64,000 bases of DNA from Roseburia sp. GTDB taxonomy: Bacteria; Bacillota; Clostridia; Lachnospirales; Lachnospiraceae. The notes under the pieces are model-generated. The model saw only the letters and a program-made list of their open reading frames with translations. It did not search any database and was not told the origin of the DNA. Positions 1 through 64,000 of the stretch are shown here, piece after piece. How positions within the stretch are numbered: the first letter of the stretch is position 1; the number at the start of each line of letters is the position of its first letter. The stretch lies in assembly GCA_023667765.1 (NCBI GenBank), contig JAMOZS010000006.1, forward strand, positions 537 to 64,536, given 5' to 3'. Position numbers and translations under genes: made by a program.

Positions 1-797
1 TGACAAGAAATGTTCCATACCGCATTCAGGCTCCATTTATGGATAAGGTTAAAGGCAAAGAATGGGATGTGTCGGAAAGTGTGCTTATTTCTAAAATCAA
101 CCGAGAACGCAGACTAATGTATTATTTTGAGGCACTAAACGGTATGCAGACGGTTATACGATTCAATCCGGAGTGGCTTACCTATATACATCACAATCAA
201 GAGATAATAAAGGGGTGGCTGCAATATAATATCATTATATATTTACAAAAACGCAATCCCAGTGTTCCGGGAATTGCAGATAAATTATATCCACCACAAG
301 AACGGAAGTTAGAGAAAGTTAAAAAATATTGGAAGCTGTTATTGGGAATTTGGCCAATTCATGAAATATACGGGCATATGCAGTTGTCGGAGAGAGATAT
401 TTCAATTGACCATTTTGTACCATGGTCTTATGTGGCTCATGATGAATTTTGGAATTTGCATCCTACAACGCAAAGCATTAATAGCAGCAAGAACAATAAT
501 TTACCGGATTGGAATATTTATTTTCCGCAACTTGCAAAGTTAGAATTTGTTTCTTATGAGATGATGTGGAAATATGACGTTTTGCATGACGAATTTGAAA
601 AATGTGCAAAGGAGCATTTGAATGATAATACAGTGAGAATGAAACTCTATAAAAAAGGGCAGGATTTTATAAAGTTTTCCCACGCATTGGAAGAAGTTTT
701 GCAGCCAGTATATCAGTCTGCAAAGAATTGTGGATTTAAGGATTGGATTTATAAGGATGTGAAAGATAGTAATGAGCCAAACGGTATCTTATTATGA
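1..797 (+). CDS. HNH endonuclease domain protein, 5'-partial
   Basis: Frame is open from the window edge (TRNVPYRIQAPF before M39). HNH motif SIDHFVPWS...WNLHPTTQSINSSKNN. Confidence 0.8.
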   Translation, partial: TRNVPYRIQAPFMDKVKGKEWDVSESVLISKINRERRLMYYFEALNGMQTVIRFNPEWLTYIHHNQEIIKGWLQYNIIIYLQKRNPSVPGIADKLYPPQERKLEKVKKYWKLLLGIWPIHEIYGHMQLSERDISIDHFVPWSYVAHDEFWNLHPTTQSINSSKNNNLPDWNIYFPQLAKLEFVSYEMMWKYDVLHDEFEKCAKEHLNDNTVRMKLYKKGQDFIKFSHALEEVLQPVYQSAKNCGFKDWIYKDVKDSNEPNGILL

Positions 798-936
798 TAA
801 AAATGCGGAAGAGTTTTGTCGTGTAACAAAAGACGCTGATATGAATTTCTGCAGGGATAAATTTTTACGCCGTTTGAATCAGAAAGAATCTATTAGGATA
901 AGGGCATTGTGTATGGAGCTACAGAAAACTTTATAA
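772..936 (+). pseudogene. Truncated class I SAM methyltransferase (N-terminal 54 aa only)
   Basis: Hand translation MSQTVSYYDKNAEEFCRVTKDADMNFCRDKFLRRL... resembles the N-terminus of the MTases often found after such HNH genes. It stops before any DxGCGxG motif and overlaps the HNH stop. Confidence 0.55.
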
Positions 937-961
937 CAATACAGATAGAAGGAGAGACGAA

Positions 962-1218
962 ATGAAGTACACATGGATGATTATCTGATGAAAAAAACGG
1001 GTGTTACCAAAGATTTGAAAGAAGGGTGGAAGTGGATACACTATATGGTAGGAGGGAAAATGTTTGCTGCTATATGTTTAGGTGAGGCAAATGAGGATAA
1101 GCCTTTCTATATTACTTTGGAACTAAATCCGCTGGATAAATCCTACGCATTAGTGCTTCACAGCTTCAGAGAAAAGCGGCGACAAGAGATTTTGTTGACT
1201 ACATATTGTGGTCTGTAA
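962..1218 (+). pseudogene. MmcQ/YjbR-family DNA-binding protein, frameshifted and internally deleted
   Basis: RBS plus ATG at 962 (MKYTW) is out of frame with the 973 ORF (DDYLMKK...YMVGGKMFA). The ORF runs from ITLELNP straight into the C-terminal LDKSYALVL, missing the usual GYYMNKxHWN core. Confidence 0.65.
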
Positions 1219-1266
1219 GGTGGTTAAGAGTTTCCTGGAAAAGAAATAGAAGGGTGTTGGAATACC

Positions 1267-2151
1267 ATGCATGAAATGATTGCAAAGTCAATATTAAGTC
1301 CCCAAAACGGAATGAATCTTTACAGAGGATGTCTTCACGGATGCATCTATTGTGATGCTCGAAGTACATGTTATCAGATGAATCATGCATTTGAGGATAT
1401 TGCAGTTAAGGTGAATGCAGCGGAGCTTCTGGAAGACGCCCTGCGCAGAAAAAGAAAGCGTTGCATGATTGGAACCGGTGTCATGAGCGATCCGTATCTG
1501 CCGATTGAAAAGGAGTTGGGACTTACAAGGAGATGTCTGGAACTTATCGATAGATATGAGTTCGGGCTTGCGATTCAAACGAAATCAGATTTGATACTTC
1601 GTGATTTGGACCTGTTAAAGAGTATTAACAGAAATACAAAATGCGTAGTACAAATAACCATGACTACCTATGATGAAGAGCTGTGTAGGCTTCTTGAACC
1701 TGGGGTGTGTACTACAAAGAGGAGATTTGAAATTTTGGAAATTATGCGAGATGAGGGAATCCCCACTATATGCTGGATGACACCTATATTGCCATTTATA
1801 AATGATACGGAAGAGAATATTCGCGGACTTCTGGATTATTGCAGTGAGGCAAAAGTGTATGGAATTATGTTGTTTGATATAGGAGTTACCTTGCGAGCAG
1901 GAGACAGAGAATACTTTTATAAGCAGTTGGATAACTATTTCCCAGGGATGAAAGAGCAATATATCAGAACCTACGGGAATGCTTATGAGATTCCTTCTCT
2001 TAATAACAAAAAACTTATGAAGATTGTTAGAGATGAGTGCAGGCGTAACGGAATTGTTTGTGACAGCACGAGGCTTTTTTCCTACATGCGAGAGTTTGAG
2101 GATAAAGCTGCCGAAAAACAGATTACATTAGAGGATTATTTCAATGAATAA
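1267..2151 (+). CDS. Radical SAM protein (SplB/DNA-repair-photolyase-like family)
   Basis: CxxxCxxC (GCLHGCIYCD), followed by GVMSDPY and IQTKS motifs typical of the family. Confidence 0.8.
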   Translation: MHEMIAKSILSPQNGMNLYRGCLHGCIYCDARSTCYQMNHAFEDIAVKVNAAELLEDALRRKRKRCMIGTGVMSDPYLPIEKELGLTRRCLELIDRYEFGLAIQTKSDLILRDLDLLKSINRNTKCVVQITMTTYDEELCRLLEPGVCTTKRRFEILEIMRDEGIPTICWMTPILPFINDTEENIRGLLDYCSEAKVYGIMLFDIGVTLRAGDREYFYKQLDNYFPGMKEQYIRTYGNAYEIPSLNNKKLMKIVRDECRRNGIVCDSTRLFSYMREFEDKAAEKQITLEDYFNE

Positions 2152-2182
2152 ATAATAGAGGGAGACGTATCGGAGCTGCCAA

Positions 2183-2287
2183 ATGGAGTATATCAGAGTA
2201 AAGAAAGAGAATATTGATGAGGAGCATGTCTGCTGTGCAATTTCGAATAATAAGGATGTTCAGGGGGCTGTCCCACTAAGCAATTAG
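2183..2287 (+). pseudogene. N-terminal remnant of a YoaP-domain/GNAT protein
   Basis: Hand translation MEYIRVKKENIDEEHVCCAISNNKDVQ matches the family N-terminus as I recall it. Similarity ends at 2263, where a hairpin begins. Confidence 0.55.
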
Positions 2288-2436
2288 TGTAGAGTGCAGC
2301 TCCTTTTTGAAATTTTGTAACAAGGAAAAAGCTGCAAAAGTTGAAAATGGCGAATACTACTTGTAGTACTATTTATTTTGCAGGGATTATGTTTTATAAT
2401 ACAAGCAGGATGATTCTTGTTAGAAGGAAATAGATA

Positions 2437-2710
2437 ATGAATAGAGGAAGAAAGACAATTATTGCAGGGAATAAAATATCTGAGATATATGACTGGTCAC
2501 TGGGCGGCTATCATCAAAAAGTACTGATGAAGGGAGGGAAGCTACGCTTCCGATAGTTATTACATTGCATGGTGGCCCGGCACCCCTATTCCGTTTTCGG
2601 TTGGGTGTCGCGGCCTTTTCCCGGAATTTACAGACAATTTTATTATGAATTTACGTGGAAGGACAGATACGCAGAATGCATTTCTGTGGAAGAAAGGCTT
2701 CATAGGATGA
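2437..2710 (+). pseudogene. Alpha/beta hydrolase remnant with two frameshifts
   Basis: Three frames join to give MNRGRKTIIAGNKISEIYDWSLGGYHQKVLM / EGREATLPIVITLHGGP / PIPFSVGCRGLFPEFTDNFIM. HGGP is the oxyanion motif of proline-iminopeptidase-like hydrolases. Confidence 0.6.
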
Positions 2711-2788
2711 AAAGGCAAATCTTTTAACGAAAAGAGACTTAAAAATGAACAGGGTAAAAACTATAAAGCAGGATGGAGGAGGTATTTT

Positions 2789-3349
2789 ATGAAAAGGAAA
2801 TCAATAGGGACCAATTATTCGATGTGTGTACAACCGACATTTATAATAGGAACTTATAATGAAGACAATAGTCCTAATTTTGCTCCTATCACTTGGGTCA
2901 GCGCAACTTGTGAAGGTAAGGATTATATGATAGTGGTCAGTATGTTTGGAACGAAAAAAACCAAGCAAAATGTAATGAGGACAAAATCACTCTCCATCAA
3001 TTTAGCAAGTACGGACATGTTGCATCTGGTTGATTATTTTGGGAGTTCCCTGAAAAATATAAACAAAGCGGAGTATTCCTGTGAAAAGAGCCAATATGTA
3101 TTTGCTCCTGTTTTGGACGCAAGCCGCTGGGTATATGAATGTGAGGTGGCTACATCTGTAAAGACAGGCGCTTCTGATACCTTTTTTTGTAAAATAAAAA
3201 ATGTCCAGATAGATGAAAGGATAGAAATCGGAGATACTTTTGATATTGATTTGACAAAGTTTGACCCTATCATTTATTCAGGCAGATATCATTCTCTGGG
3301 GAGACATCTTGGTAAAATCGGAGATTTTTTGGAAGACAAATCGGACTAA
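2789..3349 (+). CDS. Flavin reductase-like (FMN-binding) family protein
   Basis: QPTFIIGTYNEDNSPNFAPITW, KKTKQN, SINLA and APVLDASRWVYECEV motifs. Strong GGAGGAGG RBS. Confidence 0.8.
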   Translation: MKRKSIGTNYSMCVQPTFIIGTYNEDNSPNFAPITWVSATCEGKDYMIVVSMFGTKKTKQNVMRTKSLSINLASTDMLHLVDYFGSSLKNINKAEYSCEKSQYVFAPVLDASRWVYECEVATSVKTGASDTFFCKIKNVQIDERIEIGDTFDIDLTKFDPIIYSGRYHSLGRHLGKIGDFLEDKSD

Positions 3350-3428
3350 GGCAGGTTTGATCGAAAAACAGCCCGGAAAAGAGGGGAAACACAAAAATGA
3401 ATCGGTATTGTGGAGGTGAAGCGGGGAC

Positions 3429-4526
3429 ATGGAAACTTATGCGCAGCATTCAATAAAACATTGTCTGGATATGTTGGCCCCCTTTGAACCGTCAACGCGG
3501 GAAGAAGAGGAGGGGCAATTACAATTTTATCGGTTTATGGTTTCGCTTTATCGGGAAATGTATCAGAGACCGGAAGAGTATCTGGTGTTTCCGAAGCCTT
3601 ATGAAGAATATATGACAAAATGGAAACAACAGGAAGCGCAGAAGAAAGAGAAGGAGCATGTCAGGAATCCCAGAGAAAGTACGCTGAGAAATACTTTTCA
3701 GCAGGCCATACAGTTTTACGCAATGTACTTTTATAATATAGGTTTGAGGAGTAAAGGTATTGAGGAGCAGTCCGGTTCGTTAATGATACGAAAGGAAGAT
3801 TATTCTGATGTTTTGAACCGGATGAATCGCATTCATGAATCGAAATATAATGCCGAGAGATATGAAAGATTATTAAAGCTTGGTATTCAGGTATATGAAA
3901 ACGGTGATACGGTTCATGTAAATTCTTCTTGCACTACCTATAAACGAATGATGGAGGGAATAGCGTATTTATGTAAAGCGCCCGACAGTAAATATAAGTT
4001 GATGAATTTCCTGCGCCTTGATTTCAAGAATGCATATTCGCCGATTCCGACGGTGCAGGACATATGCAAAACACTGTCCGTCAGGAGCTCCGAGGCCGTG
4101 AAAAGGTTAGAAGATAATTTGGCAGGAGTGAAAATCAGGGCGAAGATAAGGCCGCTGAGAGGAATTGTATCAGATTTTAAGTGGAAGGTCGAGTATGTTT
4201 ATAAGGGGAAAAACATATGTGGCTTCTATGCAGACAACGAATATTTCATGTTGTGTATTTATTTCAATGATTATCAGAATATTAATGAGTTTGCAAAGAT
4301 TTTATATGAGGAGAACCACGATTTATTTCAATGGTTTAAAAATCAGTTTCCCGAAAGATTATGTAAATGTCCCAGTAATCGACGGGTTTATTTTGGCGAT
4401 GAGCCCCGTCGTATTTGTGGATTGTCGAATCGGGCGGAAATTGTGAATCCTGACAAGAATGATATGGACAGAGCTTTGTATATATTAAGAAAATATCGTA
4501 ATATGGATTTACAGGTAGGATTATGA
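3429..4526 (+). CDS. Hypothetical protein (365 aa)
   Basis: Long ORF with GGAGGTG RBS. No family recognised. Confidence 0.7.
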   Translation: METYAQHSIKHCLDMLAPFEPSTREEEEGQLQFYRFMVSLYREMYQRPEEYLVFPKPYEEYMTKWKQQEAQKKEKEHVRNPRESTLRNTFQQAIQFYAMYFYNIGLRSKGIEEQSGSLMIRKEDYSDVLNRMNRIHESKYNAERYERLLKLGIQVYENGDTVHVNSSCTTYKRMMEGIAYLCKAPDSKYKLMNFLRLDFKNAYSPIPTVQDICKTLSVRSSEAVKRLEDNLAGVKIRAKIRPLRGIVSDFKWKVEYVYKGKNICGFYADNEYFMLCIYFNDYQNINEFAKILYEENHDLFQWFKNQFPERLCKCPSNRRVYFGDEPRRICGLSNRAEIVNPDKNDMDRALYILRKYRNMDLQVGL

Positions 4527-4591
4527 AAGAAAACAGGTGCGTGAAAGGAGCATTTGCAGTAATTGAGTTCAGCCATACGACAACGCGAAGT

Positions 4592-4629
4592 CAAAATTGC
4601 AGGGTGATTGAGATTGCCCTGCAGTTTTG
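4592..4629 (+). terminator. Intrinsic terminator-like hairpin
   Basis: caaaattgcagggtga / ttgccctgcagttttg 16 bp stem with G-U pairs, downstream of the 3429 ORF. Confidence 0.6.
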
Positions 4630-4758
4630 TTAATTGATAAGGAAGTAACGGGTTTTACTGGATTTTGGATTCTGGCTCTGGTATAATACATAAATAGTAA
4701 GTACCGCAGACGAAATTTTGCATTCGGCAAGCTTATGCCGGTGCAAGAAGGGGGGCAT

Positions 4759-6615
4759 ATGTCCGAATATAAGACGAGTGAAGATAATCCGTTACATAAA
4801 TCCTTTGGGATAGGCAGTAATACTTTATATATCCTGGGGAAATTAAAGCAGTACTGTCCGTCGGTTATACCGATTGCATTAACGGGAATTGTATGTGGCT
4901 CTATATTAGGTTATTTTTGGGGAATTGTGGGTAAATATGTCATTGACCTGGTGCAATCGGGCGACTCTATCGCTACAAATACGGAAGCGCTTTGGAAGCT
5001 TTTACTGGTTGCCGCAGTGATAGCAGTCGTTCTGGTTTGGGGCAACTGTTTTTCCGATAACAAAACCTGGTATCGTTTTATCTTTGTGCGCTCGAAGATG
5101 ATTACGGAGCGTATAGATAAAGCGCTATGTCTGAATTATCAGATGCTGGAGCGCCCAGAGATATTGGATATTCATGAGCGTGCCACGCAGGCTACAGGCG
5201 GTAATAGCAATGGTGTCGAAGGTATGATGAATCTTATGGTGACATTGGGCAGGAATCTGTTTACTGTTCTGGTAACGCTGGTGGCCGTATCGGTTTTGGA
5301 CTGGCGGCTGGTGGCCGGTCTCATGATTCTCGGCATATTGCAGTATCTATATTTTAAATGGATTATAAAGGTGGATAAGCTTGAGGTCTGGGATAAGCTG
5401 GCTCCGGTGTGGAGGCAGGTACACTATATGGCAAGGGTGACGCAGGATTTTGACTTTGCCAAGGATATCCGCCTTTTTGGCATGAGCGATTTCCTTGTAG
5501 AAAAGCAAAAGCAGGTGTTTGCCAGAAAAGAAGAACGTATGGATTATCATCTTGACCTGTGGTTTAAGCATTCTGTAGTGGTAAGGATTTTGTTCTTGAT
5601 TGGCAACGCTCTGATTTATGCGGCGCTGTTTACAGCAGTTTTGGCGCGGGGAATGTCCGTGGGTAATTTCACCATGTATCTGGCTTTAGCGGTGTCTTTT
5701 TCCGGAAGTCTGCTGGAGTTTTTGCATCGCTTTGGCGACTACGGGAAAGCCTCCTTGGAGGTGGACGATTTCAGATCCTTTATGGAGCTGAACAGGGAGG
5801 AGGAGAAGGATACGATTCCCATCCCGGAGGCGGAGGAGTACACGATAGAATTCCATGATGTCTCTTACCGTTATTTAAAGGCCCAAAAGGATGCGGTCAG
5901 TCATTTGAATCTGACATTGCGCCCGGGGGAGAAGCTGGCTGTGGTAGGGCTGAACGGAGCAGGTAAGACAACCATGATAAAGCTGCTGCTTCGTCTATAC
6001 GATCCTACGGAGGGTTTCATTACCTTAAATGGAACGGACATCAGGAAATTTGGCAGGGAGGCTTACTATAAGCTTTTTTCACCGGTTTTTCAGGATGTGA
6101 AGGTGTTCGCATTTCCTATCGCGGAAAATATATCCATGAAAACCCCAGAGGAAACAGATAAGGAGAGGGCTCAAAAGGCTGCCTTTGAGGCAGGGCTGGA
6201 GGATAAGCTTCGGGCTTTAGATAAAGGGATTGACACAGAGCTGTTAAAAATTGTGGACGAGGAAGGTGTGGACTTCTCGGGCGGCGAAAGGCAGAAGCTG
6301 GCGTTGGCTCGGGCACTGTATAAAGCGGCGTCGGTGGTGGTGCTGGACGAGCCCACATCTGCGCTGGACGCGTTGGCTGAGCAGCAGCTTTATGAGCGTT
6401 TCAACCATATGATAGGAGAGAAGGCGGCGGTTTATATCTCTCATCGTCTGGCCTCTACCCGCTTCTGCGACAGGGTGGCCATGTTTAAGGATGGCGCTAT
6501 AATTGAGTACGGGAGCCATGAGGAGTTAATGGCCTTGGGCGGGGAATATGCGTATATGTTTGAGGTACAGGCGCAGTATTATCAGGAAAATAAGGAAGGC
6601 GAGGTGGGGGCGTAA
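4759..6615 (+). CDS. ABC exporter, fused permease/ATPase (subunit 1 of a heterodimer)
   Basis: N-terminal TM helices, Walker A GLNGAGKT, signature FSGGERQK, Walker B VVLDEPT, H-loop ISHRL. Start placed at the ATG after the AAGGGGG RBS. Confidence 0.9.
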   Translation: MSEYKTSEDNPLHKSFGIGSNTLYILGKLKQYCPSVIPIALTGIVCGSILGYFWGIVGKYVIDLVQSGDSIATNTEALWKLLLVAAVIAVVLVWGNCFSDNKTWYRFIFVRSKMITERIDKALCLNYQMLERPEILDIHERATQATGGNSNGVEGMMNLMVTLGRNLFTVLVTLVAVSVLDWRLVAGLMILGILQYLYFKWIIKVDKLEVWDKLAPVWRQVHYMARVTQDFDFAKDIRLFGMSDFLVEKQKQVFARKEERMDYHLDLWFKHSVVVRILFLIGNALIYAALFTAVLARGMSVGNFTMYLALAVSFSGSLLEFLHRFGDYGKASLEVDDFRSFMELNREEEKDTIPIPEAEEYTIEFHDVSYRYLKAQKDAVSHLNLTLRPGEKLAVVGLNGAGKTTMIKLLLRLYDPTEGFITLNGTDIRKFGREAYYKLFSPVFQDVKVFAFPIAENISMKTPEETDKERAQKAAFEAGLEDKLRALDKGIDTELLKIVDEEGVDFSGGERQKLALARALYKAASVVVLDEPTSALDALAEQQLYERFNHMIGEKAAVYISHRLASTRFCDRVAMFKDGAIIEYGSHEELMALGGEYAYMFEVQAQYYQENKEGEVGA

Positions 6616-8408
6616 TGGAAGCGGAGGAGAAAGAGCTTAAGTCCATCCATAAATTGATGCCGGTTATCCGGGTTATGTTTTCCACGGCGGGAAAGCGTTA
6701 TCCCTGGTTTTTTGTGCTGGAGGCCCTGAAAACCCTGGTGCAGATTGCCCAGCCTTTTGTTGGAATTTTTGTGACGCCTCTGTTGGTAGATGAATTATGT
6801 ACCTCCCGCAATATAAGGACATTAATCATATATGCGGCTGTTCTGGTGGTAGGCGAGAGTGCATTGCTGCTGTTAAATGAGCGATTAGATATGACGCTTC
6901 AGAAATATCAGGAGAGACTGAATAATTATTTTGGAATGCAGATGGGATTGCATTCCATGGGACTGGATTTTCAGCTGACGGAGGATAAGGCGGCGCTGGA
7001 CCAGCTGGAGAAGGCGAAAACAGGCATGGATTGGTATTCGGGGGGAGCTTATGGAATCGCGGAACAGGTTTTTAAGTTTGCAGGTAATGTATTTAAGATT
7101 GCCGGCTTTGTTACGCTGATTACATTGCATGCGCCTTTTCTTTTAATTGTTATTCTGGCTTATATCCTGATGAATGCAGTTGTCACATCCAGGCGTAATG
7201 GCATAGAACTGCAGGCCTATCACGGGCTTTCCAGAATTAACCGCCTGTTTGGATATTTTGGGTGGAATATTGTAAATTTTGAGTACGGTAAGGATATCCG
7301 TCTGTATGATGCCCGTAAGATGATGGTTACAAGATGGCAGAAAAATTCGGATGAGAGTAACGCCATATGGAAGTGGCAGGCGGATTCCTCTTATGTCTAT
7401 GCACTTTTCTCTGAGATGGCAGCCTTGCTTAGAACGCTGATTACCTATTTTTATGTGGGGCTTCTCGTGATACGCGGCGCTTTTTCCGTGGGCGTTTTTA
7501 CCCAGATGATATCCGCCGCCAGTGCCCTGGACGCCACGCTGGGGGGACTGGTATGGAATATACAGGAGCTTATGAAGCGGTGTAATTATGCCTATGAATA
7601 TGTGCTCTTTATGCAGTATCCCGAGGCGCTGCCCAAGGGTGATAAACCGGTGGAAAAGAGAGAACATCGTATCGAGTTTCGGAATGTATCCTTTGCGTAT
7701 CCGGGAACGGACAGGAAGGTTCTGGACGGCGTGAATATTACGATTGAACCCGGGGAGCATTTGTCTATCGTGGGTCTCAACGGGGCCGGAAAGACTACCT
7801 TTATCAAGCTCCTCTGCAGGCTGTATGACCCCACGGAGGGGGAGATACTTCTGGATGGATGCGATATCAGGGAATATCGTTATAAGGAATATATGGAGCA
7901 ATTTGCGCCGGTATTTCAGGATTTCAAGCTCTTTGCGTTTTCGATTGCCGAAAATATTACGTTTCAGGAAGGCACGAATGCAGACCTGGAGGAGCTGCTG
8001 CATCTGGTGGAACTTGACGGCACCGTCGAAAAGCTGGAACAGGGTGTGGATACCAGATTGTTTAAATTATTCGAGGAGGCGGGAGTGGAGCCCTCCGGAG
8101 GGGAACAGCAGAAGCTGGCGATTGCCCGGGCGCTCTATAAGCAGGCGCCTGTGGTTATTTTGGACGAGCCCACGGCCGCTCTTGACCCGATAGCCGAATA
8201 CGAGATATACAGGCAGTTTCATACGCTTGTGGGAAATAAAACCGCTTTCTATATTTCGCATAGATTGTCCAGCTGTCGTTTCTGTGATTGTATTGCGGTT
8301 TTTTCGGAGGGGAAGATTGCCGAATATGGCAGTCATGAGGAATTGTCAGCCATTCCGAACGGTATCTATGCGAAGATGTTTGAGGCGCAGGCACAGTATT
8401 ACAGATAG
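6615..8408 (+). CDS. ABC exporter, fused permease/ATPase (subunit 2)
   Basis: Translationally coupled to subunit 1 (TAATG). GLNGAGKT, PSGGEQQK, ILDEPT, ISHRL. Confidence 0.9.
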   Translation: MEAEEKELKSIHKLMPVIRVMFSTAGKRYPWFFVLEALKTLVQIAQPFVGIFVTPLLVDELCTSRNIRTLIIYAAVLVVGESALLLLNERLDMTLQKYQERLNNYFGMQMGLHSMGLDFQLTEDKAALDQLEKAKTGMDWYSGGAYGIAEQVFKFAGNVFKIAGFVTLITLHAPFLLIVILAYILMNAVVTSRRNGIELQAYHGLSRINRLFGYFGWNIVNFEYGKDIRLYDARKMMVTRWQKNSDESNAIWKWQADSSYVYALFSEMAALLRTLITYFYVGLLVIRGAFSVGVFTQMISAASALDATLGGLVWNIQELMKRCNYAYEYVLFMQYPEALPKGDKPVEKREHRIEFRNVSFAYPGTDRKVLDGVNITIEPGEHLSIVGLNGAGKTTFIKLLCRLYDPTEGEILLDGCDIREYRYKEYMEQFAPVFQDFKLFAFSIAENITFQEGTNADLEELLHLVELDGTVEKLEQGVDTRLFKLFEEAGVEPSGGEQQKLAIARALYKQAPVVILDEPTAALDPIAEYEIYRQFHTLVGNKTAFYISHRLSSCRFCDCIAVFSEGKIAEYGSHEELSAIPNGIYAKMFEAQAQYYR

Positions 8409-8441
8409 AGAACTGTAAATAACACAATAGAGGAGATTGCC

Positions 8442-11297
8442 ATGTTGAGATTAAGACCTTACAGTGATAGCGATGCGAAATATATTCTGGCCTGGATAAA
8501 GGACGAGGCAGGATTTCGTATGTGGAGTGCGGACAGATATGCAAACTATCCCATATCGGCGGAGGATATGAACCGTTTCTATGCCGAATGCGGTAAGCAT
8601 GGCGCCTTCTGGGGTATGACAGCCTTTGATGAGACGGGGATAGTGGGCCATCTGACAATGCGTTTTGTGGATGAGGAGCAGCTTACCTTGCGCTTTGGAT
8701 TTATCATCGTGGACAATGCCAAACGCGGCAGGGGTTATGGCAAGGAAATGCTTCTGTTGGCGTTGCGGTATGCGTTTTATATTCTGAAGGCTGAGAGGGT
8801 TACCCTGGGCGTTTTTGAGAATAATCTGTCCGCCTGCTGGTGTTATAAGGCGGCGGGGTTTGCGGAGCCGACTCCCCCAAAGACCAGCATATATCATCTT
8901 TCTCTGGGTGATTGGAACTGTAAGGAGATGGAAATCCGAAAAGAAGCCTGCAGGGAAGACTTTATGCTGTCTGAGAGAAGATGGAATACGATTGTCGGCA
9001 TGTATAATCGCCGCGGCTTTCTGGAAGAGCTGGAGCGCCGGAAGCGGGACGGTGTGTTCGAGGAAAACAGGATACTGTTAATCCGCATTGATATAGACGG
9101 GCTGCCGAATATCAATAAGATATATGGATATTCCGAGGGAAATACCGCTATACAGACATTGGCTGAGATGATTGACGACGCGCTTTGCGAGGGTGAAATC
9201 TATGCCCACTTAGGAGGGCAGGAATTTGTGATAGCGCTCCCTGTGACAGAGGGGGAAGCGGAGGAACAGACAAAAAGAATTGCGGATATTCTGAAGGGGA
9301 GGATTGACACTTACAATAAGGTCTCCGGCAAGGAATACAGTCTTGCCATAAATCACAAATATTTGTGCAGAACTGTTTCGAGCAGCTTTGTCATGCAGGA
9401 TATACTGGAGGAGCTTCTGCGTTATAAGGATATTTCCAGGGAAAATGTGGGAAAGACAAAGACGTCCTTTCAACCGGAGGAAGAGCGGGTGCTTAAGGAC
9501 ATTATAGATAATAATCGTTTCACCTATGCCTTTCAGCCTATTGTGGAGGCCGGAACAGGGGACATTTATGCCTATGAGGCGCTTATGAGAACGGATACCG
9601 ACACGCCCCTGTCCCCTCTGACCATATTGCAGTATGCCGCTATACATGACAGGCTGTACGATATTGAGAAGGCCACCATGTATAATGTGATTGCGCAGGT
9701 GGAAGAGAGGAAGGAAGAGTTCTCTGACAAAAAGGTTTTTATGAACAGTATTCCCGGCTGTCAGCTGGAGGATGAGGACTATAGACGGCTTCTGGAGAGC
9801 TTTGGCGGTTCATGGGAACAGATTGTGGTAGAGGTCACGGAGCAGACGGAATTGGATGATGAGGGACTGAAGGTGATTTTGGAGCGAAGCAGTCAGGACG
9901 GCTTCGGGCTTGCCATTGATGATTACGGGAGCGGCTATTCCAATACCTCTTCGCTGTTACGTTACCTTCCCAATTGTGTTAAGATTGACAGACTGCTGAT
10001 AACGAATATCCAGGAGGAGCCAAAGAAACAGCACTTTGTCAAGAGTATTATTGAATTTTCTCATGACAATGGGATTCTGGTACTGGCGGAGGGCGTGGAG
10101 AGCGGGGCGGAGTTAAAAGCGGTAATCCATATGGGAGTTGATTTAATCCAGGGCTTTTATACGGCCAAGCCTTCCTTTGAGCTGCTGCAGGAGCTTCCCT
10201 CAGATATCAGGGATGAGATTGTCGGCGCCAATATAAGCGCCGAGAGACACATTGCCCGTAAGATATATATGGTTGACGAGGAGAACGAACTGCCGTTGAT
10301 GCGTCTGGCTCTGGAACAGTACACGGGCATTTTGCTGGCGGGCGGGGAAGTAACCCTGACGGGTAATTCCAGCTATATGGCGGCAATGACCATAAAAGTC
10401 AAGGAGGAAGCGGACTGTAAACTGATTCTGAATAATGTGCATCTGGAAAATACGGAGGATTTGCCCTGCATTGATATCGGAAAGGGAGCACATCTGAAGA
10501 TAGTTTTAGAGGGGGATAATGAACTGAAGGGCTTTGGTATCCGGGTGCCGGAGGACAGCAGCCTGGTATTGGAGGGCGTGGGGAATATGGATATCCATGC
10601 CAGAGGTGTGAAGTGTTACGGTATCGGAAACGAGCCGGAGGTGGGCGTGGGCTCTGTTTCCTGTGCCATGTCAGGACGGCTGTCGATTTATACGGAGGGT
10701 GACCGTTGTTTCGGAATCGGGGGAGGAATCTACAGACAGGGAAAGGGGATATCCATCAGTGGCGGAAGCATTCATCTGGTAACGGCAGGAGTGCAGGCGG
10801 TGGGTATCGGCTGTGAGGAGGGAGATATGCCGATTCACATTAGCCGTTGCAGATTAAGTATGGATTTCAAGGTATATTCGGGAACCGCTATCGGTTCTCT
10901 GAGAGGAAAGCAGAATATCAGGATGTCCTCCCTGCGGGTGGAAATCGTAGGCTCGGGAAGCCATTTGTGTGGTATCGGCAGTACGGAGGAAACGGAGGGA
11001 AGCATTGCCATTGATTCCGGAAAGGTATGGATTAGTATCAACGGACAGCAGGTGAAGCTGCTGGGAAATGCAGGAGGAGGACTTCGGATTACGGCAAAGG
11101 ATTCCGGCTTGCGCTTAAAGAGCGAGGGCAGCAATGTCATGGGGATGGGAGCTTCCGACAGGAGCGCCATTATTGACACGAAAAATGTTACCATTGAAGT
11201 CTGTATTCATGCGGGAGTCCATGAGGCGCTTGGAGCTGAGGAGGAGAATATACACTTTGCAGGAGGGGAACGCCGGCTGCTCATCAATGAAGATTAA
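8442..11297 (+). CDS. GNAT-GGDEF(degenerate)-EAL phosphodiesterase with a C-terminal beta-helix-like domain
   Basis: GNAT (RFGFIIVD..KRGRGYG), GGQEF in place of GGDEF, intact EAL motifs (EALMR, VEVTE, DDYGSGYS, KIDR, AEGVE, IQG), Gly/Ile-rich repeats at the C-terminus. Confidence 0.8.
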   Translation: MLRLRPYSDSDAKYILAWIKDEAGFRMWSADRYANYPISAEDMNRFYAECGKHGAFWGMTAFDETGIVGHLTMRFVDEEQLTLRFGFIIVDNAKRGRGYGKEMLLLALRYAFYILKAERVTLGVFENNLSACWCYKAAGFAEPTPPKTSIYHLSLGDWNCKEMEIRKEACREDFMLSERRWNTIVGMYNRRGFLEELERRKRDGVFEENRILLIRIDIDGLPNINKIYGYSEGNTAIQTLAEMIDDALCEGEIYAHLGGQEFVIALPVTEGEAEEQTKRIADILKGRIDTYNKVSGKEYSLAINHKYLCRTVSSSFVMQDILEELLRYKDISRENVGKTKTSFQPEEERVLKDIIDNNRFTYAFQPIVEAGTGDIYAYEALMRTDTDTPLSPLTILQYAAIHDRLYDIEKATMYNVIAQVEERKEEFSDKKVFMNSIPGCQLEDEDYRRLLESFGGSWEQIVVEVTEQTELDDEGLKVILERSSQDGFGLAIDDYGSGYSNTSSLLRYLPNCVKIDRLLITNIQEEPKKQHFVKSIIEFSHDNGILVLAEGVESGAELKAVIHMGVDLIQGFYTAKPSFELLQELPSDIRDEIVGANISAERHIARKIYMVDEENELPLMRLALEQYTGILLAGGEVTLTGNSSYMAAMTIKVKEEADCKLILNNVHLENTEDLPCIDIGKGAHLKIVLEGDNELKGFGIRVPEDSSLVLEGVGNMDIHARGVKCYGIGNEPEVGVGSVSCAMSGRLSIYTEGDRCFGIGGGIYRQGKGISISGGSIHLVTAGVQAVGIGCEEGDMPIHISRCRLSMDFKVYSGTAIGSLRGKQNIRMSSLRVEIVGSGSHLCGIGSTEETEGSIAIDSGKVWISINGQQVKLLGNAGGGLRITAKDSGLRLKSEGSNVMGMGASDRSAIIDTKNVTIEVCIHAGVHEALGAEEENIHFAGGERRLLINED

Positions 11298-11340
11298 AAG
11301 TCTGCCTGTTTGGTTATTTGGATTATTTTTCTTAAAAATC

Positions 11341-11367
11341 TAAAGTATTTACGGAAACCGCCGATAA
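11341..11367 (+). promoter_or_regulatory. sigma28 (FliA/SigD) promoter of the flgM operon
   Basis: TAAA-N15-GCCGATAA, an exact consensus match. Confidence 0.9.
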
Positions 11368-11422
11368 ACATTATGTAAGAAATCAAAATACAGAATATGT
11401 AATGGAAAGGAGGAGTCAGCCT

Positions 11423-11698
11423 ATGCGTATAGAGGCTTATACACAGGTTCATCAGTTATATCAGTCTCAGAAGGCGGGGCATACACAGCAGGCGGCAAAG
11501 GCGGTTCAGACAGACAAATTGCAGATTAGCAGTCTTGGTAAGGATATTCAGGCGGCAAAGGCAGCTTTGGCAGGAACCCCGGACGTTCGGGAAGATGTAA
11601 CGGCTCCCATTAAGGCAGGGATTCAGAACGGCACCTATAAGGTAGATACCGCAAGCTTTGCTGAAAAGCTGTTGAAAAGGTATGAGGAAATGAGGTAA
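11423..11698 (+). CDS. flgM: Anti-sigma28 factor FlgM
   Basis: DKLQISSLGKD...PDVREDVTAPIKAGIQNGTYKVD. Located at the head of the flagellar operon. Confidence 0.9.
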   Translation: MRIEAYTQVHQLYQSQKAGHTQQAAKAVQTDKLQISSLGKDIQAAKAALAGTPDVREDVTAPIKAGIQNGTYKVDTASFAEKLLKRYEEMR

Positions 11699-11703
11699 GC
11701 TAA

Positions 11704-12222
11704 GTGGCCAGTTTAATGGAAAACCTAATAGATGTACTGAATAAAGAAAGCAGTGAATATGAGGGGCTACTTGGCTTATCCGGCCGAAAAACGCCGGTTA
11801 TTGTGAGCGGCAATTTAGAGGATTTACAGAAAATCACGGATGAGGAACAGGAATTGGTAAGCAGAATCACCAATCTGGAGAAAAAGAGAACGGAGATTAC
11901 TGCAGATATCGCCAATGTGTTGAACAAGGATGTTACAACGCTGAAGCTATCAGACTTGATTGCCATGCTGGCGGAGCGTCCTGCGGAGCAGAAGGCTTTG
12001 GCGGACGTACATGATAAATTGCGGCAGGCAGTACATGGACTGAAGAGAATCAACGAACAGAATAAGGAGCTGCTGGACGACGCCCTGGAGATGATTGAAT
12101 TTGAGACAAACATGCTACAGGCAATGAAAGCGGCGCCGGAGACTGCAAATTATAACAGAGGCGCTTGTACTGCGGGAGGTACGATGGGGGTAAGCGCCGG
12201 GGGCTTTGATGCGAAGCAGTAA
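11704..12222 (+). CDS. flgN: Flagellar export chaperone FlgN
   Basis: Helical protein between flgM and flgK, with INEQNKELL motif. Confidence 0.85.
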   Translation: MASLMENLIDVLNKESSEYEGLLGLSGRKTPVIVSGNLEDLQKITDEEQELVSRITNLEKKRTEITADIANVLNKDVTTLKLSDLIAMLAERPAEQKALADVHDKLRQAVHGLKRINEQNKELLDDALEMIEFETNMLQAMKAAPETANYNRGACTAGGTMGVSAGGFDAKQ

Positions 12223-12264
12223 TTGCGCAGCAGCCCTTCTTGTGGAAATGTAGAGGTGAATATC

Positions 12265-13989
12265 ATGTCTTTGATAAGCAGTTTATATATAGGGACATCT
12301 GGGTTGCAGACCAGTCAAAATGCGCTGAATACCACAGCGCATAATCTTTCTAATGTGGATACTGTAGGGTATACCAGACAGCAGGTACAGCAGTCTGACA
12401 GACGCTACATTACCATTTCCAAAACGGCTTCCGCAATAGCCTATCAGCAGATAGGACTGGGAACCGAATATTCCAGAGTAAAACAAATCAGAGATTATTT
12501 CCTTGATAAAGCCTATCGTAAGGAGTCCGGGCGCAGCATGTTTTATGAGGTGTCCACAAAGGTTATGGAGGAAGTTGAAAGTCAGCTGGGAGAGCTGACG
12601 GGAGAGGCGTTTCAGACCAATATAGAGGATTTATGGACTTCGATTCAGGAGCTGGCAAAGGACCCTCACAGTTCCGTGACGCAGGGGATGTTTGTGCAGC
12701 GGGCTTCGGAATTTGTAGAGAGGGCGGGGGCCGTATATGACGGACTTTGCTCTTATCAGGATAATTTAAACAGACAGATTAAGCAGCAGATAGATAAAAT
12801 CAACAAATACGGTCAGCAGATTCTGGACTTGAATGATAAAATCAGGTGTATTGAATGCGGAGGCATTGAGCATGCCAATGATTATCGGGATACCCGCAAC
12901 CGGCTGATGGATGAGTTGGCTGAAATGGTGGATATGGAATGGTCCGAGGATGCTTTTGGAAGTGTGTCCGTTAAAATAGAGGGCGTAGATTTCGTAAAGG
13001 GTGAGACCTGTTATCAAATTGGTTTAAAGACAGACGAAACGACCGGTTTTTACACCCCCTTCTGGCCCCAGAATGCCACCTATGTGGTTCGGGAGAACGG
13101 AGTAAGGGATTATAATGTGGATGGGGCCAAGGTATTTGACTTGAGCAGAGAGATATCCTCTGACCTGGGGACGGATATCGGCGGACTGAAGGCCATGCTT
13201 CTGGCAAGAGGGGACCACAGAGCCGATTATACGGATATTCAGGGAGATTATGACAGCATATCCCAATCCGTACTGATGAATATTCAGGCGGAATTTGACC
13301 AGATGATTCATAATATGACCACCAGAATCAACGATATTCTGGCAGAGGCCTCAGGGCTTGTCACCGGGGATTTGACATTGAAGGACGGCACGCAGCTGAC
13401 CAATGTGCGCTATGTGGAATCAGATACTGAAGGTTATATGAGGAGAGGGGACGGGAGTCCCATTCAGCTGTTTACCAAGGTCACCACAGACGGTTATACC
13501 AAGGTAATCGGTGATGACGACAAGGAATACTGGGTATATAATGAGGAAAATCCGAAGCAGCCGGACAGCCTTTATACCGTGAAGAATTTACGCATAGACC
13601 AGGAGCTGATGCAGAAGCCCTCCATGCTCGGTTTTATAAAGGAGGACGAAACGGTGGATATGGCTACGGCTGAGGCGCTGAAGGAGGCGTTTACGGAGGA
13701 GAAGTACACGTTAAACCCCAATGTGCAGAAGCGCACCACCTTTGTGGATTATTATTCGGATTTGGTTTCTCAGGTGGCCAATTCCGGTTATGTATACCGC
13801 AGTATCTATGAGAACCAGGTGAGCACCGTGGAATATACACAAAGTGCCAGGGAGCAGGTAATCGGAGTTTCGTCGGACGAGGAACTGGCTAATATGATTA
13901 AGCTGCAGAACGCATATAATGCATCCAGCCGGTATATTAACGCGGTAAGCGAGATGCTGGAGCATATCATCCAGACATTATTCTCGTAA
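12265..13989 (+). CDS. flgK: Flagellar hook-associated protein FlgK (copy 1)
   Basis: GLQTSQNALNTTAHNLSNVDTVGYTRQ and GVSSDEELANMIKLQNAYNASSR. Confidence 0.9.
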   Translation: MSLISSLYIGTSGLQTSQNALNTTAHNLSNVDTVGYTRQQVQQSDRRYITISKTASAIAYQQIGLGTEYSRVKQIRDYFLDKAYRKESGRSMFYEVSTKVMEEVESQLGELTGEAFQTNIEDLWTSIQELAKDPHSSVTQGMFVQRASEFVERAGAVYDGLCSYQDNLNRQIKQQIDKINKYGQQILDLNDKIRCIECGGIEHANDYRDTRNRLMDELAEMVDMEWSEDAFGSVSVKIEGVDFVKGETCYQIGLKTDETTGFYTPFWPQNATYVVRENGVRDYNVDGAKVFDLSREISSDLGTDIGGLKAMLLARGDHRADYTDIQGDYDSISQSVLMNIQAEFDQMIHNMTTRINDILAEASGLVTGDLTLKDGTQLTNVRYVESDTEGYMRRGDGSPIQLFTKVTTDGYTKVIGDDDKEYWVYNEENPKQPDSLYTVKNLRIDQELMQKPSMLGFIKEDETVDMATAEALKEAFTEEKYTLNPNVQKRTTFVDYYSDLVSQVANSGYVYRSIYENQVSTVEYTQSAREQVIGVSSDEELANMIKLQNAYNASSRYINAVSEMLEHIIQTLFS

Positions 13990-14007
13990 AAAGGAGGTAA
14001 ATAGACT

Positions 14008-15924
14008 ATGCCATCACAGTTTTTTGGATTGAATATTGCATATAAGGGTTTACTGGCAAGCAATGCCGCTTTGAATACTACCTCCAATAATATAGCGAAT
14101 GTACATACCGAGGGCTACAGCAGACAGCAGGTAAAGCAGGAGGCAAGTGCGCCCATCCGGGTGTTTCAGCAGTATGGCTGCGCCGGAGCAGGCGTGGATA
14201 CACTGGCGATAGAACGCATCAGGGATGAGTTTTATGATACGAAGTTCTGGCAGAATAACGGCAAAATAGGCGAGTACAATATGAAACAGTATTATATGAC
14301 TCAGATTGAAGCTTATTTTGATGACGACGGTAAGAATGCAGGCTTCAAGACGGTGTTTGACAAGTTTATGATAACGAGTCTGCAGGAGCTTATGAAGAAT
14401 CCGGATGACGCCTCTGCAAAGGCTCAGTTTGTGGGGAGCGCCGGCGCCCTGGCGGAGTACTTTAACGGATTGGCAGGCAATATGGAAAAGTTGCAAAAGG
14501 ATGTAAATCTGGAGATTAAGCTGAAGGTGGATGAGATTAATTCTCTGGCAGGAGAGCTTGCCACCCTGAACAATCAGATTAACACGATTGAGCTGACAGG
14601 CATCAATGCCAATGAGCTCAGAGACAGAAGGGCATTGCTGTTAGATCAGCTATCAGCCATTGTAGACGTAGACGTGACGGAGAATCCGGTGATAGACGCC
14701 AACAATCCTGACCGGGAGACGGGAGCCAACCGCTGTATCGTGAGAATCGCAGGCGGACAGATACTGGTGGACGGAAGCGAATACCGCGGTCTGGAGTGCA
14801 GAGGCAGGGCCGATTATGAAAAAGTGAATCAGACGGACATTGACGGACTCTATGATGTTTATTGGGAGGACGGACAGAAGTTCAGCCTTTATAATGCCGC
14901 TATGGGCGGTGAACTCCAGGGTCTGGTGCAGATGCGGGACGGCAATAACGGTGAGAATTTCAGAGGAGAAATCACCGCAGTAGGGACCACGAAAGGCGGC
15001 CAGCAGGATACCGTTACGATTGAGACAAATCTGCACTATCTGACGGATATGAACAAATGTAATCTTTCGGATCAGGGCGGTATCATCAATCTGGGCAATC
15101 AGGAATTTTACTATGATTCCTGGGAAGTAAACATCACCTATGACGATAAAGGAGAGGCAAAGTATAGTTATACCTTTACCCTTTCCGACAGTGAAAAGAA
15201 CAGCTCCCGTCTGACCAATGACCGTGTGGGCAAGCAGGCCAGCATAGGCGCCAGCCTCGATTATCAGGGAGTTCCCTATTATATGAGTCAGATGAACGAA
15301 TGGGTCAGAACCTTTTCCCAGAAGTTCAATGATATCTTAGAATCCGGGTATGACGGCAATAATAATCCGGGGACGATGATGTTTACCGGCAATCATGCCA
15401 CCGGTGACGAGCAGTTTGGTTTTCCGAAGGATAAGCGATACGACAGCTTTACGGAGAAGGCTCAGGCAGGGGAGACAATGACGCTGACCGCATCGGATGA
15501 CAGCTATTATCGGTTGACGGCAAGGAATTTCAGTGTGTTGGCGGCAATGGAGCTGGACCCTCAGCTTCTGGCTAATAAGTATGAGCAGGGTGACGGCGTG
15601 GAGCAGAATGACCTTCTGGAGGATATCAAGGCTCTGGCAACCAACAAGAGCAAAATGACCTTCAGAGGAGCCAGTGCATCGGAATTTCTACAGAATATTC
15701 TGTCGGATATCGCATTAAATACCTCCAGAGCGGAGAGCTTTTATAAGAGCTTTAGCGAAATCGGAAACACCATTGACAATTACAGGATTTCCATTTCCGG
15801 TGTGGATGAGGATGAGGAGGCAGTTAATCTGGTGAAGTATCAGAACGGATACAATCTGGCTTCTAAGATGATACAGGTGCTGACAGAGATTTACGACCAG
15901 TTGATACTCAATACAGGCGTATAG
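14008..15924 (+). CDS. flgK: Flagellar hook-associated protein FlgK (copy 2)
   Basis: ALNTTSNNIANVHTEGYSRQ and SGVDEDEEAVNLVKYQNGYNLASK. Confidence 0.9.
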   Translation: MPSQFFGLNIAYKGLLASNAALNTTSNNIANVHTEGYSRQQVKQEASAPIRVFQQYGCAGAGVDTLAIERIRDEFYDTKFWQNNGKIGEYNMKQYYMTQIEAYFDDDGKNAGFKTVFDKFMITSLQELMKNPDDASAKAQFVGSAGALAEYFNGLAGNMEKLQKDVNLEIKLKVDEINSLAGELATLNNQINTIELTGINANELRDRRALLLDQLSAIVDVDVTENPVIDANNPDRETGANRCIVRIAGGQILVDGSEYRGLECRGRADYEKVNQTDIDGLYDVYWEDGQKFSLYNAAMGGELQGLVQMRDGNNGENFRGEITAVGTTKGGQQDTVTIETNLHYLTDMNKCNLSDQGGIINLGNQEFYYDSWEVNITYDDKGEAKYSYTFTLSDSEKNSSRLTNDRVGKQASIGASLDYQGVPYYMSQMNEWVRTFSQKFNDILESGYDGNNNPGTMMFTGNHATGDEQFGFPKDKRYDSFTEKAQAGETMTLTASDDSYYRLTARNFSVLAAMELDPQLLANKYEQGDGVEQNDLLEDIKALATNKSKMTFRGASASEFLQNILSDIALNTSRAESFYKSFSEIGNTIDNYRISISGVDEDEEAVNLVKYQNGYNLASKMIQVLTEIYDQLILNTGV

Positions 15925-15937
15925 ACAGGAGGCTTTT

Positions 15938-17461
15938 ATGAGAATTACAAACAAAATTATGCAGCGCAATAATCTGTCTAACATTAATACGAACAAGATT
16001 TATCAGGATAAGCTGAGCACTCAAATGTCTACCCAGAAGAAAATAAGCCGGCCCTCCGACGACCCGGTAGTGGCAATTCGTGCGCTGCGTCTGCGCAGTA
16101 ATGTGACGGAGATTACCCAGTACTACAGCAAGAATATTCCCGATGCCAAGAGCTGGTTGAGTGTCACGGAGGATGCCCTGAAGAATCAGGCGCAGATTAT
16201 GACAGAGATGATTAAACAGTGTACCAAGGGGGCGAACGGAGACTTAAAGAGTACGGACCGTCAGGTGATTTTGGAGCAGCTTAAGGGCCTGGCAGAGGAG
16301 GTATACAGTACGGCGAATGCCGATTATGCAGGCAGATATGTATTTACGGGTTATCGCACGGATACGCCGTTGAGCTTTATTAAAGAAGAGACTATGAAAT
16401 ATCAGATTACGGAGCAGCTGCATAAGGATTCCGTCGGCATGGTAACGAAGGTGAATCTGGGGGATGTTCTGGATATTACGGCAAACAATTTTGCGGACAT
16501 GACACAGGTGGATGAGGACTCCATCTCTTCTGTGGATGTATACCGTATTCAGCTTGCCTATAATCATTGCTGCGAGGAAGATGACGGGGAATTGTCCATC
16601 ACCACAAGCGACCCCGATATAGCATGGACGTCTGATGATTTTGAGATAATACATTCGACGGATGACCCTTATACCAAGGCGGCGAATGACCCGGATGCCA
16701 TGATTTATGTGCCGGAAACCGGCGAAATCCTGATGGGTAAGAAGAATTATGATAAGCTGATGAGCATAAGCGACGACCCTTTAACTACGCAGGACGAGAG
16801 TGAGATTCGCGTATCTTATACGAAGAACAGCTGGGAAGCAGGGGATTTAAGACCGGAGCATTATTTTGCCTGCAAGAATCTGACGGATGATATCTCATAT
16901 AATCAGGAGTATCTCCAGGGGAATGTGGAGCGGCAGGATATTGAATATGATGTGGGATTTAATCAGACAATACGGGTGAATTCTACTGCAGATGAGTGCT
17001 TCCAGCATGGTATCGGCAGAACTGTGGATGATTTGGTGAATGCGATACAGGAGGTAGTGGATTTAGAGACGGTTAAGTGTACGATTGAGAGCGCTTTGGA
17101 GACGGCGGAAGGGGAGGATGCCAAGATATTACAGCAGCAGCTGCTGGCAGCGGATAAGGCGCTGACGCTTTCCCGGAATAAATGCCAGAAGATGTTTGAG
17201 GCGGGCATTACCACCTTCCAGGGCTATCTGGATGATGCGAACCTTTGTATTACAAATTGTGGTACCAGAAGCAGCAAGCTGGAATTGATTAGTAATCGTA
17301 TGCAGAATCAGAAGACTACCTTTGAGACCTTGAAGAGCGAAAATGAGGATGTGGATATTACGGAAGTGGCTATTCAGTTAAACAGTGCGGAGCTGACCTA
17401 TGAGGCCGCGCTGATGGCAGCGGGAAAGGTAATGCAGACGACGCTGCTTAACTTTATATAG
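15938..17461 (+). CDS. flgL: Flagellar hook-associated protein FlgL
   Basis: MRITNKIM..KISRPSDDPVVA and EDVDITEVAIQLNSAELTYEAAL. Confidence 0.92.
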   Translation: MRITNKIMQRNNLSNINTNKIYQDKLSTQMSTQKKISRPSDDPVVAIRALRLRSNVTEITQYYSKNIPDAKSWLSVTEDALKNQAQIMTEMIKQCTKGANGDLKSTDRQVILEQLKGLAEEVYSTANADYAGRYVFTGYRTDTPLSFIKEETMKYQITEQLHKDSVGMVTKVNLGDVLDITANNFADMTQVDEDSISSVDVYRIQLAYNHCCEEDDGELSITTSDPDIAWTSDDFEIIHSTDDPYTKAANDPDAMIYVPETGEILMGKKNYDKLMSISDDPLTTQDESEIRVSYTKNSWEAGDLRPEHYFACKNLTDDISYNQEYLQGNVERQDIEYDVGFNQTIRVNSTADECFQHGIGRTVDDLVNAIQEVVDLETVKCTIESALETAEGEDAKILQQQLLAADKALTLSRNKCQKMFEAGITTFQGYLDDANLCITNCGTRSSKLELISNRMQNQKTTFETLKSENEDVDITEVAIQLNSAELTYEAALMAAGKVMQTTLLNFI

Positions 17462-17528
17462 CATATTTGGGAGGAACCTTCCAAATAGTAACTGGTATGT
17501 GCGCCAGAGAGCGCAAGGAGGTGTGGAT

Positions 17529-17987
17529 ATGATAATTAACACTAAGATTTTTGGCGAAGTGGATGTGGCCGAGGATAAGATTATAACTTTTCCCAATGGT
17601 ATAATCGGATTTCCTGATTTGAAATATTTCACATTGCTGCATGACGAGGAAAAAGGAGACGGCGCAGGTATCCGCTTCCTCCAGTCGGTTGAGGAGCCGG
17701 GCTTTGCCATGCCGGTTATGGACCCGTTGCTTGTGGCGCCGGATTATGACCCGGAGGTGGATGATGAGCTGCTTGCCGGCATAGGAGAGCTGAACGAGGA
17801 TAATATACTGGTGTTGGTGACGGTGACGGTTCCCGGCGATTTGACTAAGATGACGGTGAATCTTCAGGGCCCCTTTGTCATTAATGTAGAGGAACGCAAG
17901 GCCTGCCAGATTATTGTAGAGACGGATAAATATCCTGTGAAATTCCCTATTTACGATATTCTTCAGTCCAGAAAGGCAGGTGAGTAG
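17529..17987 (+). CDS. fliW: Flagellar assembly factor FliW
   Basis: INTKIFGEVDV..IITFPNGIIGFPD and TVNLQGPFVIN motifs. Confidence 0.92.
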   Translation: MIINTKIFGEVDVAEDKIITFPNGIIGFPDLKYFTLLHDEEKGDGAGIRFLQSVEEPGFAMPVMDPLLVAPDYDPEVDDELLAGIGELNEDNILVLVTVTVPGDLTKMTVNLQGPFVINVEERKACQIIVETDKYPVKFPIYDILQSRKAGE

Positions 17988-17988
17988 T

Positions 17989-18207
17989 ATGCTGGCATTA
18001 TCCCGTAAAAAAAACGAGGCTATTATTATCAATAATAATATTGAGATTACCATTTTGGAGATTAAGGGCGAGCAGGTGAAGATTGGCATTACCGCCCCTA
18101 AGGAAGTGCCGGTATATCGCAGAGAGGTATATTTGCAGATTCAGGAGGCAAATCAGGCGGCAGTCAATGTAGAGGGGCTGGAAGCTTTGAAGAATTTACT
18201 GGGGTGA
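17989..18207 (+). CDS. csrA: Carbon storage regulator CsrA
   Basis: MLALSRKKNEAIIINNNIEITIL..QVKIGITAPKEVPVYRREVY. Confidence 0.95.
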   Translation: MLALSRKKNEAIIINNNIEITILEIKGEQVKIGITAPKEVPVYRREVYLQIQEANQAAVNVEGLEALKNLLG

Positions 18208-18250
18208 TTCAAGGGCAAAATTTGCCGGAATTTAAAGAATGATATGGCGC

Positions 18251-18284
18251 AGGGAAGCGAATTCAGAAAAAAATTTGCTTCCCT
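18251..18284 (+). terminator. Hairpin after csrA
   Basis: agggaagcgaatt / aatttgcttccct stem. Confidence 0.55.
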
Positions 18285-18285
18285 A

Positions 18286-18313
18286 TAAATTTTTGTGGAG
18301 AAGAAACCGATAA
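18286..18313 (+). promoter_or_regulatory. sigma28 promoter of flaG-fliD-fliS
   Basis: TAAA-N16-ACCGATAA. Confidence 0.75.
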
Positions 18314-18378
18314 AAAGATATAGAGAAACGATTAATAATCGGAATTTATACGGGATTCTTCACATGGAGGTGACAAAC

Positions 18379-18807
18379 ATGGCAATTGAACCATTATCAA
18401 GCATTATGAGCATGCAGGCACAGACCGCGGCTCCGAAGGTAACAGCGGCATCAACCGAGAAAATCAGTGCGGATGCAGCAAATGCAGCACAGGCTGCAGA
18501 GATGGTGGATAACACCACAAAGGCAATTGAGAATGTGCAGGGCAAGGATGGCCAGCGTCAGGGAACGGACCAGAGACAGGAGACCGCCGACCCTGAGCGC
18601 CTGAAAAAGGCAGTGGAACAACTGAACAAGAAAATGTCAAATTCAGAAGCCATTTATGGGATTCATGAAGAGACAAACAGAGTGACCATAAAAATTGTAG
18701 ATAAGGATACCAAGGAAGTCATCAGAGAGCTTCCTCCGGAAAAAACTCTGGATATGATTGCCAAGGCATGGGAGCTGGCGGGTATTCTGGTGGATGAGAG
18801 ACGCTAG
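18379..18807 (+). CDS. flaG: Flagellar protein FlaG
   Basis: GIHEETNRVTIKIVDKDTKEVIRELPPEKTLD..GILVDERR. Start after the GGAGGTG RBS. Confidence 0.9.
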   Translation: MAIEPLSSIMSMQAQTAAPKVTAASTEKISADAANAAQAAEMVDNTTKAIENVQGKDGQRQGTDQRQETADPERLKKAVEQLNKKMSNSEAIYGIHEETNRVTIKIVDKDTKEVIRELPPEKTLDMIAKAWELAGILVDERR

Positions 18808-18874
18808 TTACGGTATGTCAGGCAGTTGAGGAGAACGAACGCCCCTGTAAAAGAAAGGCAAGGAGGAGATTAAT

Positions 18875-21019
18875 ATGGCAATGAGATTATCGGGCCTCAT
18901 GTCCGGAATGGACACGGAGAGCATTATTCAGCAGCTGGTGGAAGCCAGGAAAAGTAAAGTGGATGTAAAAAAGAAAGCACAGATTTCGTTGAATTATAAG
19001 CAGGAGGCATGGAAGAGCCTGAATACAAAACTTCGGAATCTGCAGCAAAAGTATATTAGCAATATGCGTTTTTCGGACGCTTATTCCAAGAAAACCACAA
19101 AGGTATCTAATCCTAATGCGGTCAGCGTTATCACGGGTGACAATGCGGTGAACGGCGTACAGTCCCTGGAAATCAGACAGCTGGCTAAGACGGGATATCT
19201 GACAGGCGCCCAGTTGGGCGAAGGAAAGAAGAATTATACGGCTCTTTCCACTATGGAGGATTTGGGGGTAACCTTCGATGAGGCCGGAAAGGGAAGCTTC
19301 AGCGTGAAAGCCGGAAATTCCACGGTGGATATTGAGGTGACCAAGGATACTACCATTTCTGATGTTTTATCCAAAATCAAGAGCGCAGGCTTAAATGCGA
19401 GCTTTGACGCAAAGAATCAGAGATTCTTCGTCAGCGCTAAGGATTCCGGAGCAGGCAATGACTTCAGCATCACGGCTTCCGATTCCAACGGAATGGCAGC
19501 TCTTAAGGCTTTGGGACTGCAGGTAAATCTGAAGGAAGATGACGCCACAAAGAAGCAGTATGAAGCGTATGCCGCTTATGCGAAGGATACTGCCTCAGAT
19601 GCGGACATCAGGACGAATATGAGCAGTATGATTCAGGATACTGTGGACAAGAGAGTGGCTGCTTATCAGAAGAAATATACGTCCCTGATGGAGACGAAAG
19701 CGGCGGCGGAGAAGAAGATTGCCGAAATCCAGGAGAAGTATCAGGATTCTCCTCTTGATACCGCGGAAAATTATGCAGGCAGTATTGAGGAAAAGGAAGA
19801 AACAATAAAGAATCTGGAGGAATTCTTAAAGGGAAATATATATACCTCCGAGGAAGAGAAACAGCAGGCTGAAGAGCAGTTAGCTGCGCTGAAGGATGAG
19901 GTTAAGGATTTGACGGCCAAAAAGGCGGACGCAGAAGCGGTTGAGGCGCAGCAGTCTGTGATTGACAAGGCCGATAAGGATATGGCAGCCATTGTGGGAG
20001 AAAACGGAAATGACGGCTATGTGACCATTTCGAAGTCTGAGGTTGACGGGAAGACCGTTTATACGGCAACGGCGGCGCAGAAGCTTGAGGATGAAGTGGC
20101 AGACAGCTATGTGACCAAGGCAAAATATGCTGCCGAGGCGCTGGCGGATGCTGCTAATTCAAAGGATACAGGGGCTACTAAGGTCTCCGGCCAGGACGCT
20201 ATAATCAAGCTGAACGGGGCTGAGTTTAAGAATACAACCAATGTATTTGAGATTAACGGTCTGACCTTTACCGCACTCAGCGAGACAAAGGAAGGCGAGG
20301 CTGTAACCATTACCACTCAGGATGATACCGATGGCATCTATGATATGATTAAGAACTTCCTGAAGGAGTATAATTCCATCATTAACGAGATGGATAAGCT
20401 GTACAATGCAGATTCTACGAATCTGAAGCCTCTGACCAGTGAGGAAAAGGCGGAGTTAAGCGACAGAGAAGTAGAAGAGTGGGAGACCAAGATTAAGGAT
20501 TCCATTCTGCGCAGAGATGAATCGATAAACAGCGTCAGCTCTGCATTAAAGAGCATTATGTCCGGCGGCATTGAAGTGAACGGAAAAAAGATGTATCTCT
20601 TTGATTTCGGTATTGATACAGCGGGATACTTTAATTCTGCTGATAATGAGAAAAATGCGTACCATATTGACGGAGACCCGGATGACGAAACCTCCTCCGG
20701 CAATGCGGATAAGCTGAAAAGCATGATTTCCAGCGACCCTGATACGGTAATTGCCTTCTTTACGAAGCTTTCTCAGAGCTTGTATGGTAAGATGACGGAT
20801 TTGTCCAGGTCTGTGGACGGTTACAGAAGCTTTGGAAGCTTTTATGACGATAAGAAGATGAAGTCCGATTATGATGATTATTCTTCCAAGATTACGGAGA
20901 TGGAAGCGAAGCTCAATGAATATGAGGACAAATGGTATGCGAAATTCGCTAAGATGGAAACTGCATTGGCTAAAATGCAGAGCAAGACAAATGCGCTTTC
21001 CGGCCTGTTAGGAGGATGA
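18875..21019 (+). CDS. fliD: Flagellar filament cap FliD (714 aa)
   Basis: LSGLMSGMDTESIIQQL, GQDAIIKLNG..TNVFEINGLT, and FAKMETALAKMQS. Confidence 0.93.
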   Translation: MAMRLSGLMSGMDTESIIQQLVEARKSKVDVKKKAQISLNYKQEAWKSLNTKLRNLQQKYISNMRFSDAYSKKTTKVSNPNAVSVITGDNAVNGVQSLEIRQLAKTGYLTGAQLGEGKKNYTALSTMEDLGVTFDEAGKGSFSVKAGNSTVDIEVTKDTTISDVLSKIKSAGLNASFDAKNQRFFVSAKDSGAGNDFSITASDSNGMAALKALGLQVNLKEDDATKKQYEAYAAYAKDTASDADIRTNMSSMIQDTVDKRVAAYQKKYTSLMETKAAAEKKIAEIQEKYQDSPLDTAENYAGSIEEKEETIKNLEEFLKGNIYTSEEEKQQAEEQLAALKDEVKDLTAKKADAEAVEAQQSVIDKADKDMAAIVGENGNDGYVTISKSEVDGKTVYTATAAQKLEDEVADSYVTKAKYAAEALADAANSKDTGATKVSGQDAIIKLNGAEFKNTTNVFEINGLTFTALSETKEGEAVTITTQDDTDGIYDMIKNFLKEYNSIINEMDKLYNADSTNLKPLTSEEKAELSDREVEEWETKIKDSILRRDESINSVSSALKSIMSGGIEVNGKKMYLFDFGIDTAGYFNSADNEKNAYHIDGDPDDETSSGNADKLKSMISSDPDTVIAFFTKLSQSLYGKMTDLSRSVDGYRSFGSFYDDKKMKSDYDDYSSKITEMEAKLNEYEDKWYAKFAKMETALAKMQSKTNALSGLLGG

Positions 21020-21025
21020 TAATCA

Positions 21026-21412
21026 ATGGCAATGCCCAATGCTTACGCACAGTATAATAATAATAAAGTCCTGACGGCGTCCCCGGCAGAGCTGACATTG
21101 ATGCTTTATGATGGAGCAATCAGGTTTTGCAATGTGGCGTTGAGCGCTATGGAAGTAAATAACGTGGAAAAGGTTCATAACAACATCGTTAAGGTACAGC
21201 GCATCGTCGATTATCTGCGTCAGACTTTAGACATGAAATATAAGGTGTCAGAGGACTTTGACAGAATCTACCTTTATCTTTCTCAGAGGCTGGTAGAGGC
21301 AAATATGAAGAAAGATAAGGAGATTCTGGAGGAAGTCAACGAACACCTGCATGCTGTTCGGGATAACTGGAAGGAAGTCATGCGTATTAATCGCGAGAAA
21401 GGAAACGCCTAA
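21026..21412 (+). CDS. fliS: Flagellin chaperone FliS
   Basis: TASPAELTLMLYDGAIRF and RDNWKE motifs. Confidence 0.95.
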   Translation: MAMPNAYAQYNNNKVLTASPAELTLMLYDGAIRFCNVALSAMEVNNVEKVHNNIVKVQRIVDYLRQTLDMKYKVSEDFDRIYLYLSQRLVEANMKKDKEILEEVNEHLHAVRDNWKEVMRINREKGNA

Positions 21413-21885
21413 TGGAAAACAGCTTGAACATATTGTCTGAAAGCCTGGACCAGAAGCTTCTGGTACTTCGGGATATTCAGGATTATAATGCGAAGCAGGA
21501 AGAGGCATTTACGAAAGAACAGCCTGATTTGGAAAGCTTTGACGCGGCGATGGAGGAGAAGGAGAGGCTGATTGAGAGGCTGACGAAGCTGGATGACGGC
21601 TTCGAACTGCTCTATCAAAGGCTGGCTGTGGATTTGAAGGACAACAAGGAGCGTTATGCCGTACAAATAAAAGAATTGCAGAGCAAGATTGCAAAGGTGA
21701 CTGAGCTTGGCATGACGATTCAGGCGCAGGAGGCCCGGAATAAAAAACTGATAGAGGATTATTTCGCGAAAGAGCGAACCGGTATCCGTCAGGGGAGGAT
21801 GAGTTCCAAGGCTGCTTATGACTATTATAAGAGCATGAGTGGCAACGGATACGGCGCTTCGCGTTTTATGGACAGCAAAAATTAA
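21412..21885 (+). CDS. FlgN/FliT-like flagellar chaperone
   Basis: Helical protein coupled to fliS (TAATG). Confidence 0.65.
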   Translation: MENSLNILSESLDQKLLVLRDIQDYNAKQEEAFTKEQPDLESFDAAMEEKERLIERLTKLDDGFELLYQRLAVDLKDNKERYAVQIKELQSKIAKVTELGMTIQAQEARNKKLIEDYFAKERTGIRQGRMSSKAAYDYYKSMSGNGYGASRFMDSKN

Positions 21886-21932
21886 GACGAAGGCACCTCC
21901 GAAAAAAACCAAAAAAAATTTTAAAACAGCTC

Positions 21933-21959
21933 TAAAGTATTTGCAAAACGCTCCGATAT
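21933..21959 (+). promoter_or_regulatory. sigma28 promoter of flagellin 1, with an A-tract UP element
   Basis: TAAA-N15-TCCGATAT, preceded by A-tracts at 21901-21926. Confidence 0.9.
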
Positions 21960-22105
21960 ATTTAACAAGTAAAGCAAATGAGTTAAAAAACTCAGGCTTT
22001 CTTCTAAAAGTAAGTTGACACCATCCGCACAATGGAGTAGACTTACTGTAACCACTACCGGGAAGCTGGAAAGTGCGAGCCGGATGAACGGTAGACAAAA
22101 ATAAC

Positions 22106-22140
22106 CACCTCAAGGATGGGGTGTGAAAATTCAAGGAGGA
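22106..22140 (+). promoter_or_regulatory. CsrA-type binding sites in the flagellin 1 leader
   Basis: Hairpin cacctca-AGGA-tggggtg (CAAGGAUG), plus GGA in the CAAGGAGG Shine-Dalgarno. Confidence 0.7.
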
Positions 22141-22147
22141 ATATATT

Positions 22148-22960
22148 ATGGTAGTACAACACAATTTAACAGCAATGAACTCTAACAGAATGCTTGGTTT
22201 AACCAACGCAACACAGGCTAAGTCTACTGAGAAGTTATCTTCCGGTTACAAAATCAATCGTGCAGCAGATGATGCAGCAGGTTTGGCTATTTCCGAGAAG
22301 ATGAGACGTCAGGTAAGAGGCCTGACCCAGGCTTCCGCTAACGCACAGGATGGTATTTCCATGGTGCAGACAGCAGAAGGTGCTCTGAACGAAGTTCACG
22401 ATATGCTTCAGCGTATCAACGAGCTGGCAGTAAAGGGCGAGAACGGTACTTTGACAGCAAGCGACCGCAGCTATATTAATAGCGAAGTTCAGCAGCTGAT
22501 GAGTGAAATCAACCGTGTAGCTTCTACCACTACTTTCAATGAGAAGAATCTGTTGACAGGTTCCATGAAAAATGGTTTGGGCTTACAGGTAGGTGCAGAG
22601 AGCGGACAGCATATTGACCTTACTATTAAGGCTATGAGCTGCGCAAGCATCGGTCTTACCGGTGATGCTACCACTTCTACCACTTCCGCAGCATTGAATG
22701 CAAGCGTTAAGAAAGCTATCGCAGCAGTAAACGAGCAGCGTTCTACACTTGGTGCCGTTCAGAACAGACTTGAGCACACCATCAATAACCTGGACAATGT
22801 AGTAGAGAATACGACCAGCGCTGAGTCCGCTATCCGTGATACAGATATGGCTACAGAGATGGTTAGATACTCTAACAACAACATCCTTGCACAGGCAGGC
22901 CAGGCAATGTTGGCACAGTCTAACCAGTCTAACCAGGGCGTATTGTCCTTACTGGGTTAA
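22148..22960 (+). CDS. fliC: Flagellin 1 (270 aa, minimal D0/D1 type)
   Basis: KLSSGYKINRAADDAAGLAISEKMR and RSTLGAVQNRLEH..IRDTDMA. Confidence 0.97.
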   Translation: MVVQHNLTAMNSNRMLGLTNATQAKSTEKLSSGYKINRAADDAAGLAISEKMRRQVRGLTQASANAQDGISMVQTAEGALNEVHDMLQRINELAVKGENGTLTASDRSYINSEVQQLMSEINRVASTTTFNEKNLLTGSMKNGLGLQVGAESGQHIDLTIKAMSCASIGLTGDATTSTTSAALNASVKKAIAAVNEQRSTLGAVQNRLEHTINNLDNVVENTTSAESAIRDTDMATEMVRYSNNNILAQAGQAMLAQSNQSNQGVLSLLG

Positions 22961-22987
22961 TCATTGCAACATCACAGGAACTACCAT

Positions 22988-23011
22988 AAGGGCTGACGAA
23001 AGTCAGCCCTT
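22988..23011 (+). terminator. Intrinsic terminator of flagellin 1
   Basis: aagggctgac-GAAA-gtcagccctt perfect 10 bp stem, followed by T-rich sequence. Confidence 0.85.
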
Positions 23012-23012
23012 A

Positions 23013-23075
23013 TTTTATCTTATAGAAAGACCTTGTCACGCTAAAGCGTGAAAGTGTCTTTCCTATAAGATAAAA
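23013..23075. repeat. Long inverted repeat with an internal hairpin
   Basis: ttttatcttatagaaagac ... gtctttcctataagataaaa (one bulge), enclosing tcacgc-TAAA-gcgtga. Confidence 0.7.
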
Positions 23076-23080
23076 AAATT

Positions 23081-23201
23081 ATGCGCACTCGCACAAGAGG
23101 AAATATGCCGCTAAAGCGGCTGTGCTCGGCGCAGCAAAGCTGCCAAGTCCCTCATGAATGAGGGATTTAGGGAGTTGATGCGGACTTGTCCGCTTTGTTC
23201 T
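23081..23201 (+). repeat. REP/MITE-like three-hairpin repeat, copy 1
   Basis: gcagc-aaa-gctgc, ccctcat-ga-atgaggg and gcggac-tt-gtccgc. Homologous to 26694-26769 and 28140-28237. Confidence 0.85.
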
Positions 23202-23239
23202 ATCATAGGAAATACTGTGTTAGGAGGGAAATCCGCGCC

Positions 23240-24289
23240 ATGGGTAAATTAATCAGTATTATTATTCCCTGCTATAATGTAGAAAAATATATTGAGCGCT
23301 GCTTCCGTTCGATAGAGAAGCAGACCATAGGAATAGAGAAGCTGGAGGTGATTCTGGTAGATGACTGTTCTACCGATAACACCCGGGAAAAATTAAAAGC
23401 CATTGAAGCGTCTTATCCGGATTCTGTGATTCTTGTCTGCTGCGAGCAGAATGGGCGGCAGGGAAGGGCCAGAAATATCGGCCTGCAATACGCATCGGCG
23501 CCTTATATAGGCTTTGTGGATTCTGACGACTGGCTGGAACCGGATATGTATGAGAAGATGTACAGAAAGCTTCAGGAGTTGTCCTGTGATATTGTGATGT
23601 GTCAGAGCTTCCGGGATTTTGATAATCCGGGGCAGATATTGCCGCCTAAGAGGACGGGAGAAGAGGGCAGGCTGTTACGAATAGACACCCTGAGTAAAAG
23701 AAAGACCTTTCTGGTGGGAGCCTATATGGGGTTTGGCGTCTGGAATAAGCTTTACCGGCGGGAGCTTTTGCAGGAGAATGATATATTCTTTCCGGAGAAT
23801 TTGGCCTATGAGGACCATTTTTTTGCAACGCTCCTGTATTTTTATACGGAGAGCGTCTATCTTATGGAAGAGAGGCTGTATCATTATTTTGTGAATCAGG
23901 AATCCACGGTATTAGCCAAGAACGCCTCCTATCATTTTGATATTCTGACAGTGGATGTGTTATTGTGGGAGGAATGCGAGAAAAGAGGATTCCTGCGGGA
24001 TTACCGATTGGAGCTGGAGTATCAGTTTTTGACCCTTTGTTATTTGCCCTCTATTAAAATGATGATACTTCGTCTGAATGAAGTTCCCTATGAGTATTTT
24101 TGCGCATTGAAGGAGGCTACCTTAGAGCGGGTGCCGGACTATCACAGCAATCCCTATGCGAAGGAATTGGTGACGGAGCTATATACCGTTTTTCTGGGAT
24201 TTTTAGATTGCCCGGTCTCCAGGGAGGATTTGGACAGCATTTTTAAGGCGGTGAGAACCGGAGTGGAAAAGGGAAGTCTGCTGCTCTAA
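23240..24289 (+). CDS. Glycosyltransferase family 2, between the two flagellins
   Basis: ISIIIPCYNVEKYI..VDDCSTD..ARNIGL..FVDSDD. Start after the AGGAGG RBS. Confidence 0.9.
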   Translation: MGKLISIIIPCYNVEKYIERCFRSIEKQTIGIEKLEVILVDDCSTDNTREKLKAIEASYPDSVILVCCEQNGRQGRARNIGLQYASAPYIGFVDSDDWLEPDMYEKMYRKLQELSCDIVMCQSFRDFDNPGQILPPKRTGEEGRLLRIDTLSKRKTFLVGAYMGFGVWNKLYRRELLQENDIFFPENLAYEDHFFATLLYFYTESVYLMEERLYHYFVNQESTVLAKNASYHFDILTVDVLLWEECEKRGFLRDYRLELEYQFLTLCYLPSIKMMILRLNEVPYEYFCALKEATLERVPDYHSNPYAKELVTELYTVFLGFLDCPVSREDLDSIFKAVRTGVEKGSLLL

Positions 24290-24411
24290 GGAAGCCTTCC
24301 CTCTCCCCGGAGCCCCCTCTGGCGGTGTACACGAATTTGCAGGGAGATTTGCCGCTTTTCGGCGCAAATTCATAGTTAAAAAAATAATTTGAAAAATTTT
24401 TATTTTTCCCC

Positions 24412-24438
24412 TAAAGTTTTTATGTTTCACTCCGATAT
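24412..24438 (+). promoter_or_regulatory. sigma28 promoter of flagellin 2
   Basis: TAAAGTTT extended -35, N15 spacer, TCCGATAT -10. Confidence 0.9.
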
Positions 24439-24484
24439 ATTAATCAAGTAAAGCAAATGCAAGTTTGCAGGCACGACTATCAAA

Positions 24485-24560
24485 GACAAGGATGTGTCAG
24501 GGCAGACAGTAGACAATAAAATCTAACGGGTCTCAGGGATGGGACATTGAATCAAGGAGG
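24485..24560 (+). promoter_or_regulatory. CsrA-type binding sites in the flagellin 2 leader
   Basis: gaca-AGGATG-tgtc (ACAAGGAUGU), gtctca-GGGA-tgggac, and the CAAGGAGG Shine-Dalgarno. Confidence 0.75.
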
Positions 24561-24569
24561 AAAAATACT

Positions 24570-25379
24570 ATGGTAGTACAACACAATCTTACAGCAATGA
24601 ATTCTAACAGAATGTTAGGTATCACAACAAAGAGCCAGGCTAAGTCCACCGAGAAGTTATCTTCCGGTTACAAAATCAATCGTGCAGCAGATGATGCAGC
24701 AGGTTTGGCTATTTCCGAGAAGATGAGACGTCAGGTAAGAGGTCTGACCCAGGCTTCCGCTAACGCACAGGATGGTATCTCCATGGTGCAGACAGCAGAA
24801 GGCGCTCTGAACGAAGTTCATGATATGCTTCAGCGTATCAACGAGCTGGCAGTAAAGGGTGAGAACGGCACACTTACCGCAAGCGATCGTACTTATATCA
24901 ATAGCGAAGTTCAGCAGTTGATGAGTGAAATTGACCGTGTAGCTTCCACTACTACCTTTAATGAGCAGAATCTTTTGACAGGCTCCTGCGAAAATATTGG
25001 CTTACAGGTAGGTGCAGAGAGCGGACAGCATATTGACCTTAATATTAAGGCTATGAGCTGTGCAAGCATTGGTCTTTCCGGTGATGCTACCACCTCTACT
25101 ACTTCCGCAGCATTGAACTCCAGCGTTAAGGCAGCTATCGCAGCAGTAAACGAGCAGCGTGCTATCCTCGGTGCTGTTCAGAACAGACTTGAGCACACCA
25201 TCAACAATCTGGACAACGTAGTTGAGAATACCACCAGCGCTGAGTCTGCTATCCGCGATACAGATATGGCTACTGAGATGGTTAGATACTCCAACAATAA
25301 TATCCTTGCTCAGGCAGGACAGTCCATGTTGGCACAGGCTAACCAGTCTAATCAGGGTGTTATGTCTCTGCTGGGTTAA
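24570..25379 (+). CDS. fliC: Flagellin 2 (269 aa)
   Basis: Near-identical paralogue of flagellin 1. Confidence 0.97.
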   Translation: MVVQHNLTAMNSNRMLGITTKSQAKSTEKLSSGYKINRAADDAAGLAISEKMRRQVRGLTQASANAQDGISMVQTAEGALNEVHDMLQRINELAVKGENGTLTASDRTYINSEVQQLMSEIDRVASTTTFNEQNLLTGSCENIGLQVGAESGQHIDLNIKAMSCASIGLSGDATTSTTSAALNSSVKAAIAAVNEQRAILGAVQNRLEHTINNLDNVVENTTSAESAIRDTDMATEMVRYSNNNILAQAGQSMLAQANQSNQGVMSLLG

Positions 25380-25392
25380 TCACATAAAAGAT

Positions 25393-25426
25393 ACAGGGCA
25401 GCCGAAAGGCCTGCCCTGTTTTTTTT
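25393..25426 (+). terminator. Intrinsic terminator of flagellin 2
   Basis: acagggca-gcc-GAAA-ggc-ctgccctgt, followed by a T tract. Confidence 0.9.
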
Positions 25427-25440
25427 GACTTCTTAATTTA

Positions 25441-25473
25441 TAGGGAAACGCTGATTCAATCAGCGTTTCCCTA
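25441..25473. repeat. 33 bp perfect palindrome
   Basis: tagggaaacgctgatt-c-aatcagcgtttcccta, with a degenerate copy at 32260-32290. Confidence 0.8.
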
Positions 25474-26643
25474 GTGTGACAGATAGCTGAGAATTTCCTG
25501 CACTCTATGCAGGTAGGTATGCTGTTCGGCTACTTTTTCAAATCCGTTTCTTGCAATCTGGGCCCGTTCTTTTTCGTGGGTCAAATAATAAGCAAGCTTG
25601 TCCATTAAATCCTGATAACTTTCGAAATACACGAAATCCTCTCCGGGAATAAAATAGTCCAGAAAGTCTGCCTGATAATTCGTCAGCAGAAAACCGCCGG
25701 CACCCATGATATCAAAGGCGCGCAGAGGAATGCCGCTTTTGATGCTGCGCAGGGAGATATTTAAATTGATTTTTGCCGTCTTAAAGACATAAGGAGCAAA
25801 GTCATAATAATCTACCGGGCCATGATTCGTGCAGTTTTTGAGACAATAGCTTTTATCCGGCGTGTAGATATCGATGGGGTAATGATTTGCAATGGCGCTT
25901 AACAGCTCCTGCCGCTCTTCTGCGGTAATCTGTCGATTAATGACATACTGGGCAAACAGATATTCTATTGTTTCTACGCCGCTGGGGTCCGGCTGCATGG
26001 GAAGGATGCGTTTCATATCCGCTATGATGTCCTCGGGGAGCAGCTCTTGAATAAAATTGTAGCCATATATTTTTTTCTGGGCAGAAATCAGGCCTTCCAG
26101 ATACCCTCTCGTGTAAGGAGTAATACCCTCCAGACGCTGGTAAAACTGGTGCTTTTCCGTATAGAGGGAGCCTACGAAGGCAATGTCATGCTGGTTATAC
26201 CAGTCCGTTTTCCGAAAGGAGTTAAGGTCTGTCATAGCATTCAGCCGCTCGGTATTCGCTGCCAGAGGAAGATAATGTATGGTAGGGATTCCGGCATTGT
26301 GAAATTCCAGATAAAGCTCTTTGTCAAATACAAACACATAATTTTTCGGATAGATAATGGTGTAGGAATACAGCAGCACATAAGGGCTGTCATAAACCCA
26401 GGCCACATAAATCGTGTCGGCTTCCTTACAGGCAAGAGAAACAAGGGGAAAATAATTAAAGGTAAAGACAAAATCCGGGGTAAACTCGGTCATTTTGTCT
26501 GCCAGTTTTCTCTGAAGCTCCTGATCCTCCCGAACACCCCGATTGTTGAAAGGAACCCGTTTCACGGTATGCCCCAATGCTTCAAAAGCAGATATCACGT
26601 CCTCATTTCCGAAGCTTTTCCATTCAAGAAATAATAGTCTCAT
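25471..26643 (-). CDS. CgeB/DUF3880-type glycosyltransferase (paralogue 1)
   Basis: MRLLFLEWKSFG, VYDSP, IAFVGSLYTEK, and INLNISLRSIKSGIPLRAFDIMGAGGFLLTNYQ. Confidence 0.85.
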   Translation of the reverse strand: MRLLFLEWKSFGNEDVISAFEALGHTVKRVPFNNRGVREDQELQRKLADKMTEFTPDFVFTFNYFPLVSLACKEADTIYVAWVYDSPYVLLYSYTIIYPKNYVFVFDKELYLEFHNAGIPTIHYLPLAANTERLNAMTDLNSFRKTDWYNQHDIAFVGSLYTEKHQFYQRLEGITPYTRGYLEGLISAQKKIYGYNFIQELLPEDIIADMKRILPMQPDPSGVETIEYLFAQYVINRQITAEERQELLSAIANHYPIDIYTPDKSYCLKNCTNHGPVDYYDFAPYVFKTAKINLNISLRSIKSGIPLRAFDIMGAGGFLLTNYQADFLDYFIPGEDFVYFESYQDLMDKLAYYLTHEKERAQIARNGFEKVAEQHTYLHRVQEILSYLSH

Positions 26644-26693
26644 TTTTAACCCCATTTCTGCGCTGTGTGCTGCGCATCCTGTCCTGTTTGTCA

Positions 26694-26769
26694 TCGGCGC
26701 GGCAAAGCAGCCAAGTCCCTCAAGATTGAGGGATACAGGGAGTTGAAGCGGACTTGTCTGCTTTGTTCT
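26694..26769 (+). repeat. Three-hairpin repeat, copy 2
   Basis: tcggcgcggcaaagcagccaagtccctcaagattgagggatacagggagttgaagcggacttgtctgctttgttct. Confidence 0.85.
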
Positions 26770-26817
26770 TGTCCTGTATCATGTTTCCCTGTGCCGAAGG
26801 ATACACTTTATTGTATC

Positions 26818-26844
26818 ATATCGGCCTTTGTTTGGCAAAATTTA
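26818..26844 (-). promoter_or_regulatory. sigma28 promoter of the CgeB-type glycosyltransferase
   Basis: The minus strand reads TAAA-N15-GCCGATAT (plus strand atatcggc-N15-ttta). Confidence 0.85.
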
Positions 26845-26890
26845 CCGGTCGTGAAATGCAAGGGCGGTTCATTCAAAAGGTTGGAATCTG

Positions 26891-26919
26891 TTGACAGTTT
26901 TTTGCCGATGGGCTATAAT
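26891..26919 (+). promoter_or_regulatory. sigmaA promoter of the Rpn gene
   Basis: TTGACA-N17-TATAAT, exact consensus. Confidence 0.85.
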
Positions 26920-27079
26920 TTATTTATCTAAAATTCAAAGTGTTCTGAACAGTATGGCGTATCAGCCGTTTTATCACTTGGATTTATACTATAGAAAAAC
27001 GGCTGGGAGTGAACACCTTACCCTTCAGCCGGGAAAGAAGGGAAGCGTGAGGAAAGAGGATAACGAAGAGGGTCTGGAA

Positions 27080-28042
27080 ATGCGCCAGCAGACTACTTTG
27101 TTTAAGGACATGATTTTGGCTGATGATAAAGCCAGATATGATGATGCCTGTAAAAGACTGCTTGCAGAAAAAATGATTCTTGCATGGATTATGAGAGCCT
27201 GTTTGGAGGAATACCGCCCATATGATGTGAAAGAGATTGCAGAAAAGTATATTGAGGGTATTCCGCAGGTGTCGGAAACAGGGATATTGTTGGAGGACGC
27301 CACATCAGGAAGTAAGATAACAGCTACAGGGGTTGAAGATATTACCATAACAGAGGGTAAAATTATTTTTGATATACGATTCAATGCAATAGCGCCAAAA
27401 AGTGGAAAGATAGAACATTATATTATCAATGTGGAGGCACAAAATAATTTTTATCCGGGTTATCCTTTGGTAAAACGCGCTATATATTATGGTAGTCGTA
27501 TGATATCGGCGCAATATGGCACTATCTTTGTAAAGTCGCACTATGAGCGAATTCAAAAGGTCTATTCTATTTGGATATGTATGAATCCGCCCAAAGAGCG
27601 CAGAAATACAATAACAGGTTATTCTATAACAGAAGATAATTATGTGGGGCATGTGACGGAAAAGAAGGAATACTACGATTTACTTACGATAATAATGATT
27701 TGTCTGGGCATCTCTGAGGAGGACAGCCATAATAAAATTCTCAGGTTGCTGTATTTACTATTTCTATCAGATAGAGAGCCGGATAAGAAATGTGAGATAT
27801 TGGAAAAAGAATTTGATATTCCAATGACAGAAGCTATAGAGAGAGAGGTGACGACTATGTGTAATCTCAGTCAGGGTGTAGAGAATAGAGGGATTGCGAA
27901 AGGAATACAACAGGGAATACAAGTATTGATTAGCGTTTTTAAGGAATTGGGAAAAACCTATGAGGAAACAACGGAGAAAGTGCAGGAGAAATTTTCTCTG
28001 ACCGAAGAGCAAGCGGCAGAGAGTATGGAAAAATATTGGTAG
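27080..28042 (+). CDS. Rpn-family PD-(D/E)XK recombination-promoting nuclease / putative transposase
   Basis: FDIRF...INVEAQ nuclease core, KRAIYYGSRMISAQ, Y..IQKVYSIWI, and C-terminal GIAKGIQQGIQ. Confidence 0.8.
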   Translation: MRQQTTLFKDMILADDKARYDDACKRLLAEKMILAWIMRACLEEYRPYDVKEIAEKYIEGIPQVSETGILLEDATSGSKITATGVEDITITEGKIIFDIRFNAIAPKSGKIEHYIINVEAQNNFYPGYPLVKRAIYYGSRMISAQYGTIFVKSHYERIQKVYSIWICMNPPKERRNTITGYSITEDNYVGHVTEKKEYYDLLTIIMICLGISEEDSHNKILRLLYLLFLSDREPDKKCEILEKEFDIPMTEAIEREVTTMCNLSQGVENRGIAKGIQQGIQVLISVFKELGKTYEETTEKVQEKFSLTEEQAAESMEKYW

Positions 28043-28088
28043 TTTTTGTTTCTGTGCGATTTTTTGGGGAGCTTGGCAGAAAATCATA

Positions 28089-28114
28089 TAAAAACCAGTG
28101 GAATAAACCGATAT
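28089..28114 (+). promoter_or_regulatory. Possible sigma28 promoter upstream of licD
   Basis: TAAA-N14-ACCGATAT; the spacer is one base short of the other copies. Confidence 0.45.
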
Positions 28115-28139
28115 ATTCATATATAATGTAAGAAATAGG

Positions 28140-28237
28140 ATGCGCACTCATGCGAATGGAAATATGCTGCAAAAGCAGCCAAGTCTCTCAAGATTGAGGG
28201 ATACAGGGAGTTGAAGCGGACTTGTCCGCTTTGTTCT
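28140..28237 (+). repeat. Three-hairpin repeat, copy 3
   Basis: atgcgcactc...gaaatat-gctgc-aaaa-gcagc-caagt-ctctcaa-ga-ttgaggg...aagcggac-tt-gtccgctt-tgttct. Confidence 0.85.
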
Positions 28238-28258
28238 AGTCTGAATGGGAGAAGAATT

Positions 28259-29776
28259 ATGCTGGAGTTTCAGAAGGGTTTTTTTGAACAGGAGGTTCGA
28301 GAGGGCTTTTATATTGATACAACTATGAAAACCGTGTGGGCAGCAGAGCTTGAGGTATTGCAGACGGTAGCCGAGGTGTGCGATAAGTATGGTCTTGCCT
28401 GGTATGCAGGTTATGGAACTCTGTTGGGAGCGGTGAGACATCAGGGCTTCGTGCCCTGGGATGATGATATGGATATCCTGATGAAACGAGAGGATTATAT
28501 GAAGCTGCTTGCGGTATTGCCAAAGGAGCTGCCGGAGGGCTTTCGGGTACGCAGTCCTTTTTCCGAGGAGGGATATTCCGAATATCACGGCAATGTCATA
28601 AACGGGAGCGGAGTCAGTATTGCGCCGGATTTTTTGAGCAGATTTCACGGATGTCCTTTTACCGTGGGATTAGATATTTTTCCGTTGGATTATCTGCCCC
28701 GGGATAGGGGGGAACGGGAGCTGCAGAAGAGCTTGTTTACGTTGGCGGGGCGGGGAACGCAGATGGCCAAGGATATACTGGAGCTGATGAAGGAAGCTTC
28801 GGGGGACGATGAAGGTGAGGAAGACAATCAGCAGAAGATAGAAGCCTGTAAGAAGGAACTGACAAATGCCATTGATGCATTGGAGCAATATTGCAAGGTA
28901 ACCTTTGACAGAACATTGATTTTGGAGGAGCGCTGGGAAGAGCTGCTGCCTCCTCTGTGGAAGCTTGCCAATCAGCTTGCCATGATGTACAGGGAAGAGG
29001 AAAGCGATTATCTGGTAATGTATGGGGATTATATTACCTGGGAGAAAAAGATTTTTCCGAAGGAATGGTTTGACGAGACGGTGGGGCTTCCCTTTGAAAA
29101 TTTCATGATTCCGGCAGTAAAGGAATATGATAGTTTTTTGAGAATGGTATATGGAGACTATTCGATAGTCGTCAAAAAGAGCGGAATGCATGAGTATCCT
29201 TTCTATAAAAGGCAGCTTGTGGATTTGAGGGAATATGTAAAGGATGTAGAGTCCAGGAGTCAAAAGCTTGGTCTGTTGTCGCCTGTCCCAGAGGAGGAAA
29301 ACAAAGAACAGGAGGATATGCCTGCATCCTGGAAGGCGGTTTTGGAAAAGCCTGACGGAAGCCGTAAGAAAGTGCTTCTGTATACCAATAACGCCGGAGA
29401 ACTGATAAAATATGGGGAAAAAATGCTGAAAAAGATGGAAGAGGTATTCGGAATTCTGCAGAAGGAGCAGGAGAATATCGCTCTATGGTGGCGGCCCCAC
29501 AAGGCGATTCCCCAGACGGTGAGCGCTGCCGCTCCCGAGCTTTGGGAAAAATATCAACAGCTTGTGGAAGCGTATCAGAAAGAGGGCTTTGGGATTTACG
29601 ACACGACGGATAAGGAAGAGCGGGCGATGGAAGCCAGCGATGCCTATTACGGAGATATGAACGCTCTGTTGCAGTCCTATCAGGAGACGGGGAAACCCAT
29701 TATGATACTGCATTGCCGGACAGCAGAAGAAGAGTCTGGCGGCATTTTAGACGGCAGTAAAGACGGAGATGAATAG
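28259..29776 (+). CDS. LicD-family phosphotransferase with a C-terminal glycerophosphotransferase-like domain
   Basis: GTLLGAVRHQGFVPWDDDMDI and GLDIFPLD. C-terminal WWRPH..SDAYYGD..GKPIMI. Confidence 0.85.
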   Translation: MLEFQKGFFEQEVREGFYIDTTMKTVWAAELEVLQTVAEVCDKYGLAWYAGYGTLLGAVRHQGFVPWDDDMDILMKREDYMKLLAVLPKELPEGFRVRSPFSEEGYSEYHGNVINGSGVSIAPDFLSRFHGCPFTVGLDIFPLDYLPRDRGERELQKSLFTLAGRGTQMAKDILELMKEASGDDEGEEDNQQKIEACKKELTNAIDALEQYCKVTFDRTLILEERWEELLPPLWKLANQLAMMYREEESDYLVMYGDYITWEKKIFPKEWFDETVGLPFENFMIPAVKEYDSFLRMVYGDYSIVVKKSGMHEYPFYKRQLVDLREYVKDVESRSQKLGLLSPVPEEENKEQEDMPASWKAVLEKPDGSRKKVLLYTNNAGELIKYGEKMLKKMEEVFGILQKEQENIALWWRPHKAIPQTVSAAAPELWEKYQQLVEAYQKEGFGIYDTTDKEERAMEASDAYYGDMNALLQSYQETGKPIMILHCRTAEEESGGILDGSKDGDE

Positions 29777-29790
29777 TAAGAAGGTGCGGC

Positions 29791-30657
29791 ATGATTTCAG
29801 TCAGAGATTTATCCAGCCAATATGGCGATACGATAGCATTGCAGAATGTCAGCTTTGACTTGGCGGAGGGAGATTTCCTCACGATATTTGGCGGGGACGA
29901 TGCAGGAAAGACTACTTTGCTTCGGATATTGATGGGGTTTCGCACGAGATATTCGGGAACGGTGAAGCTATGGGGAAAGCGGCCGAACAGACTGACCAGG
30001 GAGCAGCAGAGCCGGCTGCGGTTTTTGCCGGATGATATTATATGGGAAGGGCATCTTACCGGGGAAGAATATCTTTCCTATATACAGAGGTGCAGCGAGG
30101 TTTATGACGGAGAATACCAGGAAGAGCTATGCAGGCGCTTTGGCGTCGTTTTGGAGGAGGGGCTGTTAGACACTTCCTATCAGAACAATAAGCTGGTACA
30201 GATGATAGGAGCCTTATGTGTCAGACCGAAGTTAATCCTGCTGGATGAGCCTTCTACTTATCTTGAGACTGAGGTATATCGTATTTTATGCGAATTGCTG
30301 CAGGAGCATTGTCGGCAGGGCGGAGGCGTTCTGGTGACGGAGAAAAGTTATGAAACTGCGAGGGAGTACAGCAGCAGATGTATTTATTTAAAGGAAGGGA
30401 AAATAGCGGTAAATGCCCGGGTTACGCATCCTGATATCCGCTGTAAGGCGGTAACGGTACGGGGCGGGCAGGAAGAGTATTTGAATCAATACCTATCCCG
30501 ATTCATTTGTGAACGCAAGGGTACAAGGACATATCTGTATAAGGGAGATATGAAAACACTGGCGGCTCTGATGTATCATGCGGAGTGTGCGGATTGGATT
30601 GTGGAGGAGCTTACGCTGACGGAGGAGCTGGAAGGTAATTATGCAAGGTGGAAATAG
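29791..30657 (+). CDS. ABC ATPase-like subunit with degenerate motifs
   Basis: Walker A GGDDAGKTT, Walker B LILLDEP, signature replaced by TSYQN, no H-loop His (VTEKS). Confidence 0.75.
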   Translation: MISVRDLSSQYGDTIALQNVSFDLAEGDFLTIFGGDDAGKTTLLRILMGFRTRYSGTVKLWGKRPNRLTREQQSRLRFLPDDIIWEGHLTGEEYLSYIQRCSEVYDGEYQEELCRRFGVVLEEGLLDTSYQNNKLVQMIGALCVRPKLILLDEPSTYLETEVYRILCELLQEHCRQGGGVLVTEKSYETAREYSSRCIYLKEGKIAVNARVTHPDIRCKAVTVRGGQEEYLNQYLSRFICERKGTRTYLYKGDMKTLAALMYHAECADWIVEELTLTEELEGNYARWK

Positions 30658-31537
30658 ACAGTTAAAGGTGGTATGGCGGCGGGAGTGGGATTATCAGAAG
30701 CGTGGGCTGCTCATACAATGGGCGGTGGGAGTAAGCCTTTTGCTGCTGCTGTTTCTCATTTACAGTCTGAAGGAATCGTGGCTGTTTAACGGATTATCCT
30801 ATGTGAAGGCTTTGCCTCCGGCGCTGTATGCCTTTGTGGGATTTACGGAGGAAACCTTGCCCAGCGGCAGTCTGTTTACGTTTATAGAGCTTTTCGTGAT
30901 GTGCCTTCATGTATGGCTGGCGTGGAGCTTTGGAGCCCGGGGGATGCAGAGCATCTGGCGGGAGGAAGAGGACAATCACATTTATCTGATAGCTAATCAA
31001 TGGTGCGGCCGATATGAGCTGGCAATTTATAAGTTTACATGGTCGGCAGTAAGTATGCTGGCAACGTATGTCGCTTTGTTCCTGCCCGGGGTTGTCTTGC
31101 TGCTGGCAGGCAGCGCAAGCCGCGTGCTGTTGTTGGAAAATGTCATGGCAATGCTTGGATGGATGATAAGAGGCTGTTTTGTCTTACTGCTGCTTTTAAC
31201 AGTGTGCGTCAGCTACGCTTTGTGCTGTGGCTACAGAGAACAGACCTATTGGGCGGGCGGTGTTGTGTTTGGAACGCTTATCATAGGGAATCTGTATAAA
31301 ATAAGAGATTTGGCATGCTGGATTCTGGAACGCTTACAGATAAATGGTGAGCTTTTCAACCGGTTATTAGGCTGGTTGGACGGATTGTATTGGATTTCTC
31401 CGTTGTCATGGCTGAATCCCTTTCGTGAGGCGGGAGCGTTACAGATTACAGGGCAGACAGTGTTATGTATCATAATTGCAGGCATATTTGGACTGGCGGG
31501 TATATTCCGCTACCGAACAAGAGAACTTGGCTGGTAG
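30641..31537 (+). CDS. ABC-2 type permease-like membrane protein
   Basis: Multiple TM helices, C-terminal SPLSWLNP, overlaps the ATPase gene. Confidence 0.7.
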   Translation: MQGGNRQLKVVWRREWDYQKRGLLIQWAVGVSLLLLLFLIYSLKESWLFNGLSYVKALPPALYAFVGFTEETLPSGSLFTFIELFVMCLHVWLAWSFGARGMQSIWREEEDNHIYLIANQWCGRYELAIYKFTWSAVSMLATYVALFLPGVVLLLAGSASRVLLLENVMAMLGWMIRGCFVLLLLLTVCVSYALCCGYREQTYWAGGVVFGTLIIGNLYKIRDLACWILERLQINGELFNRLLGWLDGLYWISPLSWLNPFREAGALQITGQTVLCIIIAGIFGLAGIFRYRTRELGW

Positions 31538-31567
31538 GGCAGGAGTTCCCGAAGCAGGAAGGGAGGT

Positions 31568-32221
31568 ATGGAGATGAAAAAATATATCAGTGCAGCGTTA
31601 GTGATATTGCTTCTTGTTGGTTTCATGCCGCATACTCCGGTGGCATATGCGACGGCCGTAGTCGGAGAAGGGACTTGCGTGGACTATTGGGAGGGAAGCA
31701 TAAGCGGAAATGATGCAATCAGGACAAGGCAGCAGGATGTGGTATCGCTGCAGGTTCCGCAAAATCTGGACTTTCTTATGGACCCGTATGGGATGATTAA
31801 CGACACCCAGATTCACTCCGACAGGTATTGCTTTCGCAACACAGGCGATACAGCCGTCCGTTTAAGTCTGACCAATATTGTATGTGAGCTTGCCCAGGGC
31901 GTAGCGGTGGCTCCGGCAGAGATATCTGAGGAGGATATCCGGGAAAGTGAAGATAAGCTGATTCGCCTTCAGCTGTACTTTGAAGACGGCAGCTTTATCA
32001 CAGTGAGTCAGGACCCGGGAGTTTATGAGCTTGTATTGGAAGCGGGAGAGAGCGCAGAATTTTCCATCGGCGGCTGTATGAGCGTTGGGGCGAAGGATGT
32101 CTGGGAAGACGGCGATGCGGGAATTTCAATGATTTATGATGTGAAAAGGGTAAATGAGGAATTTGGACAGGAGTCCGAGAATAAACTTGAAAATAATTCG
32201 GAATACATCTTAAGTTATTGA
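31568..32221 (+). CDS. Secreted hypothetical protein, paralogous to 33118..34233
   Basis: Signal peptide MKKYISAALVILLLVGF..AYA. Shares the DFLMDPYGMI motif with the 33118 protein. Confidence 0.7.
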   Translation: MEMKKYISAALVILLLVGFMPHTPVAYATAVVGEGTCVDYWEGSISGNDAIRTRQQDVVSLQVPQNLDFLMDPYGMINDTQIHSDRYCFRNTGDTAVRLSLTNIVCELAQGVAVAPAEISEEDIRESEDKLIRLQLYFEDGSFITVSQDPGVYELVLEAGESAEFSIGGCMSVGAKDVWEDGDAGISMIYDVKRVNEEFGQESENKLENNSEYILSY

Positions 32222-32236
32222 GAACATAGCCGATAT
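32210..32236 (+). promoter_or_regulatory. sigma28-like promoter upstream of the surface-protein pair
   Basis: TTAAGTTA (compare TAAAGTTT), N15 spacer, exact GCCGATAT. Confidence 0.6.
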
Positions 32237-32259
32237 ATATTTCAGTAATAATTATGACC

Positions 32260-32290
32260 TACGGGAAACGCTTTAATCAGTGTTCCCCTA
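32260..32290. repeat. Degenerate copy of the 25441 palindrome
   Basis: tacgggaaacgctttaatcagtgttccccta. Confidence 0.6.
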
Positions 32291-32385
32291 ATGTACCTGT
32301 AGGGTTAAGGTGATATATTGTATTGGCAGTACAACAGCAGCATATTTTGTGACTGTAGATTTTAGAAAAATGTAAAAGGAAGTAA

Positions 32386-32414
32386 TTGACATTTCACAGA
32401 TAGATTAGTATAAT
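32386..32414 (+). promoter_or_regulatory. sigmaA promoter
   Basis: TTGACA-N17-TATAAT, exact consensus. Confidence 0.85.
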
Positions 32415-32438
32415 ATCTCTAGGAAATAAGTACTAGAT

Positions 32439-32456
32439 TGTGATTGGTATCTCACA
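32439..32456. promoter_or_regulatory. Palindromic operator candidate
   Basis: TGTGA-N8-TCACA, just downstream of the sigmaA promoter. Confidence 0.4.
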
Positions 32457-32503
32457 GCGGAGACGCTGTTTAGATATAGGGCTGGCGAGGAGGAACTGCA
32501 GGG

Positions 32504-33055
32504 ATGGCAGACAAGGATGTTACCCGTAGAATCGAGAGAGGAGGCAGGACAAAGAAAAGCGGAAATGCCGGAATAATAGTGTTTTTGTTAGCAGTTATTA
32601 TCATTATGGCGTTTCTGACAATTATTGTAGTTACCTTGCGGGGAAAGAACGATGTATCGGCTGAAAAGCGCAATGTAGTAGTCAATGCGGAGAATGTGGA
32701 AGAGATTTTGGCCAGTTTAAGTGAACAGGATGTCAATGAGCCGGGCTATTATGAAGTTACCATGAACTCCGAATGGGTATTTGAGGACGGAAAGAGCATT
32801 TCTGAAAATGCATATGTAGAAAATGCCGTTACAAATACAAACGACGTATATTTTGATGTGAATCTGAAGGATACGAACGAATTGATTTACAGTTCGCCCA
32901 TATTACCTTTGGGAAGTCATATTGAGAATATTACATTGGATAAAGAGCTTGCAGCTGGAACCTATGATTGTATCATGACCTATCATTTGGTGGATGAAAA
33001 TCAGGAGACGGTGAGTACATTGAAAATAACCCTTACAATCGAGATTCAAAATTAA
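32504..33055 (+). CDS. Membrane-anchored hypothetical protein with a beta-rich (Ig-like) ectodomain
   Basis: Basic N-terminus, single TM helix (IIVFLLAVIIIMAFLTIIVVTL), beta-strand-patterned C-terminus. Confidence 0.75.
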   Translation: MADKDVTRRIERGGRTKKSGNAGIIVFLLAVIIIMAFLTIIVVTLRGKNDVSAEKRNVVVNAENVEEILASLSEQDVNEPGYYEVTMNSEWVFEDGKSISENAYVENAVTNTNDVYFDVNLKDTNELIYSSPILPLGSHIENITLDKELAAGTYDCIMTYHLVDENQETVSTLKITLTIEIQN

Positions 33056-33117
33056 TTGCCAGCCAAAGAGCCTGTTTACAGGTTGTTTTATAATATTATT
33101 TCAAGGAGGAAAAACAT

Positions 33118-34233
33118 ATGAAATCATTTAAGAAAATCACAGCTACTGCACTGACGATGGCAATGATAGCTGCAAGCAGCATGACGGCATTTGCTGCACC
33201 TGGTGACGAGGATGAGGAGGTAACGACGCCTACAGAGACCGAAACTGAAACTGAAACCGAAGATGATGGTACTCAAACCGGTTCGTTAGGTGGAACAGGT
33301 ACTGTTGAAGGCGTTGTGAATAAGGATGTATTTGCTGTGGTTCTGCCTACAGTGGCTGAAGGAGCTACGACATTTGACTATGTTATGGACCCTCAGGGAT
33401 TAATCCTTACCACTAACCATGCAAAGTATGAGAACGCTACATTTGCAGCCGGAGCATCCGTATTCTTTAAAAATGCAAAAGTAGAAGGAGCTACGGATGA
33501 TCCTTATACCGCAACCAGTGACGCTCTTACTATTACCAATAAGAGTACTCTGGATGTAGATGTAACTCTTACGGCAACAGTTACCGCAGTAGAGGGTCTG
33601 ACTATGGCTGAGAGCGCTACTTTCGCAGCAGATGACACGGCAGCAAAGCTGTATCTGGCTCTGATTGGCGGAGAAGGCGAGACGGCCCAGACAAAGGCTA
33701 TTACTACCGAAGGTACTCAGATTACAACAAAGATGAACAAAGCTGCTGACGGCGCTTATAAAGTAGTATATAATTCTACAGATAGCGAGTATGTATACGA
33801 TTTGACGGATGAAGCAAAGGCTAACGATTATACTGGATTTTCCACTTACAGCTTCAAGCTTACCGGCGCCTGCAATACCAACACGGGCGTTGATTGGGAA
33901 GATTTGAAGGATGCAAATCCCGCTGTAGAGGTTGTATGGACGGTAGCAGATCCTACCAAGGCTCCTAAGGGCGTTTTTGAATCTGACGGAACGAACGATA
34001 TCGTAGTTTATTATACAGGAGCAAAGCCCAGCGAAGTTACCCTGACTCCTCCGGCAACAGCAGTAAAGAAGGCAGCAGTTAATTTGACAGCAGGCACCAA
34101 CCTTACGATTGATGATGAGAAGATTACTCTTAAGGCAAGCTATGTTGCAACTTTAAAGAAATCCGCTAACTATGGCGCTGGCACATATAAGATTGCTGTA
34201 AACGGAAAGACTACAGATGTTGTAATTAAATAA
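33118..34233 (+). CDS. Secreted Thr/Ala-rich surface protein, probably abundant
   Basis: Signal peptide MKSFKKITATALTMAMIAASSMTAFA, acidic (ET)n linker, CAAGGAGG RBS, flagellin-like codon usage, own terminator. Confidence 0.8.
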   Translation: MKSFKKITATALTMAMIAASSMTAFAAPGDEDEEVTTPTETETETETEDDGTQTGSLGGTGTVEGVVNKDVFAVVLPTVAEGATTFDYVMDPQGLILTTNHAKYENATFAAGASVFFKNAKVEGATDDPYTATSDALTITNKSTLDVDVTLTATVTAVEGLTMAESATFAADDTAAKLYLALIGGEGETAQTKAITTEGTQITTKMNKAADGAYKVVYNSTDSEYVYDLTDEAKANDYTGFSTYSFKLTGACNTNTGVDWEDLKDANPAVEVVWTVADPTKAPKGVFESDGTNDIVVYYTGAKPSEVTLTPPATAVKKAAVNLTAGTNLTIDDEKITLKASYVATLKKSANYGAGTYKIAVNGKTTDVVIK

Positions 34234-34271
34234 CAGAGGAAGCTATATTTTAAGAATATAGACTGGCCATA

Positions 34272-34296
34272 AAGGGGAGCGATTTTCGCTCCCCTT
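34272..34296 (+). terminator. Terminator after the surface protein
   Basis: aaggggagcg-atttt-cgctcccctt. Confidence 0.8.
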
Positions 34297-34355
34297 GTTA
34301 TCACTATCGGAGTAAATATCAGGTAGTACAATATAACAATGCAAAGAGGTTTCTG

Positions 34356-35462
34356 ATGGAAAAAGATTACAAAAAAATTTTGGTAACGCAGACTTCTATG
34401 CCTCCTTTTGAAGAATATGTGGAAGCGATACGTCCGCTGTGGGACAGCCGTTGGATAACCAATATGGGCTCTTATCATAAGCTGTTGGAAAAGAGGCTTA
34501 AAGAATATCTGGATGTTCCCAATTTTTCACTTATGGTAAATGGACATATGGCGTTGGAACTTGCCATACAGGCCTTTGGATTTCCGGAGGGAAGTGAAAT
34601 TATCACGACTCCCTTTACTTTTATATCTACGACTCATGCTATTGTACGCAATCGATTAAAACCAATTTTTTGTGATGTGAAATGGGAGGATGGTACAATA
34701 GATGAAACAAAGATTGAAGAATTGATTACAGAGCGTACTGTGGCTATTGTACCGGTACATGTGTATGGAAATGTATGTGAAATAGATGCGATTCAGCGTA
34801 TTGCAGATAAGTATAACCTGAAGGTTATCGTTGATGCCGCTCATTGTTTTGGAATAAAATATAAAGGCAGGGGAATAGGAAGTTACGGCGATGCGTCCGT
34901 ATTCAGTTTTCATGCTACAAAAGTATATCATACTATTGAAGGCGGAGGAATCGCTTTCAGAGATGAAAAATTGTATGATAAACTATATAATTTGAAAAAC
35001 TTTGGCATAAGAGGAGAAGAGCTGGTCACCGAAGTCGGCGCAAATGCAAAAATGAACGAATTCTGTGCGATTATGGGGCTCTGTAATCTGAATCACATTG
35101 ACCAAAGTATAGAAATGAGAAAACAAAAGTATGGTTGGTATAAACGGAATTTGGATAAGGCGTCTGGTCTGCGCTTTTTTGAACGGGATGAGGAAGCGAC
35201 AAATAATTATGCCTATTTTCCTGTGTTGTTAGAAGGAGAGGGCTCGGCTCGAAGAGACGAAGTATATAATCGTTTGAGACAGAACAATATTCATGCAAGA
35301 AAGTATTTCTATCCGCTCACCTCCGATCAGGCGTGCTTTAAAAATAAATATAGAAGTCTTTCGCTGGAGCGGGCAAGGATACTGGCGGAGCAGGTGCTTG
35401 TCCTGCCTATGTATGAGAGTCTACAGGAGGAAGATATAAACAGGATATGCAGTTTTATATAA
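34356..35462 (+). CDS. DegT/DnrJ/EryC1/StrS aminotransferase, VioA-like (dTDP-4-amino-4,6-dideoxyhexose)
   Basis: ILVTQTSMPP..WITNMG, IITTPFTF, VIVDAAH, SFHATK, NAKMNE. Confidence 0.85.
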   Translation: MEKDYKKILVTQTSMPPFEEYVEAIRPLWDSRWITNMGSYHKLLEKRLKEYLDVPNFSLMVNGHMALELAIQAFGFPEGSEIITTPFTFISTTHAIVRNRLKPIFCDVKWEDGTIDETKIEELITERTVAIVPVHVYGNVCEIDAIQRIADKYNLKVIVDAAHCFGIKYKGRGIGSYGDASVFSFHATKVYHTIEGGGIAFRDEKLYDKLYNLKNFGIRGEELVTEVGANAKMNEFCAIMGLCNLNHIDQSIEMRKQKYGWYKRNLDKASGLRFFERDEEATNNYAYFPVLLEGEGSARRDEVYNRLRQNNIHARKYFYPLTSDQACFKNKYRSLSLERARILAEQVLVLPMYESLQEEDINRICSFI

Positions 35463-36087
35463 AAACAGTTCCCTTAGTGTTTTCCCTTATTTTTTTCGCA
35501 GGGTTTCCCACATAGACGCTTTTTTCCGCACAATTTTCGATTACGACGGAGCCCATACCGACGATTGTATTGGCTCCGACTGTTATTTTGTCGCGTAATG
35601 CGGCGTTAGGGCCGATAAAACAATTGTCGCTTATACTGCTTTTGGAGCCGATAAAGCTGTTCAGGGAAATAAAGCAGTTACTGCCAATCTGACAATCATT
35701 TTCGACAATTGCGGAAGCATGTATAGCGGTATTGGTTCCGATGGTAACATGATGCGCAATATAGCAGAAAGGAAAGATAATGGCTCCGGGAAGGATGGTG
35801 CAATGGCTGGATACCACAGCTCTGCCGTCTATTAGAGTGGCCAGCGGTACACCATGGTCGGTATATAATTGATTTAATTTTTCCCGATACACAGGCTCTC
35901 CCAAAGCGATGAGAACCTCTGTGTTTTTAGCGATGGGATCCTTAAAAAATGTTTCGTTTGTGTAGGATACATCCTGGGTTAATTTATCGCCGATAAAAAA
36001 AATCTTATCCCACTTGTCGGATTGAAATGCCGCAATATCATATACTTCATGTGCAAAGGCGCCAATGCCTACGATTCCCAGGTTCAT
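35455..36087 (-). CDS. PglD/NeuD-like sugar N/O-acyltransferase (hexapeptide repeat)
   Basis: N-terminal MNLGIVGIG, IALGEP..REKL, left-handed beta-helix repeats, C-terminal YVGNPAKKIR. Confidence 0.85.
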   Translation of the reverse strand: MNLGIVGIGAFAHEVYDIAAFQSDKWDKIFFIGDKLTQDVSYTNETFFKDPIAKNTEVLIALGEPVYREKLNQLYTDHGVPLATLIDGRAVVSSHCTILPGAIIFPFCYIAHHVTIGTNTAIHASAIVENDCQIGSNCFISLNSFIGSKSSISDNCFIGPNAALRDKITVGANTIVGMGSVVIENCAEKSVYVGNPAKKIRENTKGTVFI

Positions 36088-36439
36088 ACTCACGTAATCC
36101 TTTCTGCTTTTTATCATACAGGCAAAATTGTTTGCGCCGCCGATGGCGGCATGTCCGGAAGTGCGGAATAAACGAAACATAAGATTATATGTAAAATACA
36201 ATATTTTTTTAGGAGTGTCAATAGTTTTATGACCGGTGCCACTGAACTGTTACAAAGCATAAAATATTTGCCGGGTGCCTGAATTTAGGAGCTATTTACA
36301 GATTACTCTATTTATTATATAATACAATCAGTTATCAGATGGAAAATCATTTGAGGCCGTGAGCAAATAGAAGCTGGTTATTTATATTTATCGGCGTCAG
36401 GGTAATGACGAAGAATAGATAGATTGATAGGGAGGAAAA

Positions 36440-38368
36440 ATGGCAGAATATATTTTCCCTTTTGATATGATTCCGAAAGAATCTGATATTATTATTTATG
36501 CTATGGGAGTTGTGGGACAGTGCTTCTATGAACAGGTTGCGAAACTTCAATACTGTAATGTGGCGGCATTGATTGATAGGGATGCGGACGAATTTTTTTC
36601 GCCTCAGTATCCCGTTGAACCATTAAGCGCCCTGGCGAAATATGCCTTTGACTATATAGTGATTGCGATTCTTGAGGACAGTATTGCTCAGGCGGTCAGG
36701 GGGGAATTAATAACAAATTATGGCGTTCCTTCCGAAAAGATAATATGGGTCAAGCCCAGGGAGCTGCAGGAAAATAAATCATTGTATAGGTTAAGCCAAA
36801 TGACAAAAGGGCATCAGGAATTGTCTTTTTGTCTGGAGGATTTTATGAAGAGAGGCAACGGCGATATAGCCTCCTTTTCCGGTGCCATCGAAGAATTAAA
36901 GCACTATTCCTATACAAATATTGAATTGTGTGAAAAATATAAAGAATATTTTATGCAGTATCTGGCAAAAGAACGCTCGCCTAAAAAGAGAATCATTCTG
37001 CTGAGATTCTTATATGAGGCAGGATGTTTTGACGGGAAATGCGCAGAATTATTTATGCGCAGTATCCGGGATATCAAAGGCAATTATGAAGCCAGAATAT
37101 GGCTGACATGGGATATTTCATGCATGGAAGCCAGAATGGCGTCTATCAGATATCATAACTTTTTCCTGGATAAAAGAGAAATTATCCGGGAAAATATTTC
37201 TCCCTTTGTTAATGTGGTTCATAGAAACGCGCAGGTTGGGGAAAAGCGGCAGCGTGATAAGAAATATATTGCCATTATAGGTCATAATTTTGACCAGACG
37301 TCATCCTCTCATTTTAAATTTATGCGGCCCTATGTAAATGAAATGAGTGCGCAGGGATATCAAATTAAAATTTTTCCCATTGACTTGTTGAGATTCAGAG
37401 AGGGAGAAAGCTTCCTCCGGCCAATCGTTGTGTTAGATAAAAGGTCCTATCTGGCCCGACAGGAATATTCGGAATTTCTGGCGCCGGAAATAGAGGTGGT
37501 AATTCCCGAGGGAGCCACCATGCAGGAGAGAATCGAACATTTTGCGGAACATCTGTATGCCTTTCATCCGGACATAGTATATGATTTTTCCGGTGAATAT
37601 GCCTTCTGCTCCCCCATCTATTATGATGCCTTTCCAACTGTGGCCATGCCCATGAGGGGATATGCGTCCAGCGCATGGTTTGACAAATATGTGGCAAGGG
37701 ATAAGAAAATATGTATAGAGGAGAATTCCATATTTCATTCTGTTTCTGAGGAACAAATGGAAGAAGCATTGCCGGATTTATGCAAGTACAGTATACCCTG
37801 CAGCAGGCCCTTTGGCAGGTCGGAGCATGGATTTAAAGAGGAAGCATTCTTAATTGTAACCAGCGGATATCGTCTGCGGCAGGAGCTGACCAGGGATTTT
37901 GTGGATTGTGTAGGTTCTTTCTTAAAGGAACATACGGATGCGGTCTGGCTGCTGGTAGGGGACGCCATATGCGATTACATCAAGCAGGCGTATGGCGCTT
38001 TGCTGGACGAGAAGAGGATTATCGAATGGGGATTTGAACCGGATTTGTATGGCTTATATGGAATGTGTGATATTTACTGGAATCCGAATCGCAACGGCGC
38101 TGCAGGATGTATTTATATGGCCATGCAATGCGGAATACCAATCGTATCCTCTGCTTTCCCCTCTGATATTCTGCCCCAGCTGGGCAGAGAAAATGCTGTT
38201 GAAGGAGATTATAACGAGTGTAAAAAATATGCGGATATTCTCTATGCAGATAAAGAAGTGCGTAAAGAAAAGGGGAAATTAATGTTGGAACGAACCCGGA
38301 ATACTCCGGGCGGGGTAGAAAATTATGTAAAGAAGCTCATTGAGATTGGGGAGAGCATCTTAAAATAG
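36440..38368 (+). CDS. GT-B glycosyltransferase-like protein with an N-terminal Rossmann-like module
   Basis: C-terminal DIYWNPNRNGAAGCIYMAMQCGIPIVS (GT4-like). N-terminal IIIYAMGVVG. Confidence 0.6.
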   Translation: MAEYIFPFDMIPKESDIIIYAMGVVGQCFYEQVAKLQYCNVAALIDRDADEFFSPQYPVEPLSALAKYAFDYIVIAILEDSIAQAVRGELITNYGVPSEKIIWVKPRELQENKSLYRLSQMTKGHQELSFCLEDFMKRGNGDIASFSGAIEELKHYSYTNIELCEKYKEYFMQYLAKERSPKKRIILLRFLYEAGCFDGKCAELFMRSIRDIKGNYEARIWLTWDISCMEARMASIRYHNFFLDKREIIRENISPFVNVVHRNAQVGEKRQRDKKYIAIIGHNFDQTSSSHFKFMRPYVNEMSAQGYQIKIFPIDLLRFREGESFLRPIVVLDKRSYLARQEYSEFLAPEIEVVIPEGATMQERIEHFAEHLYAFHPDIVYDFSGEYAFCSPIYYDAFPTVAMPMRGYASSAWFDKYVARDKKICIEENSIFHSVSEEQMEEALPDLCKYSIPCSRPFGRSEHGFKEEAFLIVTSGYRLRQELTRDFVDCVGSFLKEHTDAVWLLVGDAICDYIKQAYGALLDEKRIIEWGFEPDLYGLYGMCDIYWNPNRNGAAGCIYMAMQCGIPIVSSAFPSDILPQLGRENAVEGDYNECKKYADILYADKEVRKEKGKLMLERTRNTPGGVENYVKKLIEIGESILK

Positions 38369-38421
38369 CGGCAGAGGCTGCCGGCTTTGACAGAGTTATC
38401 ATCTGTCGGGGAGAAAGAAGT

Positions 38422-39765
38422 ATGGGTACAATAACCGATAAATTTGTTCAGTATTTATATGATTTAACGCAGCAGGATTTTTCTGACCAAGTCAAATGCA
38501 AAAGTAAAGAGCATCTGATTGATTATCTGGCAGCGGCGTATGGAGGAGCCGGCGTCAACCGGAAGGTGACGGAGGAAATTGCCGGGGATTATCCGGGTGA
38601 TGTTCACGTCATTGGATATCATAAACGAGTCAGTATGGATGCGGCAATTCTCTTAAATGCTTTCAATGCTCATGTCCTGGAGTTGGACGACGGGCATCGC
38701 AATGCCATGATGCATTTGGCTGCGCCAATCTTTTCGGGATTGTTGGCGGTTGCGGAAAAAAAAGAAAAGAATCTGGCGGATTTGCTGAAGGGCGCCGTTA
38801 TCGGATACGAGACGGCAGTCCGTCTGGGGACGGTCATCCAGCCCTCCCATAAGAGGAAGGGATTTCATGCCACCGGTACATGCGGCGCCATCGGCACGGC
38901 CATGGGAATTGCCGCCATGCTGGGGTATGATAAAGCCGGGATGAAGAATGTGCTGAGCGCAGCGGCTACATCCGCATCAGGGCTGTTGGAAGTCATTACC
39001 GGACAGTCAGAGCAGAAACCCTATAATGTGGCCCAGGCTGCGGCGGCCGGGACGAATGCGGCTCTGTTTGGAAAATACTTTTCGGGGCCGGAGGATGTGT
39101 TGGGCGGACCGAGAGGATTTATAAAGTGTTTCAGCGATAAGAGTGTGGAAGAAGAACTTACAAAACCTCAGGAAAAGCTTGGTATATGGGGGGCCTATAT
39201 GAAACCGTATGCCGCGTGCAGGCATTGTCATGCCCCTATTGAGGCGGCGCTGAATCTCAGAAAAGAATATGACTTTGCCGTTACGGACATTGAGGCGGTG
39301 GTTGTGACTACCTATGAGCTGGCAGTATATGGACATGACCATTGGAGTATTACCAGTGTGGGAGAGGCGAAGATGAGCATTCCTTATAGCGTGGCGGCGG
39401 CGCTTTTATATCATACCGCAGGTGCAGATGCGTTTACCGAAGATAAGTTCAGGGATTCCCGAGCTTGTGAGCTTGCCCGAAAGGTAAAAGTGGTAAGTTC
39501 AGAGGAGCTGACAGCGCTGACCAGAGAGAGGCGGGCGGCAATCGTGACGATTCATCTGCAGGACGGAAGAATATGGGAAAATCGTGTGGATTATCCCAAA
39601 GGGGAACCCGAAAATCCCATATCCCAGGAGGAACTGGAGGCCAAATTTGTCTCGCTGGTTACTTCGGCAGGGTACAGTGAACCATACTGCACAGATATTT
39701 TAAAGAGGATTAACGGGTCTGAACCAATGAAAATAAGGGATTTGCTGTCGGCAATGGAAAGGTAA
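38422..39765 (+). CDS. MmgE/PrpD family protein
   Basis: LELDDGH, HLAAP, GFHATG, KPYAACRHCHAPIEA, and YPKGEPENP motifs. Confidence 0.9.
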   Translation: MGTITDKFVQYLYDLTQQDFSDQVKCKSKEHLIDYLAAAYGGAGVNRKVTEEIAGDYPGDVHVIGYHKRVSMDAAILLNAFNAHVLELDDGHRNAMMHLAAPIFSGLLAVAEKKEKNLADLLKGAVIGYETAVRLGTVIQPSHKRKGFHATGTCGAIGTAMGIAAMLGYDKAGMKNVLSAAATSASGLLEVITGQSEQKPYNVAQAAAAGTNAALFGKYFSGPEDVLGGPRGFIKCFSDKSVEEELTKPQEKLGIWGAYMKPYAACRHCHAPIEAALNLRKEYDFAVTDIEAVVVTTYELAVYGHDHWSITSVGEAKMSIPYSVAAALLYHTAGADAFTEDKFRDSRACELARKVKVVSSEELTALTRERRAAIVTIHLQDGRIWENRVDYPKGEPENPISQEELEAKFVSLVTSAGYSEPYCTDILKRINGSEPMKIRDLLSAMER

Positions 39766-39777
39766 ACAGGAGGAAAT

Positions 39778-40821
39778 ATGCCAAGAGTTTCGCTGGAAAA
39801 GATTGATCATATCACAAAATATGTGCTTCTAAAATGCGGCGTGGATAAGGACAGTATAGAGATTATTCAGCAGACGATTCGGTTTGCCAACCGGCGTGGA
39901 GTCGCCACCCATGGTGTGGGCAGACTGCCGCTTTATGTCAAAAAAATCCAAAGTGGAACCCTGAATCCTGTGAATTGCATGGAGCAGGTCAGCTCCAGTG
40001 GCGCAGTCGCCGTCTATGACGCCCATAACGGGTTTGGACAGGTTGCGGCCGAATGGGCCATGAAGGATTGCCTGGAGCGTGCCGGGACAACCGGTATTGC
40101 GGCGGTTGGTGTGCGAAACAGTCATAATTTCGGTATGGCAGGATATTTTGGCGAGATGGCGGCCCGGCAGGGGATGGCGGCAATTATCTTTGCGAATGCG
40201 GCTCCGGCCATAGCTCCTACGGGAGGGGCCAAACCGCTGCTGGGAACCAATCCTCTGTGTTATGCTTTTCCGGGCAGCGATACGCAGCCCCCCGTTATTT
40301 TAGATATGGCAACATCCGTAGCCGCCAGAGGGAAAATCCGGCTTGCGGCCAAAAACGGTGAAAAGATTCCCCTGGACTGGGCCATGGATAAGAACGGGAA
40401 ACCCACGGAAGACCCAAATGAGGCGCTTGCGGGCTCTCTGTTTCCGATTGGCGGATATAAAGGGTACGGCCTGGCGTTGTTTGTGGATATGTTTGCCGGA
40501 CTGCTGACAGGCTCGGCCTATGCGGGGGGAGTGCAGCCCTTAAGTAAGACAGAGGTTCCCTCCCGGAACGGGCATCTGTTTATTACTTTGGATGTAAAGA
40601 AATTTGTTGATGAGGCGGAATACCGAACGAGACTGGATATTCTGAGAAGGGAAATTCTTAGCTGCGGCGCTCCCGGAAATGTGTTATTTCCCGGAGAGCG
40701 GGGTTATCGGGAAACTGACAAAAATACAGAAACGGTGGAGCTTCCCCTTAAGCAGATTCAGGAGATTAACAAACTGGCAGATACACTTTCCGTCCCGGAA
40801 CATCTGGAAATCGTAACATAG
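39778..40821 (+). CDS. Ldh_2-family (malate/L-sulfolactate-type) oxidoreductase
   Basis: RGVATHGVGRL, NSHNFG, GTNPL, DMATS, GGYKGYGL. Confidence 0.9.
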   Translation: MPRVSLEKIDHITKYVLLKCGVDKDSIEIIQQTIRFANRRGVATHGVGRLPLYVKKIQSGTLNPVNCMEQVSSSGAVAVYDAHNGFGQVAAEWAMKDCLERAGTTGIAAVGVRNSHNFGMAGYFGEMAARQGMAAIIFANAAPAIAPTGGAKPLLGTNPLCYAFPGSDTQPPVILDMATSVAARGKIRLAAKNGEKIPLDWAMDKNGKPTEDPNEALAGSLFPIGGYKGYGLALFVDMFAGLLTGSAYAGGVQPLSKTEVPSRNGHLFITLDVKKFVDEAEYRTRLDILRREILSCGAPGNVLFPGERGYRETDKNTETVELPLKQIQEINKLADTLSVPEHLEIVT

Positions 40822-40885
40822 CCACAGGCTGTTCTATCCGTGAGATGATAAGAACGACGGGGATACATGAGGAGAAAATAAATAT

Positions 40886-42022
40886 ATGAGACATCACCAA
40901 TACAACCCGGATTTCCAATTTGTGAAGGAACCGGTAGAGTTCTGTAAGTATACGGAGCGGGAGCTGCTTCAATATTGTCTGGGGGCAACTATGTATATGC
41001 CGGGCACGAAGGATTTCGCAGCCGCCATTATCGGCAGAAAATATCCGGGACTTACCTCCATGGTGCTTTGTTTTGAAGACGCCTGCAGGCTGGAGGACGT
41101 CCCTGCGGCGGAGGAAAATTCCATTCAGCTGCTTCATTTGATAAGTGATAAAATGGAAGCGGGAGAGATAAGCTATCGGGAACTGCCGTTGATTATTTTC
41201 AGGATAAGGAATATGGAGCAGTTTCATAATTTTGCCGAGCGGCTGGAGCCGAGGCATATGAAGCTGATAACAGCGTTTAACTTTCCCAAGTTTAATTCGG
41301 AGAACGGGGAGGCGTACTATAGTTATCTACGGGAATTAAACGAAAAGTTTGGCGAAATTATTTACGGTATGCCCATTATGGAAGACCGGAGAGTGGCTTT
41401 TAAGGAATCCCGGATGGAGGAGTTATTGGCGGTCAGGGATATTCTGGCAAGGTATAAGGATATCGTTTTAAATATTCGGGTGGGGGGAACGGATTTTTCT
41501 TCCTGCTTTGGCGTGAGGCGGGGCATTAATTATACGATATATGACATTATGACGGTTCGGGATTGTCTGATGGATATCTTGAATGTGTTTTCCAGGGACA
41601 ATGAATATACGCTTTCCGGGCCGGTTTGGGAGTACTTCCGGGCAAGCAAGGAAATGAGATGGAAAAATCTGCCGGAGTTTGACTTTACGGAAACTCTGAT
41701 TAAACGGGAGCCCATTGTAAATGACGCCGTTGACGGTTTGTTGCGGGAACTGATTTTGGACAAGGCGAATGGATTTATCGGAAAAACGATTATACATCCT
41801 TCCCATTTGAATTTTGTAAACGGTATGTTGGCCGTTACCCGGGAGGAGTATGAGGACGCCTGCCAGATTTTACAGACGTCCGGAGGAGTGATAAAGAGTG
41901 CGGACGCTAATAAAATGAATGAGATTGGCCCTCATAAGAACTGGGCGGAGAAGCTGTATATGCGGGCAATGGCTTACGGTGTGATTGAAAATGAGTCGGA
42001 GTACCTGAAATTATTTGGATAG
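40886..42022 (+). CDS. HpcH/HpaI aldolase / citrate-lyase-like TIM barrel (C-C bond lyase family)
   Basis: LGATMYMPGT, LCFEDA, NIRVGGTDFS, GFIGKTIIHPSH, KMNEIGPH. Confidence 0.8.
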   Translation: MRHHQYNPDFQFVKEPVEFCKYTERELLQYCLGATMYMPGTKDFAAAIIGRKYPGLTSMVLCFEDACRLEDVPAAEENSIQLLHLISDKMEAGEISYRELPLIIFRIRNMEQFHNFAERLEPRHMKLITAFNFPKFNSENGEAYYSYLRELNEKFGEIIYGMPIMEDRRVAFKESRMEELLAVRDILARYKDIVLNIRVGGTDFSSCFGVRRGINYTIYDIMTVRDCLMDILNVFSRDNEYTLSGPVWEYFRASKEMRWKNLPEFDFTETLIKREPIVNDAVDGLLRELILDKANGFIGKTIIHPSHLNFVNGMLAVTREEYEDACQILQTSGGVIKSADANKMNEIGPHKNWAEKLYMRAMAYGVIENESEYLKLFG

Positions 42023-42059
42023 ATTGGGATAGATTGGGATAGAAAAGAGAGGGATAATT

Positions 42060-42953
42060 ATGAAGGAGACCAGAGCCTTTTTAAAATCGATAGGAATGCC
42101 GGACAGGGATGCATATGATTTGCCTGATTCTCTGAAGACTTTTGCGGACGGAGGACAATATCGTTTTGAGGTGCCCGGAATTCAGGGCCCGAAGGTAATG
42201 GAAGCTCTTCTGGAGGAGATGGATAAATATGGGATATGGCTGCACCGGGTGACCCAGACTAAGGGAATTATGCTGTTGACTGACAACGAGATACTCCATA
42301 TGGTTCAGCTTGCAAAGGAACAGAAAATTGATTTGATTCTGGCAATTGGGCCGAGGGCTACCACTGATACAAGCGCTTCTGTAAATACGCCCGAGGGGGT
42401 TCGTATGGGATACCGGTTAAGAGGACAGGAACAGGTGGTCCGCGCAGTAGAGGATGTAAAACGGGCGGCGGCATTGGGGTGCCGATTCTTTTTGGTTTAT
42501 GACGAGGGCTGTCTGTGGCTGCTAAACGAGATGAGGAAGGCCGGGGAGATTCCCGGAGACTGCCGATTTAAGGTTTCCGCTCATATGGGGCATGGGAATC
42601 CATGCTCCGCCAGACTGCTGGAAAGCATAGGCGCCGATTCCATCAACCCTGTGAGAGACATCCAGCTCCAGATGCTGGCAGCGATACGTCAGGCAATAGA
42701 GATTCCGATAGATATCCATACGGAGAACCCAAAATCCACAGGGGGCTTTATCCGACATTATGAAGTGCCGGAGATGATTCGTATTGCGGCGCCAATCTAT
42801 TTAAAGACGGGAGGCTCGGTGGCCCAGACCCACAGCTGGGAATCGACGACTGAGGATGCGAAGAAGAGGGCGAAACAGGTGTCTCTTGTAAAGAGGATGA
42901 TAGATACTTACTATCCGGAGGCCGTCCAGTCTCTTCGGGGAAGTGTTGAATAA
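42060..42953 (+). CDS. U32-peptidase-like TIM-barrel protein of unknown function
   Basis: KVSAHMGHGNP..GADSINP..PIDIH pattern, recognised only loosely. Confidence 0.5.
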   Translation: MKETRAFLKSIGMPDRDAYDLPDSLKTFADGGQYRFEVPGIQGPKVMEALLEEMDKYGIWLHRVTQTKGIMLLTDNEILHMVQLAKEQKIDLILAIGPRATTDTSASVNTPEGVRMGYRLRGQEQVVRAVEDVKRAAALGCRFFLVYDEGCLWLLNEMRKAGEIPGDCRFKVSAHMGHGNPCSARLLESIGADSINPVRDIQLQMLAAIRQAIEIPIDIHTENPKSTGGFIRHYEVPEMIRIAAPIYLKTGGSVAQTHSWESTTEDAKKRAKQVSLVKRMIDTYYPEAVQSLRGSVE

Positions 42954-42978
42954 GAGGATGCTGGGGCAGGAGTGTGTT

Positions 42979-44241
42979 ATGGACAATGGAAAAAAAAAGA
43001 CAGCGCTGGTTTTAGGCGGTATAGGGGCGCACAGAGAGTTGCTTATCCGGTTGAAACAGAGGGGATATGATACGCTGCTGGTAGATTATTTTGACAATCC
43101 GCCGGCAAAGGATGCAGCGGACGTGCATATAAAAGAAAGTACGCTGGATAAGGAAAAAGTACTGGAAATTGCAAGGAAATGGAATATTTCCGTAATCCTC
43201 AGCGGGTGTGTAGATCAGGTGAATGCCACCGCCTGTTATGTGTCGGAAAAACTGGGCTTATATACCCCCTATAGTTATGAGACGGCCCTTAGAATTAACG
43301 ATAAAGATTGTATGAAAAGGGTTATGCAGGAGCAGGGCGTATTAACCTCTCAATATTATTGTATCAAATCAAAAGAGGAGATTCTACAAAAAGAGTTACG
43401 GTATCCCGTTATGGTAAAGCCTGCTAATTGTAATTCCGCCAATGGGGTAAAAAAAGCGGAAAATAAAGAACAGATGTTAATTTACCTGGAGCAGTCATTT
43501 GCAATCAGCAGAAACGGGAAAGCCATTATAGAAGAATATGTAGAGGGAAAAGAGTTCAGCGCGTATTGTTATATTCATAACGGAAGGGCAAAATTGCTGA
43601 TGACCAGTGAGAGAATCAGTATTATAGAGGGTGAGGAAAAGGTCATTAAATGCTATGGGGCGCTGATTCCCGCCCGTATTCCCAGGGAGCTTGAAAAAAA
43701 GGCGGAGGATATTGCCGGTAAACTGGCGAAGGCGTTCGGAATAACCAATTCTCTATTCTTTTTTCAGGGGATTGCAACGAAGGACGATATCAGTATGATA
43801 GAATTTGCTCCCCGCATTGGCGGGGGGGTCTGTTTTAAGACCATTCCAATGAATACAGGCTTTGATGTAATGGATGCCGTCATAAGGTGTGCCTTGGGTG
43901 AACAGGCGGACGTAAGCGCCTGGCATCCGCCGATAAATGTTCTGGCGGTCAATACGGTATATGCCAGAGACTGCGTATTTGACCATGTCGAGGGAGTAGA
44001 CCGGCTGCTGGCCGGGCATGTGATTGAGGATTTTATCATGTATAAAACAAAAGGCATGCATATAGACAACCGTTCTGCCAGCGGTGGGAGAATCGGCGCT
44101 TTTATAGTGAAGGGAGCGAGTGAAGAAGAAATTCTGGAATCCGTTCATAAAGCATATGATAGATTATCTGTTCAAAGCGCTGAGGGTGAGGAGGTTTTGA
44201 GAAGGGATTTAAACCTGTATGCGATGCAGGGGACTTATTGA
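42979..44241 (+). CDS. ATP-grasp domain ligase
   Basis: LVLGGIG, DKDCMK, PVMVKPANCNSANGV, IIEEYVEGKEFS, IEFAPRIGGG. Confidence 0.85.
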   Translation: MDNGKKKTALVLGGIGAHRELLIRLKQRGYDTLLVDYFDNPPAKDAADVHIKESTLDKEKVLEIARKWNISVILSGCVDQVNATACYVSEKLGLYTPYSYETALRINDKDCMKRVMQEQGVLTSQYYCIKSKEEILQKELRYPVMVKPANCNSANGVKKAENKEQMLIYLEQSFAISRNGKAIIEEYVEGKEFSAYCYIHNGRAKLLMTSERISIIEGEEKVIKCYGALIPARIPRELEKKAEDIAGKLAKAFGITNSLFFFQGIATKDDISMIEFAPRIGGGVCFKTIPMNTGFDVMDAVIRCALGEQADVSAWHPPINVLAVNTVYARDCVFDHVEGVDRLLAGHVIEDFIMYKTKGMHIDNRSASGGRIGAFIVKGASEEEILESVHKAYDRLSVQSAEGEEVLRRDLNLYAMQGTY

Positions 44242-44278
44242 GGATAGGGCAAGGTATGCTTTGAAGGAGGACTGTGAA

Positions 44279-44782
44279 TTGATAACGATTCAAACGCCGA
44301 TATCAGAGGAAATGGTCCGGGAGCTGCACTTAGGAGACCGGATTTTGCTATCGGGAAAAATCTATTGCGGCAGAGACGCCGTGCTGCCTAAGATATGCAG
44401 GTTAATGGAACAGGGAGCCTTAGAACAACAGGGAATCAACTTGACGGGAAGTGTGATTTTCCATACGGCGGTCAGCCCTGCGGGGGTGGGGCCCACTTCC
44501 AGCAACAAGGCGGAGATTGAAGCAAGTATTGCGCCGCTCTCGAAGGCAGGAGTTAAACTGCATCTGGGGAAAGGGGCGATTGGCAGCGACGCTATTGCGG
44601 CTCTGGAGGAATATAACGCCGCCTACGCTGTGATTCCTCCCGTTACGGCTCTATTGGGAAACGGTATTATCTCCCGGAAGGTTATCGCCTTTCCGGAGCT
44701 GGGCATGGAAGCATTTTACGAGCTGGAGGTCAGGGAGTATCCTGCGATTATCGGAGCGATTCATAATAGCAGCGTCTATTGA
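44279..44782 (+). CDS. Class I fumarate hydratase / tartrate dehydratase beta (C-terminal) subunit
   Basis: LHLGDRILLSGKIYCGRDA, GPTSS, HLGKG, ELGMEA. TTG start after GGAGG. Confidence 0.85.
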   Translation: MITIQTPISEEMVRELHLGDRILLSGKIYCGRDAVLPKICRLMEQGALEQQGINLTGSVIFHTAVSPAGVGPTSSNKAEIEASIAPLSKAGVKLHLGKGAIGSDAIAALEEYNAAYAVIPPVTALLGNGIISRKVIAFPELGMEAFYELEVREYPAIIGAIHNSSVY

Positions 44783-44859
44783 GTCAGAGCCTCAAATTGC
44801 AATCGCAGCCGAGAATTTGAGATTCTCGGCGCGGTGTCATCGCAGTAAGCTGCTCTGAC
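44783..44859. other. Structured intergenic element
   Basis: Outer stem gtcagagc/gctctgac, inner stem gccgagaat/attctcggc, alternative pairing ctcaaatt/aatttgag. Confidence 0.5.
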
Positions 44860-44872
44860 AGGGAGGATTAGT

Positions 44873-45727
44873 ATGAATTATGATGAGGAAATTGTGGAGA
44901 AAGTCTGCAGGACCCTGGTAGAAGCGGGCTCAACATTTTCGCCTGATAAAAAGAAAGCTTATGAGAGGGCGATTGCGGAGGAAGACAATGAGCAGGCAAA
45001 GTGGGTGATGGAGATGTTGTTGAAAAATTCCTGTTATGCGGAAAAAAACAGCAGCCCCCTTTGCGACGATACCGGTATTCCCCATCTGGTTCTGGAGATG
45101 GGCCCTCATGCCGCCATTACAGGCAATATGCTGGAGTCTATTCAGGAGGGAGTTCGGCAGGGGCTCAGGAGACTGCCGGGACGTCCTATGGCAGTCAAAG
45201 GGAATGACAGACAGCGAATTGACCAGTCATTGGGATTGGATGAAGATCCGGCGGCCCTGGAAACGGCGCCGGTTGTGATGCGCAATATGACAGAAGATAC
45301 GATTCGGCTGCATGTGCTGATGCTGGGAGGCGGACCTGCCATACGTGCAAAGACCTATCGGATTTTTCATAAACACAGTGTGGAAGCTGTCCTGGATGAA
45401 ATCGTCTCATGGGCGGTGGAAGCCACGAAACTGTTAGGATGTACCCCCAGTACCTTGGCAGTCGGCATCGGGCGCTCCCATTATGAGGCGGCGGCACTGA
45501 TGCTGCAGGCCATGGTGGACGGCTCCTATGACAGGCAGAGTGATTTGGAAAAGGAGATTACAAAGCGGGTGAACCGGGCGGGCTCAGGAACCCTGGGTCT
45601 GGGAGGGAAGAACACGGTTCTGGCTACTTTTATGAAAATCGGTCCCCAGCGGGCCAGCGGGGTCAGGATTGTCTGCCTGAGACCATGCTGTTGTTTTGAG
45701 CCGAGAACGGCAAGTGTTGAGTTGTGA
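44873..45727 (+). CDS. Class I fumarate hydratase / tartrate dehydratase alpha (Fe-S) subunit
   Basis: PLCDDTG, LGCTP, GTLGLGG..TVL, CCF Fe-S ligands. Confidence 0.85.
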   Translation: MNYDEEIVEKVCRTLVEAGSTFSPDKKKAYERAIAEEDNEQAKWVMEMLLKNSCYAEKNSSPLCDDTGIPHLVLEMGPHAAITGNMLESIQEGVRQGLRRLPGRPMAVKGNDRQRIDQSLGLDEDPAALETAPVVMRNMTEDTIRLHVLMLGGGPAIRAKTYRIFHKHSVEAVLDEIVSWAVEATKLLGCTPSTLAVGIGRSHYEAAALMLQAMVDGSYDRQSDLEKEITKRVNRAGSGTLGLGGKNTVLATFMKIGPQRASGVRIVCLRPCCCFEPRTASVEL

Positions 45728-45814
45728 CAGTCGGGCAAGGGAAAGAAGAATTCCGGGTAATGGGGAAGCAATGCAAGAGAGACAGGTTTTGAAAGCAGAG
45801 ACGGGAGGTTGGGT

Positions 45815-47143
45815 GTGGACGTCAAAGAGGATTGGTTAAGTGAATACAGGGATATTATTCCGCAATGTGATTTTGTATGCCGGAAGGTCAAGGTATCTGT
45901 GTATTGCAATGCTTTTAATCATGAGCCGTATATCAGGGAAGCTTTGGAAGGGTTTGTGAATCAAAAGACAGATTTTGACTATCAGGTGTTTGTATATGAT
46001 GATGCGTCTACGGACGGAACGTCGGAGATTGTCAGAGAATACAGCAGGAAATACCCGGATAAGATCATGGCAATGATAGCGAAACGAAATACCTATCGGG
46101 AGCCGTTCCGCCTGGATATGAAGTCCCGGATTTCGCAAAAGTATCTGACGGGGGATTACATAGCCACATGCGAGGGCGACGATTGCTGGACGGATCCGGA
46201 TAAATTACAGACCCAGATTGATTATATGGAGCAGCATCCGGATTGCGTGCTTACCTGTCATGATGCTGTTGTTATCGATTATAGAAAGAATGAGAGGCGG
46301 GAGTTTTCTCTCTATGACAGCGACCGGATTCTGAGCGCTGAGGATGTGATACTGCAAAAAAGCGGTACGATACCCCATGCCTCGGTGGTGATGCGAAGGG
46401 AATTCTTTTTTAAGGACAGTTCTTTTCCGGCCTGTGACGTGGGAGACTGGCCGAGACGGCTGAGAGCGATGGTACATGGATATATTTATTATTTCAGGAA
46501 GCCCATGTCTGTGTACCGGTATATGCATGATAACTCCTGGTCATCCATCCAGGAAGGCGATATGCAAAAGGCAATGAAACATAGATTGGGGATGATTCGG
46601 TTTTTAAGGGAGTATGATGCCTATTCAGAGTATCGTTTTTCTAAATTTTTGGACATTAGTATAAACAGTTATTTATTGACCAATGCCCTTGAAAATAATA
46701 CCGCCTGTACAAAACAGGAGTATTTTGAGATATGTGACGGGCTGAAAGACGCTGTTGACAGCGCCGGCGCAGAGTACCTTGAAAAACAGAAACAGTTGTG
46801 GAGCCTGCTGCACGAGGACGAAGAATATCGGGACAAAGGACTGCTGGATTATCTGGCGGGCCATGGCAGGGTAGTAATCATGGGGGCAGGCAGATATGCC
46901 GGACGGCTGACAAAGTATCTTGATAAACAGGGGAGGAAGATAGAGGGATATGTGGTGTCTGATAATCAGGACGCCGTCGCCTCATGGACGGACGCACCGG
47001 TATGGAAAGTGAAGGATTATCCCTTCGGATGGGAGGAAACGGGCGTACTGGTTGCGGTGCATCCCAATTACAGGCTGGAGATAGAGCAGTCTCTTGCCGG
47101 GAAGGGAATATCGGATTACTATGCCCCCTATTGGGTCATATAG
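45815..47143 (+). CDS. Glycosyltransferase family 2 with a C-terminal Rossmann-like module
   Basis: VSVYCNAFNHEPYI, DDASTDG, CEGDDCW. Tail VVIMGAG. Confidence 0.85.
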   Translation: MDVKEDWLSEYRDIIPQCDFVCRKVKVSVYCNAFNHEPYIREALEGFVNQKTDFDYQVFVYDDASTDGTSEIVREYSRKYPDKIMAMIAKRNTYREPFRLDMKSRISQKYLTGDYIATCEGDDCWTDPDKLQTQIDYMEQHPDCVLTCHDAVVIDYRKNERREFSLYDSDRILSAEDVILQKSGTIPHASVVMRREFFFKDSSFPACDVGDWPRRLRAMVHGYIYYFRKPMSVYRYMHDNSWSSIQEGDMQKAMKHRLGMIRFLREYDAYSEYRFSKFLDISINSYLLTNALENNTACTKQEYFEICDGLKDAVDSAGAEYLEKQKQLWSLLHEDEEYRDKGLLDYLAGHGRVVIMGAGRYAGRLTKYLDKQGRKIEGYVVSDNQDAVASWTDAPVWKVKDYPFGWEETGVLVAVHPNYRLEIEQSLAGKGISDYYAPYWVI

Positions 47144-47180
47144 CAGTATGGTCAGCTTTAGGAAAGGAGATGTTCAGGGA

Positions 47181-48581
47181 ATGGACACAAGAAAAGTATG
47201 TAAGCATGGATTGGAAGATATATGGATTATAGGTAAGGAAGGCCGGGTCAGGATGTGCGGCTGGACCGATTATTTTATCGGTAATCTGACAGAGCATACC
47301 ATCGAGGAGTTATGGCATGGAGAGGCGGCGGAAAAATTCCGGGAATCATTGCTGGACGGTTCGTACAGGTATTGTAATGCCGCAAAATGCCCCCATTGCG
47401 CCAATAAAAAGTTAGAGACCCAGGAAATTGATTATTATGTTCCGGAGTATCCGAAAACCTGTAATATCAGTTATCAGTTACAGTGTAATTATGCCTGTAA
47501 ATTCTGCCGGGAGCATGTGTATGAGACCAAAGCGGAGGAAGCGGCAAATTATCAGAAAATAGAAACGGAAATCGCCAAGATGATGCCTCATCTGGACAGG
47601 CTGATGACGAACGGGGCTGGAGAACTGTTCTGCAGCAGCTCTATTTTGAAGCTGCTGGCAGAGAGCGAACTAAAACCGGAGATTTCCATAGGAATCGAGA
47701 CAAACGGCTCCTTATTCACGCCTGCCAACTGGGACAGGATTCGCCGTATCGGGGAGCACGAGCTGTCAGTATCTGTTACGGTTCACAGTTTTCAGGAGCA
47801 GGTTTACCAGTACCTGTCCGGGACAAAGCTTCCCATGCAGAATATGATTGACAATTTACATTTTATCGGAGAGTTGAGAAAGCAGAATATTGTCAACACA
47901 TTTAATATTGCCACGGTCATATGCGAAATGAATTATCGGGAGATGCCGGCGTTTGTAAAAAAATGTCTGGACGAATTTGAGATGGACCGTATCAGGCTTC
48001 GCTTTTTTGAACCCTATGGAGTTATGGACAGAGCGGTAGAGTGGTTCTATGACGTAAGGAATCCCCATCATCCCTATTATGAGGAATTTACGAAGGTTAT
48101 GTCAGACCCGGTTTTTAATCATGAAAAGGTATGGAAATGGCAGGGGGAAGAGCTGTCTGCCCAGAAAGAGAATCCTTATATTTTAGAACATAGAAATTTT
48201 GTGTCCCTTGCAGACCTGGTAATGATGGAGGATGCAGAGCATAAAATCAGGGAGTGGTCTGAAAAGAACAGGCAGCCTAAAGTGGCTTTATACGGCGCTG
48301 CAAAGGGAGGAAATGCCTATCTTAGGCTATTAAGGTCCTACGGAATGGACGTCAGGGTTATTTTTGATAAATTTCAATCGGAGACGGAGGAGGAAGGCAG
48401 AAGGATCGTACGTCCCGCCCTGAAGAATGTAAATGAGTATGATTTTATCATTATTACACAGGAAACGTACGATTCGGAAATGAAGGATGAGCTATACAGA
48501 CTGAAATATGCGGGTACTGTTTTGCGTATGAGTGAATTTATTTCTCAGTTAAACTGCGAAGAGTGCCATACAGGCGTGTGA
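47181..48581 (+). CDS. Radical SAM protein with an N-terminal SPASM/Twitch-like domain
   Basis: N-terminal VRMCGW..IGNL..IEELW..YCNAAKCPHC, core CNYACKFC, GAGELF, ETNG. Tail KVALYGAAKGG. Confidence 0.8.
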   Translation: MDTRKVCKHGLEDIWIIGKEGRVRMCGWTDYFIGNLTEHTIEELWHGEAAEKFRESLLDGSYRYCNAAKCPHCANKKLETQEIDYYVPEYPKTCNISYQLQCNYACKFCREHVYETKAEEAANYQKIETEIAKMMPHLDRLMTNGAGELFCSSSILKLLAESELKPEISIGIETNGSLFTPANWDRIRRIGEHELSVSVTVHSFQEQVYQYLSGTKLPMQNMIDNLHFIGELRKQNIVNTFNIATVICEMNYREMPAFVKKCLDEFEMDRIRLRFFEPYGVMDRAVEWFYDVRNPHHPYYEEFTKVMSDPVFNHEKVWKWQGEELSAQKENPYILEHRNFVSLADLVMMEDAEHKIREWSEKNRQPKVALYGAAKGGNAYLRLLRSYGMDVRVIFDKFQSETEEEGRRIVRPALKNVNEYDFIIITQETYDSEMKDELYRLKYAGTVLRMSEFISQLNCEECHTGV

Positions 48582-48660
48582 ACGGAATGAAAATTTTCCG
48601 GTTTGTGCTGCGGCAGGCGGCATGATGGGAGCGCGTCAAAATGCGCAGAAAGGCATATTG

Positions 48661-49839
48661 ATGAAGAAACCTGAACTTTCAGTCATAGTTCCGATATACA
48701 ATAGTGAAGAGTATCTGACGGAATGTATCGACAGTATTATGGGACAGAAATTTTGTAATATGGAGATGATTCTCATTGATGACGGCTCAACGGACGGCTC
48801 CGGGAAATTGTGTGACCGGTATGCCAAAAATGACCCACGGGTCCGGGTGATACATAGGGAGAACGGGGGGCTTCCCAATGCCAGAAAGGTTGGGGCAAGG
48901 GAGGCCCGGGCGGCCTATTTGACCTATGTAGACAGTGACGACCGAATCGAAACGGATATGTACGAAAATCTGATGAGCAGGATAAAACAGTGTGACCTGG
49001 AGGTGGATATGGTCACCTCGGGATTAATCTTTGAAAAGCCGGGCAGCGCCAGAAATGTTTCTGATTCCCTCCCATGCGGCGTGTACGGGCGGGAGAGTAT
49101 TGCTGACACCATAACGCCCAATATGATGCGCAGTTACATTACCGGGGAATATGGCGTTGTAAATTCGGCGGTTGCAAAGATATACAGGACGGAGCTTTTA
49201 AGAAAAGTAATATATCATATTGATAATTCCATTACCTACGGGGAGGATGAAGCGCTGGTGTATTCCTTGATTCCTCAGTGCGGCGGCATGATTATTACGG
49301 ATGAATGCTATTACCACTACAGACTTCATGAGGGCTCCATGAATCATACCTTTGACAGAAATTCTTTTGACAGAATTTTCCGATTAAAAGAGTATTTTTA
49401 CGCTACTTTTTCAAAGCTGGGAATCTGGGAGCAGCAGAGGCCCTTCGTGAATTTTAGTATTCATTCCTCTCTGGTATCGGCGGCGAAGTCCCTGTATGAT
49501 ATTGATATGCAGGCCTATGTGGCGCCCTATGAGTTGCTTCCCAGGGGAAGCCGGGTTATTATTTATGGCGCGGGGAAAGTGGGAAAAAATTATTATAATG
49601 AATTGACAAGCGGGCGTTATGCAGAAGTGATTGCGTGGGTTGACAGGGACTACGAGGCATATGTGAAAGCAGGGTATCCTGTCTGCAGTCCCGAAGAAAT
49701 TCCGGGCCTGCAGTATGACCTGATATGCATTGCCATAGAGGACGGGGATACGGCGGCAAAGATTAAAGAGGGAATCTGTGCAAAGGGTATTTCAGAGGAG
49801 AGGATAATATGGCGTCCGCCAGTATTTTTAAGAGTATAG
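48661..49839 (+). CDS. Glycosyltransferase family 2 with a C-terminal Rossmann-like module
   Basis: SVIVPIYNSEEYL, IDDGSTDGS, YVDSDD. Tail VIIYGAGKVG. Confidence 0.88.
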   Translation: MKKPELSVIVPIYNSEEYLTECIDSIMGQKFCNMEMILIDDGSTDGSGKLCDRYAKNDPRVRVIHRENGGLPNARKVGAREARAAYLTYVDSDDRIETDMYENLMSRIKQCDLEVDMVTSGLIFEKPGSARNVSDSLPCGVYGRESIADTITPNMMRSYITGEYGVVNSAVAKIYRTELLRKVIYHIDNSITYGEDEALVYSLIPQCGGMIITDECYYHYRLHEGSMNHTFDRNSFDRIFRLKEYFYATFSKLGIWEQQRPFVNFSIHSSLVSAAKSLYDIDMQAYVAPYELLPRGSRVIIYGAGKVGKNYYNELTSGRYAEVIAWVDRDYEAYVKAGYPVCSPEEIPGLQYDLICIAIEDGDTAAKIKEGICAKGISEERIIWRPPVFLRV

Positions 49840-49860
49840 CTCACGAGAGGAAATGATTTT

Positions 49861-51015
49861 GTGGAAAACAAAAAAGAGACACCTATAAGATTCGATGCGG
49901 ATGATTTGATATACAACCGCTTTGATATGCTTTATCCTGATGACAACAGTCGGTTTGTATGTGTATCTCATGAAAACAGCTATGCCATAGACATGCATGT
50001 GGAAGGGACAAAGGCCTTCCTGAATGTATGGGGAAAAACATATCCCCAGGAAGTGTTTGAGGAGGTTGTCAGAAGGGTTTTTGACCGGAAGGATATAGGT
50101 TCCATTCACATACAGCGGGGAGGCAATCATTACCGGGGATTTTTACAGGCAACAAATGATATGCGGATTCTGCTTCCCGATACGCCGGAGGGACTGACGG
50201 ACCGTATGAGGGCGAAGCATCGTTCGAACATACGGAGAATGGAACGGGAACTGGAAAAGGAGGGTCCGGTAAGCCTGGTCGTTTATTCGGAAAAGATACC
50301 GGATGATGTGGTGAAACAATATTTTCGGTGGAAAATGGCGACACATCACACGGATTACCATATGACGCCCCAGGAGTATTTAAACCATTATCATGTGACG
50401 GACGCCATGGTTCTGAAGGCGGGCAGCCGGATGGCGGCTGTGATTTTTTTCTGTCAGGTAGGAAAAATCGTCTATTTTGAGAATTTCAGTTATGATACCG
50501 ATTTAAAAAAGTATTCTCCCGGTCTGCTGGTATATAAGGCTCTTTTGGAAGAACTGATAAAGAGAGGCTGCCGATATTTATATCTGGGCGGCGGGGAGTA
50601 TGATTATAAGAGGCGGTTCGGGGCGGAGGAATATGAGGCTTACAGCGGGACGATATACCGGCCGGAGGTACTAGAGGAAATAAATGCTTTCTGTAGAAGA
50701 GAGGGATTGGAGAAGGCGGCCTTTTACGGATACGGGGTATGCGGACACGCTTTCCTGCAGTTAGCCTCCGAACTGGATATTGCCATTGCGTATGGCATTG
50801 ACCGTTGTGAGAAAAGCGATGAGAAAATAAGCTTCTTTCTGCCGGAGGAGGGCTGGCCCGATGCGGACGGGGTGTTTATCACCTTAAATACTCCGAACAG
50901 GGAAGTGGAGGAATTGTTGAAGAGCAGATTCCGAAGGGTATATTACTGGAATGAAGTGGTGGATGAATGTATGGCAAGATATTTAGAGCGGGGAAAGAGT
51001 GATGCAACAGCTTGA
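49861..51015 (+). CDS. GNAT acyltransferase (CelD/BcsL/Acetyltransf_6-like)
   Basis: KYSPGLLV...YLYLGGGEYDYKRRFG. Tail KAAFYGYGVCG. Confidence 0.75.
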   Translation: MENKKETPIRFDADDLIYNRFDMLYPDDNSRFVCVSHENSYAIDMHVEGTKAFLNVWGKTYPQEVFEEVVRRVFDRKDIGSIHIQRGGNHYRGFLQATNDMRILLPDTPEGLTDRMRAKHRSNIRRMERELEKEGPVSLVVYSEKIPDDVVKQYFRWKMATHHTDYHMTPQEYLNHYHVTDAMVLKAGSRMAAVIFFCQVGKIVYFENFSYDTDLKKYSPGLLVYKALLEELIKRGCRYLYLGGGEYDYKRRFGAEEYEAYSGTIYRPEVLEEINAFCRREGLEKAAFYGYGVCGHAFLQLASELDIAIAYGIDRCEKSDEKISFFLPEEGWPDADGVFITLNTPNREVEELLKSRFRRVYYWNEVVDECMARYLERGKSDATA

Positions 51016-52039
51016 GATAGATAAAACGCAGCATATGTTAATTGTGGCGCCTCATCCGGATGATGAGTGTATCGGGGCGGGGGGTATATTGGCCCTGTTT
51101 CCCGGGATATGCGATGTGCTGGTACTTTCCGACGGAAGACAGGGACAAGGGGATGTGCCTCCGGAGAGAGAAAAGGTTATCCGGAGAGAAGAATTTGTCA
51201 GGGAGATGACTTATCTGGGTGTCCGCAGGTATTTCTTCAGAGAATTTGAGGATGGGACATTGATGCGGCATCTGGACGGGCTGGACGACTTTGAACTGTA
51301 TGCCTATGACAAGGTATTTGTTACAGGAACACAGGATGGACATCCGGATCATACGGCGGCTGCGAACTGTGTGATGCGGGCGCTTAAAAGGCAGAAAAAC
51401 ATAAAAACACAATTATTTTTTTATGAAGTACATACACCCATACAGAATCCTACTCATTATCTGGACATAACCGATTCTATGAAAAGGAAAAAAAAATTAA
51501 TCTCTTTTCATCAATCCCAGTTAAGCGTGGTACCCTATGCTGATATGGCGGAGCATTTAGCTGTTTACCGGGGAATGCAGAACAGAATGCCGGACAGGCG
51601 CCTTGAGGTATACAGGCATGTTTCTGTTGGGGAATATGATACGGCGCAGGTATCGGAAGGGGAAGTACGCCTGCAGAAACAAACGGTGTTTTACTGGACC
51701 TATACAAGATGGGTTGAGAAACTGATTGGGGGAGGGCGGTTTGCGCCATTGCTCAGCGCCAGAGGCATTCAGAGTGTTGCGGTGTACGGTTATGCGGAAA
51801 TGGGGAAATTACTGACCCGGGAATTATTGCAGGAAGGGGTAGACGTCTTATATGTCATGGACAGAAAGGCGCATGGCTCCGAACAGGAGGCGCCGCCCGT
51901 CTGTTATCCTGACAAAAACCTGGCGAAGCCGGATGGGGTAATCGTTACGGCAGTCTTTGATTATGATGCCATCAGGGAAGAACTGGAGAAGATGGGCTTT
52001 CGCAAGATTCTTTCGCTGCGCACCCTGCTGGAGGAATGA
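50999..52039 (+). CDS. PIG-L family deacetylase/deacylase
   Basis: IVAPHPDDECIGAGG and GHPDH motifs. Tail VAVYGYAEMG. Confidence 0.88.
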   Translation: MMQQLEIDKTQHMLIVAPHPDDECIGAGGILALFPGICDVLVLSDGRQGQGDVPPEREKVIRREEFVREMTYLGVRRYFFREFEDGTLMRHLDGLDDFELYAYDKVFVTGTQDGHPDHTAAANCVMRALKRQKNIKTQLFFYEVHTPIQNPTHYLDITDSMKRKKKLISFHQSQLSVVPYADMAEHLAVYRGMQNRMPDRRLEVYRHVSVGEYDTAQVSEGEVRLQKQTVFYWTYTRWVEKLIGGGRFAPLLSARGIQSVAVYGYAEMGKLLTRELLQEGVDVLYVMDRKAHGSEQEAPPVCYPDKNLAKPDGVIVTAVFDYDAIREELEKMGFRKILSLRTLLEE

Positions 52040-52110
52040 CGGCAGGACTGTCTGCCATGAAACAGGGATGTTTACGGAGTGATTTTTATAGTTATGGGAG
52101 GACGGAATGT

Positions 52111-53222
52111 ATGGCTGAGCACGGTAAAAAAATTCTTCTGTTTGGACTGGGGCAGGGCGCTGAAGAATGTGAAAAGGTAATAAAAAAAGAACATTCTATT
52201 ATCGGGTATACAGATTCCTTTGCACAAATAGAGTGGTATAACAATAAGCCGTTTTATAAAATACAGGAAATAAATAACGTAGAATATGATTATATTGTTG
52301 TCACACTGTACAAGCTTGCAGAGTTACAGAAGGTTATTAAAATGCTGGTGGAAGAATACCACGTTAGTCCTGACAAGGTAGTTTCCCTTTGGTATGCTTT
52401 AAACAGGGAGCGCTGGCGCTATAAATTGTTAAATTATGATTTAGAACAGATTGAGACAATTATTTTTGGAAATTCCCATGCGCTCTATGGATTTTTAGAA
52501 AAGAAGATGTCCGGCCCTGCTATAAATTTTTCTGTAAACAGTGGGGACATTTTTCAGGACTATGTTATTATCAATGAAATTTTGGACAAATACAAAGACC
52601 GCTTCCCCAAACTGAAGAATATTATTATAGATTTGTGGGACTGGCATTATTTTAATTTTGACGTCTCAAGAGGGAGTGTGTATAGTAATTTCCTGCAATG
52701 TGGCGGCTGCATCACGATGCATCACAGGCCATATACGGATTTCCTCGGGGGGGGGTTAAGGGACAAAGTTTATTTATTGATGAATGTGTAGGGAGAAAAT
52801 CGTATGAAAATGACAGATGGGATTATATCAGCCCGGATGCACCAATAGATAAGGAGCTTTTGCATTCGAGCATCGTTACGAAGAAGAATGAGGATACGAT
52901 TCGGGAGAATGAAAGCATGTTAGAGGAAATGATGGCAAAGCTTCGTGGTTGGAAAGCAGGAAGGTTAAATCTGGTTTTTACATTGATTCCCCGCTATCTT
53001 TCTATGGAGCGTGCGGAAGAAGAGATGATGCAGGATTGGAAAAAGAATTTTTTGGAAATCGTGGAGCCTGTCTGTACGAAATACGGGGTAAAATTCTGGA
53101 ATTATAAGGGTAATAGAGAGATTTGCGATAACCATCGGTTTTTCCTGGATGTGTCTCATTTGAACACCATGGGAGGGTCGGCACTGACATCCCTATTGTG
53201 CAGAGACCTGCAAATGCTTTAG
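52111..53222 (+). pseudogene. SGNH-like ester hydrolase/acyltransferase, frameshifted at a G9 tract (candidate phase-variable, OFF state)
   Basis: ORF 52036-52791 (FGNSH) and ORF 52698-53222 (DVSHLN) fuse into one 370 aa frame if the tract is G10. Confidence 0.7.
52747..52755 (+). repeat. Poly-G homopolymer (G9)
   Basis: ttcctc-GGGGGGGGG-ttaagg, exactly at the frameshift. Confidence 0.9.
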
Positions 53223-53331
53223 AAATCGTCAGCTGTGTTGCAACAAAAGCAGCTTAACGGTGTTGGCGGGAAGAATCAATGACAGAAGGAATCACAAGAG
53301 AGATAGAAAAAACATAAAAAGGAGATACAGG

Positions 53332-54351
53332 ATGGGACAGAATCAGCCGATTGATATTGTGCTTCCCTGGGTAGATGAGAAGGACGCCGTCTGGGAGCAG
53401 GACAGGAACAAGTGGGCGGGGAAAACGGGCATGGAGGCCTTTGAAGCATCCAATGTGCGGTTTCAAAGCTGGGATAATTTACAGTACTGGTTTCGCGCGA
53501 TAGAAAAATGTATGCCCTGGTATCATAAAATATATTTTATTACATACGGGCATCTTCCGAAGTTTTTGAATACAGCCCATCCTAAACTGGAAATCGTCAG
53601 GCATGCAGATTATATTCCCCAGGAGTATCTTCCCACATTTAATTCGAACACAATCGAGATGAATCTGCACAGGATACCGTCTCTGTCAGAGAACTTTATT
53701 TTGTTCAGCGATGATGTGTTTCCCCTGCAGCCGATAGAGGAAACCTATTATTTTAAAGATAATCAGGTGTGCGACGAAGCGGTGGAAAACATCATTACAA
53801 CCACGTCCTTCGGGGCTGTCTCTCATGCGACCAGATATGCTCAGGTAAATAATATGTTTCTTATCAACCGGCATTTTAAAAAGCGGGAGGTGCAGGAAAA
53901 GAACTGGGACAAATGGTACTGCCCGGATTATGGGGACCGGCTGGAGCGCACAAAATCTTTGCAGTACTGGTATGATTTTCCGGGTTTCTATGACCCGCAT
54001 ATGGCCAATGCCATGAAGAAATCAGTGCTGGCACACCTGTGGGAGATAGAGGAGGCGGCGCTGGATTGCGGTTCGAGAAATCGGTTCAGAGGCTACTCCG
54101 ACGTCACCCAGTATCTGATTCGCTACTGGCAGATATGCAGCGGGGAATTTTATCCCCGAAGAACCCGGGGAAAAGTTTTCTTCCCTTCGATGGATACTTA
54201 TACCGAGGTGGCGGATGCGATTCATAAGAAACAATATCCTATGATTAGCTTTAATGAAAACTGTACCCCGGATGAATTTCCGATTATGAAGGGGGCTGTC
54301 AATGAAGCGTTAAACCGGGCTTTCCCGGAAAAATGTTCCTTTGAATGGTAA
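53332..54351 (+). CDS. Stealth-family hexose-1-phosphate transferase
   Basis: CR1 PIDIVLPWVD and CR2 RF..WDNLQYWFRAI..PTFNSNTIE..FILFSDD. Confidence 0.88.
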   Translation: MGQNQPIDIVLPWVDEKDAVWEQDRNKWAGKTGMEAFEASNVRFQSWDNLQYWFRAIEKCMPWYHKIYFITYGHLPKFLNTAHPKLEIVRHADYIPQEYLPTFNSNTIEMNLHRIPSLSENFILFSDDVFPLQPIEETYYFKDNQVCDEAVENIITTTSFGAVSHATRYAQVNNMFLINRHFKKREVQEKNWDKWYCPDYGDRLERTKSLQYWYDFPGFYDPHMANAMKKSVLAHLWEIEEAALDCGSRNRFRGYSDVTQYLIRYWQICSGEFYPRRTRGKVFFPSMDTYTEVADAIHKKQYPMISFNENCTPDEFPIMKGAVNEALNRAFPEKCSFEW

Positions 54352-54382
54352 ATCGATGTAAAAGGGAGCGGGTAAGGATAGC

Positions 54383-55327
54383 ATGGAAAGAAAAAAGAAA
54401 TTTTTTCAGGGAATGTATGATTATTATGAAGAGATTTTAAGAAAAGCCGGAGAGAAGGACATTATAATATGGGGATATGGCAAGGGCGGCGCTTTTTGCG
54501 AGTGTAGACTCAAGGAGTTGAATCCGAATGTCCGTATTCCGTATTATATTGACGAATTCCTCTATTTCCCCAATATGGCGGATTTAAATATATATCGCTC
54601 TTCCCTGCTGGATTATATAGATTCCTCCCGGTATGTTGTCTTGTTGACCATGTGGGAAAGTGAAAAGGCTCAGAAAAAAATGCGCGCCAGAGGATATAGG
54701 AAAGGGGAGACTTATTTTGACGTGCGCAGGGATATTGGGGGCAATTATCTGGAATACCTTCAGAGCGTCAACCCGGAGATTGATTTCAGGCCGGTTACCC
54801 ATCTCCAGAGACCGAATCAATTTACAGGAAACTATCATGACAGCACCCCTTTTGATTTCTGTGCCGTTGATAAGGTTTTTGAGAAAATCAGAGCGCTGGA
54901 TACAGAGAAAAGCTTTTTTGACATGGGATGCGGAAAAGGGCAGATTGTTTTAATGGCATATCTGTATGGCATGGATGTGGTTGGCGGCGTTGAATTCCTG
55001 GAGGATATTTATGAGACGGCCGGAAAAAACATGGCCTTGCTGAATATTGAGGCGGATATTTATTTGGGGGACGCCGCGGGATTTCAGGACATTGACCGGT
55101 ATAGTATTTTTTTCTTTTATAATTCTTTTTCAGGGGATATTTTGCGGGAAGTACTGAAAAATATAAAGAATAGTTATAACCGCAGACGGCGGCGGATTTA
55201 TTTTATCTATGCAAATCCGTATGAACATAAGATGCTTATGCAGGAAGGATACCGACTGTATACGCAGCTTAAAGTAGACTGCTATGACCCCTTGCTGAAT
55301 ATTTATCAGTATGGAAACGAGATATGA
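54383..55327 (+). CDS. Class I SAM methyltransferase with an N-terminal Rossmann-like module
   Basis: FFDMGCGKG, GVEF, LGDA, FFYNSF. N-terminal IIIWGYGKGG. Confidence 0.8.
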   Translation: MERKKKFFQGMYDYYEEILRKAGEKDIIIWGYGKGGAFCECRLKELNPNVRIPYYIDEFLYFPNMADLNIYRSSLLDYIDSSRYVVLLTMWESEKAQKKMRARGYRKGETYFDVRRDIGGNYLEYLQSVNPEIDFRPVTHLQRPNQFTGNYHDSTPFDFCAVDKVFEKIRALDTEKSFFDMGCGKGQIVLMAYLYGMDVVGGVEFLEDIYETAGKNMALLNIEADIYLGDAAGFQDIDRYSIFFFYNSFSGDILREVLKNIKNSYNRRRRRIYFIYANPYEHKMLMQEGYRLYTQLKVDCYDPLLNIYQYGNEI

Positions 55328-55418
55328 GGTAAGGGAAACTACGAGACAATGTCACAGTGGCTGTAAGGAAACGTGATTTGTGAGAGAAAGGTGATTCGAT
55401 ACGGGAGGGGCGGAGCCG

Positions 55419-57491
55419 ATGCCGGGTTTAGATGCTTTATATGAACATTTTCGGGATAAAAAAGTTGCCTTATACGGATTGAGTACAGAGACGGAACGGG
55501 TACTCCCCGAACTGGGGAATTATTTTCATATTATCGGTCTGCTGGACGGATTCAGGGAGGAGGGTGAAATCTATGGATTACCGATTCTGCCCTTATCCGC
55601 GGTGCTCCGGCAGCAGGCGGCCCTGATTATTGTAGTTGCCAGACCGGGCTCTTGCAGGGTGATTGCAAAACGGATTGGAGAGGTGTGCAGGGAGTCGGGA
55701 ATCGCTTTATTTGACATCAGAGGAAAGAATCTGCTGGAGGAAAGCAGGGTTTGTTATGATTTTTCGCTGCTTCCGGGATATACTCGGGGCGAATTGCTTC
55801 AGAAGATAGCTCAGGCAGATGTGGTAAGCTTTGATCTGTTTGACACCCTTGTTATGAGAAGGGTATTGTTTCCTACAGATATTTATGAATTGGTGGATAT
55901 TGCTCTCAGGAATCGGGGCGTTTCTATCAAAGGGTTTTCCAAGTTAAGGCTGGAGAGTGAAAAGGAGCTGGCAGTATCCGGTGCCCCGACTCTGGAAGAA
56001 ATATATCAGCATATGTTGAAAAAACTGGACGACGTCAATATTGCCGCATCTGAGCTTGCAGAACTGGAATGGCAGACAGACTGTAAGACCATTCTTCCAA
56101 GAACCGCTGTGTGCGAGGTGTTTTGCGAGATAGTGGAGGCCGGGAAAAGGGTATATATCGTTTCAGATACCTATTATACCTCCCCACAGCTGAATAGGCT
56201 TCTGGAACGGGCGGGAGTGAAAGGATATAAGGGGATTCTGGCTTCCTGTGAGTATGGAACGGGAAAGGTACAGCAGTTATTCGGACAGCTGAAGGAAAGT
56301 ATCGGCGCTTCCTCCTGTCTGCATATAGGGGATGATATTACGGCGGATGTGGAAGGGGCAGCCAGAGCCGGGATAGACAGCTTCCGGCTCTACAGCGGGA
56401 GTGATTTGCTGGATGCCGTGGGATATTTGGGATTGTCCGAGCATATGAACGCATTGACTGACAGACTGAAAATTGGTTTCTTTGTCTCGGAACTATTCAA
56501 TAATCCGTTTCAATTTGAAACAGAACAGAAGAGAATCGGAATATCTGATACCTATGACATCGGTTTTTTAGTCTGTGCGCCGATTATCAGTGATTTTGTC
56601 CTTTGGTTTCACAGACAGGTAAAGCGGTATGGTATACAAAATATCTGGTTTGGCGCCAGAGACGGTTATCTGCTCCAAAAGCTGTATCAGGAATTGGAGC
56701 CCGACGCCAGAACGGAATATTTCCTGACCTCAAGAACTGCGGCAATCAGGGCGGGGATATATGATAAAAGGGATATTCTGTATGTGGACGGTATGAAGTT
56801 TTCCGGAGGGCTGGAGGAGAATTTGAAGGCGAGATTCGGCCTGGAGGCGCGGGAAATTTCCGACCGGGATATTGCGTATGAAGAGGCGGGCCTGTTAAAA
56901 TATGAGAAAAGTATTTTGGAGAGTTCCGCCGTCTGGCGGGAAGGATATCAGGCATACCTTGATACATTGGAGATATCTGACGATGTCATTGCTTTTTTTG
57001 ATTTTGTGGCAAAGGGAACCACGCAGCTCTATGTTCAGAAATTAGTGAAACAACCTGTGAAGGGTTTGTATTTTCTGCAGCTGGAGCCAGGGTTTATGCA
57101 TGATAAGGGACTGGACATAGAGGCTTTTTATAAGAAGGAAGAGACGCAGAAGAGTAGTATCTATGATGACTATTATATATTGGAAACGATTTTGACTGCG
57201 CCCCATCCGAGTATCTATGGATTTGCGGACGGAGGAAAACCTGTATATGCCAAAGAGACAAGGTCGGAAGGAGATAAACGGTGTTTTCTGGGAGTACAGA
57301 ACGGGATTCTGGATTATTTTCGTCTCTATCTTGAGCTGGTGCCGAAGGACTTAAGACATGAGAACAAAAAGCTGGACGAAGTGTTTCTGAGATTGATACA
57401 TGGGCTGGAAATTACGGCTCCGGACTTTTTGTCCATGACAGTTGAGGATCCCTTTTTTAACCGCATGACGGAAATATCAGATTTGATTTAA
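55419..57491 (+). CDS. HAD-superfamily hydrolase, glycan-locus type
   Basis: SFDLFDTL, VSDTYY, HIGDD, ARDG motifs. N-terminal KVALYGL. Confidence 0.8.
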   Translation: MPGLDALYEHFRDKKVALYGLSTETERVLPELGNYFHIIGLLDGFREEGEIYGLPILPLSAVLRQQAALIIVVARPGSCRVIAKRIGEVCRESGIALFDIRGKNLLEESRVCYDFSLLPGYTRGELLQKIAQADVVSFDLFDTLVMRRVLFPTDIYELVDIALRNRGVSIKGFSKLRLESEKELAVSGAPTLEEIYQHMLKKLDDVNIAASELAELEWQTDCKTILPRTAVCEVFCEIVEAGKRVYIVSDTYYTSPQLNRLLERAGVKGYKGILASCEYGTGKVQQLFGQLKESIGASSCLHIGDDITADVEGAARAGIDSFRLYSGSDLLDAVGYLGLSEHMNALTDRLKIGFFVSELFNNPFQFETEQKRIGISDTYDIGFLVCAPIISDFVLWFHRQVKRYGIQNIWFGARDGYLLQKLYQELEPDARTEYFLTSRTAAIRAGIYDKRDILYVDGMKFSGGLEENLKARFGLEAREISDRDIAYEEAGLLKYEKSILESSAVWREGYQAYLDTLEISDDVIAFFDFVAKGTTQLYVQKLVKQPVKGLYFLQLEPGFMHDKGLDIEAFYKKEETQKSSIYDDYYILETILTAPHPSIYGFADGGKPVYAKETRSEGDKRCFLGVQNGILDYFRLYLELVPKDLRHENKKLDEVFLRLIHGLEITAPDFLSMTVEDPFFNRMTEISDLI

Positions 57492-57527
57492 AGTATAGAG
57501 CCATTCTTTAAAAAGGAGGATAAAATA

Positions 57528-58613
57528 GTGGAGAAGGAGAGCTTGCGAATAAAATCTGCCTGTGTCCAGGGGGGATATATTTGGACGGTTCCGGTTAATA
57601 TGGCCGGTTTGTATCGGATTGACCCGGTTAGTGGGGTAAGGAAATGCGTGTGCCGTCTGGAGTATGAGAATCAGGAGACATGGTATTTTACCTGCCCTGG
57701 TAAGGATAAAATATGGGGAATTTCGGAGCAAAGGAGACCGCTGAGAGTTTTTTCTTATGATTTGATGGAGGAAAAACTTGCCTATTATGAGTCCTATGGG
57801 GTTGAATCCCGTACTTACATATCCGTGGAATATGAGGGGATTATCTATTCCTTTTTTAGGGATGTGGGGGAGGGGTGCCTGTGTTTTGACACGGACAATA
57901 AAACATTTTATTTTGAACAGATATGGGAGGCTACATTAAGAAATGCGGGAGTACAAGGGAAAATATTCAGCCATTTTTGCGAGGGGGAGCATGTGTATTT
58001 TACATTGTCAGATACTTCTTACATTTTGTACTATAATTTGAGGACAAAAGAAATGAATCTCCTGGACACAGGTGTCAAGCTTCAGGGTATTGCCGTAAAA
58101 TCCGGTATATACTATTGTATTACAGCTGTGGGGCGGGAAGTGATAATGATAGACCCGGTGACAGGAAACAGTAATAAAGTGGTTGATGCTTCGGAGTGTG
58201 TACAGCCATATTTTAGGATATTCAGGCTGGGAAGTAAAATACTCCTGTTAGGGGCGAATGAGCTGGATGATTTAAACGAGGAGAAGGGAGAAATCCTGCG
58301 GTGCGAGGTATCGGGAAGTGTTGAAAGACTTTATCCAAGGAGTTCGCTGTTTGTTGCAAATTGTTCTGTGAATAGTTTGAACTGTCTGCTTCCGTTTTGC
58401 GCTGATAGATTACTGGTGTTTGATGAGAAGGGGGAGCTTCGGACAACATATTTCCCGGAGCTTATGGAGGAGGAAGTAAGGCAGCTGAACACGGAGATGT
58501 TATTGCGTAAAGGTGTGGCAGAAGAGGGTGAGGAGTTATCGCTTGAAGCATATATGAAATATTTAAAATGGCAGGAAGAGAGAGAGGTCGCTATGAAGAA
58601 AGAGGCAATGTAG
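57528..58613 (+). CDS. Hypothetical protein, beta-propeller-like
   Basis: Repeated short beta strands with aromatic residues. GTG start after AGGAGG. Confidence 0.6.
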   Translation: MEKESLRIKSACVQGGYIWTVPVNMAGLYRIDPVSGVRKCVCRLEYENQETWYFTCPGKDKIWGISEQRRPLRVFSYDLMEEKLAYYESYGVESRTYISVEYEGIIYSFFRDVGEGCLCFDTDNKTFYFEQIWEATLRNAGVQGKIFSHFCEGEHVYFTLSDTSYILYYNLRTKEMNLLDTGVKLQGIAVKSGIYYCITAVGREVIMIDPVTGNSNKVVDASECVQPYFRIFRLGSKILLLGANELDDLNEEKGEILRCEVSGSVERLYPRSSLFVANCSVNSLNCLLPFCADRLLVFDEKGELRTTYFPELMEEEVRQLNTEMLLRKGVAEEGEELSLEAYMKYLKWQEEREVAMKKEAM

Positions 58614-58641
58614 GCAAGGCCGATATGGGAGAAGCGGACTT

Positions 58642-59799
58642 ATGAGAATTTTACTCTACGAATGGGAAGCGTATTTACAGTATGATGTGAAATGGATTTG
58701 TAAAGAGAAGAGTATTTCCTTTGAAACCTTTCAATGGAAATTTGCGGACAAAAATACGGACGAGGCCTTTGAACGATGGTTTTTGCAGAATGTGGAGCCT
58801 GCCCGGTTTGACGCCTTGCTCAGCATTAATTATTGGCCCATGCTGTCTAAGATGGCTCAGGCATGTGATATGAAATATATAGCATGGTGTTATGACAATC
58901 CGCTGAATGTAATTGATTTGGAAAGGACTCTGGGGAATCCGGCAAATCATGTGTTCTTCTTTGACAGAGTGCAGACGGAAGAGTATATTCGGGCGGGCTT
59001 TGACACGGTGTATTATCTGCCTCTGGGCGTAAACAGCCAGAGATTGAGGGACCTGCCTGTTTCTGATGCGGATGTCAGGAAATATGGGGCGCAGGTATCC
59101 TTTGTGGGAAGCTTATATGAATCTCGGATGCAGGATTTACGGGCGTTGGCGGATGAATATACCCGGGGCTTTCTGGACGCGGCAATGGCTGTTCAACAGC
59201 AGATATATGGCTGTTATCTGTTGGAGGAGCTGGTAACGGAGGAAATGGTGGCTCAGTTTAACCGATATGTGCAGGAGAAACATCCGGGGACGCCTTTTCA
59301 CCTGCTCAGGGAGGCCCTGCTCTTTGCCATGGCGAGTGAGATAACCAGGAAGGAAAGGCTGGCGCTTCTTACGCTGTTAGGCAGAAGGTATGACGTCAGG
59401 CTGTATTCCTTTCATTCCAGCGAAATGCTGCAGGGCGTCCGTTGTTTTCCGCCGGTTGATTATGTCACGGAGATGCCGAAGGTATTTGCCTGTTCTGATA
59501 TCAATCTGAATCCGATACTACGCTGTATCCAGAGTGGTATCCCCTTAAGGGCGCTGGATGTGATGGGGGCGGGAGGTTTTCTGCTTTCTGCTTATCAGCC
59601 GGAACTGGTGGAGCAGTTTGTGAACGAAGAGGAAATGGTGGTCTATGAGAGCCTGGAGGACGCTGTTGCGAAAGCAGAGTTTTATATAAGACATGAGGAA
59701 CTCCGCAGAGAAATTGCGCAGAACGGAAGAGCCAGAGTGCTGAGGGATTATTCGCTGCAAAGCAGACTGCAGAGAATACTGGAAATAAGCATAAAATAA
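58642..59799 (+). CDS. CgeB/DUF3880-type glycosyltransferase (paralogue 2)
   Basis: MRILLYEW, WCYDNP, VSFVGSLYE, INLN..IQSGIPLRALDVMGAGGFLL. Confidence 0.85.
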   Translation: MRILLYEWEAYLQYDVKWICKEKSISFETFQWKFADKNTDEAFERWFLQNVEPARFDALLSINYWPMLSKMAQACDMKYIAWCYDNPLNVIDLERTLGNPANHVFFFDRVQTEEYIRAGFDTVYYLPLGVNSQRLRDLPVSDADVRKYGAQVSFVGSLYESRMQDLRALADEYTRGFLDAAMAVQQQIYGCYLLEELVTEEMVAQFNRYVQEKHPGTPFHLLREALLFAMASEITRKERLALLTLLGRRYDVRLYSFHSSEMLQGVRCFPPVDYVTEMPKVFACSDINLNPILRCIQSGIPLRALDVMGAGGFLLSAYQPELVEQFVNEEEMVVYESLEDAVAKAEFYIRHEELRREIAQNGRARVLRDYSLQSRLQRILEISIK

Positions 59800-59802
59800 T
59801 GA

Positions 59803-59967
59803 GGGAGGGGCAGATTCGTGGTAATGGATATAGAAGATTACGAGCGTGATAAAGCAGAAAAAAAACTACTGGAGAAACTGCATGAGGCAGAGGAAGCTGT
59901 TAAAGATGAAAATGGCTGGCTGACAATGGAGGAATTTCGGGAGAAGCTGCTCAGGGAATATTTGTGA
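59803..59967 (+). pseudogene. 5'-truncated Phd/YefM-type antitoxin
   Basis: Hand translation (stop)GRGRFVVMDIEDYERDKAEKKLLEKLHEAEEAVKDENGWLTMEEFREKLLREYL. N-terminal DNA-binding half and toxin are missing. Confidence 0.55.
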
Positions 59968-59982
59968 CGAAGGAGAAAGATT

Positions 59983-60639
59983 ATGCAGTTTGAACTGATG
60001 GCATCGATGATGTGTGCCAATTATGGAAATTTGGAAAGAGAGGTAAAGGAATTGGAGGCCGGCGGCATCGATTCCTTTCATATCGATATTATGGATGGTC
60101 GTTATGTGCCGAATTTCGCCATGTCGCTTAACGATATGAGCTACATAGCTTCCGTTGCCGAAAGGCCGTTGGATGTGCATTTGATGATTGAGCATCCCAA
60201 CAACAATATTCATTTGTTTATTGAAAGGCTGCGAAAGGGGGATACGATTTATATTCATCCCGAGGCGGAATATCATCCCTCTACTACCTTGCAGAAGATT
60301 ATCGATGCGGGGCTGATACCCGGAATAGCTATTAATCCGGGTACAAGCGTGGAAACCGTGATGGAGATGCTGCGCATTGTAAAGAGAGTTCTGGTTATGG
60401 CTGTCAATCCGGGAAATGCAGGACAGATGTTTATGCCCTATGTGGGCAGGAAAATTGACCGGCTGCTGGAGCTGAAGGATGAGATGGATTTTGAAATCTA
60501 TTGGGACGGCGCCTGCGGGGCGGATAAGATAAAGACATTCGCGCCTAAGGGTATCAGGGGCTTTGTTCTGGGAACCACTCTTTTGTTTGGGAAAAAACAG
60601 CCCTATGGAGAGACGCTTCAAAGAATTAGAGGGCTTTGA
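59983..60639 (+). CDS. rpe: Ribulose-phosphate 3-epimerase family protein
   Basis: ASMMCANY, FHIDIMDG.YVPN, LDVHLMI, MAVNPG, WDG motifs. Confidence 0.85.
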   Translation: MQFELMASMMCANYGNLEREVKELEAGGIDSFHIDIMDGRYVPNFAMSLNDMSYIASVAERPLDVHLMIEHPNNNIHLFIERLRKGDTIYIHPEAEYHPSTTLQKIIDAGLIPGIAINPGTSVETVMEMLRIVKRVLVMAVNPGNAGQMFMPYVGRKIDRLLELKDEMDFEIYWDGACGADKIKTFAPKGIRGFVLGTTLLFGKKQPYGETLQRIRGL

Positions 60640-60701
60640 GACTGAGAAGACTTTGAGGATTAGAGGGATTTTAGGATGAAAAGGCTTGAGGATGAAGGAG
60701 A

Positions 60702-61382
60702 ATGAATATTGCGTTGATTCTGTCAGGGGGGAGCGGCAGCAGGCTTGGGGGAGATATACCGAAACAGTATCAGAAGGTGAAAGAGCGGCCGATTCTCTCC
60801 TATTGTCTGGATACGTTTGAAAAGCATACCCGGATTCATGCCATACAGATTGTGGCCGGACAGGAGTGGGAGGATTCTATCCGCGATTGGGCGGGAGAGA
60901 AGCTGAAGGGCTTTTCGAGACCCGGCGCCACGAGGCAGCTGTCAATCTGGAATGGCTTGCAGGACATTTTGAAATATGCCTGTAACGAGGATGTGGTTAT
61001 CATTCATGATGGGGCAAGGCCGTTGGTATCGTCCCGTATCATAGAGGATTGTCTGTCGGCCTGTGAAACACATGACGGGGCGTTACCGGTGCTGCCAATG
61101 AAGGATACGGTATATCAGGGGGAGGGAGGCAGGATTACCTCTCTTCTGGAGCGGCAGAAGCTATATGCGGGGCAGGCGCCGGAGGCGTTTGTGCTGGGGA
61201 GCTATGTAAGGGCCAATCAAATGCTGTTCCCCCAGGATATTTTAGGCGTAAATGGCTCAACGGAGCCGGCAATCATGGCAGGCTTGGACATAGCCCTGGT
61301 GGACGGCGACGAATCGAACTTTAAGATTACCACAAGAGAAGATTTACTGCGATTCCGGCAGATGATGGAGAAGAAGATATGA
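60702..61382 (+). CDS. IspD/TarI-family polyol-phosphate cytidylyltransferase
   Basis: ILSGGSGSRLGGDIPKQY, IHDGARPLV, QAPE, NFKITTREDL. Confidence 0.88.
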   Translation: MNIALILSGGSGSRLGGDIPKQYQKVKERPILSYCLDTFEKHTRIHAIQIVAGQEWEDSIRDWAGEKLKGFSRPGATRQLSIWNGLQDILKYACNEDVVIIHDGARPLVSSRIIEDCLSACETHDGALPVLPMKDTVYQGEGGRITSLLERQKLYAGQAPEAFVLGSYVRANQMLFPQDILGVNGSTEPAIMAGLDIALVDGDESNFKITTREDLLRFRQMMEKKI

Positions 61383-62425
61383 AGGCTTTTGTATTGCATG
61401 CAATAAAGGATTTTAGGTTGGAGGAGGTAAATCGGCCGGTTCCGGAACCGGGAGAGGCGCTTGTCAGGGTGAGAGCCGCCGGTATCTGCGGTTCGGACAT
61501 TCCCCGGATTTATCGTACGGGAACCTATCATTATCCATTGATACCGGGGCATGAGTTTTCCGGGGAGGTAGCAGAGCTGGGCGCAGGAGTGGATAAGAAA
61601 TGGCTGGGTAAGCGGGTAGGCGTATTTCCCCTGATTCCCTGTAAAAGCTGTTCTGCCTGCGGTGCAAAGCGGTATGAGCTTTGTAAGAACTATAATTATC
61701 TGGGCTCCAGAACAGCCGGCGGTTTCGCGGAATATGTAAGGGTTCCTGTCTGGAATCTGATAGAATTGCCGGACCGGGTTACCTTTGAACAGGCAGCCAT
61801 GCTGGAGCCTATGTCTGTGGCGGCGCATGCCATTCGTCGGCTTTCCGTGAGAAAAGAGGATTCGATACTGGTCTGTGGTCAGGGAACCATCGGACTGTTT
61901 ATTGTGATGCTTTTGAGAGAGATGGGATGCCATTTGGTATATGTGGCAGGGAATAAGGATTTTCAGCTCCTGCAGGCAGGGCGGCTGGGGATTCCCAGGG
62001 AGCATTGCTGTGATGTGAGAGAAGCTGTTTTGGAGGATTGGGTGGCGGACAGGACGCAGGGAGAAGGTGTGGATGTATTCTTTGACTGTGTGGGGAAGAA
62101 CGAGGTTTTGGAGCAGGGGTTGAACAGTCTGGCGGCGGAGGGCAGAATGATGCTGGTGGGGAATCCGGCGTCGGATGTGGAACTCTCCAGAAATGTATAT
62201 TGGAAAATATTGCGCAGACAGTTGAAGCTGCAGGGGACATGGAATTCTTCCTATACCCATGAGACTTCCGACGACTGGCATTATGTGCTGGAGCGGCTGG
62301 AGAAGGGGAGAATCAGGCCGGAGGAAATGATTACCCACAGACTGCCCTTGGGCGAACTGATGCAGGGGTTCGAGATGATGAGAGACAAGAAGGGCGATTT
62401 TGTGAAAGTGATGGGGGTATGGTAA
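61379..62425 (+). CDS. Zn-dependent polyol-phosphate dehydrogenase (GatD/TarJ-like)
   Basis: GICGSD, GHEFSG, C..C..C...RYELC, EP, GQGTIG. Confidence 0.85.
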   Translation: MKAFVLHAIKDFRLEEVNRPVPEPGEALVRVRAAGICGSDIPRIYRTGTYHYPLIPGHEFSGEVAELGAGVDKKWLGKRVGVFPLIPCKSCSACGAKRYELCKNYNYLGSRTAGGFAEYVRVPVWNLIELPDRVTFEQAAMLEPMSVAAHAIRRLSVRKEDSILVCGQGTIGLFIVMLLREMGCHLVYVAGNKDFQLLQAGRLGIPREHCCDVREAVLEDWVADRTQGEGVDVFFDCVGKNEVLEQGLNSLAAEGRMMLVGNPASDVELSRNVYWKILRRQLKLQGTWNSSYTHETSDDWHYVLERLEKGRIRPEEMITHRLPLGELMQGFEMMRDKKGDFVKVMGVW

Positions 62426-62455
62426 AAAGGTAAGCAGACGCAGCATTGTTGTACC

Positions 62456-63643
62456 CTAGGGCTCGGGCGGTAACACAGACGCAAGCATTCTGCCAATTCT
62501 GTGATAGCAGGTGTGCGCAGCGCATACCTTTTCATAGCCGTTTTGTGCGATTTTTTGGCGAAGGGTTTCATGTTCCAGATAATAGGCGCATTTGTCCACC
62601 AGTTCTTCCAGGCCGGAGTAGGCTTCCAGGTCCGTGCCGATTTCAAAATAATCGTTTAATTCCCCCTGATAGTTGGTCATCAGGAAGCCGCCGCAGCCCA
62701 GAATATCAAAAATACGCAGAGGAAGTCCTTCCTGAATAGGTCTGATGGTCATATTCAGATTGATTTTACTTAAATGGAAAAGCTTTGGCATTTCTGTCAG
62801 AGAGGCAATGCCCCCATGAACATTCACGTTCCGCAGAGGGGAAGTATCGCTGTAGGTATACAAATCAACAGAAAAATACTCCGCCAGTGTATTTAAGGTC
62901 TGTATGCGTTCTGTCTCCGCCAGCTGCATACCGATATAGCTGTGGGCGGCGATATATTTGTCGGGATTGGCCACGGCTTCTCCGGGCGTATAGAAATCGG
63001 TGGCTCGATTCTTTAAGGTGTTTACCAATTCGTCGGTCAAAGTATCCTCAATAAAATGATAGCCGTAAATTTTGAGAGAGGCGTTGATGAGCGCCTGTAT
63101 ATAGCCGCGGGTATGGGCCGGCAGCCGGGGAAAGAGCTCTTTCAGGGGATTTTTCTCGCTGTAGAGGGAGCCTATGAAGGAGATGTCTTTGCCGTAGGCT
63201 TGACGCTCCCCGGGGCTGATGGTTTGGAGGACCTTGTCAAAGCGATTCACCGAGGAGTAAAGCGGCAGGTGAAAAATATTGTTGGGATTATAGGGGGCAA
63301 AACGGGTATACTGCGCCCGGTCAAACAGGAAGATGCGGTTTGTATCGTATGAGAGGGCAGAGGAAAACAGTTCGGGAACAGGTGAATCCACCGTCCAGCA
63401 TAGATAGAGTATCTTATAAATATGACAGATTTCCGCTATGACCGGGTAGAAATTGATGCTGAATACAAACAGGGGCTTTGCCTCCTCAAGGGAGGCCTGC
63501 AGCAGACGGACTCTTTCGGCAGAGGTCAGTCCCTTATCGGTAATCTCTGCGGTTTCTTCCATGACCTCCAGTCCCAGAGAACGAAAGGCTTCTATTAAAT
63601 CAGGTTCGCAAATACTTCCATAACGATAAAATAATATCTTCAT
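62456..63643 (-). CDS. CgeB/DUF3880-type glycosyltransferase (paralogue 3)
   Basis: MKILFYRYG, WTVDSP, ISFIGSLYSEK, INLNMTIRPIQEGLPLRIFDILGCGGFL. Confidence 0.85.
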   Translation of the reverse strand: MKILFYRYGSICEPDLIEAFRSLGLEVMEETAEITDKGLTSAERVRLLQASLEEAKPLFVFSINFYPVIAEICHIYKILYLCWTVDSPVPELFSSALSYDTNRIFLFDRAQYTRFAPYNPNNIFHLPLYSSVNRFDKVLQTISPGERQAYGKDISFIGSLYSEKNPLKELFPRLPAHTRGYIQALINASLKIYGYHFIEDTLTDELVNTLKNRATDFYTPGEAVANPDKYIAAHSYIGMQLAETERIQTLNTLAEYFSVDLYTYSDTSPLRNVNVHGGIASLTEMPKLFHLSKINLNMTIRPIQEGLPLRIFDILGCGGFLMTNYQGELNDYFEIGTDLEAYSGLEELVDKCAYYLEHETLRQKIAQNGYEKVCAAHTCYHRIGRMLASVLPPEP

Positions 63644-63801
63644 AAAAATCCCGTTTCCCGGCTGTGCCGCTTATTTTTACCCTTATCATAACATTTTTCG
63701 GAACCGAAGTCACGAAGAAACTCCTTTTATCGGATAGATCCTGTTTCATCAGACAGGATATGGGAAATACTCTTTTATAAATCGTAGGGAAGGGTATTTT
63801 T

Positions 63802-64000
63802 ATGGGGAAGAAAAAGAGGTTCCGGAATAAATCTAAAACAGGCAGGCGTTTCCTTGGCATAGGGCTTATGCTTCTCGCCTTGTATGCGTGGACCTTTTAC
63901 GCGGAGACAAGGGCTCATATAGCGCCGGATTATCCGATGGAAGATATTAGAGAGTATTTATATAAGGGGCAACTGACAGAGGGGGATTACAGCCTGTTGT
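63802..64000 (+). CDS. Membrane-anchored hypothetical protein, 3'-partial
   Basis: Hand translation MGKKKRFRNKSKTGRRFLGIGLMLLALYAWTFYAETRAHIAPDYPMEDI..., open to the window end. Confidence 0.6.
   Translation, partial: MGKKKRFRNKSKTGRRFLGIGLMLLALYAWTFYAETRAHIAPDYPMEDIREYLYKGQLTEGDYSLL

Follow-up and report, generated by a model that had tools for sequence, protein, structure and literature searches.

The window, a stretch of 64,000 nucleotides from Roseburia sp., contains three genes here called A, B and C, and the three open reading frames proposed in an earlier note were all recovered at their coordinates. Together with the ABC transporter genes located upstream and the associated signals, they are organized as follows.

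29791..30657, + strand: ATPase of an ABC transporter, opening the ABC-permease-A unit (Pfam ABC_tran, 2.2e-13).
30641..31537, + strand: polytopic membrane permease of 298 amino acids, overlapping the ATPase gene (at least 5 hydrophobic segments, crude TM count 5; synteny with the ATPase and A).
31568..32221, + strand, likely true start 31574: gene A, predicted secreted single-domain paralogue of the N-terminal domain of C.
32386..32414, + strand: sigma-70-type promoter of the B-C operon, TTGACA-17-TATAAT (12/12 match, top of an 8.5-kb scan; kept in the relatives L083 and L085).
32455..32468, + strand: small conserved hairpin, CAGCG-N4-CGCTG, in the leader of B, whose 5' UTR measures roughly 90 nt (in three relatives the stem is unchanged while the loop varies; the MFE fold contains the hairpin).
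32504..33055, + strand: gene B, single-pass membrane protein of type II, its ectodomain an Ig-like beta-sandwich.
33118..33291, + strand: start of gene C, signal peptide (residues 1-26) and variable acidic (ET)n linker (residues 27-58; low alignment occupancy, pLDDT <50).
33292..33966, + strand: conserved N-terminal beta-sandwich domain of C, about residues 59-283, common to A and all family members (highest conservation within the protein; pLDDT 85-98, about 13 strands).
33967..34233, + strand: C-terminal Ig-like repeat of C, CBM_X2-like, in one copy.
34272..34296, + strand: GC-rich hairpin 3' of C, plausible terminator (11-bp perfect stem, dG -20.3 kcal/mol, z -4.0).

A is located 36 nt downstream of the permease gene and is thus a member of the ABC operon, outside the promoter unit of B and C. 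The order ABC-permease-A is kept at every locus of A homologues, and the permease had no match in Pfam and NCBIfam scans. A is rare: only 3 relatives (homologous clusters) were found among 5.8 billion proteins, and, beyond these, A is closest to the C-terminal domain of a 798-residue ABC-linked protein (L030). Translation of A probably starts at the second ATG (31574) rather than at 31568, because a GGGAGG box lies 7 nt 5' of this codon and M3 is invariant among the homologues. A Sec-type signal peptide is recognized by eye (ending in ..VAYA and followed by TA), and the protein terminates with ..EYILSY. The pairwise BLASTP comparison of A with C is only marginal (E 0.004). Nevertheless, the profile-profile alignment of the two families with hhalign gives a probability of 93.4% (E 2.5e-7) and aligns residues 56-197 of A with residues 67-281 of C, which covers the entire N-terminal domain of C including the two motifs shared by both proteins. 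These motifs, on which the earlier note had based the relationship, are therefore similar beyond chance and, judged from the family profiles, A is a remote paralogue of the conserved N-terminal domain of C. The description of A and C as secreted paralogues and of B as a single-pass protein is likewise upheld by the signal peptides, the helix of the AF2 model and the hhalign result.

The three genes had been regarded as one module. Examination of the gene neighbourhoods shows that B and C essentially always occur together, but that A-B-C is not the unit. Among 81 B genes (79 genome loci, nearly all from Lachnospiraceae), 78 are directly followed on the same strand by a gene of the C family, at a median intergenic distance of 58 nt, and the 3 remaining genes all lie at contig ends. 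In the reverse direction, B was directly upstream of C in 4/4 look-ups, including the most divergent C matches. The strictly conserved unit is thus a two-gene operon, B-C, which carries no annotation. Several copies can be present per genome. Most loci (about 80%) encode a single secreted paralogue. In 11 loci (about 14%), a second and anciently diverged secreted paralogue is found directly 5' of B, giving the order U-B-C, and A of the window differs in type from this recurrent upstream paralogue (U-type).

For Lachnospiraceae bacterium A4 from mouse gut (L019), each of four independent metatranscriptome runs has B and C together on one contig. These RNA contigs begin 125-215 nt 5' of B and their depth is about 4-10 times that of the flanking genes, contig depth being a poor measure of expression. 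The window sequence itself was present only in genomic runs. For L072, the comparison of B-C with flagellin RNA gave only cross-mapping of conserved flagellin termini, the organism being absent from the runs. The leader upstream of B has no match in Rfam and its fold is ordinary (z -1.06). In many genomes, L007 and L052 among them, a recombinase (integrase) cassette with flanking inverted repeats precedes B-C, so the operon may be phase-variable; an invertible promoter was considered for the window and rejected, the promoter of B having no convincing flanking inverted repeats.

B is the most conserved component of the pair. Its N-terminus is basic and is followed by a single TM helix (H22-47 in the AF2 model), and residues 85-181 are modelled as an all-beta, Ig-like domain with a pLDDT of about 95, in agreement with the beta-rich ectodomain previously proposed. 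At 90% identity the family forms more than 666 clusters, and at 50% it has 1372 representatives, all members being stand-alone proteins of about 180 amino acids. The mean column identity is 45% with 26 invariant columns, compared with a mean of 20% for C. Two hypotheses on the relation of B to C were discarded. B is not a shortened paralogue of C (hhalign probability 0.15%), and a disulfide between Cys156 of B and Cys252 of C is ruled out: the cysteine of B is invariant (80/81), whereas the aligned cysteine is found in only 28 of 78 partner C proteins, and 25 C proteins are devoid of any cysteine. A phage or defence origin was also dismissed, since A, B and C have no match in PADLOC or PHROGs and B has no relative among 2.9 million IMG/VR contigs.

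The gene C extends from 33118 to 34233. Its product begins with a signal peptide ending in ..AFA (followed by AP), continues with the linker TETETETE and terminates with ..TTDVVIK. The strong RBS (AAGGAGG, 8 nt ahead of the ATG) and the (ET)n linker mentioned in the earlier note are both present. The claimed codon bias is real but modest: Nc is 45.6 with a GC3 of 0.37, against 47-53 for most neighbours, and remains weaker than that of the two flagellins (41.9). As for a terminator of its own, the hairpin is strong but its U-tract is weak (UUGUUAUC), which explains why it escaped the consensus terminator scan. The protein is acidic, contains 17% Thr and 14% Ala, and has no covalent anchor. Conservation is concentrated in the N-terminal domain (about 220 amino acids) while the C-terminal part is variable. 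According to HMM domain hits, family members consist of one N-terminal domain followed by 1-8 Ig repeats, or by Flg_new/Big modules, an architecture typical of displayed surface proteins, and all the paralogues close to B (A, U-type and family 30) retain the N-terminal domain. The repeat of C, of about 97 amino acids, displays weak but recurrent similarity to CBM_X2 (PF03442). The scores of 20.6 bits in C and 25.7 bits in L002 are below the Pfam gathering threshold of 28.9 bits; precomputed matches to PF03442 exist in five family members. In a PDB profile search the repeat also matches the scaffoldin X2 structure 1ehx (E 0.041), short of significance. In contrast to clostridial scaffoldins, which the repeat recalls, C has no cohesin, dockerin or CBM3 context.

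No known family could be assigned, as the earlier note had stated. A, B and C have no match in Pfam and NCBIfam in addition to the two databases cited above, the PDB profile searches gave no significant match, cluster look-ups returned only the name "hypothetical protein", and the gene pair is not described in the literature searched. The absence of LPxTG, SLH and sortase was also confirmed: no LPxTG signal or sortase gene was detected in A, C or nearby genes, and neither SLH nor CWB2 was matched by Pfam in A and C of the window or in 10 diverse large members of the C family.

These results weigh on the reading of the locus as a surface fibre or S-layer. According to this hypothesis, a major subunit, C, and a minor one, A or the paralogue of U-type, would polymerise into a TasA-like fibre or an S-layer-like two-dimensional lattice, for instance through donation of their conserved N-terminal strand, with B as nucleator or anchor. 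The secreted paralogues indeed share the segment G-x-G-x-VEG-x-V-x-KDVF-x-VVLPT ahead of the sandwich, but in the AF2 monomer of C this segment is packed onto its own domain (pLDDT about 88). A division into major and minor subunits fits the 11 loci with a distinct, anciently diverged upstream paralogue; it does not fit the single secreted paralogue of most loci, nor the position of A in the ABC operon of the window, where it does not represent the U-type. The strong promoter and RBS, the high RNA level in vivo and a composition rich in acidic residues, Thr and Ala, like that of many S-layer proteins, are in favour of the hypothesis. However, Foldseek searches with the models of C (PDB and BFVD) and B (PDB) gave only generic Ig or beta-sandwich matches with TM-scores of 0.1-0.38, including RbmA, FimC, GbpA domains and lectins. 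No TasA-like, pilin-like, Ena or S-layer fold was found, the best TM-scores in the PDB searches being 0.1-0.2, and the TasA structures are outside the top 50 PDB matches of the whole-protein model of C. Moreover, no SipW-type signal peptidase is encoded among the neighbours (LicD, ABC ATPase, permease, DegT, acetyltransferase), and A and C match neither Peptidase_M73/camelysin nor the NCBIfam SipW-dependent signal families at E up to 1. C thus resembles the Bacillus TasA/TapA/SipW system as a secreted beta-sandwich of about 230 amino acids without wall anchor, encoded alongside an accessory protein, but the SipW-type peptidase and the family matches are missing, and the likeness of the strand motif x-N-x-S/G-x-x-D-V is superficial. 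The comparison with S-layer and wall-protein genes (the C. difficile cassette with CWB2, or Bacillus SLH proteins with csaB) gives a similar picture. An acidic, variable and highly expressed secreted protein adjoins variable glycan genes, pyruvyl transferases are present at some loci and modules are repeated at one end of C, whereas the anchoring domains are missing and a membrane partner, B, is obligatory. We consider a fibre or lattice, which these results do not support, quite unlikely.

In the window, FliD, FliS, FlgN, two flagellins and GTs are located on the 5' side of the module, and DegT, an acetyltransferase and GTs on the 3' side. The placement in a motility and glycosylation locus is thus true of the window, but across loci the constant partner is a hypervariable island of glycan enzymes. 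In 66 of the 79 loci, B-C is located at the 5' end of, or within, such a cluster, with an extremely variable content (GT1/2/8, LicD-like, IspD, TagF-like, pyruvyl transferase, Glf, NKWYS and NeuB). A flagellin gene is found within 8 kb in only about 12/79 loci. The window, L002, L061, L072, L080 and L092 all have the operon within a few kb of flagellin genes, inside flagellin glycosylation islands. Its carriers are largely flagellated genera (Butyrivibrio, Pseudobutyrivibrio and Lachnospiraceae A4), and include the cultivable Pseudobutyrivibrio ruminis CF1b and Butyrivibrio hungatei NK4A153. This would suit an envelope protein close to the filament or hook, or a role of C as second substrate of the flagellin glycosylation island. 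Nevertheless, other loci lie in teichoic-acid-like or capsule-like clusters or adjoin a contractile injection system, and 10 kb around them contain no flagellar gene. B and C are targeted by a TM helix or by Sec and not by flagellar type III export, and the sole match of B with flagellar families is that of its TM segment to FliL (E 0.2), from which its all-beta ectodomain differs. We consider a flagellar function very unlikely.

The glycan context suggests another role, in which B-C would be an extracytoplasmic and non-enzymatic lectin-like organiser, chaperone, or length or attachment factor for a strain-specific wall glycopolymer or glycoconjugate, without being displayed itself. In its location the operon recalls the conserved genes that stand at the head of variable polysaccharide loci, the repeats at the C-terminus of C are similar to an Ig module that binds carbohydrate, and the several copies possible per genome have a parallel in Butyrivibrio, which has multiple EPS loci (PMC2914790). 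On the other hand, the neighbours of B-C are mostly cytoplasmic glycan enzymes, only 29 of 978 neighbouring genes encode polytopic membrane proteins, and flippases, polymerases and ligases are largely missing within 8 kb. Many islands thus have the appearance of protein-glycosylation islands acting in the cytoplasm, and their products would never meet B-C. The evolution of C is also fast for a component of a machinery. We regard this role as unlikely.

Our preferred reading, which we hold at a little short of even confidence, is that B-C is a dedicated two-gene cell-envelope operon, almost restricted to Lachnospiraceae, and that C is a variable surface protein kept by B where membrane and wall meet. 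Gene pairing, co-transcription, domain architecture, the unequal conservation of B and C, the glycan-island context and expression in vivo are observed; the contact of B with C, the surface location and any binding of glycan are inferred. B would be inserted N-in/C-out, with its highly conserved Ig-like domain near the outer face of the membrane. C would be exported via Sec and, after cleavage of its signal peptide, its N-terminal beta-sandwich domain would dock non-covalently on B. The CBM_X2-like Ig repeats, one here and up to eight elsewhere, may then reach into or through the thin wall and there form a strain-variable surface protein. They may also touch the strain-specific glycopolymer specified by the adjacent island; the CBM_X2 similarity is subthreshold and binding of glycan by these repeats is speculation. 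Since the linker of B is short (about 35 amino acids), C bound to B may sit at the membrane-wall interface without being exposed. A, a single-domain paralogue of the docking domain, would have an accessory role, being expressed with the upstream ABC exporter and probably working with it.

Among known systems, this organization can be compared with the WxL/DUF916-DUF3324 csc clusters of Enterococcus and Lactobacillus, where paralogous secreted beta-rich proteins without covalent anchors are associated with a membrane-anchored partner, and where surface display is non-covalent and enzymatic domains are absent. The B-C module likewise combines secreted beta-rich paralogues lacking a covalent anchor with a membrane partner and contains no enzymatic domains. 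Contrary to the csc clusters, it contains no WxL, DUF916 or DUF3324 (no Pfam match in A, B and C at E up to 1) and no small LPxTG partner, is found in Lachnospiraceae embedded in glycan islands, and involves a B protein of about 180 amino acids with an N-terminal TM helix. A wider proposal, made tentatively, is that B-C could represent an unrecognised surface-display system of Lachnospiraceae, with a new anchoring domain (the N-terminal domain of C and A), a dedicated membrane receptor (B) and strain-variable Ig-repeat stalks, possibly phase-variable and diversifying together with the adjacent glycan island. In that case flagellated gut commensals would have in it, beside their flagellins, a major surface antigen that varies.

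Lachnospiraceae are dominant commensals of the gut and rumen, and their flagellins are well-known immunodominant antigens. To our knowledge, their other envelope proteins are almost uncharacterised. B-C is a large unannotated pair, strictly co-inherited, strongly transcribed in mouse gut and located at the variable glycan loci that give each strain its surface identity. If display of C depends on B, the pair would represent a new way of anchoring Gram-positive surface proteins non-covalently. Such a system would also be of use in hard-to-engineer anaerobes for typing strains, discovering antigens and displaying proteins at the surface. At minimum, two new Pfam domain families could be defined, corresponding to the ectodomain of B and to the N-terminal domain of C and A.

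The three genes reported in the earlier note, hereafter A, B and C, were all recovered in the ORF listing on one strand of the window:

31568-32221, + strand, gene A, 217 aa
32504-33055, + strand, gene B, 183 aa
33118-34233, + strand, gene C, 371 aa

Sec-type signal peptides are present in A (VAYA/TA) and C (AFA/AP), and B displays a basic N-terminus followed by a single hydrophobic helix. Only 1 nt separates the GGGAGG box of A from the first ATG, compared with 7 nt for the second ATG, and M3 is invariant across the homologues, so that the true start is probably 31574. The ribosome-binding site of C is strong, as previously noticed (AAGGAGG, 8 nt 5'), and the protein is acidic, with 17% Thr, 14% Ala, one Cys and the (ET)n linker, visible as TETETETE. 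The codon bias ascribed to C exists but is only moderate (Nc 45.6, compared with 41.9 for both flagellins and 47-53 for most neighbours).

The three proteins had been described as belonging to no nameable family, and the searches agree: nothing was found in NCBIfam, PADLOC or PHROGs, A and B had no Pfam match at E values up to 1, and the sole Pfam match of C was CBM_X2 on its last 90 residues (20.6 bits, below the threshold of 28.9). PDB profile searches retrieved only the scaffoldin X2 module (1ehx, E 0.041), matching the C-terminal domain of C, and homologues are named "hypothetical protein" or left unnamed in their sources. AF2 models, one each for C and B, were obtained with family alignments (mean pLDDT 84.8 and 79.4, respectively). 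The model of C is disordered as far as residue 50 and then forms a ~13-strand sandwich (60-283) and a 7-strand Ig-like domain (295-370). That of B comprises one TM helix (22-47), a short helix (65-72) and an Ig-like sandwich (85-181, pLDDT ~95), as expected for the single-pass protein with a beta-rich ectodomain proposed earlier.

The C family consists of one N-domain (the conserved N-terminal beta-sandwich domain) followed by 1-8 X2-like repeats (CBM_X2-like Ig-like modules) of ~97 aa, according to HMM domain matches. Examples from the window and from homologous loci in other genomes (L numbers, own coordinates) are:

window C, one X2-like repeat
L002, C-family protein, two X2-like repeats
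L017, 10806-13454, + strand, C-family protein of 882 aa, one N-domain and six tandem X2-like repeats
L014, 3085-6309, - strand, C-family protein of 1074 aa, one N-domain and eight tandem X2-like repeats

In some members Flg_new or Big_13 modules replace the repeats, and two tandem N-domains occur in L056 (3147-4775). Within C, conservation peaks over residues 61-280, which make up the N-domain, and both the linker and the C-terminus vary; the mean column identity is 45% in B, with 26 invariant columns, versus 20% in C.

BLASTP between A and C detects the first shared motif only (E 0.004). With hhalign, the A family (4 sequences) and the C family (46 sequences) align at 93.4% probability (E 2.5e-7; A 56-197 to C 67-281). 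Both motifs reported as shared fall within this alignment, whose coverage of the whole conserved N-domain indicates that A is a stand-alone, divergent copy of that domain. A kinship of B with C was rejected (hhalign probability 0.15%). A second C-family member (U-type) lies directly 5' of B in 11 loci; the 36-63% identity of these proteins among genomes, versus 25-31% to their own downstream partner, points to an old, distinct subfamily. Another N-domain relative, family 30, takes this position in four more loci, and window A is neither U-type nor family 30. All three of its homologues are found in syntenic ABC-permease-A-B-C loci. Outside its orthologues, the closest relative is a C-terminal domain, that of a 798-aa protein encoded behind an ABC ATPase and a permease in L030; a similar unit, ABC-permease-large protein, is present in L001. 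A second recurrent unit is seen, ABC ATPase, permease and secreted protein with an A-type N-domain (window 29791-32221; L001 1-2635; L030 339-4639), always near a B-C pair. Its secreted protein has 217 aa in the window; the L030 counterpart reaches ~800 aa and includes Ig-like Big_13/PKD-like segments.

The B family exceeds 666 clusters at 90% identity, with 1372 (E ≤ 1e-3), 562 (E ≤ 1e-10) and 198 (E ≤ 1e-30) representatives at 50% identity; the C family has about 50 clusters at 90% identity in a word-seeded search. The best 150 B matches are all stand-alone proteins, mostly of 170-220 aa, with one of 261 aa and a few shorter ones that are likely fragments. A search of 2.9 million viral contigs found no B relative. 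With one genome scanned for each species, 79 loci were obtained, most of them under the label Lachnospiraceae (among them Butyrivibrio, Pseudobutyrivibrio, Dorea, Hungatella, Acetatifactor and Eisenbergiella), the others Clostridia, Clostridium sp., Clostridiaceae and one Oscillospiraceae MAG (L080). Two loci (L028, L053) belong to one MAG labelled Bacteroides, which is probably mis-binned. Some genomes have two or three copies.

HMMs built from the family alignments were searched against the ORFs of all 79 loci. A C-family gene lies 3' of B on the same strand in 78 of 81 cases (median gap 58 nt), the three exceptions all being at contig ends, and reverse look-ups seeded with C, including the two most divergent homologues, found B directly 5' in 4/4. 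The A-B-C module of the earlier note is real and recurrent, but its core is B-C, A being peripheral (three relatives beside the window's own protein, and a place in the ABC operon). Strict pairing, the conservation asymmetry, an N-domain in every paralogue, Sec/TM targeting and no covalent anchor point to a dedicated pair between the slow-evolving membrane protein B and the N-domain of the fast-evolving, modular, secreted C. B would retain or display C non-covalently; this is the most likely mechanism, proposed tentatively, and the contact is putative. The two unannotated protein families make up one lineage-wide module, which would belong among the non-covalently anchored Gram-positive surface-protein operons.

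The recurrence of the module agrees with one part of the earlier interpretation, in which these genes encode a surface-fibre or S-layer-like module. Polymerisation is unsupported: Foldseek searches (C model against PDB and BFVD, B model against PDB) returned generic beta-sandwiches only, among them RbmA for C (E 2e-4, TM 0.10) and a GbpA domain for B (E 2e-3, TM 0.38), with no pilins or S-layer proteins and with no TasA among the top 50 PDB matches of the C model. We consider the fibre or S-layer reading quite unlikely. An obligate B-C disulfide was also rejected.

The elements delimiting the transcription units are:

29791-30657, + strand, ABC ATPase, 5' of the permease and A
30641-31537, + strand, permease, overlapping the ABC ATPase gene
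32386-32414, + strand, TTGACA-17-TATAAT promoter, sole 12/12 match in an 8.5-kb scan
34272-34296, + strand, hairpin 3' of C, 11-bp perfect stem, dG -20.3 kcal/mol, z -4.0, weak U-tract

The permease-to-A gap is 36 nt, in which no promoter was found, and the spacer 5' of B is 282 nt. From this promoterless gap and the promoter 5' of B, we infer that A is part of the ABC operon, B-C forming a separate one. In three relatives (B proteins 68-78% identical) the promoter and ribosome-binding site of B are kept, as is a small hairpin of the same-operon leader (CAGCG-N4-CGCTG, 32455-32468). The terminator attributed to C corresponds to this perfect hairpin with a weak U-tract, a plausible terminator that a consensus terminator scan did not call. 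A sub-threshold Rfam match to Termite-leu RNA (34268-34341, +; 28.8 bits, gathering score 51, E 0.0023), between C and the DegT gene, overlaps this hairpin and is probably due to chance. Between B and C, a weak hairpin (33069-33084, AGCCUG-UUUA-CAGGUU, then GUUUUAUAAU) of ordinary stability (z -0.19) could, speculatively, modulate the B:C ratio.

The window sequence of the source organism was found in genomic runs only. For the locus of Lachnospiraceae bacterium A4 (L019), single RNA contigs span B and C in each of four mouse-gut metatranscriptome runs, which shows that the two genes are co-transcribed. These contigs begin at 7794-7885, ahead of the B start at 8010, and end 0.8-1.4 kb beyond C in three runs. 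Their depth relative to the flanks (run X9, 101.8 vs ~15-25; X16, 70.9 vs ~0.4-9; X20, 17.2 vs 0-5) suggests relatively high expression in vivo, contig depth being a poor measure of expression.

The motility and glycosylation setting was correctly recognized: FliD, FliS, FlgN, two short flagellins and glycosyltransferases lie upstream, and DegT, an acetyltransferase, glycosyltransferases and an organic-acid pathway downstream. The flagellins (22148-22960 and 24570-25379; 270 and 269 aa) retain the N and C helical regions only and flank a GT2 gene; a PD-(D/E)XK transposase-like gene (26891-28042) separates them from LicD/ABC genes. A flagellin is found within 8 kb in only about 12 of 79 loci, and neither L087, with Bac_transf and TagF-like genes, nor L088 has flagellar genes within 10 kb; a flagellum-associated role is highly improbable. 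In L088 (1-5530) the pair adjoins a cluster that resembles a contractile injection system or a phage tail (sheath, tube, gp19-like, GPD).

Recognisable glycan-biosynthesis families occur within 8 kb in 66 of 79 loci, and B-C could be an accessory of a glycan pathway, which we judge possible, though unlikely. Island content is very diverse (GT1/2/8, LicD-like, IspD, DegT, pyruvyl transferase, Glf, NKWYS, ATP-grasp, TagF-like, NeuB), and since polytopic membrane proteins are few (29 of 978 neighbouring genes), most island enzymes are cytoplasmic. Within the glycosylation island of the window, the block 38422-45727 (PrpD/MmgE, Ldh_2, C-C bond lyase, a 297-aa unknown, ATP-grasp ligase, fumarase alpha/beta), which the relatives L083 and L085 also have, suggests that the glycan is decorated in an unusual way, with an organic acid or an amino acid. 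GC content drops to 0.41-0.42 over 32001-38000, from the B-C operon onwards, versus 0.47-0.49 on both sides, consistent with horizontal exchange or hypervariability of this segment. Several variable glycan loci per genome match Butyrivibrio proteoclasticus, which has 13 low-GC EPS loci, two flanking flagellar genes (Kelly et al., PMC2914790).

Inverted repeats (22-31 nt, 0-2 mismatches, core TTCGCAGA/TCTGCGAA) enclose a phage-integrase-family gene 5' of B-C in at least 7-8 of the 10 loci that could be tested, the cassette spanning ~1.45-1.58 kb:

L007, 4230-5731, integrase cassette
L021, 2977-4458, integrase cassette
L032, 4802-6275, integrase cassette
L039, 3280-4856, integrase cassette
L046, 6337-7786, integrase cassette
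L052, 4670-6173, integrase cassette
L054, 3738-5307, integrase cassette

In L043 the integrase gene is oriented opposite to B-C. The enclosed segment looks like a Hin-like invertible cassette with its own tyrosine recombinase, and the B-C/glycan operon may be subject to phase variation. Directly 5' of B, in the same orientation and often after the integrase, 24 of 79 loci carry a ~454-aa TnpB/Cas12f-like gene (L051 6075-7439; also L007, L009, L025 and L031; Pfam Cas12f1-like_TNB 2e-10, weak OrfB_IS605), for which the candidate identities are an IS remnant at the border of the island and an RNA-guided regulator of the TldR type.

Follow-up and report, generated by a model that had tools for sequence, protein, structure and literature searches.

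The window, that is, the whole stretch of 64,000 nucleotides analysed here, belongs to a Lachnospiraceae-like gut bacterium and contains an island of sugar-modifying enzyme genes adjoining flagellin genes. Nine of these genes, all open reading frames on the plus strand, carry a small Rossmann-like module at one end of their products. The module is N-terminal in 36440, 52111, 54383 and 55419 and C-terminal in 45809, 47094, 48622, 49861 and 50999, which are the positions that a sequence-only reading of this DNA had given.

The first copy (36446..36757, +; an HMM envelope) opens a 642-aa GT1-type protein (36440-38368) with the motif IIIYAMGVVG...ALIDRD, and a Glyco_trans_1_4 domain lies at aa 482-574 of the same protein. 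The second (46835..47137, +) closes a GT2 (45809-47143) and is of a divergent subtype, VVIMGAGRYAG...YVVSD; this protein has a weak NeuD/PglB N-terminal match at aa 355-429. The third (48243..48569, +; VALYGAAKGG...VIFD) is at the C-terminus of a radical SAM/SPASM enzyme (47094-48581), and the fourth (49516..49815, +), with the canonical VIIYGAGKVG...WVDRD...YDLICIA, is at the C-terminus of another GT2 (48622/48661-49839; protein P0016). The fifth (50674..50988, +; AAFYGYGVCG...YGID) ends a GNAT (Acetyltransf_6) protein (49861-51015), and the sixth (51737..52036, +; VAVYGYAEMG...YVMD) ends a PIG-L deacetylase-family protein (50999-52039), whose PIG-L domain occupies aa 14-128.

The remaining three copies are N-terminal. 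The seventh (52117..52392, +) starts the gene 52111-53222, which in this window is broken by a frameshift at a G9 homopolymer (52747..52755, +); intact 370-aa orthologs are P0019 and L005:13475-14587, the latter with a match to Pfam PF22674. The eighth (54419..54754, +; IIIWGYGKGG...YYID) starts a class I methyltransferase-like protein (54383-55327). The ninth (55428..55739, +) starts a 690-aa HAD-type protein (55419-57491); its glycine loop is degenerate (VALYGLSTET), its aspartate is retained (GLLD), and the orthologs in the related islands L001-L005 retain the module. The hosts had been proposed to be glycosyltransferase, radical SAM, GNAT, PIG-L, SGNH, methyltransferase and HAD folds. Searches with Pfam and NCBIfam bear this out for the glycosyltransferases (one GT1-type, two GT2) and for the radical SAM/SPASM, GNAT, PIG-L and HAD hosts; the methyltransferase (54383) is matched weakly, and the C-terminal part of 52111 has no family match in these libraries and is SGNH-like by its GNSH...DxSHLN-like motifs only. 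On the opposite strand of the same island, a PglD/NeuD-type hexapeptide acetyltransferase (35455-36201, -) holds a canonical PglD_N domain (35878..36087, -), recognised by Pfam at 23.4 bits, which equals the cut-off, together with Hexapep.

Homology of the nine copies

Profile comparison identifies all nine segments as homologous, each being a copy of a single module of ~90-100 aa. They are highly divergent from each other (11-36 % identity), and each is 48-91 % identical to the same segment in orthologs of its own host. We searched the 530 six-frame open reading frames of the window with an outside profile built on 175 modules from unrelated proteins elsewhere; this profile descends from matches to the nine and is therefore not fully independent of them. 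The nine copies were the top nine matches, with 111 (48622), 96 (36440), 56 (52111), 38 (47094), 35 (50999), 22 (45809; E 5e-6), 16 (55419; 15.8 before rounding), 9.6 (54383) and 9.1 bits (49861) against a noise level of at most 6.9. Leave-one-out HMMs recovered seven of the nine clearly (21-45 bits, noise at most 6.6), with two marginal cases, and missed the copy in 45809. Individual scores were 35 bits for 52111, 32 for 47094, 28 for 50999, 20.9 (E 8e-6) for 54383, 11 for 55419 and 9.9 for 49861, which was the top non-family match in this search and in that with the outside profile.

Comparison with the outside profile by hhalign gave probabilities of 86-99.9 %, when four weak copies were entered as small alignments with their orthologs and the others as single sequences. 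Alone, the copies in 48622, 52111 and 47094 reached 99.9 %, 98.8 % and 97.7 %, and those in 36440 and 50999 reached 99.8 % and 98.1 %. Adding orthologs raised 45809 from 96.5 % to 99.3 %, 55419 from 95.8 % to 98.2 % (15 orthologs), 49861 from 90.7 % to 94.3 % (its ortholog) and 54383, the weakest member, from 64.5 % to 86.3 % (its ortholog). The outside profile, the leave-one-out HMMs and hhalign agree on a single homologous, portable Rossmann-like module attached to unrelated enzymes, as the sequence-only reading had supposed. The motif by which that reading defined the module held in part: taken literally it matched three of the nine copies, and in a relaxed form it matched all nine, plus one chance site in a non-coding frame. 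The module had also been described as absent from the organic-acid enzymes, Stealth and the three DUF3880/CgeB-like glycosyltransferases. Indeed, no other open reading frame of the window matched; the LicD of the window likewise lacked the module in the profile search of the 530 frames.

Family identity and distribution

Neither the fold nor the family of the module is new. The module is a described entity, already in Pfam as C2185-like_N (PF22674), and the precomputed annotation (PF22674.3) records it on the GT2 of the window with the canonical copy (48622). In the syntenic relative L005, PF22674 is found on three of eight module-bearing orthologs: at E<=1e-5 on the GT2 and on the 370-aa gene, and as a weak match on the radical SAM enzyme. 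Of the 1,394 homologs found for the window's GT2, 120 were listed, and nearly all of these have PF22674 precomputed as well. With the local model PF22674.2, the best of the nine copies scored 17.5 bits (47094, a weak match at aa 421-467) and none reached the gathering score of 27. Pfam thus recognises about three of the nine copies, and the other six were reached through profiles only. Among 80 representative module proteins, PglD_N was matched in 13 and C2185-like_N in eight (E<=1e-5). Public annotation ignores the module and calls such proteins 'glycosyltransferase family 2 protein' or 'hypothetical'. A literature search on PF22674 found no papers. The related island L007 encodes a 299-aa protein of C2185-like_N and DUF1919, which is probably the type architecture of the family.

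In a wider survey, carried out at a library-wide threshold of ~34 bits, the module proved widespread and matched at least 6,323 protein clusters (clustered at 50 % identity). Its hosts elsewhere include GT2, GT4, radical SAM, methyltransferase, PIG-L and TagF-like enzymes, and it is placed N-terminally, C-terminally, at both termini or as a tandem array with up to four copies, each of which retains the motif. The module is portable, since radical SAM hosts have it at the N-terminus in one set of islands and at the C-terminus in another. In related islands of Lachnospiraceae, Roseburia and Oscillibacter, the number of module-bearing genes per island ranges from 5 to 10 or more: there are nine in the present island, five to six in each of L001-L004, eight in L005 and at least ten consecutive genes in L007.

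Fold, conserved residues and proposed role

Structure modelling covered the copy in 48622. AlphaFold returned a pLDDT of 97.3 for the module alone and of 95.5 for the full-length GT2 fusion (pTM 0.85), and the predicted fold is a three-stranded beta1-alphaA-beta2-alpha-beta3-alphaC mini-Rossmann. DSSP places beta1 at 298-302, a helix at 306-317 and beta2 at 322-327, and the beta-alpha-beta fingerprint (GxGxxG and an acidic residue ending beta-2) is present in the model as G303/G305/G308 and D328. The best PDB match in Foldseek was 2g6t_A (E 1.2e-4, probability 1.00, TMq 0.65, rmsd 2.7 over 90 columns), followed by 3nkl and then by NAD(P) Rossmann domains and Rex. The module profile matched 3nkl (1e-7), Rex (1.8e-4), 2g6t (3.3e-4) and the PglD-like acetyltransferase 7l7z (1.6e-3), and a profile of the nine copies alone found 3nkl at E 3e-6 in a search of 177,635 sequences. 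These matches support the likeness to PglD N-terminal and CoA-binding-like domains noticed in the sequence-only reading.

Weak matches to the Rossmann domains of KARI, LDH and GFO/IDH/MocA enzymes could be taken to mean that the segments are catalytic NAD(P)-dependent redox domains, or that unrelated segments resemble each other by chance or as generic Rossmann folds. Such an explanation is highly improbable and largely refuted. The module has three main strands in ~95 aa and lacks a substrate or catalytic half, the generic Rossmann domains of the window (ADH, ATP-grasp pre-domain) gave no full-length match, and the ~34-bit threshold exceeds the scores of generic Rossmann proteins in the PDB search.

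Over the 175 modules from many hosts, the tyrosine of the YGxGxxG loop is conserved in 89 %, its glycines in 97 %, 96 % and 90 %, the aspartate ending beta-2 in 92 % and that of beta-3 in 83 %; what the hosts have in common is the YGxGxxG loop and the beta-2 aspartate. In 117 GT2 fusions, G305, G308 and D328 are invariant, and the module (37 % identity) is about as conserved as the catalytic core (40 %), compared to 22 % in the linker. The aspartate is present in all nine window copies, shifted by two residues in 45809, and the glycine loop is canonical or near-canonical in eight.

We suggest that the most likely role of the module is that of a nucleotide or sugar-nucleotide binding platform integral to each host enzyme, and we hold this with modest confidence. 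In this reading the nine copies diverged from one ancient accessory domain of ~95 aa, which has repeatedly been joined, N- or C-terminally, to enzymes that build or tailor glycans and is especially dense in flagellin-glycosylation-type islands of Lachnospiraceae and relatives. The glycine-rich loop after beta-1 may contact phosphates and ribose, and the aspartate ending beta-2 may bind the nucleotide (an NMP, NDP or NDP-/CMP-sugar) at its ribose or base. In this way the module could hold the nucleotide 'handle' of the activated-sugar substrate of the pathway, or a nucleotide effector, beside the catalytic domain to which it is fused. There are precedents: UDP-sugars are held by N-terminal domains of the PglD type, and UMP/UDP by the domain of WbaP. 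An additional part in homo-oligomerisation, as known from WbaP, would agree with this role. Hydrolase hosts, among them the PIG-L, HAD and SGNH-like proteins, use no nucleotide cofactor, so a nucleotide site in them would most simply serve a nucleotide-linked substrate or an effector.

Several facts speak against this platform. The glycine loop is degraded to GxAxxG (47094, 50999), GxSxxT (55419) or AxGxxG (36440); glycosyltransferases, the commonest hosts, have a donor nucleotide site of their own; and two to four tandem copies are easier to understand as scaffolds or multivalent binders than as clamps for a single substrate. Moreover, flagellin-glycan tailoring in other Firmicutes, as in the C. 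difficile work, is thought to take place on the protein-linked glycan, without a nucleotide handle.

The tandem proteins, as possible hubs, and the presence of the module on most island enzymes suit an assembly line in which modules attach to one another or to a shared scaffold and gather the tailoring enzymes on the growing flagellin glycan, with nucleotide binding absent or secondary. The dimer interface made by the related WbaP domain is in line with such docking, and so is the GT2 part, whose closest folds are TarS/TarP/RmlT-like GT-A enzymes. The C-terminal domains of those enzymes serve oligomerisation. We nevertheless consider docking unlikely. Because the copies of an island diverge from each other and each is conserved with the orthologs of its own host, an interchangeable tag for a shared partner is argued against, and each copy, seemingly co-evolving with its host, would rather be an integral part of the enzyme. 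Sequence conservation shows no obvious common surface patch, and the pTM of the GT2 fusion suggests a fixed intramolecular packing in the model. Conservation across hosts falls on the ligand-site glycine loop, the aspartate and core hydrophobics; since these include the nucleotide-contacting residues, recognition of a nucleotide sugar is favoured over docking.

The degenerate loops would also fit a structural or homo-oligomerisation domain that acts in each enzyme separately, has no specific small-molecule ligand and keeps the Rossmann fingerprint as an inherited relic. The 2g6t alignment spans beta-2 onward only, and WbaP and Rex are precedents for dimerisation. However, the beta-2 aspartate has no usual structural role and is still 92-100 % conserved across hosts and present in every copy of most tandem arrays, and we regard this explanation as somewhat less probable again than docking. 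More speculative, and rather a long shot, is a nucleotide-gated homotypic interaction domain, through which the module enzymes and the hubs of two to four modules would form a glycan tailoring complex at the site of flagellin export or glycosylation, with the sugar-nucleotide pool controlling assembly or activity. If true, thousands of glycan enzymes in Gram-positive bacteria would share one general principle of organisation.

The module marks nearly every enzyme of flagellin-associated glycan islands in Lachnospiraceae and Roseburia, abundant commensals of the gut with flagellins that are prominent immune antigens. If it binds or senses the nucleotide handle, it would show which tailoring steps use activated sugars and which use protein-linked glycan, point to a regulatory site common to enzymes of this class and provide a better HMM for locating such islands. 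The present gain is an improved annotation and a hypothesis that is open to a cheap biochemical test.

Comparison with known domains

The type structure of PF22674 is 2g6t, an uncharacterised Clostridium acetobutylicum protein and the best fold match of the module. The family name implies an N-terminal domain; here five of nine copies are C-terminal, elsewhere the module is also internal, and the hosts in the window are quite different enzymes. Classical NAD(P) Rossmann domains differ in their six-stranded sheet, in which a second half also binds a mononucleotide, and in their catalytic partner domain. Rex and CoA_binding (PF02629) domains, with CoA_binding matched on some module proteins, offer a precedent for sensing of nucleotide pools, but these are full-size Rossmann domains in a DNA-binding repressor, and we know of no link of these domains to glycan enzymes. 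The docking domains of PKS/NRPS systems, also small portable modules on successive enzymes of one pathway, are an analogy only; they are short helical pairs with matched partners and are not homologous to the module.

PglD_N (PF17836; from the sugar N-acetyltransferases PglD/NeuD/Pcryo_0637) and the N-terminal domain of WbpM/PglF/WbaP (CoA_binding_3) belong to the same superfamily as the module. With PglD_N it shares a small alpha/beta domain with a YGxxGxG-type loop and an aspartate ending beta-2. In 7l7z, UDP is bound by Ser11 and Cys13 in the YGASGCG loop and by Asp40/Asp41 in FIDD, with contacts to its ribose, phosphate and uracil, and PglD has these residues conserved (PMC8040287); the glycine loop and invariant aspartate of the module align with YGASGCG and FIDD. 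In contrast to the module, PglD_N is always followed by a left-handed beta-helix in a trimer, and has a five-stranded mixed sheet compared to three main strands in the module model. Its HMM scored at best 16 bits among the nine (48622; cut-off 23.4), and none of them has a Hexapep domain. The window's own PglD_N is a distinct family within the superfamily, because it scored 2.3 bits and 34 % in hhalign against the module profile, which is noise level.

The N-terminal domain of the dehydratases WbpM/PglF/CapD and of large phosphoglycosyl transferases like WbaP (PF13727; 3nkl, 8t53) binds UMP/UDP/UTP and makes the dimer interface in WbaP (PMC10942596). PF13727 proteins differ in being membrane-anchored, with a swapped beta-hairpin in the domain and an SDR dehydratase or a PGT as partner; neither a PGT nor an SDR (PglF-type dehydratase) domain was found in the nine hosts with Pfam and NCBIfam, and PF13727 was not among the eleven Pfam models matched by the nine copies at E<=10. 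Nevertheless, in the PDB no sequence link of the module is stronger than that to the PF13727 domain (3nkl), which is also its second-best fold match, and both have the common pattern YGAGxxG...FxDD...P(V/I)...D.VhhA.

Nine copies of one module

The sequence-only reading had placed a Rossmann-like segment on nine enzymes of the glycan island, and translation located this segment of about 95 residues at the claimed position in all nine ORFs, N-terminal in those starting at 36440, 52111, 54383 and 55419 and C-terminal in those at 45809, 47094, 48622, 49861 and 50999. Most of the proposed host folds were confirmed by Pfam and NCBIfam: a GT1-type C-terminal domain in 36440, GT2 in 45809 and 48622, a radical SAM core preceded by a SPASM/twitch domain in 47094, GNAT (Acetyltransf_6) in 49861, PIG-L in 50999, a class I methyltransferase (weak signal) in 54383 and HAD in 55419; however, the host read as SGNH, 52111, had no hit to any family. 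In the radical SAM enzyme (47094-48581), the Cys-rich SPASM/twitch-type domain (aa 39-99) precedes the radical SAM core (aa 128-289), which is the reverse of the usual order, and there is a weak NCBIfam match to N_Twi_rSAM.

The analysis confirmed that the nine segments share one module, with 54383 and 49861 as its least certain members. The motif as literally written fits only three of the nine copies; once relaxed, it is found in all nine and, by chance, once in a non-coding frame. Pairwise matches were found only among some copies (36440 with 48622, 54 bits; 47094 with 50999, 19 bits; 49861 with 50999, 15 bits), and leave-one-out HMMs recovered seven copies clearly and two marginally, with 45809 missed. 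A second profile was made from 175 module sequences of other proteins, leaving out those close to the window copies. With this profile the nine segments took the first nine places among the window's 530 six-frame ORFs (111 to 9.1 bits, against noise of at most 6.9), although the profile is not fully independent because its sequences had originally been collected by searching with the nine themselves. Compared with it by hhalign, eight of the nine copies reached 90-99.9 % probability and 54383 reached 64.5 %; small ortholog alignments lifted four weak copies to 99.3, 94.3, 86.3 and 98.2 %. Control Rossmann-type segments of the window gave no full-length hhalign match to the 175-module profile. 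Neither the HMM nor this profile matched any further ORF, in agreement with the claim that the organic-acid enzymes, Stealth and the three CgeB glycosyltransferases lack the module. Artefactual fusion through missed stop codons was considered and rejected, as independent assemblies also contain these full-length proteins.

A -1 frameshift within a G9 tract (52747-52755) breaks the module-bearing gene 52111-53222 into two overlapping ORFs, 52036-52791 and 52698-53222. No other G/C run in the window is as long as this tract. With G10 the gene would again encode a 370-aa protein, which is intact in the ortholog P0019 and in a related island (L005:13475-14587), the latter without the homopolymer. 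One public run has the identical G9, and the unitigs of a second break exactly at the tract (only low-depth contigs). Phase variation of the tract may explain the G9, or else an error in sequencing the homopolymer.

Fold and family of the module

The AlphaFold model of the 48622 protein (117 homologs) had a pLDDT of 95.5 and a pTM of 0.85, with a pLDDT of 97.3 for the module alone, whose order beta1-alphaA-beta2-alpha-alpha-beta3-alphaC is that of a half-size Rossmann fold. The supposed kinship with PglD and CoA-binding-like domains was borne out by fold and profile searches. In Foldseek against the PDB, the best match was 2g6t, an uncharacterised Clostridium acetobutylicum protein, followed by 3nkl, which covers the N-terminal part of a WbpM/PglF-type 'UDP-D-quinovosamine 4-dehydrogenase', and then by NAD(P) Rossmann domains and Rex. 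Profile matches were obtained to 3nkl (1e-7), Rex (1.8e-4), 2g6t (3.3e-4) and the PglD-like acetyltransferase 7l7z (1.6e-3). The AlphaFold models of the fold and the hhalign controls all but exclude that the module has a redox role or that the resemblance is due to chance.

The precomputed Pfam list of the window's own GT2 (P0016, 48622) contains PF22674 ('C2185-like, N-terminal'), which was also recorded on nearly all of the 120 homologs listed, out of 1,394 found. An exact-sequence look-up of P0016 gave no record, and an 85 %-identical relative was taken in its place. PF22674 is recorded on the GT2 and the 370-aa gene of a syntenic relative, and weakly on its radical SAM enzyme; six of the nine copies have diverged too far to be called by Pfam. 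The profile, fold and Pfam records therefore identify the module as a catalogued Pfam domain in the Rossmann-like PglD_N / CoA_binding_3 neighbourhood. It is thus no undescribed entity, and databases already list its family, fold and broad relatives. Public protein names ignore the module, and the searchable literature on CAC2185/2G6T/PF22674/PF17836, PglD_N/PF13727, DUF1919, and flagellin glycosylation with a Rossmann-like domain contained no paper on the family and no functional study of the module.

When the whole GT2 fusion was compared with the PDB by fold search, only GT-A enzymes were found (CgT, K4CP, RmlT, TarS/TarP and SpsA), and no solved structure with the fusion. P0019 matched nothing in the PDB significantly; outside the module it is therefore not closely homologous to 2g6t, and the SGNH assignment of 52111 is putative. 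In the Roseburia-type island L007, a 299-aa protein (5251-6150) carries C2185-like_N and DUF1919, and its architecture is probably that of 2g6t, a structure of 306 aa.

The glycan island and its surroundings

The flagellar filament locus of the window includes FlgK (14008), a FlgL-like gene (15938), FliD (18875) and two flagellins of 270 aa (22148 and 24570), and is followed by the long, same-strand glycan island. The island encodes GT2 and DUF3880/CgeB-like glycosyltransferases, LicD, Stealth and a DegT aminotransferase (34356-35462) adjoining a PglD-like acetyltransferase. It also carries a ribulose-phosphate 3-epimerase, an IspD-family cytidylyltransferase and a zinc alcohol dehydrogenase, which we take to resemble CDP-ribitol synthesis genes (TarI/TarJ-like). 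The acetyltransferase (35455-36201, -), a classical PglD/NeuD-type hexapeptide enzyme with canonical PglD_N, lies just upstream of the first module-bearing gene; it is a textbook relative of the module and was absent from the sequence-only list. Inside the island, a PD-(D/E)XK transposase-family ORF (26891-28042) stands between a CgeB-like glycosyltransferase (25471-26694, -) and LicD (28211-29776). At the island start, 33118-34233 encodes a predicted secreted protein of 371 aa whose N-terminus resembles a signal peptide; it also has an acidic repeat, TETETETE, and a C-terminal segment with weak similarity to CBM_X2.

An organic-acid block (38422-45727) comprises PrpD-like, Ldh_2, C-C_Bond_Lyase (PF15617), a 297-aa unassigned protein, an ATP-grasp/L-amino-acid-ligase-like protein and fumarase-type alpha and beta subunits. 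The product of this block is probably an unusual acid that becomes a substituent of the glycan. The gene order of the block is kept in the close relative L005, a Logan assembly with a syntenic island whose proteins are 83-91 % identical. For one island protein, the nearest relatives in the genome collections were from a Lachnospiraceae bacterium, a Roseburia MAG and an Oscillibacter MAG (47-55 % identity).

Distribution and possible role

With the nine-segment profile, a word-index search for homologs yielded nothing but truncated orthologs of the HAD protein, nine in all, and an exhaustive scan of 1.84 billion representative proteins was used instead. This survey, which had been proposed together with the module, found 6,323 clusters at E<=1e-3 (about 34 bits, above the scores of generic Rossmann proteins in the PDB search) and 227 at E<=1e-10. 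Among the best 150 matches, the module was C-terminal in 59, N-terminal in 20, and at both ends, internal or in tandem in about 54, with up to four consecutive copies per protein. The host domains in 80 of the best-matching proteins included GT2 (27), GT1/GT4, GT8, GT-D, WbsX, RgpF, Capsule_synth, TagF-like Glyphos_transf, DUF4422, PIG-L and methyltransferases; at E<=1e-5, the same 80 had PglD_N in 13 and C2185-like_N in 8. Representative proteins from outside the window (P0010-P0018) carry two to four tandem modules after GT2 or another domain, such as P0010, a GT2 with four. Most tandem copies retain YGxGxxG and the Asp, and the beta-2 Asp is lost in a few (for example the P0018 copies and one of P0010); these proteins may be multivalent binders or scaffolds. 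In each of four related islands (L001-L004), a stretch of about 22 kb includes five or six genes with the module; L005 has eight such genes, and L007 has at least 10 in a row. On radical SAM hosts, the module is N-terminal in L002 and L004 and C-terminal in the window and L003, and the fusions are therefore independent events.

Across the 175 modules, from many hosts, conservation falls on the Tyr-Gly-Ala-Gly-x-x-Gly after beta-1 (89-97 %), the Asp that ends beta-2 (92 %), the Asp that opens beta-3 (83 %) and core hydrophobics. In 117 GT2 fusions G305, G308 and D328 are invariant, and identity is 37 % in the module, 40 % in the catalytic core and 22 % in the linker helices. The Gly loop and beta-2 Asp make up the classical beta-alpha-beta nucleotide-binding fingerprint. 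The near-invariance of the beta-2 Asp makes it less likely that the role is purely structural or one of oligomerisation. In the 7l7z-type acetyltransferase, Ser11 and Cys13 (YGASGCG loop) and Asp40/Asp41 (FIDD) contact ribose, phosphate and uracil, and these residues are conserved in PglD (PMC8040287); the loop and FIDD align with the homologous module positions in the profile alignment. The WbaP domain, a relative of the module, binds UMP/UDP/UTP and also forms the dimer interface (PMC10942596). Given the conserved fingerprint and the PglD-type and WbaP precedents, we favour a module that would be a nucleotide or sugar-nucleotide binding platform working with its fused catalytic domain, perhaps as a substrate-handle clamp, or alternatively as a sensor.

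The assembly-line model proposed from the sequence, with the module as a recruiting tag shared among island enzymes, is a less likely alternative. Such docking would fit the crowding of module-bearing genes in each island, the tandem arrays and the WbaP dimer, but an interchangeable tag common to the enzymes is hard to square with the divergence pattern: copies within one island are 11-36 % identical, whereas each is 48-91 % identical to orthologs of the same host elsewhere. Together with the high full-length pTM, this pattern would fit an intramolecular role. Several points limit the nucleotide platform or speak against it: the Gly loops are degraded in some copies, glycosyltransferases already bind a donor nucleotide themselves, tailoring of the flagellin glycan may target protein-linked sugars, and multivalent binding or scaffolding is the more readily imagined use of the tandem arrays.

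As far as we searched, the literature holds no description of the extent of module decoration across whole glycan islands, of the module on hydrolase, radical SAM and methyltransferase hosts, or of the C-terminal and tandem architectures. The nine copies themselves are divergent members of a catalogued domain family.
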